Positions 1-40,411 of a stretch of 40,411 nucleotides of DNA are shown here, piece by piece. Origin of the DNA: Catajapyx aquilonaris (lineage: Eukaryota); assembly GCA_000934665.2 (NCBI GenBank), contig JYFJ02003539.1, positions 1-40,411 on the forward strand, given 5' to 3'. Position 1 is the stretch's first letter; the number at the start of each line of letters is the position of its first letter. The notes beneath the pieces are model-generated. The model had not been told where the DNA came from, searched no databases, and saw only the letters and a program-made list of their open reading frames with translations. The position numbers and the translations under genes are program-made.

Positions 1-1323
1 TGTTCCCAATAAGACCTTTGAAAATAGACGAATTCCAGGAACATGCCATGTTGATTCAATCCTCACAAGTGCCAAACTTGAATTCAGTCCCAAAAAAAGG
101 GAGAAGATTCAGCATTGTGATGTAAAAAAGTAATACATTACACCGAAGGAGACCTTTTGCCTTTGTACATATAGCAACGGAGAGAGCAACTCGACCGAGA
201 CCGGGTCAAAGCCATTCATGCGTAAGCCCCCCCAAAAAAAGTGCATTACAAAATCCTACAGCGACACTCCAACCACAGCAAACGTTACCCAGGATCTCGT
301 CATCAAACAATTTGCAGGCCAGCAGTTATTAATCATCACTAGGAATTCATTATCAGCAACCATAGCGTGGGGTTGCACAGTACTTTAAAAGCAAAAAATT
401 GTAAAGAGCATCATAACTATAATAATGCTAATAATGCCATTAATGATTGACATCCAGCCCCCTCAGGTTAGAACAAATCCAGACGTTTAAAAAAAAATGC
501 TGTGCTTTTACCTATAGTCCCTGATCACAAAACCGCAAACATAAAAATAACCGCCATGAATAAAAGAGTAGCATTTTAGCGATTCCAAGCCCATTAAATT
601 CGGACGCAGTTCCGGAGGCTGCTAAAGGTTATAAATCTTCTCCAGAGAAACCGATGCAACGTGAGAAAAAAAGAGGAGAGAAAGCTATTCACAAAGCACT
701 GTACAGTAGATCCCATTGTCTGAAGAACCTCCCCATCGAAATGAAGGTGCGAGAGGAAATTTCTGCGTGCAAACTTGGGACAAAAGAAACCGAATCGTAC
801 AGTATCGTTGCTGGAAGAGCAAGTGAGGATGAACATTCCAGAGTGTGTAGCAATTTCACCTCTCATTTCGCTATACAGAAAGGTGCATGAAAAAAAAGAA
901 GCTTCCAGCAAGGATACTGTAAACAGCACCTTTTGAAAGTGACACCGCCTGCGAGGCTTCACCCGAGCAGATAAGACGAGCTGGGATTATTACGTTGCTC
1001 CGTCTCGAGAAAGATGGATCTTCATATCCGGAGCCAAACCTGTAAAGGCAGCAGATTCCTCAGGAAAACCCCCAAGTGCCATGGCTTTTTTACAGCTCTA
1101 TTCGGCGACTATAAATGCGCTGGAAAAATGTAGTTTACAAGTTTTAAGTGTTGACGTTCAAGGAGGAATCGCAGTGTGCGGTTTAATGAGCAGGAAGAAT
1201 GCCATTATAGGACCTATTGCAAATTCATTTTTTTGAGAAGTTGAAGTATTCTTCAGGTCTAATACTTCAACTTCAAAATGACACTGCAGAGCACATGAAT
1301 CAGGTAGTAAAAAAGAGTTGGGA

Positions 1324-1679
1324 CAGGGAGCATAGCCTATACTATACAAATAAGAGGCGCAAACTTCTGTCGGCGCCTCTGATGTTCGCGTCTCTCTGTT
1401 TGGGGCCGTTGCCAAGGCTGGCGGCCATCTTGAAGTGTGGGGAACGCCAACGAGGTATAAATAGGGTACAGGCAAAAATAGAGTCCGCCATCTTTGATGG
1501 TTTTGGCGGCCATGGCAACCACACGGCAAGAACACGCGCGAATCAAAGATGGCGGACCCTATTTTTGCCTGTACCCTATTTATACCTCGTTGGCGTTCCC
1601 CACACTTCAAAATGGCCGCCCCAAACAGAGAGACGCGGAAATAGAATGTTTGCGCCACTTACGTAGTATATGCTCCCTG
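1324..1679. mobile_element. Non-autonomous fold-back DNA transposon (MITE; P/hAT-like CAGGG termini) in receptor intron
   Basis: Long imperfect inverted arms: CAGGGAGCATA...TCCGCCATCTTTGAT (1324-1498) versus ATCAAAGATGGCGGA...TATGCTCCCTG (1542-1679). The inner ~78 bp of the arms are near-identical. Flanks gttggga/gtggggg match at only 5/7 positions, so the TSD and superfamily are uncertain. Confidence 0.8.
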
Positions 1680-1765
1680 GTGGGGGGGGGAAGTTATCCA
1701 ACTTTAACTTTAAAGCTCCTCCAGTTGAGAGTTAGCAATCTCCCANCCCCCCGGAACCTTTCCAG

Positions 1766-3356
1766 AGCACATAATCCGGAGGTCCAACACGGAGAGCTTA
1801 GCCCGAGCCAAGAGCCGGACCTTGAAGATGACCATCCTCATCGTCACGGTCTTCTTCTTCTGCTGGACTCCCTACAACGTCATGTGCCTCTGGTGAGTGG
1901 GACCATTCCATCTGTATTCATCATCTTTATCCCCGGCCATTTTTCACTTCCCCCGCCAACTCATAACGAGCAATGCCCCAGGGAAAGGACTGTATACTGT
2001 ACAACACTTTAAAACTTCTTTTTTTTGCGCAGAGTTATAGCCGTACAGTGTGAGAAGATGAAATTCTTTGTTAAAGTGCACGTCTAATTGCCCATATTTC
2101 CCAAAAGATTATATGAGCTGTTACACGAGCGTACAGTGCAGGATAATTAACGTTTGGAGGTGCTTAAGAAGTAAAGCTAGGAAAATTGAGCTCGCTCATT
2201 AACATCACTGAAACGCTTCCAGTAAAAAAAAAGCCCAATATTGCAGTTCAAGTGACAAGAATTGTTTTCCCCAGCAAGCACTTCAAAGTATAAGAATTTG
2301 GAAGCTCGAAGATATCCGTTGTAATAAACAATAATTCACAAGAGGGCGAGGAGCAATCAGTATAAAGTAGGTCATGCTAATTATATTTTTTTTTTAAATT
2401 ACTCGACAACAAAATTTTTGCTTCCTCTATCTGCTTTAATTTCCTTCAATTTCAAGTTGGCTACATGTTGCATCGGGACGAGATTTCAATTTCAGACAAA
2501 ACCGCTGTGACAAGGCAATCGCATCCCAGATTATGTTGGGAGTTGCCACATATTCGGATTAATTAGGCAATTAACTGTCCGGACTAAACCGCCACGAGAT
2601 GATTAATTGCAATAATTGGTCAGAGCGATTGACCGCTGTTGCTGGACTTGTTTTTTTTCCACCCCCCTCCCCTCATGTGTCCGTCGTGTATACACAACAG
2701 GTACTGGATAGACCGCGAGTCTGCCCAGAAGCTGGACCAGAGGATCCAGAAGGCGCTGTTCCTGTTTGCCTGCACCAACAGCAGCGTGAACCCCATCGTG
2801 TACGGCCTGTTCAACATCCGACCCAGGAAGCAGAAGCAATGCGACCGCATCAGAGCCAGCTGGAGAAGCGACCCTGCCCATCAGCTCAAAAGGACGACCA
2901 AGTGAGAGCCTATGTGTGTTGTGTGAAATGATTCCTGCGCACACTTTGCATCAATTTGGCAATGTCCCCCCTCCCCCCAGAGGGCCGATGCGGATCTGCT
3001 GGAGCGCCCAGAGGTGCCGCGAGAGCCTGGAGGGCGGGGATGTGGTGGGTGGTGCCATGATGATGGAGGCCGGGTCTTCCTCCAGCACCACCAGCCACCA
3101 CCAGATGCACCACCGGTTCAACGCCTCCTCTGCTCGCCCCTTGTTCGAGGTCCACTACCACGCTCCCAACCGGAGGATGGGTGCTGCAGCTGGTGGTGTC
3201 AACGGGGAGGCCAACCACCACGACTCCTCCACGTTCCTAGTGTCCAGGCAGATCAGCGGACAGAACCAGCAGCCGATGACCGCATGTCCCTGCAGCCTGC
3301 ACCTTTCCAGAGAAGGGGTCAAGTGCGTCATACCGGCCTCCCCGTTGCTCCCCTGA
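1766..3356 (+). CDS. AkhR: Adipokinetic hormone / RPCH receptor (GnRH-receptor family GPCR), 3' part (ICL3-TM6-TM7-C tail)
   Basis: Exons 1766-1892 (IRRSNTESLARAKSRTLKMTILIVTVFFFCWTPYNVMCLW, with CWxPY), 2701-2901 (YWIDRESAQKLDQRIQKALFLFACTNSSVNPIVYG, with NPxxY and an AKHR-type ECL3/TM7) and 2981-3356. Phases are consistent. The 5' exons lie outside the window. Confidence 0.88.
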
Positions 3357-6300
3357 TCCTCGGTGTCCTCCAGAACACGACAGAAGAAGCAGGACAGCAT
3401 CCGTCTGCAGGTCATCATCCCTGGGGCACAGTTGTTGTAGTCGCACACTGGGCAATTTTTCTTTGAAAACAATCAACCGTCCAGAATCAACGAGAGAAGC
3501 ACCGCAATCGCGAACTAAAAATTGTCCATGTGGAACATATGTGACGCGTCAAGAAGCTCCAAAAGTTCCGTAATAAAAGAGCCCAACTGCCCTATACTGC
3601 TGGTGGCTATAATGTCCAAGTCATACACAATGGCACGTAGAAGAAAAGTGTAATAAAAAAGGGGAAAGGCTTCAGGAATCAATTTTGCGATAATAAACCA
3701 CAATTTTTACTGGAGGGTTGCTCCTATAACCTGATGAAATAATTATATTACAATTGAAATTGGGAAAAATATGTCAATGTTTCCATATTGAAAACAGTGC
3801 TATACAGGGACCATCATAATCATATTTTTTTTAAACTGGCTTTTCGCATTCTCACGTAACATTATTAGAAGCAACCCACAAAAATTTTCATCGCGTGGTT
3901 GACCCTAAAAATAATTTGATCCTGCGGAAAGTTCCTTTCTCGAGACAATTCTGATACTGTCAGCAGTCCTGCCCAAAGTATAGGGGGTTTGTAAAAATAT
4001 CTTTACATTATATATACGATGTGTCCGAATCAACAATGAGCAAACGCAGCATGTGAGGCCCAAATTGTGGCGCGAGCTTATTTTTTGAGTTGTTGCATAT
4101 TACACACATATATATATTTTGCTGCATACTTATTATGTATAGGAAAGCGACATCATTTACCTGGCGCCAACCCGTCAAATGATATACTGAATCCTTCGCC
4201 AACAGTATGAACGCCATTAATTAAGAGAATTGCTGGCACACAATGCACAAGAGCTGCAAGCTGTACAGAGTCCACCAAGAAGAACTTCCTCCGTAAGTGT
4301 TTTACCTGACTGTGATCTCATGTTGTTTAAATCCTCCGTTTTCTTAATGGAAAAAATAATAATAATGAAAAGAGACTATCAATAAAACTCGTTGTTAATC
4401 TGTGAAATTACCTTGGTTTTTCCGCCTTTTTTAAGTGTGGGATTTAAATAATCCCCAGCAGCAATCAGCTTTAATTGAGCGCACTCTTGGCTCAATTCCG
4501 GGTTATAGGTAAGAGAGCCGCACTGGATTTCCCAATTAAACCCAGCAATCCGGGGGATTCGTTATTCGAAATGCCATTAATCCGATTTACCAAACGAGCA
4601 ATTCCATACTGATGCGTAGCCTATACTTTTGTCTTATAGAAGCTTGATTTTGCTGTGTGTGGATTTTCACAGGCCGTTGCTATATATAGGGGGCAAAAAT
4701 ATATAGGTCGTGATCTCCGCTTCCTTGTTAATGCAGATTAATAGCCGCGGATCTTAATTGGACCGGCTCCAAAATCTCTCCAGCGATCATCACTTACGCT
4801 CAACCGGGTCTTGCTACAAATTTTCTGTGCCCCCCCCCCCCCCCCCCCCCCNACCCCCACCCGAATCTAATTAGAGCCAGCATCGCGCCAAGATGTATAT
4901 ACACAGGGTGTCCAATTCGATTTCCAAGGCTTGACCGCGTGCTATATATATAGACACACACGTAGTTTGCAATTATTTTCCCCCCAGTCCGCATTCCGCA
5001 CAAACAATATTCTGCCCATGCATATCTCGTTCGCAATAATTATGCAGGCTGCTAATGAAGCGCGAATAAAAACCAGCTGAGTTGTCTGCTCACACAATAA
5101 CAAGTGACACAGTGCACTGTCCAAACATACTGCACGAAAAATCTGTTTCGCAAGAGATTTGTGCGAGTCGAGCTGTGAAGGGCGCCNCCCCCCCCCCCCC
5201 TTCCAAGCCCAAAAGTGTCAGGCCCCTTTCCGAGTGATGGAAAATGAGACGTCAGCTGCGGTCGTGGAAATTAATTCCCCGTGTCCTGGAAACTGCACAG
5301 TGGCCGCCTTCCCACCCATTAATCTCCGCAGTCTGCTGCTGCTGCTCTATAGACTCAAAAAGCTCTATAGCCATCAAGTAACTGGAGGTAACAAAACAAT
5401 GAGAGAGAAACACCCAATGGATATATATTCGAGCAGACAGTGCACATGCTGTAGGCAATCGAATGGATACATCTTGTGCCCAACAAATCAAGGGGCTCCT
5501 GCTGCACCGGATGCGCACTATACGCTGACAAATCGCGGATTTGGCGAATAAATTAATGTGCGAGTGTCTCAGCATGCAAATGCAGCAGATGGGCCTACAT
5601 ATCCACAAGAAGGAGCGATTTAGGACGTACTGTGTACATGCCATCATTCAGTCACATTTAGTAGAGGTCATACACGTGCTGCGTACAGTAGAGAGCACAA
5701 AAATAATTAAGTTTGCCTTCAGCTACTGGAGCATGAAAAGTTGAGGTTCATTTGAGGGCAATGAATGACTCGGGGCATATTAAGCCTCAACTCGCTTCGG
5801 AAGAGAGAAGCCGTGCAATATGGGAGGAGGGTAAATAATCCGCCTGTATAATGTACAAGTACTTCCATGGTACAGTACTGCCCAAGTCCATATATAGGTC
5901 ATGTACAGTATCACAAGGCTGTTCGCTGCCGTTGTCACCACCTTAATTAATATTATCTGACAGGTGACACTTCAATTATTACAACTCCAGCCCGAAAACC
6001 CACTCAGACATGTCACGCAAAGCGGTTAAGATATCCTAGCAACAAATTAGGGCTCAAAACTGCATAAGTCAATATCGGTTTTGACATAGTTACCGACTTG
6101 CAGGATTAACACTTAAATAATGATGATGAAAACCGCCGCCCGAATCAACGAAGTGCTTCAATTGGCAATCACGTAATCATAATATTAATGCAGTGCTCTG
6201 CAAACAAGATCATGCGTTTATCCATTATTAAAACCATCCTCTCTACCCCCCCCCCCCCNCTACGAGCTAATTCACTGCATCTTTTACAACCCTGCCGAGC

Positions 6301-7115
6301 ACACGGATTATTACTCCGCGGGATCATAATTTGACTAGTACCAGCATAAGCATAGTGATTAAGGCTCATTATATAACCCTTCAAAAAGTCAAACCGACAT
6401 TTTTCACATTGCTCGCACAAATAAATACATTTTTATGTTTACATGCCCATGTAATGACAAGCATGTAGTGCCGTTGACAGCCTGCCAATGACATCTCAAC
6501 TCCTGTAGGGCCGTTTCCAGCATCCGGTTTTCACAGTCCATGCAAACGGATCAAATCAGGCAACAAAACATCAAACGCAGTGCCACGGAGAGCACTAACC
6601 TTCCCACAATGTGCCATTCATTACACAGCAGCTCGCACTTCCACTATAGCTGGGTGCAATTATTGTGGATCGCATATTTTTTGGGGAAGCAAAATAAAAT
6701 CAAAGTGTTAACTATACTCTTTGCACACACTCATTGTGACAGGATGACGCCAACAGCTGATGAGGCAAACGACCGCAGGCTATTTAAAAAAAAAAAATTG
6801 CCCCAAGTTCACATCTGAAAAGGTACCACACCATTCAATCCGCATTAGAACAACTTCCATCGTGGTGCAGCACTCACTAATCCACTCAGCCGAAGCAAAT
6901 CGAATTTGGAACTTTTGCTAAAGCCGCAGTTCACATTTAAAAGGACCGAGCCTGTACCACAATAATTAGCTTTTTTCAGTCACCCTGCTGAAGGGGTTCC
7001 CGTCATGCGATTTTTTTTTCCCCTTCCAGAAAGTTCTTCAAACTTTTTTTTTTTCTCTTTGCTCTATTAATTTTTACTAATTTTACTGTAGCATTAAAAA
7101 TTTGCATTTTCTTAC

Positions 7116-8350
7116 CTGCTGCTGTACGCTCCGGCAAGTTATCCCGAAGACACGTCGACGAGATGCTGACGAGTAGTCTCAGCGCAACGACCAGCGTCAC
7201 AGTCACCACTCACAACACTGAAGGAAGAGGAAGAACAACCATTTAGTTACACAGCTAACGAAAACCAGCATAAAAACCAGCTGACAACTTATGTTTCTAC
7301 TAATTAATAAATGACGCTACATTATTAAAACATCTCTCCAGTTATATCGCCATTGTTCAAAACCAGTGCCAGTGCCAGGATAATTAATCACACGCTTTCA
7401 GCTTGTTAATGCGAAGATCAAGTACGCCTCGAGGGAACCTTAACTTTAATCATTTCCTGATTTATCACATCCCGTGGGGGGGGGGAAGAGCTGCGTTCTT
7501 TCCCTTCATCAAATTCTAATCCGGGGACGTCACCCTCTAAAATGAACACTGCTTGCTGCAAACTCCTTGTCAAACTCCGAAGAAAGAATTTGACAAGCAA
7601 GGAATAATGCTGCGAACTTGTAGTGAAAGGCATTTACGCCTTTGATCTTTCGGTTGAAAGGCAAGTTTCAGAGCTTGTCTTTAAAGTGAGTACTCATCAT
7701 GTACTCTTATGCAATAAACTATTTGGTACCGTAAAAAATTGTTAACAAAAGGCGAACACTTGTTTCTAAGACGTTTTACAAGCAACTAACGATGCAAATT
7801 AACTTACTCCTTCAGATGCGGCTTCGAGCACCCAAACGCACACGGTACGCAAGCCCACAAACCAGGAGCAAAGATCCAAGAGGTTCTTTTTGTCCACCAC
7901 AAAAATCTCAAAGTGTTCCGCTTTCCCTATCAACAACCAGCGTAACCAGCAGCAACTGCGGTGCCAACACCTGAAAAATTTGTTTGTTTTTTCCTGTCGT
8001 CGTCGACAACCGTCAATGCGTATCAGGAGATGTACTACCAACATGTAACGTATCGCTGCTAGTGTTTTGAATTAGAAGCGTACCGCATTAATTGTTAGCT
8101 AATGTCGTTCCTAATAATATATGAGATGGTGTAATAAAAACTCGGGTTACCGCTTGAAAGGAGCAAAAATCCAAGAGCTTCCGTCTGTCCGTCACGAATC
8201 TGATCAGCAAGTGTTCCGCACAAATCAACAAACTGTATCCAACAGAGAGAATAAATAAATGTGATGCAACGATCGTTGCCTTGACTACAAATTTTGGCCG
8301 AAACTATGGACATCGAAAATTTTAATAAAAAATGATGCGGATTATCCCGT
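7116..8350 (-). other. Putative non-coding (5'UTR or lncRNA) exons of a minus-strand transcript
   Basis: On the minus strand: donor cg|GTAACC at 8151; exon 7970-7808 (ttttcAG / ga|GTAAGT); exon 7217-7116 (cttccttcAG / cag|GTAAG). No convincing coding frame; the 5' boundary is approximate. Confidence 0.45.
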
Positions 8351-8591
8351 TTGCCGATCAAGACGCAAGGGACTTAAAACTGCTGGAAATGCATAGAAAA
8401 AATATATATATATTTTATTCATCTCAACTTGCTTGAAGGATATCCGGCGGATTCAACTGTAATTAAAAAACATAACTGTCTGACCTCTTGTAACAACACA
8501 TTATCCAGCCTCGGTTGGTTTAACGTCTTCCAATTCTCAGGAACATAAAAGTACGTAAACACAGCTCCTGAAAAAAATCCCGCACTTCCTT

Positions 8592-10909
8592 CTAAACTGG
8601 AGCATCAGGTAAATCCGCATCAGTCGCAAATTCCTTGTCGAACTCCTCTTGCGAAATCTGTAAATTCAAAATGGGAATCGAATTACGGTCGTGCTCGTAA
8701 CTAGAACATTCGCACACTATGCATGACTGACCTTCCCCTTTTTGAGCCTCTTGATGAGCGAGATGTCCCGAGAGACTTCTTCGAGATCATGTTCGTCTAA
8801 CTCAGCCTTCCTCTTTCTCTTTGCCGCTTTCCTTTTCTTATGCTTCTCCACCTTTCGCTTCTGCTTCTCCCGGTTCTCTGACCACGGCCGCTCCCTCTTC
8901 ACGCTCTTCAGTCCAGGCCACACTCCAGTACTCCTGTACGCTTCAAGCTTCTCCTGACGTTCCTTCTCCTTTTCCAGGTCTCTAAACATACCGAGCGGGG
9001 GAAAAAATATGCAAAAAAATTAACACCTTGTTCTTTGTAACGCATACGTGACATGTACTGACTTGTATGCAACATCATTCATGTCAATGTTCGCAGGGGA
9101 AAACCCAGGAATTTTCTTAGCTTCCCTCGGAAGTTCCTTCATCTTGGGAAGTTGAAGCAATCCAAACGCAGTTGCCAACTCGCCAACATTCAGCTCTTTG
9201 ACTCCGAGAATAAGGCTGCACTCGTGCTTCCTGTAGTACTGCAGGTATGAAGCGTACGCGGTGTTCCCCATCTCGACCACCTTCCTGTCCGCCTTGTGCA
9301 TCTTCCGCAGCTTCTTCAACACCTGCTCCACCTTGTTCCGGCTGATCTCCAGCTGACCCTCGTAAGGCTGCAACTCCACCTTCTGGTTGGTGCGTATGAA
9401 GTGCAAGTACGCAGTCTCGTTGGGCTGGAGGACCACCAGGGCACGTCCCTCCCGTTCCATGCGAGCAGTTCGTCCGCAGCGATGAACAAAGGACGAGGAA
9501 CTGGAAGGAGGATCCAGCTGGAGGACCCAATCCACCTCTGGTATGTCCACGCCACGTGACATTACATCCGTACAGAGAAGTACTCCGCCTGCAAATCGCA
9601 TTGACAATTTTACAGAGTCGACCCTCGAAAAGCATACATGACGAGACTCACCGCTTTTGAGTTTCCTGAAATTGTCGAACACCTTGTAGCGGTTGTCCCT
9701 CTTTCCGTGGATGCTCAGTATTTCCACCGGCTTCAAAAGTGGTTCATCGTTACTCTTGAGTCTACAGCAACAAAAGAATATCATATATCAACACATCATT
9801 CAACTCGTAGAACTGGCCCACTTTGATGGGAACATTACGATGAAAGTTGTAAAATACGCAACTTTATTTTGGGCCATACTTTGGATAATCTCTTAAGTAA
9901 ATGGCATCGACTCACTTTTTGTGGATTATTTCTTTCAGAAGGAAGGTGAAGTAGTCAACGCATGCGCAGGTGGGAAGGAAGACCATTATCTTCTTTCCGT
10001 GGTGTTGGTTGAGGAAAGTGAGTAGAGCCACGAACTTAGCTCTGGTCGGGACCACCACGTAGTAGTTGCTAAGCGCAGCAGGCGTACTCGAGTCGCCTGA
10101 GGTGCCAAGCTCCTTCACGCCCACAGCCACCGGATTGCGGAGACCCGCCCGTATCAAGCTGTCCAGTTCTTTCACCTGAGTCGCAGAGAAGAGTCCGGTC
10201 CTCCTCTGCTTCGGTAAGAATCCCAGAATGGTGTTAATCTGCGGCTCAAACTGCAGGGCAAGGAGTCGGTCAGCCTCGTCCAGAACAAGAATTTCAAGCG
10301 CCTTCAACGCCGCAGCCAAATGACAATCCTGAAAATGCAATATGATCAATTTAATAAACCGGGTAAAAATTGAAGCTCTTGTGGCATCCAGCTACCTTCT
10401 GATTCAGCAGTAGTTCCTGCAGCCTCCCTGGCGTGGCGATAATAATGTGCCCTCCGTTTTCCCGAAACTGTGTGATGTCGGCTTCGATGCTCCGACCGCC
10501 AACAAGCAGCTGCTGAGTCAGGTTGAGCGACGATATGTTCCGCAAAAAATGGGACAAAACCTCATACGTTTGCGTGGCCAGTTCACGTGTCGGGGAAATC
10601 ACAAGGGCGCCAACTTCGTTCTGCCGGAGATGCGACTCGCGGTTCTGAAAAAGTATATATTTTTTTTAAGGGTTCGCTGGTTAATTACCCGGGTGTGTAT
10701 GTTACCAGCAGCATTTGAAGCATGGGGACGAGGAAGGCTAGGGTCTTCCCGCTTCCAGTCACAGCCTGTGCGGCCACATCCTTCCGACGAAGCAGCAGGG
10801 GAATGGTCGCAGCCTGAACCGGAGTCATTCGTGTGAATCCGAACCCGTCAATCGTCGCAAGTATCTCTTCATCAAGCGGGATGCCCAACTTGCGCCAGTC
10901 CGACTCCAT
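8592..10909 (-). CDS. DDX55: DEAD-box RNA helicase DDX55/Spb4
   Basis: Seven exons: 10909-10706, 10644-10396, 10328-9916, 9761-9652, 9588-9063, 8981-8732, 8657-8592. Motifs: [45 protein letters not shown], a basic C-tail with TGVWPG and KKGKISQEEFD. AATAAA at 8419-8414. Confidence 0.95.
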
Positions 10910-11002
10910 ATTTGGTTCAAGCCGAACTGTAATTGGACATAAAATTTAGTACGCTACATACAGTACATTAAAAATTATATTTAAAAAATTTAGCACGTTT
11001 TT

Positions 11003-11219
11003 AACACGTGTTCACTGCACACATGGGCAACACTTATTGTAACGATATTTGGTGGGTAAAAGTGCAGCAAACCAACTGATAATGTTATGCAGATTCGTGC
11101 TAATTACACAGGAATACCACATACTCATTACCTGCTACGAAAACACGGGCCAAAACGGCAGAAAAATGACTTCCAAATAAAACACGTCGACAAAATCAAA
11201 GATGGCGTCGGCCGGAAGT
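11003..11219. promoter_or_regulatory. DDX55 promoter region: E-box (AACACGTGTT), YY1-type CAAAGATGGCG and ETS-type CCGGAAGT motifs
   Basis: CACGTG at 11005-11010, ~95 bp 5' of the ATG (Myc E-boxes are typical of ribosome-biogenesis genes); CAAAGATGGCG at 11197-11207; CCGGAAGT at 11212-11219. Confidence 0.55.
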
Positions 11220-12201
11220 AGCATAGCGGCGTGAGATCACTGCTACGTGAGAAAGCAGTTATTAATCGCAGCTAGTTGTCGATACCTAATATGTCGCTAT
11301 ATTTTATTATTATATATTTATTATTATTATTTTCCGGGCGTTCTTTTGACAGCTGAAATGGTTGGTGGTTCTTATCATGCTAAAGTGACACATTTTGTTC
11401 ATTTTTCAATATTTTTTTTTATTCTTGTGGTACAAAAAAAGGTCTGGCACGGTTTTTTTCAGCGATTCGTTAAGTGACTATGGATTTGTGCGGTTGACAT
11501 TTTTTTTTTTTAAATAGATACCAAGTGACCACAACACTTTCGGGTCTCAACATGCTGGTGCTGAACATGAGAGAATCGGGGGGGATGACATTTTGCGCAA
11601 CGTTGGCCTAACAATCCTGGTAGCGATTTGACCTCCTTGCGAGGTTACGTAGCGCGGATTATTCTTATAGCCAGATAGCCTCAGTTGCTTTGACTCCTTC
11701 CGACTCAAAACGACAGTACCGCAGTACAAGGCCGCATTTCACGCCCCAACGGCCGTCTCAAAATCTCCGCTTCATGACGCGTTCAAAATTACGAATGTTA
11801 ACAACAGCAGCAACAACGAGGAACAACTCATTGTTTAAATGGCATACTATTAGCCCCTAAAGTAAAAAAAAAGCAAAAGTTGTCTTGTTTGACCAGGTAT
11901 GACATGTTGACCACACGAAGAAAAGTTCAACTGCCAGTTACAAAAAATAATCGAAACGTAATATTACGCGTCTTGTTTCGGCCAACGTTGCACAATAAAA
12001 AAATTTGTCATCCTCGATTCCCCACGTCATGAATACAATGTTACATACGGAGCTCAGTAGGTCGGACACATTATCACATGGTTGGAAATGACGTCGACAA
12101 ATCGGGGCCATTTGTATTGCTGCAAAAAGGCCACGATGTGACATTAATGACAGGTCGGAAGCTAAGTCAATCACAGGATTGGAATGCGTAGAAAATAAAT
12201 C

Positions 12202-12275
12202 TTCCGGAATAAGCAACTAGTTAGGCTAAATATCAGCACACGTTACACACGAGCAATTATCAGCAATGATATTGC

Positions 12276-12309
<34 letters not shown>

Positions 12310-12566
12310 CATAGTTGCTTTGGCTTCTTCCTACCCACCCACCCACCCATTAAATTCTGTGCAATGACAGACCAGAAGGGGTACAAATAAGTGATGCCAC
12401 TGCACATCGCATTGATCGCACGAAAAATGCAAGCGCAACTGGTCAACACCCGACTTTTTAATCGCAATGCCAATAAAAGTTGAGAAATTTTTGTTGCCGA
12501 ACGACCCCTTCGAATATGCTGTGATGATCATGCGCTATTTGGCCTAACTAGTTGCTTAGTCCTGAA
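12202..12566. mobile_element. Degenerate MITE-like inverted-repeat element containing an (AAT)n tract
   Basis: TTCCGGAATAAGCAACTAGTTAGGCTAAATA (12202-12232) versus the reverse complement of 12536-12566, with 3 mismatches in 31 bp. (AAT)n at ~12277-12308. No clear TSD. Confidence 0.55.
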
Positions 12567-12883
12567 AATTGCGGAGAAAATTAAGTCATTTCCGGTCGGT
12601 CCAAACTGTATTAAACAAAAAACAAAAAAACGTCACCATTGTAACAATTGTCATTTTATAAACCTGTCATAAACGAAAGCATAAAAAAGAAGCTGATGAA
12701 ATCATAGGAATTCCGACCACACACAGATTTTTTAAAAATAATAGCATTTCAGGCCAGAAAACATTTTCTTGGCGGCAGCTCATGTCCCATGATGAAGTAG
12801 AAAAAATAGTTATGTTCATCAAAGTGGTTAACGACCAAAATTTTCTCGGCTATTAACCCACGTCAACACTTCCTCGGCACGTC

Positions 12884-15268
12884 CTAAGCTGTGATTGGGG
12901 TGGCCCCTCCCTTGCTCTTCCTGTTACGCTTCTTCTTCTTCTTCCCGGAGGTGTCAGGCGTCTGGGGAGTGGCTCCGGGCTTCTGCTGCGGGGTCTTGAC
13001 CTGCCCCTGGGGAGACTTCATCCCGTTGGCTTGCGGCTTGCCCTGCTTGCCTGGGTGAGGAGTGGATGGGCCAGTCTTGTTCTTCTTGTTCTTCTTACCA
13101 CCGGGGGTAGTAGGGGTGGCGGGAGAGGCGAGAGTGACGCCAGGGGACATCCGGGCCTTCTTCTTGGCTGGGGATGGCGAGGTGGTCATGACGGACGACT
13201 CAAAGTCAGTCGTCGTTTCCAAGTTCGAGTCAGACTCATCCTCGGAATCCTCTTCTCCCAGCTCGAAATCTGAGTCAGATTCTTCCTCTTCCACAGCTTC
13301 CGTATCTGCAAACATTATCCGTTAATCTCAGAATGCCCAACCATTAATTAAATTCTGGCAAACAAAACCTTACCTATCAGATTGATGCCCTCCGTCGCCT
13401 TCCGCTTCGGCGGCTTCATCCCGTTTGCGTCTCCCGAGATGTCGATGTCCTCCTCCTCCTCAGAATCCTCCTCCTCGCTGCCGTACATGGCCGCCTCATC
13501 CGGCAGAAGGTATCCGGTCAGGTAGACCTTGGACTTGGCACCCTTGGTTGAGAAGGCCACTTCCTCGTCACACTCGAAGTTGAGGTCCAGCTGCTGCTGC
13601 ATGGTGGCACCTTGCTGCCTGGACAGGTTGCAGATGACGTAGGAGCGCTTGGCCACCTCCGCTTGGATGGTCACTGGCGCGTTTTCAGGGTTGGCCTCGG
13701 TGGCATCCAGGGTGGCGGTTGAGATGTGGAAGGCACGCTCCACCTTCTGTGCATAGCGCTTGCCGGGCTCCAGTACAAGTCCTGGTTCAAAAGAAAACCG
13801 GTAACTAGTGTCACGCCTAATACTAGACAAGCATGTTTCTCAAAGGAATGGGGATTGCTCAGAGATGTACTATCGGCATGGAAATGGTACGGACACCGGG
13901 GAGTAAGCGGATCACACCTAACTTTGCGATTTATTTTCACTACTTTGCTTCGTAATTTTTCGTAATTAAGTAACTCTAATCCAGGTAGCTACACTGAAGA
14001 GCACCCCCAAAAAATTTCATGACGTTAGCAAGCGTACAAAGACATGAAATAAAATGTCAGCTGATGCCTCTTTTTTTTTTTTTGGCTGCTGCAGACTGTT
14101 TCCTCTTAATGTCAAAGCGCATTTCTTTAACAGTAAAACAAGCAGGTTTTCTGTACCGTAATCATTGCGAATATTTTAAAGCAGATTATTGTAGCTTCTT
14201 GTTCAATTATGTGACTGGCTACGCATATTGCACCTTTGATTTATGGTCTAGCATCTGTAATAAATTCATGTCATGTCACCGAAGCAGTGGTGGCCGAGGG
14301 GATATGGTATCCGACTGGTCCTGGGTTCGATCCCCGGGGCCGGCAACCCTAACAGTGTGGTTTTCCCACGGTCCCTCCAGGTAAATGCCGGGGGTTGTTT
14401 CCTAAAATAATAGGCCACAGCCGCTTCCTTCCGTCCCTATCCTATCCCCAAAAAGCTAAGTAAAAATGCAACGAGTTCCAGCCAAAACAAAAAAAACACT
14501 CCCCCCTTAAAGAGCTGATAACGGGGCATGATATTAATAAATTCATGTCCGAAAGGACGTTCTTTTAGCAATAAAACAAGCCAGGTTTTATCATTAATGG
14601 AGCTTATTTTTAAAAGCCGGTACCGACGTAAGAATTTTCTCTCATAAGAGGAGCCAACCGCGCATGCTCGGATACGAGGAAAGAGGAAAAGTTGACTTTA
14701 ATCCCCTTTTAGAGGGGCCCTGAGGCGACAGAGTCCGTCTCGACGTACAAGATTTCTCACGTAAGAGGACTCTTATGAGAGAAACTCTAACGTGGATACC
14801 GGCTTTAAGTCAATAATAATTGGCTAAAAAAAAACAACTTAAGTATCGTAGCAAGCAGGAATGTGCATGTCTTTAACACCAAAATATGCAAATTGTACGT
14901 AATTATCGTTGCTTCCTGTTCATTTTTTCTCTCTCTCTCTCTCTAAGTATTTGTAAAATATTGTACCTTTGATTTATTTCCTAGCATCTTATTACTGTCA
15001 GAAAGTTCCTTGAACAGTAAAACCCAATATTATCGCTTTTTGGCCAATATATTTGTAACTGTGGCTGCTCACCTGTATGTACACCGGTTTATGTACACTG
15101 CATACCTTCTCATACTACCTTCCATGCAATTAGAATCGACCAAACAAAAGTGCAAGCCATAAAAATCAGACAAAAAGTGAAAAAGTGGCGTGGTCGAAAA
15201 TGGCGTCCAAAAATGGAACAATATCAAAAATCGGTTCTAAAAGTAGGCTTCAACTCACCCCAAAACAT
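12884..15268 (-). CDS. Nucleoplasmin-like (NPL) domain acidic/basic nuclear protein, FKBP39/Fpr4-type N-terminus, no FKBP PPIase domain
   Basis: Micro first exon ATGTTTTGGG|GTGAGT (15268-15259), exon 13781-13374 and exon 13305-12884. Translation: MFWGLVLEPGKRY...FHIS...QQQLDLNF...VAFS...VYLTGY (NPL fold), then D/E tracts and a K-rich, S/T-P-rich tail ending in TAG. Confidence 0.88.
14273..14534 (+). mobile_element. tRNA-derived SINE with 15-bp target-site duplication
   Basis: Pol III A-box-like TGGCCGAGGGG and B-box GGTTCGATCCC. The body GGTTTTCC...CCAGGTAAATGCCGGG...AGGCCACAGCCGCTTCCTTCC resembles, from recall, Deu/Nin-type arthropod SINE cores. Perfect direct repeats TAATAAATTCATGTC at 14258-14272 and 14535-14549. 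Confidence 0.85.
14614..14805. mobile_element. PIF/Harbinger-type (Tourist-like) MITE
   Basis: Imperfect ~36 bp TIRs, AAGCCGGTACCGACGTAAGAATTTTCTCTCATAAGAG and CTCTTATGAGAGAAACTCTAACGTGGATACCGGCTT, with TAA on both sides (14611-14613, 14806-14808). Confidence 0.8.
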
Positions 15269-15269
15269 T

Positions 15270-16169
15270 GTGAGTGCTGCTCGTGTCGTGCTTGAAGGTT
15301 TGAAGATGCTGATAGTCTTATGGGGGGAGGCTAGAACCAGTTTTAAGAGAGAAGAACCGGAGACAAAAACTAGCAACGACCTTTTCGATTGAAGACCACG
15401 CCGGAAAAGAAAGGAAAAAGGAACGTGCGCCCGATACTTATCCGCTCGTATCGATACTTTTATCGGGTCGCCACATAAATTGAGAAGATCAAAACTTGCT
15501 GCTCCAGTTGGATGATCCAAATTGGCTAATCTTGCTTGATTGAATTTATTTGATGGACAATTGGCCGGTACGAGCAGCAGGAAACCCAGGAGTGGCAAAG
15601 TAATAAGGCTGTCAACTACATCGATTTTTTTTGATGGGAGGTATCGATATTTTTGATGCCGGTTGCCGTCAGATGGCAGGAGCGTCGCAAACGGCATGGG
15701 TTTGCAAGGTTGCCAATTAAAGCATTAGTTTTAATATGGTTTAACTGTAGTCTAACTACAATTGCATTTATTTAAATTAATACGTATGCACATTGCTAAA
15801 AAATTGACTAAAAACAAGTTCATCATAGCGTGGCTATGCAATGTTGCCAATTATGACGTTGAAATTTCAAATTAACGTCTAAATGGCATTAATTAATAAA
15901 TTAACGTCTAATTGCCATTAATTAATATCATAACGCAGAATGGCGTCGAATATTTTACTTACAACTAGCTAATTAACGTGCATTTAAAAATTTTAGTGAC
16001 AGTTTGGCAGGGATTGCAACGCACCCCTGTTGGCATATCCAACATGGCCGTCTTTTTCATCAAAAATTTTTTAAAGTGAAAAATCAACTTCTGACCTAGG
16101 TTTTCGGGCCACTTTTTTGGGGCATATCTTTAGGCCAGATTTTAAAGTCGAGTGGGTCAAAAGAGAGGG
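15270..16169. promoter_or_regulatory. Divergent promoter region between the NPL gene (-) and ZNF copy 1 (+) with DRE elements
   Basis: Perfect DRE TATCGATA at 15449-15456 and 15642-15649; YY1-like CCAACATGGCCG at 16039-16050; a ~30-bp tandem duplication at ~15869-15927. Confidence 0.6.
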
Positions 16170-17860
16170 ATGGGCAGTCCTGTTCATTTGGGGTTGGTGT
16201 TGGAAGCTGTTGTGGCCAACACTCGTCTGCTTGAAGGGCTGATGGGTCGTTGGGACCAGATGGAGGCCAGGGTGATGGGGAGGCTGGAGGAGTGGATCAG
16301 AGGAAGATGGGGCCTGCAGCAGGGTGAGGAGCAGCACGGCACTTCCCTTACATTGAAATGAATACGTTTACTTTGCTTCAGATTCTGCTCGGAGTGACGA
16401 GTCGTCTCCACAACATGGCAGCTTCCAGAGCCATTGTAACGAATCCATGTTGTTGGCAAATTATGTCAAAGTAGAGGTGGATGAAGAGTGCGAGTTGGAT
16501 CAAACGATGAGTGAGACGCCTACAGCGCTGGATCCATTGTTGGTGGACAGTGGAACGCAGCAGTCTCTACATTGCCAAACTCAAATGCCTGCCGACGAGG
16601 TTATGTTTCGATCCATGTCTGTTGCTACCAAATTATAGTTTGTTCGATGATATAAGACGCACAGAATACGTATAAATTTTTTTCAAATTATTTCAGCAAG
16701 CACTACTGGCTGAATCATTAATGATATCATTTCCACCCTCAGGAGAACTCAAATATTAGCCTTGAAGAATCCACAGCTGAACACATGGATGAAAGCTGTC
16801 CTTTATCAAGACTTTCCGGCAGTATTGTTGCCCGAGTAGCAATCATGGGTAAAGATATATTCGGTCTTAACGGGCAGTTAAACCTGATTGTAGCAGAAAT
16901 GTTCTTATTCTGCTTTTTTTCCGTTATGATCAAGTGTGTACAGTACTCATTGAAAGTCATTTGCAAGGCTCAAACAAAACTTATGCACTAGACAATAAGC
17001 ATTAGGTCAGATTCACTGCCTTACATTCACATTTACTACATGCGTATTCCTCGAGAAGATTAGGTAATGGGCCAATTTTTCAGGTGGTGTTGATATGCCT
17101 GGACCAGGCACCACTGGAACATCCGAAGCAACCACACTCGAGGGCAGTTACGCAGTGGAGGTTTGTATTGAGTCCAAAATTCCAAAGAGAAATATTTTAA
17201 AAATACGATGTTAAAAATAATTACTGTGAATTGTTGTTTTCTTGCTTGCAGAGATCAAGAAAGAGACCTGCAAAAGAAAATTTTCCCACTACACCAAGCA
17301 TATCAGGTCTTGAAGCAAAGCAAGTGACAACCAACAAGGCTAGTGAAAAAAGGAAGTGCACAGTGGCTGGAACGAGGAATAGCAAGGAGGCCTTTGTGGC
17401 AGAGAATGAGTCGCAAGGAGAACTTTTTGATGGAAACGTGTCCGCAAAACCCATCACTGAACCACCTGAGAAGCCGTTCACTTCTGACTCGCACGATGCA
17501 CATGATTATTTTTGTGAGGTTTGCGGAAGGGTATTTAAGTATGGATTCCATTACGAGAAGCACAGAATGACTCACTCGGGTGTGAAGTCATTTCGTTGCA
17601 AACTCTGCAACAGTGAATTTGCAAATGCAAACACTCTAAAGCACCATGTATTGTCACACAAAGGTGTAAGACCATTTTGTTGTCACATATGTGACAAAAT
17701 GTTTACCCAAGAAGCTCAGTTGCAAAAACACATGGTGACACACACAAAATTAAATCATTTTGTTTGCGACGTATGTAAAAAAGGATTTCTTCAGGAAGCG
17801 CTCCTGAAATTTCACATGAGGACACATGAGCAAAAAGCCACTTTTCAAAAAGAGATTTAG
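16170..17860 (+). CDS. C2H2 zinc-finger protein, family copy 1 (N-terminal coiled-coil-like domain + 4 fingers)
   Basis: Exons 16170-16323, 16382-16599, 16743-16848, 17084-17160, 17252-17860 join in frame. N-terminus MGSPVHLGLVLEAVVANTRLLEGLMGRWDQMEARVMGRLEEW; 4 CxxC-x12-HxxxH fingers. Confidence 0.85.
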
Positions 17861-18192
17861 TCAATATTTACGGGACTTTCATCGTCTACAGTCAATCAGT
17901 GTAATTTTTGGAAAGAATCGACATTTCTACGTTGTATTGTCATTGCATTTTTAATGTCTCCCATTATTAGATAATGTCATGTACTGAGGTTACGATTTGT
18001 GAGCTGTTTAAAGGAAGTGGTTGGTCCTTCAACAATAAGTGGAAATAAATTACTTGTTCCAAATATTCTGTCAATTTTGATCATAAACGCTTTTTTATTG
18101 GGACTCAAAATACTGTGCACAGTGCTGCTGTCCGAAGTGGCCCAGACATGCAATCGGCCGCTTTTGCACAGCAGCGCAAGAACTGGCCAACG

Positions 18193-19211
18193 TCATTGCG
18201 ACGGAAGCATGTAAAGCAAGTATTTTCCCACAGCAATTCCCCACAAGTGTGACTTGTCCGTAATTACTCTTCTTGCCGGCCGATGTACAGATGCACCAGT
18301 TCCAGCAAGTGGGGCGACCTTTTCCCGGAAAACTGGTTGCGCTCGAAATCCAATGAAGAAGACAGCAAGTAAAGTTTGAAAATGACATTTATTAAGACCT
18401 CAGTATAAAAAAAGGGTACACACAGTGCAAAATCCAACTTTTTCACCTTAAGGAGGGAAATAAATTATTATAAATTACTATTATTATTATTATTATTATA
18501 ATAAATCTTTTTTTTTTCCCACCCTATCTGCCGCTATATTACACACACAGATCATCATACCTATCTGAAAATTGTGGGCTTGGCTCTGAGGCGTGGTGAT
18601 TGGCCTCCTGCGTTCGCTCCCTTTCACGTGCCGCCCTGCGGAGATTCACATCCTTATCGGGCGCTTCATCGAAACTTGAAACGGCTTGGGGCAGGTCAGT
18701 CTTGATTGGTGGGGGTCGGCGGCGAGACATTCCCTGTGATGGAGCTCTTCGGCACAGGAGGCTTCGTCTCCACTGGTTCTGTCTCCAGCTTATCCCAAGC
18801 TTCCCTGCACAGATTCGCAATCCCAATGATCAGTGTACATTGCTATTTTTTATGCCAACAGACCTTTTCAGCTGCCTGGCACAAATTCTTTCATCGGTGC
18901 GGAAGTGTGGGGTTTTCGGTACAGTCACGAGGTGTCTTCCATTTGTTTCCAGTAGGGTTTTTCAGGATCTTGTAGTTGACGGGATGAGCCTTAAAGTTAC
19001 ACCTGAAATGACGGAAAACAGATGTAGTTCAACAGAAGTAATGGCCTCGGTTGTTGCTCATAACAGCTGTTTCAATTCGCCAATGGACCAGTTGCTCCTT
19101 GGACAATGCGGTGGCCCATCTGGTCCTTATTGTTACCCATGTTCGGAGAGTGCGCAACAGTCAGCTGGGAGGACCATTTACGGTTGCTGCTGTCCTCCAT
19201 CGGGTTCGACC
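18193..19211 (-). pseudogene. TPX2: TPX2-like (targeting protein for Xklp2) unprocessed pseudogene fragment
   Basis: Minus-strand exon remnants give TPX2-type motifs in shifting frames: QLTVAHSPNM / VTIRTRWATALSKEQL / ELKQL, CNFKAHPVNYKILKNP, VTVPKTPHFRTDERI, LTCPKPFQ, PITTPQS, FRAQPV. Multiple frameshifts and stops. Splice sites remain at 19211, 19002, 18864, ~18804 and ~18561. Confidence 0.7.
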
Positions 19212-19658
19212 CTGCAAACAATAACATATTATAATTTCATAATATAAGCACCAAGAGCTAATAGTGATTAGCTCTTGTAAGTACTCAGCCTGTTTCATAT
19301 TATCTTGGCTTATATACTGTCAGAGCTTATGTCTCATCGTAATAAGCTAATGAGGTCATTATCCGCTTTGACACATTTCTTCATGGTCAATTGGTCATCC
19401 TTTTATTCACCGATTGCAGCCCATATATATTGGCATCTGTTCAACAAGTCCGCCAGAATATCAAGAGGACGCCATTGCCAGACAAAGGCGCCCTCCCTCA
19501 GCAGCTTGTTGCAACAGACACTCATTTGCATGAAGACCTTCGTGTCCATATCACGTGTGCCTCAGCAGCTCTCAACAGGACCAAGGTATCATAGTACACA
19601 TTTGGTAGCTGCTGGATGCCTGCTTTACACTATCCGAATTATTCCAGTGAACTGGACA

Positions 19659-21917
19659 ATGGACCTGCACCAGCAGACCTGCAGTGCGGACAAGCATGAT
19701 GTCCTCCTGAGGCTCCAGGAGATCAACTGCATCCGGCTGGGAGACTTCCTGCTGAAGAGTGGGGTCAAGTCGCCCATCTACTTCGACGCTCGGTTCATAG
19801 TGTCGCACCCTTCGCTTATGGTTAGTGTTTTTCAGCGGACTCATCGTGGCGTAGTTATATCATGCGATTGTTGCAGGACTCGGTGGCGCAGGTGATGTGG
19901 GCGCACCGTCCGACGGATGTGACCTTTGACCTGCTGTGCGGTGTGCCGTACACTGCACTGCCTTTGGCCACCATTGCGTCCGTGAGAGCCAATGTGCCCA
20001 TGCTGGTTCGGAGGAAGGAAGGCGCAAAGGCTTACGGGACCAAGAGGGCTATCGAGGGCGCGTACGACAAAGGGCAAAACTGCTTGATTCTGGAGGATGT
20101 CGTCACCAGTGGAGGAAGCGTGCTTGATACTGCAAAGGTTGGTGGAAATTTCCCAGCGTAACTCTTATCGCTGGCAGCCGTGTTTACATGCGAGTAATGT
20201 CGACTACTTGGAGCAACAATACCACGATTCGCTCATCGATGATGAAATTACTTGCGATTCGCTGAGCAATGAAACCAATTGTACTTGGCAAAAGTATCAA
20301 TCGTGTTTCACTCCCGAACAATTGATTTCATTGCTAATCAGATCGCTCACATGTAAATGCGGCCTAAAACAGGTTTACACTATCATTTTATGAAGTGCGC
20401 AACAGCAATAGTTTGTGGAAAAACAATGGAAACGAAAAAATAGAGTACATTGGCCGAAAATAAGCTTACTTTGCTATGACGCTAATCTGTTTATTCATCA
20501 ATTTCAGTGCCTTAGGGCCGAAGGCCTTAGCGTTACAGACGCAATTGTGCTGCTGGATAGGCAGCAAGGGGGACGAGAAAGCCTGGCGGAAAATGGAATC
20601 CGGCTACACAGCGTCTTCACGTTGTCAGAGGTAAAATTGTGTTTGTTGCACATGTTACGTTAATGCTAACAGGCTGTTTGTAGGTTCCAAGCATATTGCA
20701 CCGGGCTGGGAAGATAGATTGGCAGTACTTTGGAACTCTGCAGAAGGCAATTGAAGAACTTCAGAGGGCTCCAAAAGGTAAGTGTTGGGCAATCCGTATG
20801 TTCAGTGTAGTAGATGCTTATCCGTTTCAATAGTTTCAGTTGCTGACCCAAAGGGACGGTGCAAGCAGAGCTACCGGGAGAGGTGCGATTCATGCCGCAA
20901 TAACCTGCTGACCGCAAAGTTGTTCATGGCGATGGAGGAAAAAAAGAGTAACCTCTGCGTGGCTCTTGATGTAACAAACGGGCAGCAGCTGCTGAAGATG
21001 GCTGACACGCTGGGCCCACACATTTGCATCCTGAAGCTGCACGTGGACATAATAGAGGATTTCACTTTGGAGCTGATGGAAGAATTGCAGAAGTTGGCTC
21101 TGAAGCACTGTTTTTTCATCTTTGAAGATGCGTACGTACATTTTCACTTTCAATGCTTGGATGCAATGAAATTAAGGTGCATTAGCAATTTTGTTAACTA
21201 ACTTAGAACAACCCATATTTGCCGTATGAACAAACCGTGACCAATAATTGAATTACACTAGGTAGACCTAGAATGACAGCACAGACATGCCACTCATTTC
21301 CTCTCTCGTCCAAGCAGGAAGCTGGCTGACATTGGAAATACGGCATCGCTACAGTATGAAGGTGGCGTTCATAAAATATCAACTTGGAGCGACCTAGTGA
21401 CAGTTCACTGCATTTCCGGAGATGGAATACTGGATGGCATGAAGAAAGCAGCACGAGGGAAGACGAGGGGTGCCCTGCTCGTAGCGCAGATGAGCTCTAA
21501 AGGCAACTTAATTACTGACGACTACACGCAAGGTCAGTTCTTTGAGGCAAAGTAACACCATCTCTATTTTGAGCTAGTGAGTGGCTTACAGATTTGAAAC
21601 TAACAATAACTCTTTAATTTATTCCAGCTGCGTTGGCAATGGCTGACAAACACAGCGACTTTGTATGTGGTTTCATATCGCAATCGCTTTTAAGTGAGAA
21701 TCCAGCCTACGTGTACATGACCCCAGGAGTTAGCCTGCAGGCCTCTGGTGATACATTGGGCCAAGGCTACGTGACCCCAAGCCAGGCCATAAAAGAACGG
21801 GGAGCCGACGTCATCATCGTGGGAAGAGGGATTTACCAGTCTGATGATGTCACCAAGGCGGCCATCCTGTACAAAGAAGCTGGATGGTCAGCGTACCTAG
21901 AGCGTGTTCAACAATGA
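19659..21917 (+). CDS. UMPS: Uridine 5'-monophosphate synthase (OPRT + OMP decarboxylase; rudimentary-like)
   Basis: Exons 19659-19820, 19877-20137, 20508-20630, 20684-20777, 20840-21131, 21318-21532, 21628-21917. Motifs: [60 protein letters not shown] (DxKxxD), MTPGV, LGQGY, IIVGRGI. AATAAA at 21931. Confidence 0.96.
20176..20364. mobile_element. Degenerate Harbinger-like MITE in UMPS intron 2
   Basis: AGCCGTGTTTACATGCGAG versus the reverse complement of CTCACATGTAAATGCGGCC (15/19), plus an internal inverted pair AGCAATGAAACCAATTGT / ACAATTGATTTCATTGCT. TAA is present only on the right flank. Confidence 0.5.
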
Positions 21918-22436
21918 AGTTGCGCACTGCAATAAAAATGTCAAACCATGGCTAATTTTTTTTAAAAAAAGTTTATAATAAAGATTGTGGTTACCATCAT
22001 TAATTAAATGTACAGATTGTGCTCTTTCCAATGGCATTATTTATGTTTGGGTCAAAAAATATCTATTATATTGACTATTTGAGGTGTGTTCATTTTCGTG
22101 TATTCAGCATTTCTGTCTTTTTTTTTTGAGAATTAATTACACTCTTAATGATTATTTTAAAACTTTTCTAATATATCAACCCACTGTGTACTTACTCAAA
22201 ATTTATCATCTGTACACTATGCGTTAATGAGTAATTAGAGGCAATAATGGCGTATGCTGCATAATTATTCGAATTAGCCGCTGCAACCTGCAGCTTTTGG
22301 GATCCGCCGCTATGAGCGTCAGAGTCGTAAAATACACAAAAAAAGGCGTCATATCAGCAAAATCAAATAATTTTTAATAATTTTTTTAAAAGACGTAAAA
22401 ATTAGTAAGTATGTAAATTAATTAATCTAATCTTCC

Positions 22437-22522
22437 AATCGATATTGATTCGTTAAAGAAATCGATATTGAATCGTCCACAAAAAAAATCGATATTTTTT
22501 TTTTCCTCCCACAAAATGGCGG
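22437..22522 (+). promoter_or_regulatory. Promoter of the G2E3/PHF7-like gene: three AATCGATATT (DRE/BEAF-like CGATA) motifs plus YY1-type CAAAATGGCGG
   Basis: AATCGATATT at 22437, 22460 and 22487; CAAAATGGCGG at 22512-22522; a 5'UTR donor cc|GTAAGT at 22612. Confidence 0.6.
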
Positions 22523-22866
22523 CCGATATTCTCGAACGAAGCGGCCGTTCCACTCCCTAATTATTTTTTTGAGGGGCCTCTGTTCTCTTCGCCTGCTGCA
22601 TTTCCTCGGCCCGTAAGTGGTACAAAAAACATCTCCTAATTACATCGTACCATGCCCAGCACACACTTCATGTATCGCTTAAGTACATAACTAGGCCTAG
22701 CTTTGGTTACATTCCATTTTTCTTTGTAGGGGCTCAACAGGTTAATGTTCTTTTGCAATTAAAATGGCCCCATGCTAATCGTCTTTACTAAAATTAATTT
22801 TTTTTAATGAGCCTGCACTGATTTTAATGGAAAGTTCCTTTCCCACCGCGACAGGTGTCGGCAACA

Positions 22867-25764
22867 ATGGATCGAATGAAGTGCAGGTTCTGCCGAACGA
22901 GAGAGGAAGACGAGTTGCATTTGGGGCAGATGACATTCGGCGGAGACATAGCCGCACATTACTACTGCCTGGTGAGTTCTCCTACATTAAATATTAATAA
23001 ATATGTACATATGTTATAGCAGAACTCAGGTTCCCATACGTGCCAATGATTGTTGTGAAAAATTTTGCATTTTTCTACACCTAGCTTCTGTCTTCTGGAC
23101 TAAACCAAGGTGGAGAAGACGACGAAGGAATTTTAGGTTTTCTTCCCGAGGACATAAACAGGGAGTTGAGGAGAGGAATGCCCCTGGTTAGTTACTGCGT
23201 GTGCTTTTAATTGTGCTTGGAAACCACATTAGCAATGGTTGCTCTTCCAGAGATGCAGTTACTGCCACATGAACGGAGCCACACTGGGCTGCTTCGTCAA
23301 GACATGCAAGAAGAAGTTCCATCTTCCATGTGGATTGAAACGTGATTCGTTTCATGAATTTTTTGGGGAATTCAGGTACATTAGTGGTGCTTCCACTTCT
23401 TTTTAACATGTACTTCTCCTCACTAGTGAATGCGACGATTAATGCATATTTTCATTCTGTGCAGGACGTATTGTTCTGAGCATCGCCCTAAACAAAAGGT
23501 GAAGCTGATTGGTGAGCCAGAGGGGGAGTGCCCAATTTGTTGGGAAGAAGTTTCGACTACCGACCGGGTTCACACTCTTTGGGGAGCTTGCTGCAAGAAA
23601 GCATTTTACCACCGTGATTGTATGCAGGTGGGTGTTTCATGCTCTCGTTGCATTTGCATCCCGAATAAAAACTTCCATCAGTCACTCGTGAATAGCTGGT
23701 CGGAACTGTATTAGCAAATTCACATGTCTTTGAAACGATTATATTTATTAAATCGATCTGATTTATTTGCATTGTTAATATTTTAATGCTGAAATATCCT
23801 GCTTGTTTCGACACTTGTAGAGGCAGGCCAACAGCGCAGGGATACAGGCCTTCAAGTGCCCACTTTGCAACAATGTTGACCTTTTTCAAGCGGAGATGCA
23901 GAAGTTTGGCATCTACATACCTGAAAAGTAAGTTTGGATCCCGTTTAGTTTTGCGCTGATGTGACTAACCGTGGCCCCCGTTTTAGGGACGCATCGTGGG
24001 AACTTGAACCTAATGCATTCCAGGAACTCGCTGAACAGTATGGCAGCTGTGATGCGGCTGCATGCTTGTGCTCCAAGGGTCGGGGATTCAGTAAAGATGG
24101 GCCGTGAGTATGACTTGTTACGGACTAAGAAAATGTATAAAATAAAGCAATCCATTACCATTTCAGAGATTCTGTAAATTTTGAGGCTGCTTTTGGGCAG
24201 TGGACAGAGTGAAATTTATGAATATGAATAGTTTTGTTGTTTATGTCGGCAAATGGTATAGTGTGGACTGCATTTTCCATTGAAGTCGTCATCCTTTACC
24301 TGAGATTTTAACTTAGAAACAAGCCAGTATTTCGACAAAGTTGCCTTCCAGAAAGATTTGAGCTTTGAACCTCGTTATGTTTCAGGGACTGGAAAATTAT
24401 TCGGTGCCGTGGGTGTGGGTCTTCGGCTACCCACCTGAAATGTTGGCAGGAAGCTGGAGGTGTGGGGGAAAAATTTTATTGCCTGGAATGCAGGCCGCAT
24501 TTTTCAAAAGGTATGTAAGTGTTAGCCCATTAACAGGGCCCACTTTCCCTGGATGAAAAATGAAGCAGCACTGTCTATTGTAAGTAACAGCAACATTGCA
24601 CTCTATCTGTCACTTGATTATTTCACAGTGATGAAGCGCCGTCGAAGCGAGACAGTTCGAGGTGAGGGTGAGGATCGCCAACCATCAAGGGTCACCCAAT
24701 CGCCGCACAAGACCAGGTGCTTCTCATGTGAAGTTCCTCCTCAACAAAGGAGAGAGACCTCTTCTTCAACCTCAACTCGTCTTATGCAGCAAGACCAAGC
24801 AGAGGACTCGGATTCTGATGTTGAAATCGTGAATGTGACAATCGCACCAGTGACATTCAGTCGTACACCAGAGACATTCAGTCGTACACCAGAGACATTC
24901 AGTCGTACACCAGAGACATTCAGTGGTGCTCCCGAGACATTCAGTGGTGCTCCCGAGACATTCAGTCGTGCTCCAGAGAGGCCTGTAGTTGTCAACAGGA
25001 TTATAATAAACACACCAGGTCCTTATGAACCACGGACCCAGGCCACAACATCGCAGAAGAACGGGAAGGTAGAGTACATAGACCTTACAGGAGACGAAGA
25101 TGAGAAACCAAAGGTACTTGCACTCTTTACACTTGATATCACGCTTGATGTTTTAGACGTTTTTATTTTCACGTTACTTATTTTTGGTGGTGATGTATTA
25201 ACTTTTTTTTTTTTTTTGGTCATATTATGCACGATTTTCAATGCAAATTGTGTAGTACCTATGATTGTTTTTATTTTCAATCCTTGGTTGGTTGAATCCG
25301 CAGATGAGGAGAATCCACTGTACCTGAAGAGTAAGGAAGTTGCGTGGGATTATAAGAATTACCAGGGGTGTAGATCAAATATTTTTTTTAAGAAGCCAGT
25401 GGCAGGGAAGTACAGTGGATGTTCTGTGATTCAAACACTTATCTCGTTTACGTTGCCGATGTGACTGCACAGATATTCTTATTACTTGACATGTAAAGCT
25501 CACACATTTTCCCCTCCGACAGGAAATTTCAACATTCCAGCCGTCAAATTTGGGATTGGGTGTGGCGGCCACACCTCCGGTCGTTCACTCGGGGCTCATC
25601 GGTCCACCAGTTATGGGTAAATTACTAGATTGCATTCGATTCACTTGATCCTATTTGAACCCATTTGTAATTCGCTTGTTGTTTCAGATTTCTTTGCCCG
25701 CTTGCAGGCTCTGAAGGATTCCTTCCTGGAGCCTCCCCGTCCCGCCACAATAACCTTAGATTGA
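22867..25764 (+). CDS. G2E3/PHF7/pineapple-eye-like PHD/RING zinc-finger protein lacking the HECT domain
   Basis: Ten in-frame exons: 22867-22971, 23085-23186, 23251-23375, 23465-23627, 23821-23927, 23987-24103, 24386-24510, 24629-25113, 25523-25616, 25688-25764. Hallmarks: [84 protein letters not shown]. Confidence 0.92.
24853..24978 (+). repeat. Coding minisatellite, 6 x 21 bp (TFSRTPE x3, TFSGAPE x2, TFSRAPE)
   Basis: Unit ACATTCAGTCGTACACCAGAG and variants, in frame within exon 24629-25113. Confidence 0.95.
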
Positions 25765-27720
25765 AGCGTCCCCTTCTACGAGAATAGTACCTGAACAATC
25801 AACAGGCTCAACAATCAGCAATTGCGTACATGATGACATACATATGACTTTGATAGCAGTTTAGGTACTTATTGGTTTGATGATATGTAGGTTTTCATGA
25901 ACAATTGTATGCTAAACGAATAGTGTCATTTATTTACAGAAACATTTGTGAAGTTATATGCACCTGATCTAGCCATGCATAGTTACAACTTTCAAACTGT
26001 GACGTAGCCACATGAAAATGTGTGTTTAGCAAGCTGCCAAAATTTATTGCATTTCACAGCATGACTCTTGGGACGCAATTGCCCTGTTGTATGCTCCAGT
26101 TAAATTAAATAATTACAGTAAACATGGCGCATAATACAACTGTAAATAGCTCACGAAAGGATGGTTTTCTAGTTTTCGCACTTCTATTATTATTGTTCTG
26201 TGCTGTTTGGAAATGAGGGACATTTTATTAAATGTTATTTTTATTTCGAGAACATGTGTGAATCTGCCGGAACAAAGACTAGAATTATGCAGTCTGTAAT
26301 TCACCTGCTCAAAAGTTGTTTCCGAAGATAGTAGATTCAAATGTCATTTTCTTAGGATTTTCTTAGGATTTTCATATGGATGATACTGAACTACAAACAT
26401 ATGATTTCATGAGCATTTACCTTGTGATTCTTTCAATTATACTTTATTGTTTGTTTTTTTTTAACCTTGATAGAGCTGTAACATTTGTGATTTGTTATTC
26501 CTCTATGTCTTGAAACTCAGGAGTTTGCCAATCATACGCATTTTTCGAGGGTGCCACATGTGCAAAGAAATATGCAAAAAAAATTTGACCTGAGACTTTT
26601 TTACATTGTTACCTGCTTTCTTTCTTTTATATATTTTAAGAAGATTAGAATTAAGCCATAAGCATACTAAGTCAGATATTAGAAAAGGATGACGTTCGTC
26701 AAGGGAGATATGCATGTGTAAATTATTCGGATGTTTTTACGCAGTGGTACTGTTAATGTAGTATCGCATCAAAGAGGTGCAGCATTGGAGTGAAACGACA
26801 GGTTTTACTTTGATGGGCAATGCTGCAATTTATTATAATGATTAATTTGTATGTTTATCTCGTGTTACTTTCGTATTACTGATAGATCTCAGAGGTATAA
26901 GATTATATTGGGATATTTTGGCAATAATGTACTTACTGAGTTTTGCGAATCAGTAATATCATGCAAAATTAAGCACCTGATTTGTTTGGTGTCAGTTGCT
27001 ACAGTGTATATTCTTTGCACTCCCCGTGGCTTCTTGTAGAGTTATTCAGCCTTTCATGTGAGGCTATTCTGTCTTGGCAAATTCAGGTCTTGACAATTCG
27101 AGTTTGAATCATGTCACCTAAGTGGGAGAGAAAGTGGGAGATCCTTCGTTCCCGGAAGAGCCGTGATTTTGGCCAGAAACGACATTGCATTACAGAATAG
27201 CATGTGACGCACTGAACTTTTCAAGGAATCGTTGTCAAGGCTGCCAGGGTTAAAGCCATTTTGTGTCTTGTTCGTTGATATTTTCTTAAAACAACCCACG
27301 CCCACTGGGTCCAATTGTGGAGTACGTTTTGGTGTATGTAAGCAACTGTGCACAGAGTGAATGACACATGTGGGGGGGGGGGGGGGGGGNGGGAAACCCC
27401 TTGTAAAATGGAATGGATGAAATGAAATAAACTGAACTAGTTGTGCAGAAACTGGTAATTTTAAAGTGGGAATAATAACTTGACTAATTAATTTGATCTT
27501 TCCAACTCACAGATTTCAGCTAGTTGGCCTGTAAAAATAGTCTCCATTTCCGAGAAAGAACCTCCGGAAAACAAACCGTCCCATTTCGTCAAACTAGACG
27601 TGTGGATTAGAAGAGGTCGTGAACCAGCCGTTTACAACATGCTTATTACGTTCTAGGAGTAAAATGCATTTGCTGTAGTTGGTGACATGCATTTTGACGT
27701 GATGTGACACCCTTCTTTCT

Positions 27721-28930
27721 TTACTCTGGTACAGCTTTGTTGAAGTAGTGGACATGGTCAGCAGACCTCCTTTGCCGTGTCCGTTGGCGCCATGTGTCGA
27801 ACGGTCCCTTGGGTCGCCGGAAGTGGGAGCAGTCCGGAAGAGTGGCGCAGCCAGTGTGAAATTGGGATCTCTCCCCTCGGTTCTGAAGGTAAGACGAGAA
27901 GACCGCCTGTCGCCTCGCCTGCTCCTGCGCCTCCATCCGTCTGCGTACCCTGTGCACGTAGAGGAAGGGGTGAGTGATGGTTTTTGCTACACAAAAGTCA
28001 CTCAGCATACATTTCATCCGAGTCCAGCATGAAGCTGGACTCCTCGCGGGAAGGAGACCCAACCCTGAGCCAGTCCTCGTCTCCTCTGGAGCACCTCCTG
28101 CTGTCCATCTGGGCGTTGCTGCTGTTTCTGCCCCTGTCCCTCAGCACGACCCATCTTGGAGGCTCCTGCATCGTCCAAGGTGTGTGCACCGGGTGGTACC
28201 AAGGACTGGCCCCCGAGGGTCGGCTGCACATGGCCGCTGGCAACCTGGGTAACACAAGCTCCTGATGAGACCTGATGCTGTCTATCCTTCCATTTGGTGG
28301 TTCAGGACTCATGTCCACCTGGGGCATGAACAGGGGATGGTCTGCGTACCAGTTCACATGCGGGTACTGGACAGACAAGGTGTGGTAGTGCCTGGCGAGA
28401 GAAACAGCGACAAAATGTACTCGAGAATGCGCAGATGCGTGCAGCACTTACCGCGTTTCTGGGGACCAGTACTGCGGGTGGTTGGCGACGCTCTTCGTGT
28501 AGTACAACTCATGAAGTGTCTCCGGCGGGATCTGCTTGGCCCATCCTCCTATCACTCTGGAGGAGCGGGGATCCCCACTGAATCCTTGAAAGTAGTAAAG
28601 CAAACACCTGCCTGAACCCGAAATGACATCACGATGGATCATTTACCTTCACGCACCACCTTTGGCATGGCCGTACACAGACTGTTGGTGCCATACCAGA
28701 AGGGGTCCAACTTCCGAGCCACTGCTGGTGGTTCCTCCCTGGCCTTTTGGGACACCCGAACACGTTCGGGGGCATCCAACTGACCAGGGGGACCGTGGCC
28801 GTATATGTGGGGCAGGCTATATCGTGACCCTTCTCCCGCACCTCTATGTCCTGCACATAATAATAATCATTAGTAGTACTAGTATTGCTGTGATTTTTAG
28901 TTTAGTTCATTTAATCCACTTATTCTGATT

Positions 28931-28990
<60 letters not shown>

Positions 28991-29381
28991 CCGGGTAGTG
29001 CTTGACAGAGGTATATAGCACGGACCTTTATTTATGTCTCGTACATATATTGGAACCTTTATACGTAACTCCCGGGCCCACGGGCAGGATGACAGGAGGG
29101 GATGTGCAAAGTGCAGTGCAATGTCTTTATGTGGCCATTTTTAGTGAACTCCCCCGGGTGGTTTAGTCTGTAGGAAATACCACCCGAGACGAAGCCTGAG
29201 GTGTCCCAATGAACTCTGCACGATTCTGATTTATATATGCCTTACCTTTTCCGGCTGACTTCCGCTTGCCTTTTGAGCGACTGTTGCTGCGCATGTTGTC
29301 CCATTTCTGTATACTGCCCTGAATACGTTCCGAATTTAATTTTACGTAATCGTCATATGTAATGCAATCCGATTTGACCAT
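27721..29381 (-). CDS. Hypothetical spliced orphan protein (~360 aa), no recognisable domain
   Basis: Exons 28850-28647, 28584-28452, 28391-28011 and 27949-27721 have canonical GT-AG signals, ~60 bp introns and mutually consistent phases. Candidate first exon 29381-29246 (aag|GTAAGG) fits the phase, but the 5' end is uncertain. Confidence 0.6.
28932..28990. repeat. (AAT)n microsatellite
   Basis: About 19 perfect AAT units in the putative first intron of the orphan gene. Confidence 0.95.
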
Positions 29382-29937
29382 TGTTTGTACTTATTGCGAA
29401 TATGCTAATTTGTTTTTTTGCAAACTAGATCTCGGACAGCCCCAGGGCGAAGCAGGTTGGTCGTATTCGCCACAAACGGGGGCGTCCGATCTCATGGAAA
29501 GCCCGAATGCTACTGGAAATAAGTTGACCTTGACAACAATACGCTCATTGTTGGGACGATTGTTTGCTTTTTTTTGTTTACATATATGCCGGCTGTACGT
29601 AACTGGGGTAACCATGTTGTACAATTATTGACAGGATTGTTCTCAAGTGTTGCTGTCCATTCGGTTCGATTAGTCTTTGTTGTTGTAAGTGGATAATTGC
29701 TTTTTTTTTAAAAAAAAATCATTGTTGCTTACATGATGTTCAAAATGTCCCGCTCTTTTCAGACAGCGATGTGAGCGCTCCCTCGGAACAGTTCCGTCCT
29801 GTCAGCCGCATCAACGCGCCCAAGATGGCGACCGTCACAAATTGAGACGTTCGAAGGCCACTCTTTTTCTTCACGTTTCAAAGCGGTTGGTTTGGCCCTT
29901 ACAACCTTTTTGGAAGGAGGAGGAGGAGGCACACACC

Positions 29938-32738
29938 ATGGCATCATCAGTCACCTTGGACATGTTGTTCGAAGCAACCCTGTACAACAGGAGGCTTCTG
30001 GAAGGACTGGTCGCACGATGGGACGCCTGGGAAGAGAAGGCCATGGCCAAGCTGGAAGGATGGCATCGCGGCTCTCGGGAGGACGGAACAGCAGGTCGGG
30101 AGGACGGTAAGGAATGGGAACAATTATTAAAAGACATGCTCCCCCCGGACATCAAACGAGAGGCCCTCCGCAAATGTATACCAAACTATCCGCTGCATTA
30201 CATTTTGCAGTACTTCTGCGAAACTGTCACGTTGAACAAACAACGGGGTTGCATTCACTGGTTCCAAGCGGCAGCGGAACCCATTCTTCGCACACCCTGC
30301 TTCAATTATTGCGCCATTTAAAGTACCGCGATGGCATTACCATGGCAACAACGGAACGGGTTGCCATGGCGGCGACACTTATTGATCACATCGCCATGGC
30401 AACAGGCCGTGTTTCGTTGTTGCCACGGCGATGGGCTCACCAAGCGTAGCCGTGGCAACCGAACCGGGGAGGGGGGCAAATAGGTGACGACGGTTTGACA
30501 ACAGGTTGTACGCAGGCTGATTATTATTAAAGCGCATGTATTACAATTGATGGTGAAGTTTCGGGGCAATGAGATTGCACCAGCCGAAATCACCGTTTCA
30601 TTAGCGCACACGTTGAATGGTCTCCTGATGATCCGTTAGGAGCTGGCGGATCTGTAATTTCGGGATTCACTGTCGTTCTGTGGATTTTGCGAGTTACGTG
30701 TTTGCGTCCTCTTTCTGTTTCAGAGGCTGCTTCCAGGAAGCTTCTTTCCGGCATGTTCGTTTCGGTCGACATGAAGGATGAATTCTTCGAGCCGATTGTT
30801 ACCATCAAGGTGGAACAGGACCCCTCGGAATCGGAGGCGGATAAGACGCAGGTTAGAGTGCTGCAGTGCTCTAGGTGGCGGAAGACAATTCTATTAATAA
30901 GAGCATAATATAGCGCAACAATTTTTGTGTTTGGATCATGATCTGATTGGTTACACTGTTGGCAACATATGTCGTAATGTGTAGAAAATTCTGAACTAAA
31001 ATCAACAATATCTTGGCATACCATGTACTGTACTGTATTTTATTCGGCTTTACAGGGGAGCACGGACGATGACCTGGCAGCGGAGACAGCCCAAAACATC
31101 AGTGCAATATCCGACATTTTATGGCAAAGATCTACGGGTAATTGGAAGCTGGGTAGACGTAATTATACCCCCTGCAGTTTAAGGACTCATCACTTGTATT
31201 AGACTTTTAATGGTTTGAGTCGAAAGGGTCAGTTATTTTAAAATTCATGCCTGACGTATAGTTGCAATCAAAGTTAATTGATGAGGGTGTTACTGGTTGA
31301 GAAATCAGATGTTAAAAATCCTGTTCGTAGCCCAGTCTGGTGCGTAAAGAAGTTTCATATTGTCATTGTTTCCGCAGGCAGAGGAGCAGCCTGCAGGCCT
31401 ACACATCCGGTTGGTGGAGTTCACCCGTCGGAGGAAGTCCTTGGTATCTCTTCGATTCACGAGAGAGCCCACATTCAGGGAACGAAATGCGGAAGCAATT
31501 TGAAACCAAAGGTACAGAAGGCATGACATTAGTGACGAACACAACTGGAATGCGCGTTAGTTAATCTTGTTGATGGAGGATAGGATTTATTAATTCCTTT
31601 TAATACGAGCTTCAAATTTTGCTCTTGCGTAAGAAAGCATATAGGTTTTTATTTTAAATCCTAGGAGCAATGACAACTATTAAGCAAAATAATTGTAAAG
31701 CGCATTAATAGCACCAGTATTAAATAACGGAAAGTAGTTAGCCTGAGATTTGTCAAATGACCAGTGAACTAAACTAGTTATGTACTGGTCAATTGTTGTA
31801 AGTGGATACTTTCAAACCAGTATATTGTTGACATTTATTAGCATGAGTTCGTGTTATGACTTACTCAGTAATTTACATTCGTAATGATTTAGTAATCCTT
31901 TTTAAATAGTGCTTTAATGCATGCAGGCCTCTACTTCTGGAATCTCGGGGAGCAATAAGCCGAGGATAGTTGAGATAACAACATCAGCAGCAGGTGGTGT
32001 GTCGTGTGACCCGACTGGTGACGCAAGCGGAGCAGCGACCACGGGGGGAAAACAAGTTGTAAGCATGATACTCAGATCTTAACTGATCCGAACAAGCGAT
32101 AAACTACAGTCTCGGCTGAAGTTGCACAGAAGGATGCAGATGTAGCAATTGCAACAATGACCCTCTGCAACATACCTAAGATTTTAGTGACATCACACCA
32201 TGTGCTTGTTGTTGCAACTTTTAGCTTCATGTCACTGCCTAATTTTCATGAAATCTCACAGGGTGCTGCGTGTGAAGATGCGGAAGACTGCAATTTCCAT
32301 TTTCGTGAGAGTGAGACTGAAGACTCGAGTGATAAAGAGTGTGGGACTTCTGCTGGTTTGGCCATCGGACGCAGCTTGAGTCTAACGGGAAAGCTGTACC
32401 GGTGCGAGTTATGTCCGTACCAGTCGTCAAGGAAGGCGACGTTCATCAGGCACCAAAACGTCCATTCGGGTGATAGGCCGTACGTTTGCGTCATTTGCGG
32501 AAAAAGGTTTGCCTTAAAGGCCAACATGCAAGCGCACCACAAGACCGTCCACGTCGAAGCGAAGCCTTACTCCTGCGACATGTGTGACAAGAAATTCAAT
32601 TGGTTACCCAGGCTGGAGCAGCATAGGAGGATCCACACGGGAGAGAGGCCGTTCCCTTGCGAACTATGTACAAAATCATTCACCGCCCGTTCCGCTTGGA
32701 GTCGACACATGAGGCTTCACGCTGTAGGATGCACTTAA
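29938..32738 (+). CDS. C2H2 zinc-finger protein, family copy 2 (N-terminal domain + 4 fingers)
   Basis: Exons 29938-30106, 30724-30851, 31056-31137, 31378-31511, 31927-32058, 32262-32738 join in frame. N-terminus MASSVTLDMLFEATLYNRRLLEGLVARWDAWEEKAMAKLEGW; fingers with SGDRP and TGERP linkers. Confidence 0.85.
30336..30459. promoter_or_regulatory. Cluster of five RFX X-box-like palindromes
   Basis: ATTACCATGGCAAC (30336), GTTGCCATGGCGGC (30360), ATCGCCATGGCAAC (30390), GTTGCCACGGCGAT (30419), GTAGCCGTGGCAAC (30446), all close to the consensus GTTGCCATGGCAAC. Confidence 0.6.
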
Positions 32739-33486
32739 ACAAAAGTCCAGTTTTGTACATTTTGCACGCATGAATATCATAGGTAATTCCGCACACAGTA
32801 ATATTGTTCAGTTGCACATGTTTAATGCATGAGTTGGTAGTTTCCACTTGTTTTTAGCTTTTTCTGCATTATTTTCAATGACATGTTTGTGCACAGAAAA
32901 TGTGTATTTTTTTTCCGATCGCCACAATTGCATGTTTTGATGGAATGTGCGAGAGTGTGATTGCCTCGTCATTACGACGATAGTTGCAATTTATTGTAGT
33001 ACCCATTTCATGTAAATATGTGTACACTCTGCTGTACTTTGAGCCAATGAACATTTTTTGGCCTAATAAAATTATCACACATTTTGCACAACATTTTTGC
33101 ATAGTTATGTATTTTCCAAGCCTCTTTATGCCTACCAGTCAACAAGTCAATCCTGATCAATTTCTGCCGTACACCATACGATCATTATCGATTACGAACA
33201 ATTGTCCTGGAAAATGTGGTTATTATAATTATAATTAATTATAATCGTATGACCTTGAAACAAACAGCGGTGGGAATCCACCCTTCGAACTGTTTTCTGT
33301 AACAGTGACAGCAACGGGCCCGCCTAAAAATCCAAGATGGCGGCTGATTTATATTGATCGATTGGTTTTTCCTAATTTTTGTCAGTTTTCGGGCCGAATC
33401 AAGAGTTTGATCGGACCAAAATCGATTGTATTCGTGTTGCCAGAGAAGATTGAAGGCCGAGAGAGAGAGAGAGAGAGTAGAAGGCA

Positions 33487-35361
33487 ATGGCTGATGTGAC
33501 TATGGAGTCGTTGATGGAAGTGTCGCTTCACAACAAGGGTCTTCTGGAATGGTTGGTCTGTCGTATGCGTCTGTTGGAGGAGAAGATGATGGCCAGGGAA
33601 GGTATACATGCAATGGGAAATATTAATAAGGAAAGGTCATATGATATCGGAATGATTGTCTGTTTCAGATGCTGTATCCAGCAACCTGCTTCCCGAAGAA
33701 GTTGCGTCCTCCAGTGCGTCCAGTGGATGCAACGAGGCTGTTGAGGACGTGAAGGTGAAAGAGGAATGGGCATCAGAGGAGGTGAGCTGTATCGTCAGTG
33801 ATGTGTAGGGAAAACAAGCCAGTTGTTGACAGTAAATAATCAACCATATTTACTTGCAAGGCCGCCCACAATGTCTGAAAATGTTAAATGAAAGTCTGTG
33901 CCGCCGCTATGTTTCAAGATATGCTTTCCTTTTTTATTGTTCAGGGGATGTGGAATGAAGATATGGAAGCAGAGACTGCCAGCCTCTGTCCTACTGAATC
34001 AAATTACGTGAATGCAGGTATGACGCGCATTGTCATTTATAATTGAAAGATATTGCGCTGACAATAACAATTCAAATTGTTATCATTGTTGCATTCGTGA
34101 TGTAATTTCCATATTGGATGAGTGCTATGGTTGCACTTAAATGAATATTCTTCCTTGGAACTGTTTAGCAACCATTCCCACTGTAGCATTCTCCCTTTTT
34201 TGCACAGATGGAGTCGAAGCTTCCTCATGTGATCTACCGGTCAATGGGCAGTTCCAATCACAACGAATCGGAGGACTGCCTACACTTCAAGAGGGAACCT
34301 ATCCGGAGGAAATGGCACTTGAGAGCATATTTGTGACTGAGGTGTGGTTAACGTTTTTTTTTTTTTTGTGGGATGAATTTAGTGTTAGTAAAGTGAAACC
34401 TGAATGAAAATTTACAGTGACCTACCAGGTTATGCAATATTCATTTGTCCACTGTGTCACTCTCGTACGAATGCAATGCAGCTAAGTTCATAATAAACAG
34501 TCCAATTGTTGACTTCTTTACGTATTGATTGTATCCACTAATTTTTGTCAGCTTTTTTTGCCATCTGACTGGTATGAAAAGATTGTTTCAGAGAGTGCTA
34601 ATGATCTGTTATTTCCTCACAGGCCAGTACTTCCGGCGCACTGGAGAACAATATGACAATGGCAGGTGGGGAATTGCCATCAGAGACATGCCTTCCATCT
34701 CGTAATTCATCGTGGGTCTCTGGTGGACGAGTAAAAAGGAGAAAGCAAGCTGCGGTAAGTCGCCTGATTAGAAGTGATAAGAGCTCTATTACCTAAGAGT
34801 GTATGGTGGAATTTCGCAGTTGTTAACGAAGCTGTTTGAATGCATCTTGCAGGGTATTGAATCAGAATATGTAAAGGACCATGAGGTGTCCTGGTCCACA
34901 AGTGATGCTTCTAATGGTGGATTAAGCCAGAAAAGGAAGCGAAAGCAACAAGTGAAGGTACGTTTCTCTAAATGTATGTCCAGGTGATTTTTTAAGGAAG
35001 GAACAGTCACATTTCTGTTACACGTTCACATGGTAAGTGCACTCCCGTTTTCTATAATTATTTTTAGAACTGCAGTGAAATGCAAGCAGTTGACGCCAAC
35101 AATGAGAATGTCAACGACGAGGGCTTTCCTGAAATGAACCTTGGGACTTCTGCTGATTTCATTGCGGAAGTAAGTTCGAAGTGGGGAGGAAAGAAGATTC
35201 ATCGATGCCAGTTATGTCCATACCAGACTGAATTTAAGCAGAACTTGACACGCCATAAAATTGTACACAGTGGCGTACAGCCACACAGTTGTGACGTGTG
35301 CAAAAGGAAGTTTGGACACAAGAGCAGCTTACAAAGACACTACGAGGCTCTTCATTCTTGA
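33487..35361 (+). CDS. C2H2 zinc-finger protein, family copy 3 (shortened N-terminal domain; 2 intact fingers, further fingers eroded after a stop)
   Basis: Exons 33487-33601, 33669-33781, 33945-34017, 34208-34341, 34623-34754, 34853-34957, ~35068-35361. N-terminus MADVTMESLMEVSLHNKGLLEWLVCRMRLLEE. TGA follows finger 2, and degenerate finger remnants continue to ~35620. Confidence 0.75.
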
Positions 35362-36438
35362 AGTGGGTCCATATGCTCGTGTCACATGTGCAATAAAATG
35401 TTTGTTAGAAATGGATCAATTGAAGGAGCGCAAAGGTGATCCACACTCACCAGATGTTCATGTAAAGTCTGCAAAAAAAAATCATTAATTACATGCACGG
35501 ATTTTACTTGTCACATGAACATTCACACTCACGAAAGAAAGTTACACTTCTGCGCACACTGTCCCGAAACCTTTTATGACAAGTACAAAATGACTGTAGA
35601 AGTCACACACTTCTGAAAAGCCCCGCTGGCCTATCATGTTATTATTTTGCTTCCTTTCTTTGCGTTCATGTAATATATGGAAATATTATGATCTCGCAGT
35701 CGCAGAGTTGTCAATTTATCTGAAAATTTAACTTATATACATGTCAGGTGTACACACAAAAACAATTGTATTGCGACACAGCGTGTACCTGACAGTGTCG
35801 ATACAAAGAAAATTCTACCTAATGTTGCAACGACAATTGCTCAATAATAAACTAGGTTTATGTGTGTATGTCATGTATCGTACGTTGCCTAACACGGCCT
35901 GACAGCTTAGAGTTAATTTCATGAGTTCATGTAACAATATTGGAGTAATAATGTTTCCTTAATTTTTACTGTCATAACCAATATTTTTAAATGTTTAAAT
36001 GTTCATATAGGAAGCCACAATGGTTTTTTTTTCAGCATGGATTTAGTAGTCAAAAAAATGCCTTCTTAGATGAGCAGGTAAACTCCTTAACGACCTAATA
36101 ATGTTAAATAATTACATAATAAATGTTAAACACCGCATTAAATGCATTATTTTAATTGATCGTTTTATTTTTCAGCGGTATGAACGCACCCTCAGAACAG
36201 ATATTTGGGCAGCCGCATGAAAGCGCCCTGGAATAAATAATTCCAAGATGGCGTCTCAATAATAACGGGAAAAAGTTGGCCGATCCTTCTTTGGAGAGAT
36301 TCTAACCGTTCTAGGAGTTCTAATCCGCCCCCCGTCTGGATCCCATCGGAAGGGGCCGCAGCCGACGTGTGCAACGTAATCATTCGAACAACCTTAGAAG
36401 GCTGAGGACTAGGCAGAGAGGACTACTTTCAACAAGCC

Positions 36439-38555
36439 ATGTCTCCAGTCACCCTGGAGTCCCTGATGGAAGTGTCTCTAGGCAACAGGAGGCTTCTGGA
36501 AGGGTTGATGTCACGAATGGACTGGTGCCAGGAGGCCATCGGGAGGGTGGAGGGGTGGATGAAGAAGGAGAAGCGTGGAAGGGAAGGTACGCATGACGCA
36601 TATGAACAAGGGTGTGGATCGGATAACAATGCGTCTTGCATTTTCAGAAGATACTTCAGGCCAGTCCCTTCCCACCGAGTGTGTTTCTGTCAACACTGGA
36701 GACGCAGTCAGCGACTCAATGCCTGCGTATAACGCTGAAAAAGAAATAAAAGTGGAGGAAGAGGATTGGGAATCGCAGGAGACGTGGAATAGAGACCTAG
36801 AAGCAGAGGCAGCCAAAAACTTCAGTGAAATTGGTGGCGGTGGCGGCAATTCAGAAGTAGGACGTTCAGCAAACGCAAGTATGACATCAGCTGATATTGC
36901 CAAAGTCCGTTCGTATGGGATTCAAGGATCGCACCTGCTTCAAGAAGGAACGCTGCAGCAGGATACGGGCATGGAGAGTCAGTTATGGAGCCAGGTATTG
37001 TCATTACTTGATTGTGCATTCAATATGTTGATGTCATTTAGGACATGGTCTGAGAGGCAGGTAGTGTTTCTATGAGGAAGCCACAGAGGCAATCAAATAA
37101 TTGCAGGATGAATAAGACAATCATTGTGCCAATGGTTATCTCCACGTATTCATGTGGGATAAGTGCCTTATTTTATGAGAAGTTTTTATGCAGTAAGCCT
37201 GTACCTTTATTATATTTTGGATCAAAATCACCATTTTTGTCTGTTAAAGACGGGTAAATTATGGATGCTTCATGTCTGATTATATTATACCAATTGCGAC
37301 TGATCTGTAATTTTTTTCCACAGGCCTCCACTTCCGCAACCTGGGAGAACACCGAGTCCATCAAAGTTGAGGCATTTCCATTAGAGGCAAGTGTTTCATA
37401 TTATAATTTTGCACATGGCATTGATAAACGAGTAAAAATAAGGAATCAACTTTTTGTGCATGAAGAAATGGCGATTGACTAGAAATCTGATTGAATATTG
37501 CAGGTTTGTGAACCTGAAACGATGGAAAGCAGTGACCTGGCCTTGCCCGATAATGACTCCAGTAATGAGAATGTCCCATTGACCCACTCGGACGATGATC
37601 CTGATCATGACTCAAGCCCGGAAAAAAACCAACGTCGACTGAGGAAGGTATGTTTATCTTAGGATTATGAAGGTATTGAAGGTAAAGAATAGTACACAAG
37701 ACAATGCATAATTATGTTTCAAGCTTAAATAGCATGCTATGAAATGTTCATATGAATTTTTTAATTATTTTAGTTTGAAAGGAAATTTTTGTGTTTTGAG
37801 CATGATTTATTAAAACTTTGTAGAATCTTTGCTCCGTGCTAATCTCTTATTGCGACGAACTTAATACTTAGAAATGCTGATTCCCACGAGCATTACTTTT
37901 TCATTATTTGTAGCGCAAGAAACTAATGAAAGGTCCAACTGAACCAGAAAATCCGACTGACACTGACGGCTTTTCTACTGACCACCATGGGACTTCTTCG
38001 GATACAGTGAAAGGAAAGGAGCAGCCAGGAAATAAATGGTTCAAGTGTCGTCTGTGCTCATATAAGACTCAAGACAGCGGACACTTCAAAAGGCATAAAA
38101 TTGTTCACAGAAGTGACGAAAAGCCCTTTGGTTGCACTGCCTGTGAAAAGAGATTTACATCGAACCGCTACTTGCAGGTGCATTATCAGACTATCCATAT
38201 TGGTGTTACCCCATTTTCTTGTGATGTGTGTGATAAAAAGTTCTGTGAGAAGAGGAAGTTGGAGGAGCACAAGATAACCCACACTGGCAAGAAGCAGCAT
38301 TCATGCGAAATATGCCAAAAATCTTTTACCCTTCCAAGACATTTGAATTATCACATGCAACTTCACACCGGGGAAAGAGAGTTACACACTTGCACCCATT
38401 GCGGCAAAGAGTTCGGGTACAAATCCCACCTGGTTGAACATGTGCGGATTCACACTGGCGAGAAACCGTATTGTTGCAACATTTGCCAGAAGAAGTATGC
38501 TCATCGTGCTACCTTTATTTCTCACAAGAAAACCCACACGGGAGGAGGGTCGTAG
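36439..38555 (+). CDS. C2H2 zinc-finger protein, family copy 4 (N-terminal domain + 6 fingers)
   Basis: Exons 36439-36586, 36648-36994, 37324-37386 (GC donor), 37504-37647, 37914-38555. N-terminus MSPVTLESLMEVSLGNRRLLEGLMSRMDWCQEAIGRVEGW; six fingers with TGKKQ, TGERE and TGEKP linkers. Confidence 0.88.
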
Positions 38556-39126
38556 AGTTGGCTCCCAACATTTTCTGCATTAACTCTCATGTCAATGCAT
38601 TTCAGTGCAACGTGCGTCATACGGACGATTAGTGAGTACTTTTCATACTCCCAACTTCGGATTTCATGTGTGTTAAATAATTAAAATTGAGTTCAGCGAG
38701 TCAGTGGATTGAGACCATTAGTTTCCTACACTTTCAAGTGCTGAGTGTATATTTGTAAAATAAATTGTTGCTTCAGGAACATGAAAATTGTTCTCTCATT
38801 ATCTGACTTGCTTCCCCAGCTAAGTATAGACAGTGGGCATTTAATTGTATTTCCAACACTGGACAGTCCATCGGAAGCACCGGTACGAGAGCACCCTACG
38901 AGCTGTTTTGCAAGCAGCGATAGGAACACGCCCTCTAAAACCCAATCCAAGATGGCGACCGTCTCTTTCCTTTGAGAAGACTGTTCCTCTGAAGCATTTC
39001 CTTCCATTTTCACCTCCTTTGGTGTCCTGCCTTCCTTTTTTCAACTCGATTCTGATCCAGCATCATCTGGACCATCAGTCGAACAACCTGATCCGGCCTG
39101 AGGACTCCAGAGGTGCACAATAAGCC

Positions 39127-39782
39127 ATGTCTCCAGTCACCCTGGAGTCTCTGATGGAAGTGTCTCTAGGCAACAGGAGGCTTCTGGAAGGGTTGATGTC
39201 ACGAATGGACTGGTGCCAGGAGGCCATCGGGAGGGTGGAGGGGTGGATGAAGAAGGAGAAGCGTGGAAGGGAAGGTACGCATGACGCATATGAACAAGGG
39301 TGTGCGTCGGATATCAATGCGTCCTGCATTCCAGAAGTTGCTTCAGGCCAGTCCCTTCCCACCGAGTTTGTTTCTGTAAACACTGGAGATGAAAGCAGCG
39401 AGTCAATGCCTGCCTGTAACATTGAAGAGGATATAAAACTGGAGGAGGAGGATTGGGGATCGCAGCAGGTGAGGAGAGGGCACATGAAGGATCAAGTGCT
39501 GCTAGACTTTTAAAAACTCAAAAAGTGTCAGTAACCTTGTTAGTCAATTAAATTAAATGTGTTCTTACTTTTTAGGGCAGATGTTATAGAGACTTGGACG
39601 CAGAGACAGCCAAAAACATTAGTGAAATTGCTGCCCTTGTCGGCAATGTTGATTCGGAAGCTACATCACCTGATCTTCCAGTCATTGGAGAAGTTCATTC
39701 CTGTGGGATTCAGGGACCGCAATTGCTTCAGGAGGGAACATTGAAGCCAGATATGGGCATGGAGAGTGAGTCTTGGAGCCAG
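39127..39782 (+). CDS. ZNF family copy 5, 5' part (finger exon expected beyond the window)
   Basis: Exons 39127-39274, 39335-39468, 39576-39782. The N-terminal protein sequence is identical to copy 4, and the linkers are homologous (IKLEEEDW, DLDAETAKNISEI, LLQEGTL, MESESWSQ). Confidence 0.8.
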
Positions 39783-40411
39783 GTATGGTCATTACTTGAT
39801 TACTTCAGGAGGTGGAAGCCAAAATCGGCTTGCAGTGTCTACAACTTTATGCTTGTGGGTATACCAAGATGACTCATTTATACCTAGGTCTTTGGCTCAT
39901 TATTTCTGTGTACCTTTACTTGAAGATTTTCATGGCAGTCCCAACTCAAAAGCAAGAAAAAAAATAAGATAGCCACTTTTGACTTCAATCGCCAATCGGT
40001 TCAATCTTCCTCTGAGCGCCTCAATTGTAATTGCAAAACGAAAGAGAGAACCATTACAATGCATCACATGTGGCTACCACCCACACATTTGTTTGCGAGA
40101 AGTGCCTGATTTTATGGGAAGCTAAATATGGCAGAACAGTCAGCCTGCAAACATGATGATTATAATTATTTTGGCTTTTCATGTCAAAATTTCTAATTTT
40201 GTCCAGTACCTGTCATTTTATGACATGTAAAATAGGGGCACTACAACATACTCTGGTTTTACATATTATTACCAATTGCAAAGTAATTGCAATTGAAAGT
40301 AATAGGTGCCACATGTAAGTTTTCTAGAAATAAGGACTTATCTTCTGCCTGTAGGTTGTCTGTCTACTCTCACGTTATTGTTCCTTCACTTATGTATGGT
40401 AGTGAAGCGTG

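What the first reader, a model, noticed from the sequence alone, without database searches (positions are those of the whole stretch)
16170..39782. Tandem C2H2-ZNF family with an unrecognised N-terminal coiled-coil (probably trimeric) domain: a KRAB/ZAD-analogous system
Seen: five same-strand paralogs (ATG 16170, 29938, 33487, 36439, 39127) each begin with their own exon, always closed by a phase-1 intron. The consensus is approximately V[TH][LM]xx[LV]hE[AV]xhxNxxLLExL[MV]xR[WM]xxh[EQ]...[RK]hExW (the tail is missing in copy 3). It is followed by acidic linker exons and one terminal finger exon (4, 4, 2+eroded and 6 fingers; copy 5 runs off the window). In copy 4 the heptad register is L6/L9/S13/N16/L20/L23/M27/C30/I34/V37, placing an invariant Asn at core position d. 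RWDQME, RWDAWE, RMRLLE and RMDWCQ fall at g-a-b-c-d-e. Established: N@d layers and the R-h-x-x-h-E motif characterise parallel trimeric coiled coils (for example LINE-1 ORF1p). I do not recognise the domain as KRAB, SCAN, BTB or the four-Cys ZAD. Inference: a lineage-specific effector/oligomerisation domain that lets diverse finger arrays homo- or hetero-trimerise, possibly a TE-surveillance or architectural family, and possibly co-opted from a retroelement ORF1 coil.
Basis: partly seen in the sequence, partly recalled or inferred. Interest (0 to 1): 0.85.

Follow-up and report, generated by a model that had tools for sequence, protein, structure and literature searches.

The report
Zinc-finger gene family with new N-terminal helix
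Five neighbouring zinc-finger genes of an unplaced animal each start with their own small exon encoding a conserved, unnamed 30-45-residue helix that computer models pack into a three-stranded bundle, so it is probably a lineage-specific self-association or partner-docking module, which is interesting but untested.

Summary
Five same-strand C2H2 zinc-finger genes each open with a private exon closed by a phase-1 intron (5 of 5). Spliced models of the four complete copies give open frames of 387, 373, 321 and 447 aa. A profile of the five exon-1 peptides finds exactly these five places in the window (71-102 bits; next best 4.8).

Exon 1 is the best-conserved part of the proteins. It matches no Pfam family at E<=1 and no protein among 1.84 billion representatives. 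Profile comparison with KRAB and SCAN gives no signal.

AlphaFold2 predicts one long helix (pLDDT 93.6 and 88.2). A three-copy ESMFold2 model gives a parallel, in-register bundle (0.74 against 0.01 for controls).

- the heptad pattern is not above shuffled controls;
- the strict R-h-x-x-h-E motif is met in 1 of 5 copies;
- a one-residue indel breaks the register in the tail;
- no dimer or tetramer model could be run.

No RNA evidence could be obtained. The host genome could not be searched and the taxon is unplaced. Nothing found here supports TE surveillance or a LINE ORF1 origin.

Verdict: a real, apparently undescribed ZNF-associated helical domain. Self-association is likely, its stoichiometry is open, and family size is unknown.

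The parts
16170..16323 (+). Copy 1, exon 1 (51 codons + 1 nt): N-terminal helix module
   Evidence: ATG and donor AGG|GTGAGG read; phase 1; profile hit of 84.0 bits; AF2 helix 7-47, pLDDT 88.2
16382..17860 (+). Copy 1, exons 2-5 (16382-16599, 16743-16848, 17084-17160, 17252-17860): acidic linker and 4-finger terminal exon; VKVE at 16465-16476
   Evidence: Spliced ORF of 387 aa, all introns GT-AG; 4 C2H2 fingers
29938..30106 (+). Copy 2, exon 1 (56 codons + 1 nt)
   Evidence: Donor ACG|GTAAGG; profile hit of 95.0 bits
30724..32738 (+). Copy 2, exons 2-6 (30724-30851, 31056-31137, 31378-31511, 31927-32058, 32262-32738): linker and 4 fingers; IKVE at 30804-30815
   Evidence: Spliced ORF of 373 aa; 4 fingers
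33487..33601 (+). Copy 3, exon 1 (38 codons + 1 nt), lacks the C-terminal tail of the helix
   Evidence: Donor AAG|GTATAC; profile hit of 71.2 bits covering profile positions 1-42
33669..35361 (+). Copy 3, exons 2-7 (33669-33781, 33945-34017, 34208-34341, 34623-34754, 34853-34957, 35068-35361): linker, two basic clusters and 2 fingers before a stop; VKEE at 33755-33766
   Evidence: Spliced ORF of 321 aa; 2 fingers; finger-like remnants in other frames at 35362-35620
36439..36586 (+). Copy 4, exon 1 (49 codons + 1 nt): reference copy of the helix module
   Evidence: Donor AAG|GTACGC; profile hit of 101.6 bits; AF2 helix 6-48, pLDDT 93.6; three-copy model 0.74 against 0.01 for the best control
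36648..38555 (+). Copy 4, exons 2-5 (36648-36994, 37324-37386, 37504-37647, 37914-38555): acidic linker (IKVE at 36746-36757), basic cluster RRLRK|RKK across the last intron, 6 fingers
   Evidence: Spliced ORF of 447 aa; exon 3 donor is GC (GAG|GCAAGT); 6 fingers; linker exon 2 has no Pfam family at E<=0.01
39127..39274 (+). Copy 5, exon 1 (49 codons + 1 nt), protein identical to copy 4
   Evidence: 147 of 148 nt identical to copy 4, 0 nonsynonymous changes; profile hit of 101.2 bits
39335..39782 (+). Copy 5, exon 2 (39335 to about 39468; IKLE at 39433-39444), an intron, then an exon ending at 39782; the rest of the gene lies beyond the window
   Evidence: Read; 85% and 80% nt identity to the matching parts of copy 4

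Best explanation
These are paralogous C2H2 zinc-finger transcription-factor genes of a small, lineage-restricted family. The family mark is a private first coding exon encoding a single helix of about 30-45 residues.

The helix most likely acts as a self-association module. It would form a parallel, in-register coiled-coil-like bundle with the invariant Asn16 in a core layer, so that family members bind DNA as homo- or hetero-oligomers. A trimer is the favoured state but is unproven.

The rest of the protein is:
- a poorly conserved acidic linker with a positionally conserved psi-K-x-E motif (a SUMO-consensus look-alike);
- basic nuclear-localisation-like clusters in copies 1, 3 and 4;
- a terminal exon with 2-6 fingers that gives each paralog its DNA specificity.

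Shown here: the exon structure, conservation and constraint of exon 1, the absence of any match to a named family, the helix prediction and the bundle model.

Inferred: splicing in vivo, oligomerisation, stoichiometry, nuclear and transcriptional function, and SUMOylation.
For: - Gene structure: exon 1 is phase 1 in 5 of 5 copies, and 4 of 4 complete copies give complete spliced ORFs.
- Constraint across paralogs: the first 40 alignment columns have mean pairwise identity 0.43, against 0.01-0.23 in the linker and 0.00-0.38 in the finger region, where the copies differ in finger number. dN/dS of the 29-codon core is 0.28-0.76 among diverged copies.
- Constraint in the youngest pair (copies 4 and 5): exon 1 has 0 nonsynonymous differences over 114.7 sites, against 15 over 104.3 sites in exon 2 (Fisher p = 8e-6).
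- DNA level: the exon-1 core is the only repeat shared by copies other than the recent pair 4 and 5.
- Fold: AF2 predicts a single helix at residues 6-48, pLDDT 93.6 (copy 4), and at 7-47, pLDDT 88.2 (copy 1, the most divergent copy).
- Bundle model: ESMFold2 with three copies scored 0.74 in 3 of 3 runs, against 0.01 for the best of 3 controls. Partner pLDDT was 86 and contact agreement at least 97%. The mark was reached by 21 of 30 proteins solved as pairs of one chain and by 0 of 23 solved as single chains. That calibration used two copies, not three.
- Geometry of the model: the lowest-error contacts are in register (16-16, 23-23, 20-20, 9-9, 13-13, 27-27, 30-30), and the interface holds all a/d positions 6, 9, 13, 16, 20, 23, 27, 30, 34, 37 and 41.
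- Asn at d is invariant (5 of 5). Asn d-layers are described as helping to define the trimeric state and the register in parallel trimers (PMC5940361, passages).
Against: - The heptad signal is not above composition-matched shuffles.
- The published R(g)-h(a: I,L,V,M)-x-x-h(d: L,I,V)-E(e) motif is met only by copy 3, that is 1 of 5 copies. [quoted passage not shown]
- A one-residue indel after E32 separates copies 4 and 5 from copies 1-3, so the register cannot be continuous through the tail in all copies. Copy 3 lacks the tail.
- Copy 4 has four Gly within the helix.
- Invariant E11 (f), E21 (b) and R26 (g), and hydrophobic residues at e, g and b, are more than a plain homomeric coil needs.
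- The complex tool warns that models often lay chains side by side and that its eukaryote passes may come from memory. Its controls were unrelated proteins, not other hydrophobic helices.
- Only one stoichiometry was modelled.
- There is no RNA evidence for the gene models.
Confidence: 0.55

Rival explanations
1. The helix is mainly a cofactor-docking effector motif. This would be functionally KRAB- or FiNZ-like: it recruits a co-repressor or co-activator, for example by packing against a partner's coiled coil, rather than acting as a homo-oligomeriser.
For: - Invariant residues include positions that face outward in a coiled coil: E11 (f), E21 (b) and R26 (g).
- Hydrophobic residues cover a, d, e, g and b14, so more than half of the helix surface wants burial.
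- The architecture, with a private N-terminal exon, a linker and a single finger exon, parallels the FiNZ-ZNF gene structure, which Wells et al. liken to that of KRAB-ZNFs (PMC10547256, passages).
- A positionally conserved psi-K-x-E in an acidic stretch is present in 5 of 5 copies, which fits a repression context. The link between this motif and SUMO is recalled, not tested.
Against: - No candidate partner is known and none could be tested.
- The three-copy model passes its controls, which a pure docking motif need not do.
- There is no sequence similarity to KRAB.
- The two readings are not exclusive.
Confidence: 0.25
2. The helix does self-associate, but as a dimer, a tetramer or a higher bundle rather than a trimer.
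For: - The hydrophobic seam is widened, with g-a and d-e pairs L19-L20, L23-M24, L9-M10, A33-I34 and W40-M41.
- Designed peptides with expanded hydrophobic surfaces switch between tetramers and hexamers (bioRxiv 10.1101/503698, passages).
- The strict trimerisation motif is present in only 1 of 5 copies.
- Only a three-copy job was run, so no comparison exists.
Against: - Invariant Asn at d (5 of 5 copies). Asn d-layers are described as helping to define the trimeric state (PMC5940361, passages).
- The three-copy model is confident for all three chains (pLDDT 86).
Confidence: 0.25
3. Exon 1 is not part of the mature ZNF proteins. It could be a separate short ORF or leader, or the copies could be decaying pseudogenes, so that the 'domain' has no protein function.
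For: - No RNA evidence could be obtained.
- Copy 3 has a shortened exon 1 and a truncated finger array with eroded remnants.
- The near-identity of exon 1 plus intron 1 between copies 4 and 5 (147 of 148 nt and 55 of 60 nt) could reflect gene conversion rather than selection. Synonymous differences of 1 in 32 against 5 in 28 give p = 0.09.
Against: - Phase-1 donors in 5 of 5 copies pair with acceptors that restore one long ORF in 4 of 4 complete copies.
- dN/dS is below 1 in all nine comparisons that involve a diverged copy.
- Exon 1 is conserved better than the finger region.
Confidence: 0.05
4. The helix was co-opted from the coiled coil of a retroelement ORF1 protein.
For: Only shared generic features: Asn at d and a loose R-h-x-x-h-E, both of which human L1 ORF1p also carries (PMC5940361, passages).
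Against: - The profile finds no protein at E<=0.001 among 1.84 billion representatives.
- In the Protein Data Bank sequences it finds only one chance-level hit, 3cit_A, a bacterial sensor kinase, at E = 0.098. No ORF1p chain appears at E<=10.
- Coiled-coil features converge easily, so likeness is not descent.
Confidence: 0.03

Closest known systems
FiNZ-ZNF genes of cyprinid fish (Wells et al. 2023, PMC10547256; abstract and passages read)
   Same: A short, lineage-restricted N-terminal module without similarity to known domains. It is encoded by its own exon upstream of a single exon holding the finger array, in locally duplicated genes. The region after it is acidic.
   Different: - FiNZ is described as 28 aa, Glu-rich and unique to cyprinids, in genes with two coding exons and long arrays (about 700 genes in zebrafish).
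- Here the genes have 5-7 coding exons and 2-6 fingers, and only five copies were seen.
- The host's DDX55 is at most 50% identical to any protein found, fish included.
- No FiNZ sequence model could be retrieved, so no direct sequence comparison was made.
KRAB-ZNF genes of tetrapods (Pfam PF01352)
   Same: An N-terminal effector exon followed by a finger exon; clustered paralogs; the domain is better conserved than the linker.
   Different: - No sequence or profile similarity: Pfam gives 0 hits at E<=1, and hhalign probability is 0.9% against 15 KRAB segments.
- KRAB works by docking a corepressor (TRIM28) rather than by homo-oligomerising.
- Arrays here are much shorter.
ZAD-ZNF proteins of arthropods (Pfam PF07776; PMC7913770, abstract seen in the listing)
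   Same: An N-terminal self-association domain on C2H2 arrays, with lineage-specific expansion. ZADs form homodimers and heterodimerise only between close paralogs.
   Different: ZAD is a zinc-coordinating four-Cys fold that dimerises. Exon 1 here has 0-1 Cys, is a single helix, and is modelled as a three-helix parallel bundle.
Short parallel trimeric coiled coils with Asn d-layers and R-h-x-x-h-E motifs (for example L1 ORF1p, PMC5940361; cortexillin variants, PMC3653964)
   Same: Invariant Asn at d, Arg at g (5 of 5 copies), and Glu at e in 3 of 5 copies. The parallel, in-register three-helix model has these residues at the interface.
   Different: - The strict motif is met in 1 of 5 copies.
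- Only about four continuous heptads are shared by all copies.
- The heptad pattern is not above shuffles.
- No sequence homology.

Membership tests
KRAB (PF01352) | Significant match to the KRAB profile | tested here: not met
   hmmscan of all five exon-1 peptides against Pfam-A gave 0 families at E<=1. hhalign of A2 against 15 KRAB segments cut from the hits gave probability 0.9%. The segments were picked with a recalled short A-box motif.
SCAN (PF02023) | Significant match to the SCAN profile, a helical dimerisation domain of about 80-90 aa | tested here: not met
   Pfam gave 0 families at E<=1. hhalign against 6 SCAN segments gave probability 0.2% (segments picked with a recalled short motif). 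Exon 1 encodes only 38-56 aa.
ZAD (PF07776) | Four conserved zinc-binding cysteines, and a profile match | tested here: not met
   Exon-1 peptides hold 0, 0, 1, 1 and 1 Cys. Pfam gave 0 families at E<=1.
BTB/POZ (PF00651) | A fold of about 100 aa, and a profile match | tested here: not met
   Pfam gave 0 families at E<=1. The module is a single helix of 41-43 residues.
FiNZ | Two coding exons: FiNZ exon plus finger exon | tested here: not met
   The gene models have 5, 6, 7 and 5 coding exons. The FiNZ gene structure is taken from PMC10547256, main-text passages and the legend of Supplemental Figure 3.
FiNZ | Restricted to cyprinid fish | tested here: not met
   The DDX55 exon of the window is at most 50% identical to any of the best 120 hits listed, of 228 at E<=1e-20, including teleost proteins at 45-46%. 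The host is therefore not a cyprinid.
FiNZ | Sequence match to the FiNZ consensus or profile | not testable with these tools
   No FiNZ consensus or HMM could be read. The supplement PDF holds only the figure legend, and the data and code archives were not opened.
Parallel trimeric coiled coil (structural class) | Continuous heptad repeat with hydrophobic a/d positions | tested here: inconclusive
   6-7 of 8 a/d positions are hydrophobic in the 29-residue core, but 35-77% of shuffles reach this. Periodicity at 3.5 residues was reached by 3466 of 20000 shuffles. An indel after E32 shifts the tail.
Parallel trimeric coiled coil (structural class) | Asn at a d-layer | tested here: met
   N16 (copy 4 numbering) is invariant in 5 of 5 copies and falls at d in the only register that places L6, L9, L20, L23, M27 and C30 in the core. 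The 16-16 contact has the lowest error in the model.
Parallel trimeric coiled coil (structural class) | R(g)-h(a: I,L,V,M)-x-x-h(d: L,I,V)-E(e) trimerisation motif | tested here: inconclusive
   Met strictly only by copy 3 (RMRLLE). Copies 1 and 2 carry W or M at the h positions. Copies 4 and 5 have C at d and Q at e (definition from PMC3653964).
Parallel trimeric coiled coil (structural class) | Measured trimeric mass or a solved structure | not testable with these tools
   Only a model exists: ESMFold2 with three copies scored 0.74 against 0.01 for the best control. No dimer or tetramer job was possible because the cap is one job.
LINE-1 ORF1p coiled coil (homology) | Significant sequence or profile match to ORF1 proteins | tested here: not met
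   0 proteins at E<=0.001 among 1.84 billion representatives. In the Protein Data Bank sequences the only hit at E<=10 is 3cit_A, a bacterial sensor kinase, at E = 0.098.

The most novel reading that the evidence does not exclude
Exon 1 encodes a previously undescribed ZNF-associated trimerisation domain, specified by an Asn16 d-layer. Members of a lineage-specific family would then bind DNA as obligate homo- or hetero-trimers. This gives three finger arrays per complex, a valency known for heat-shock factors but not for C2H2 families. Mixing of paralogs would add combinatorial specificity, and the acidic, SUMO-motif linker would supply repression.
Probability: 0.2. Interest if true: 0.7.

Novelty: new variant of a known kind. 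Interest (0 to 1): 0.45.

Why it matters
C2H2 zinc-finger families repeatedly acquire lineage-specific N-terminal modules (KRAB, SCAN, ZAD, BTB, FiNZ). These modules decide how the proteins act, whether by corepressor recruitment or by pairing.

A new module unrelated in sequence would add an independent case of this recurrent invention. This one is a single conserved helix that is modelled to self-associate. If the trimer is real, it would be a new valency for this class of transcription factor.

The helix is short, so biophysics, tethering and interaction tests are easy to run. Its nearly invariant coding sequence in the youngest copies would allow family-wide knock-down. The value is limited for now because only five genes, no expression data and no taxon are in hand.

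Tried and rejected
- RNA support: the look-up of sequencing runs listed 5 runs with no RNA holder. No splice junction could be checked.
- Own genome: none is held, so family size outside the window is unknown.
- Word-indexed homologue search with the exon-1 alignment ('longer' lengths): 1211 candidates, none at E<=0.01.
- Finger-exon search: 6794 generic zinc-finger proteins, with 31-46% identity among the best 120 listed, none informative.
- DDX55 exon search for the taxon: the best hits reach only 49-50% identity and are spread over corals, insects, sharks and amphioxus. The host remains an unplaced animal whose proteome is not in the collection.
- ESM Atlas: best score 0.85, recognition 1714, below the tool's own trust levels, no family.
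- Foldseek against the PDB: 0 matches.
- VIA-align wide: only generic long helices at Z<=5.8, which says nothing for a single helix.
- Metagenome scan: 43 pattern matches, none a relative.
- Rfam on the window: 0 matches.
- Earlier findings of this scan: 4 look-ups, nothing.
- FiNZ identity was considered first and rejected on gene structure and host. The FiNZ consensus was not retrievable from the supplement PDF, and the data archives were not opened.
- Literature searches for a described ZNF-associated coiled-coil or novel N-terminal domain found nothing matching (24 and 7 papers, listings only). This covers only the held open-access library.
- A nuclear-export-signal reading of L6-x-x-L9-x-x-V12-x-L14 and an LxxLL or CoRNR-box reading of the LLEGL stretch were considered from memory. 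Both were dropped because no test supports them.

Full report
**What is in the window.** The window comes from an animal genome. It also carries:
- a DDX55 helicase gene on the minus strand (about 8.7-10.9 kb);
- a gene with a nucleoplasmin-like domain on the minus strand (PF17800, E = 2.9e-20);
- UMP synthase (about 19.5-21.9 kb; PF00215);
- a PHD/RING gene (about 22.8-25 kb).

No whole genome is held for this window. The DDX55 exon is at most 50% identical to any of the 120 best hits listed (of 228 at E<=1e-20), and these are spread over corals, insects, sharks and amphioxus. The host is therefore an unplaced animal whose proteome is not in the protein collections used here.

**The observation.** I read start codons, donors and acceptors from the DNA and checked the gene models by script. 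Exon 1 runs 16170-16323, 29938-30106, 33487-33601, 36439-36586 and 39127-39274.
- In 5 of 5 copies exon 1 is 3n+1 bases long and is followed by GT.
- Intron 1 is 58, 617, 67, 61 and 60 nt.
- The four complete copies give uninterrupted spliced ORFs of 387, 373, 321 and 447 aa, with 5, 6, 7 and 5 coding exons.
- Of their 19 introns, 18 are GT-AG and one is GC-AG.
- Finger counts are 4, 4, 2 and 6. Copy 3 stops after two fingers and has eroded finger remnants downstream.
- A regular-expression scan of all six frames finds C2H2 arrays only at these four places, each downstream of an exon-1 copy.
- A profile of the five exon-1 peptides run over the six-frame translation of the whole window finds only these five places, at 71.2-101.6 bits, with the next hit at 4.8 bits.

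One correction is needed: the cluster is interrupted, because UMPS and the PHD/RING gene lie between copy 1 and copies 2-5.

**Is exon 1 a constrained protein module?** Yes.
- In a MAFFT alignment of the four spliced proteins, the first 40 columns have mean pairwise identity 0.43. The linker has 0.01-0.23. The finger region has 0.00-0.38, where the copies differ in finger number and gaps lower the figure.
- At the DNA level, the exon-1 core (77-84 nt) is the only repeat shared by copies other than the recent pair 4 and 5.
- Nei-Gojobori dN/dS over the 29-codon core is 0.28-0.76 among diverged copies, with dS near saturation.
- In the youngest pair, copies 4 and 5, exon 1 differs at 1 of 148 nt, with 0 nonsynonymous changes over 114.7 sites. 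The first 44 codons of exon 2 carry 15 nonsynonymous changes over 104.3 sites (Fisher p = 8e-6).
- Synonymous differences in that pair are 1 of 32.3 sites against 5 of 27.7 (p = 0.09). Intron 1 is 55 of 60 identical, and the 300 nt upstream cannot be aligned. Gene conversion of the 5' end therefore cannot be excluded as a contributor.

**Is it a known domain?** Nothing found here says so.
- Pfam-A gives 0 families at E<=1 for all five peptides and none at E<=0.01 for two linker exons.
- The profile finds 0 proteins at E<=0.001 among 1.84 billion cluster representatives. This collection holds annotated animal proteomes, as the organism names show. A true family member would score about 70-100 bits, judging by the self-hits.
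- The word-indexed search was blank, as was the metagenome scan.
- Against Protein Data Bank sequences, the only hit at E<=10 is the C-terminal helix of a bacterial sensor kinase (3cit_A, E = 0.098), which is chance level.
- hhalign against ad hoc KRAB (15 segments) and SCAN (6 segments) alignments, cut from the hits, gives probabilities of 0.9% and 0.2%.
- The peptides carry 0-1 cysteines, so they cannot be the four-Cys ZAD.
- FiNZ was my first suspicion. It is described as a 28-aa, Glu-rich, cyprinid-only domain in genes with two coding exons (PMC10547256, abstract, main-text passages and the legend of Supplemental Figure 3). The gene structure and the host here do not fit. I could not retrieve a FiNZ sequence model, so there was no direct sequence comparison.
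- Two full-text searches for a described ZNF-associated coiled-coil or novel N-terminal domain returned nothing that fits (listings only).

**What does it fold into?** AlphaFold2 with the five-sequence alignment predicts one uninterrupted helix.
- Copy 4: residues 6-48, mean pLDDT 93.6.
- Copy 1, the most divergent copy: residues 7-47, pLDDT 88.2.

Structure searches with a single helix say nothing.

ESMFold2 scored 0.74 in 3 of 3 runs, against 0.01 for the best of 3 controls. Partner pLDDT was 86 and contact agreement at least 97%.
- The tool's mark was reached by 21 of 30 proteins solved as pairs of one chain and by 0 of 23 solved as single chains.
- The tool itself notes that its calibration used two copies, not three, and that eukaryote passes may come from memory.
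- The lowest-error contacts are in register (16-16, 23-23, 20-20, 9-9, 13-13, 27-27, 30-30).

This is a parallel, in-register three-helix bundle with the invariant Asn16 in a core layer. The model supports self-association. It does not show it, and it says nothing about trimer against dimer or tetramer.

**How strong is 'trimeric coiled coil'?** It is weaker than stated.
1. The 29-residue core is 52-55% hydrophobic. An a/d occupancy of 6-7 of 8 is therefore reached by 35-77% of shuffles of the same composition. The 3.5-residue periodicity of the column hydrophobicity is reached by 3466 of 20000 shuffles, and the strongest period is 5.
2. The published trimerisation motif is R(g)-h(a = I, L, V, M)-x-x-h(d = L, I, V)-E(e). 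[quoted passage not shown] Only copy 3 meets it strictly (1 of 5). Copies 1 and 2 have W or M at the h positions, and copies 4 and 5 have C at d and Q at e.
3. Copies 1-3 carry one more residue after E32 than copies 4 and 5, so the register cannot run unbroken through the tail in all copies. Copy 3 lacks the tail. The shared part is about four heptads.
4. Hydrophobic residues also sit at e (10, 24), g (12, 19) and b (14), and three invariant residues (E11, E21, R26) are at f, b and g. Designed peptides with expanded hydrophobic surfaces form tetramers and hexamers (bioRxiv 10.1101/503698, passages). Conserved outward-facing residues suggest a further partner.

In favour of a trimer stands the invariant Asn at d. 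Such layers are described as helping to define the trimeric state and the register of parallel trimers (PMC5940361, passages; the papers by Hartmann 2009 and Fletcher 2017 were seen only as references).

**Rest of the protein.**
- The linkers are acidic, with D+E at 0.16-0.20 against K+R at 0.08-0.10.
- They have no Pfam family at E<=0.01 in the two linker exons scanned (exon 2 of copies 1 and 4) and evolve almost neutrally in the young pair (pN/pS about 0.8).
- One short element is positionally conserved in exon 2 of 5 of 5 copies: VKVE, IKVE, VKEE, IKVE and IKLE, each followed by acidic residues. This has the form of the SUMO consensus psi-K-x-E in a negatively charged context. The link to SUMO is recalled, not tested. 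Such four-residue motifs are expected about 0.5 times per linker by chance (my rough estimate), so only the conserved position counts.
- Basic clusters precede the fingers in copy 3 (KRRK, KRKRK) and copy 4 (RRLRK|RKK across the last intron). Copy 1 has RSRKRPAKE at the start of its last exon. These look like nuclear localisation signals, which is an inference.

**Most likely mechanism.** The N-terminal helix brings family members together in a parallel bundle, as homo-oligomers or as mixed oligomers of paralogs. It may also present a conserved surface to a cofactor. The variable finger arrays give DNA specificity, and the acidic linker may modulate activity. I put self-association at 0.55, with a trimer specifically at about 0.2-0.3. 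A mainly cofactor-docking role gets 0.25, and a non-functional or non-spliced exon gets 0.05. These readings overlap in part.

- TE surveillance: arrays of 2-6 fingers are short compared with the TE-targeting families. Wells et al. counted only ORFs with five or more fingers (PMC10547256).
- Descent from a LINE ORF1 coil: there is no sequence link.

**Novelty and limits.** By every search available here, the module is an undescribed, sequence-unrelated example of a known kind of thing: a lineage-specific N-terminal module on C2H2 proteins. The open points are:
- expression and splicing (no RNA data);
- family size and taxonomic range (no genome);
- stoichiometry (one model only);
- function.

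The supplementary data archives of PMC10547256, which I did not open, may hold the FiNZ profile needed for a formal exclusion.

Noticed in passing
36430-36647 against 39118-39334: Between copies 4 and 5, exon 1 (147 of 148 nt) and intron 1 (55 of 60) are far more alike than exon 2 (85%) and the next coding part (80%). Similarity starts only 9 nt before the ATG, and the 300 nt upstream cannot be aligned. This points to gene conversion of the 5' end, to nucleotide-level constraint, or to both.
   Followed up: partly
39275-39334; 36648-36994 against 39335-39782: Intron 1 of copy 5 is 60 nt, in frame and free of stops, so retaining it would add 20 residues without breaking the ORF. Copy 4 reads straight through (WESQETWNRDLE) where copies 2, 3 and 5 have an intron, which suggests intron loss in copy 4.
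   Followed up: partly
37387-37392: The only non-GT donor in the four models is GAG|GCAAGT after copy 4's exon 3, a GC-AG intron.
   Followed up: no
35362-35620: Downstream of copy 3's stop there are finger-like remnants in other frames with broken spacing. Copy 3 also has the shortest exon 1. It may be decaying or may be a short isoform-like paralog.
   Followed up: partly
16465-16476, 30804-30815, 33755-33766, 36746-36757, 39433-39444: A positionally conserved psi-K-x-E followed by acidic residues sits in exon 2 of all five copies (SUMO-consensus form; the link to SUMO is recalled). Copy 4 has a second IKVE in exon 3.
   Followed up: partly
24824-24991: A 21-nt tandem repeat (six overlapping 63-nt windows at 21-nt spacing, that is about eight units, 68-100% identity to the reference) lies inside the long ORF 24526-25464 downstream of the PHD/RING exons. 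It encodes repeated T/APETFSR heptapeptides.
   Followed up: no
1746, 4852, 5187, 6259, 27390: Five single N bases. In the translations, four of them fall within runs of Gly or Pro codons, which looks like an assembly artefact in homopolymer runs.
   Followed up: no
26000-29900: The roughly 4-kb stretch between the PHD/RING gene and copy 2 holds overlapping ORFs of 100-150 aa on both strands. None of the five tested has a Pfam family. There is also a long codon-repeat tract near 28.95-29.0 kb that reads as poly-Ile on the minus strand. The nature of this stretch is unknown.
   Followed up: partly
36454-36516 (profile positions 6-26): The only Protein Data Bank hit of the profile is the last helix of a bacterial sensor histidine kinase domain (3cit_A, E = 0.098), which shares an N-x-x-L-L-E-x-L-V-x-R stretch. 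The match is chance level and is recorded only as a curiosity.
   Followed up: no
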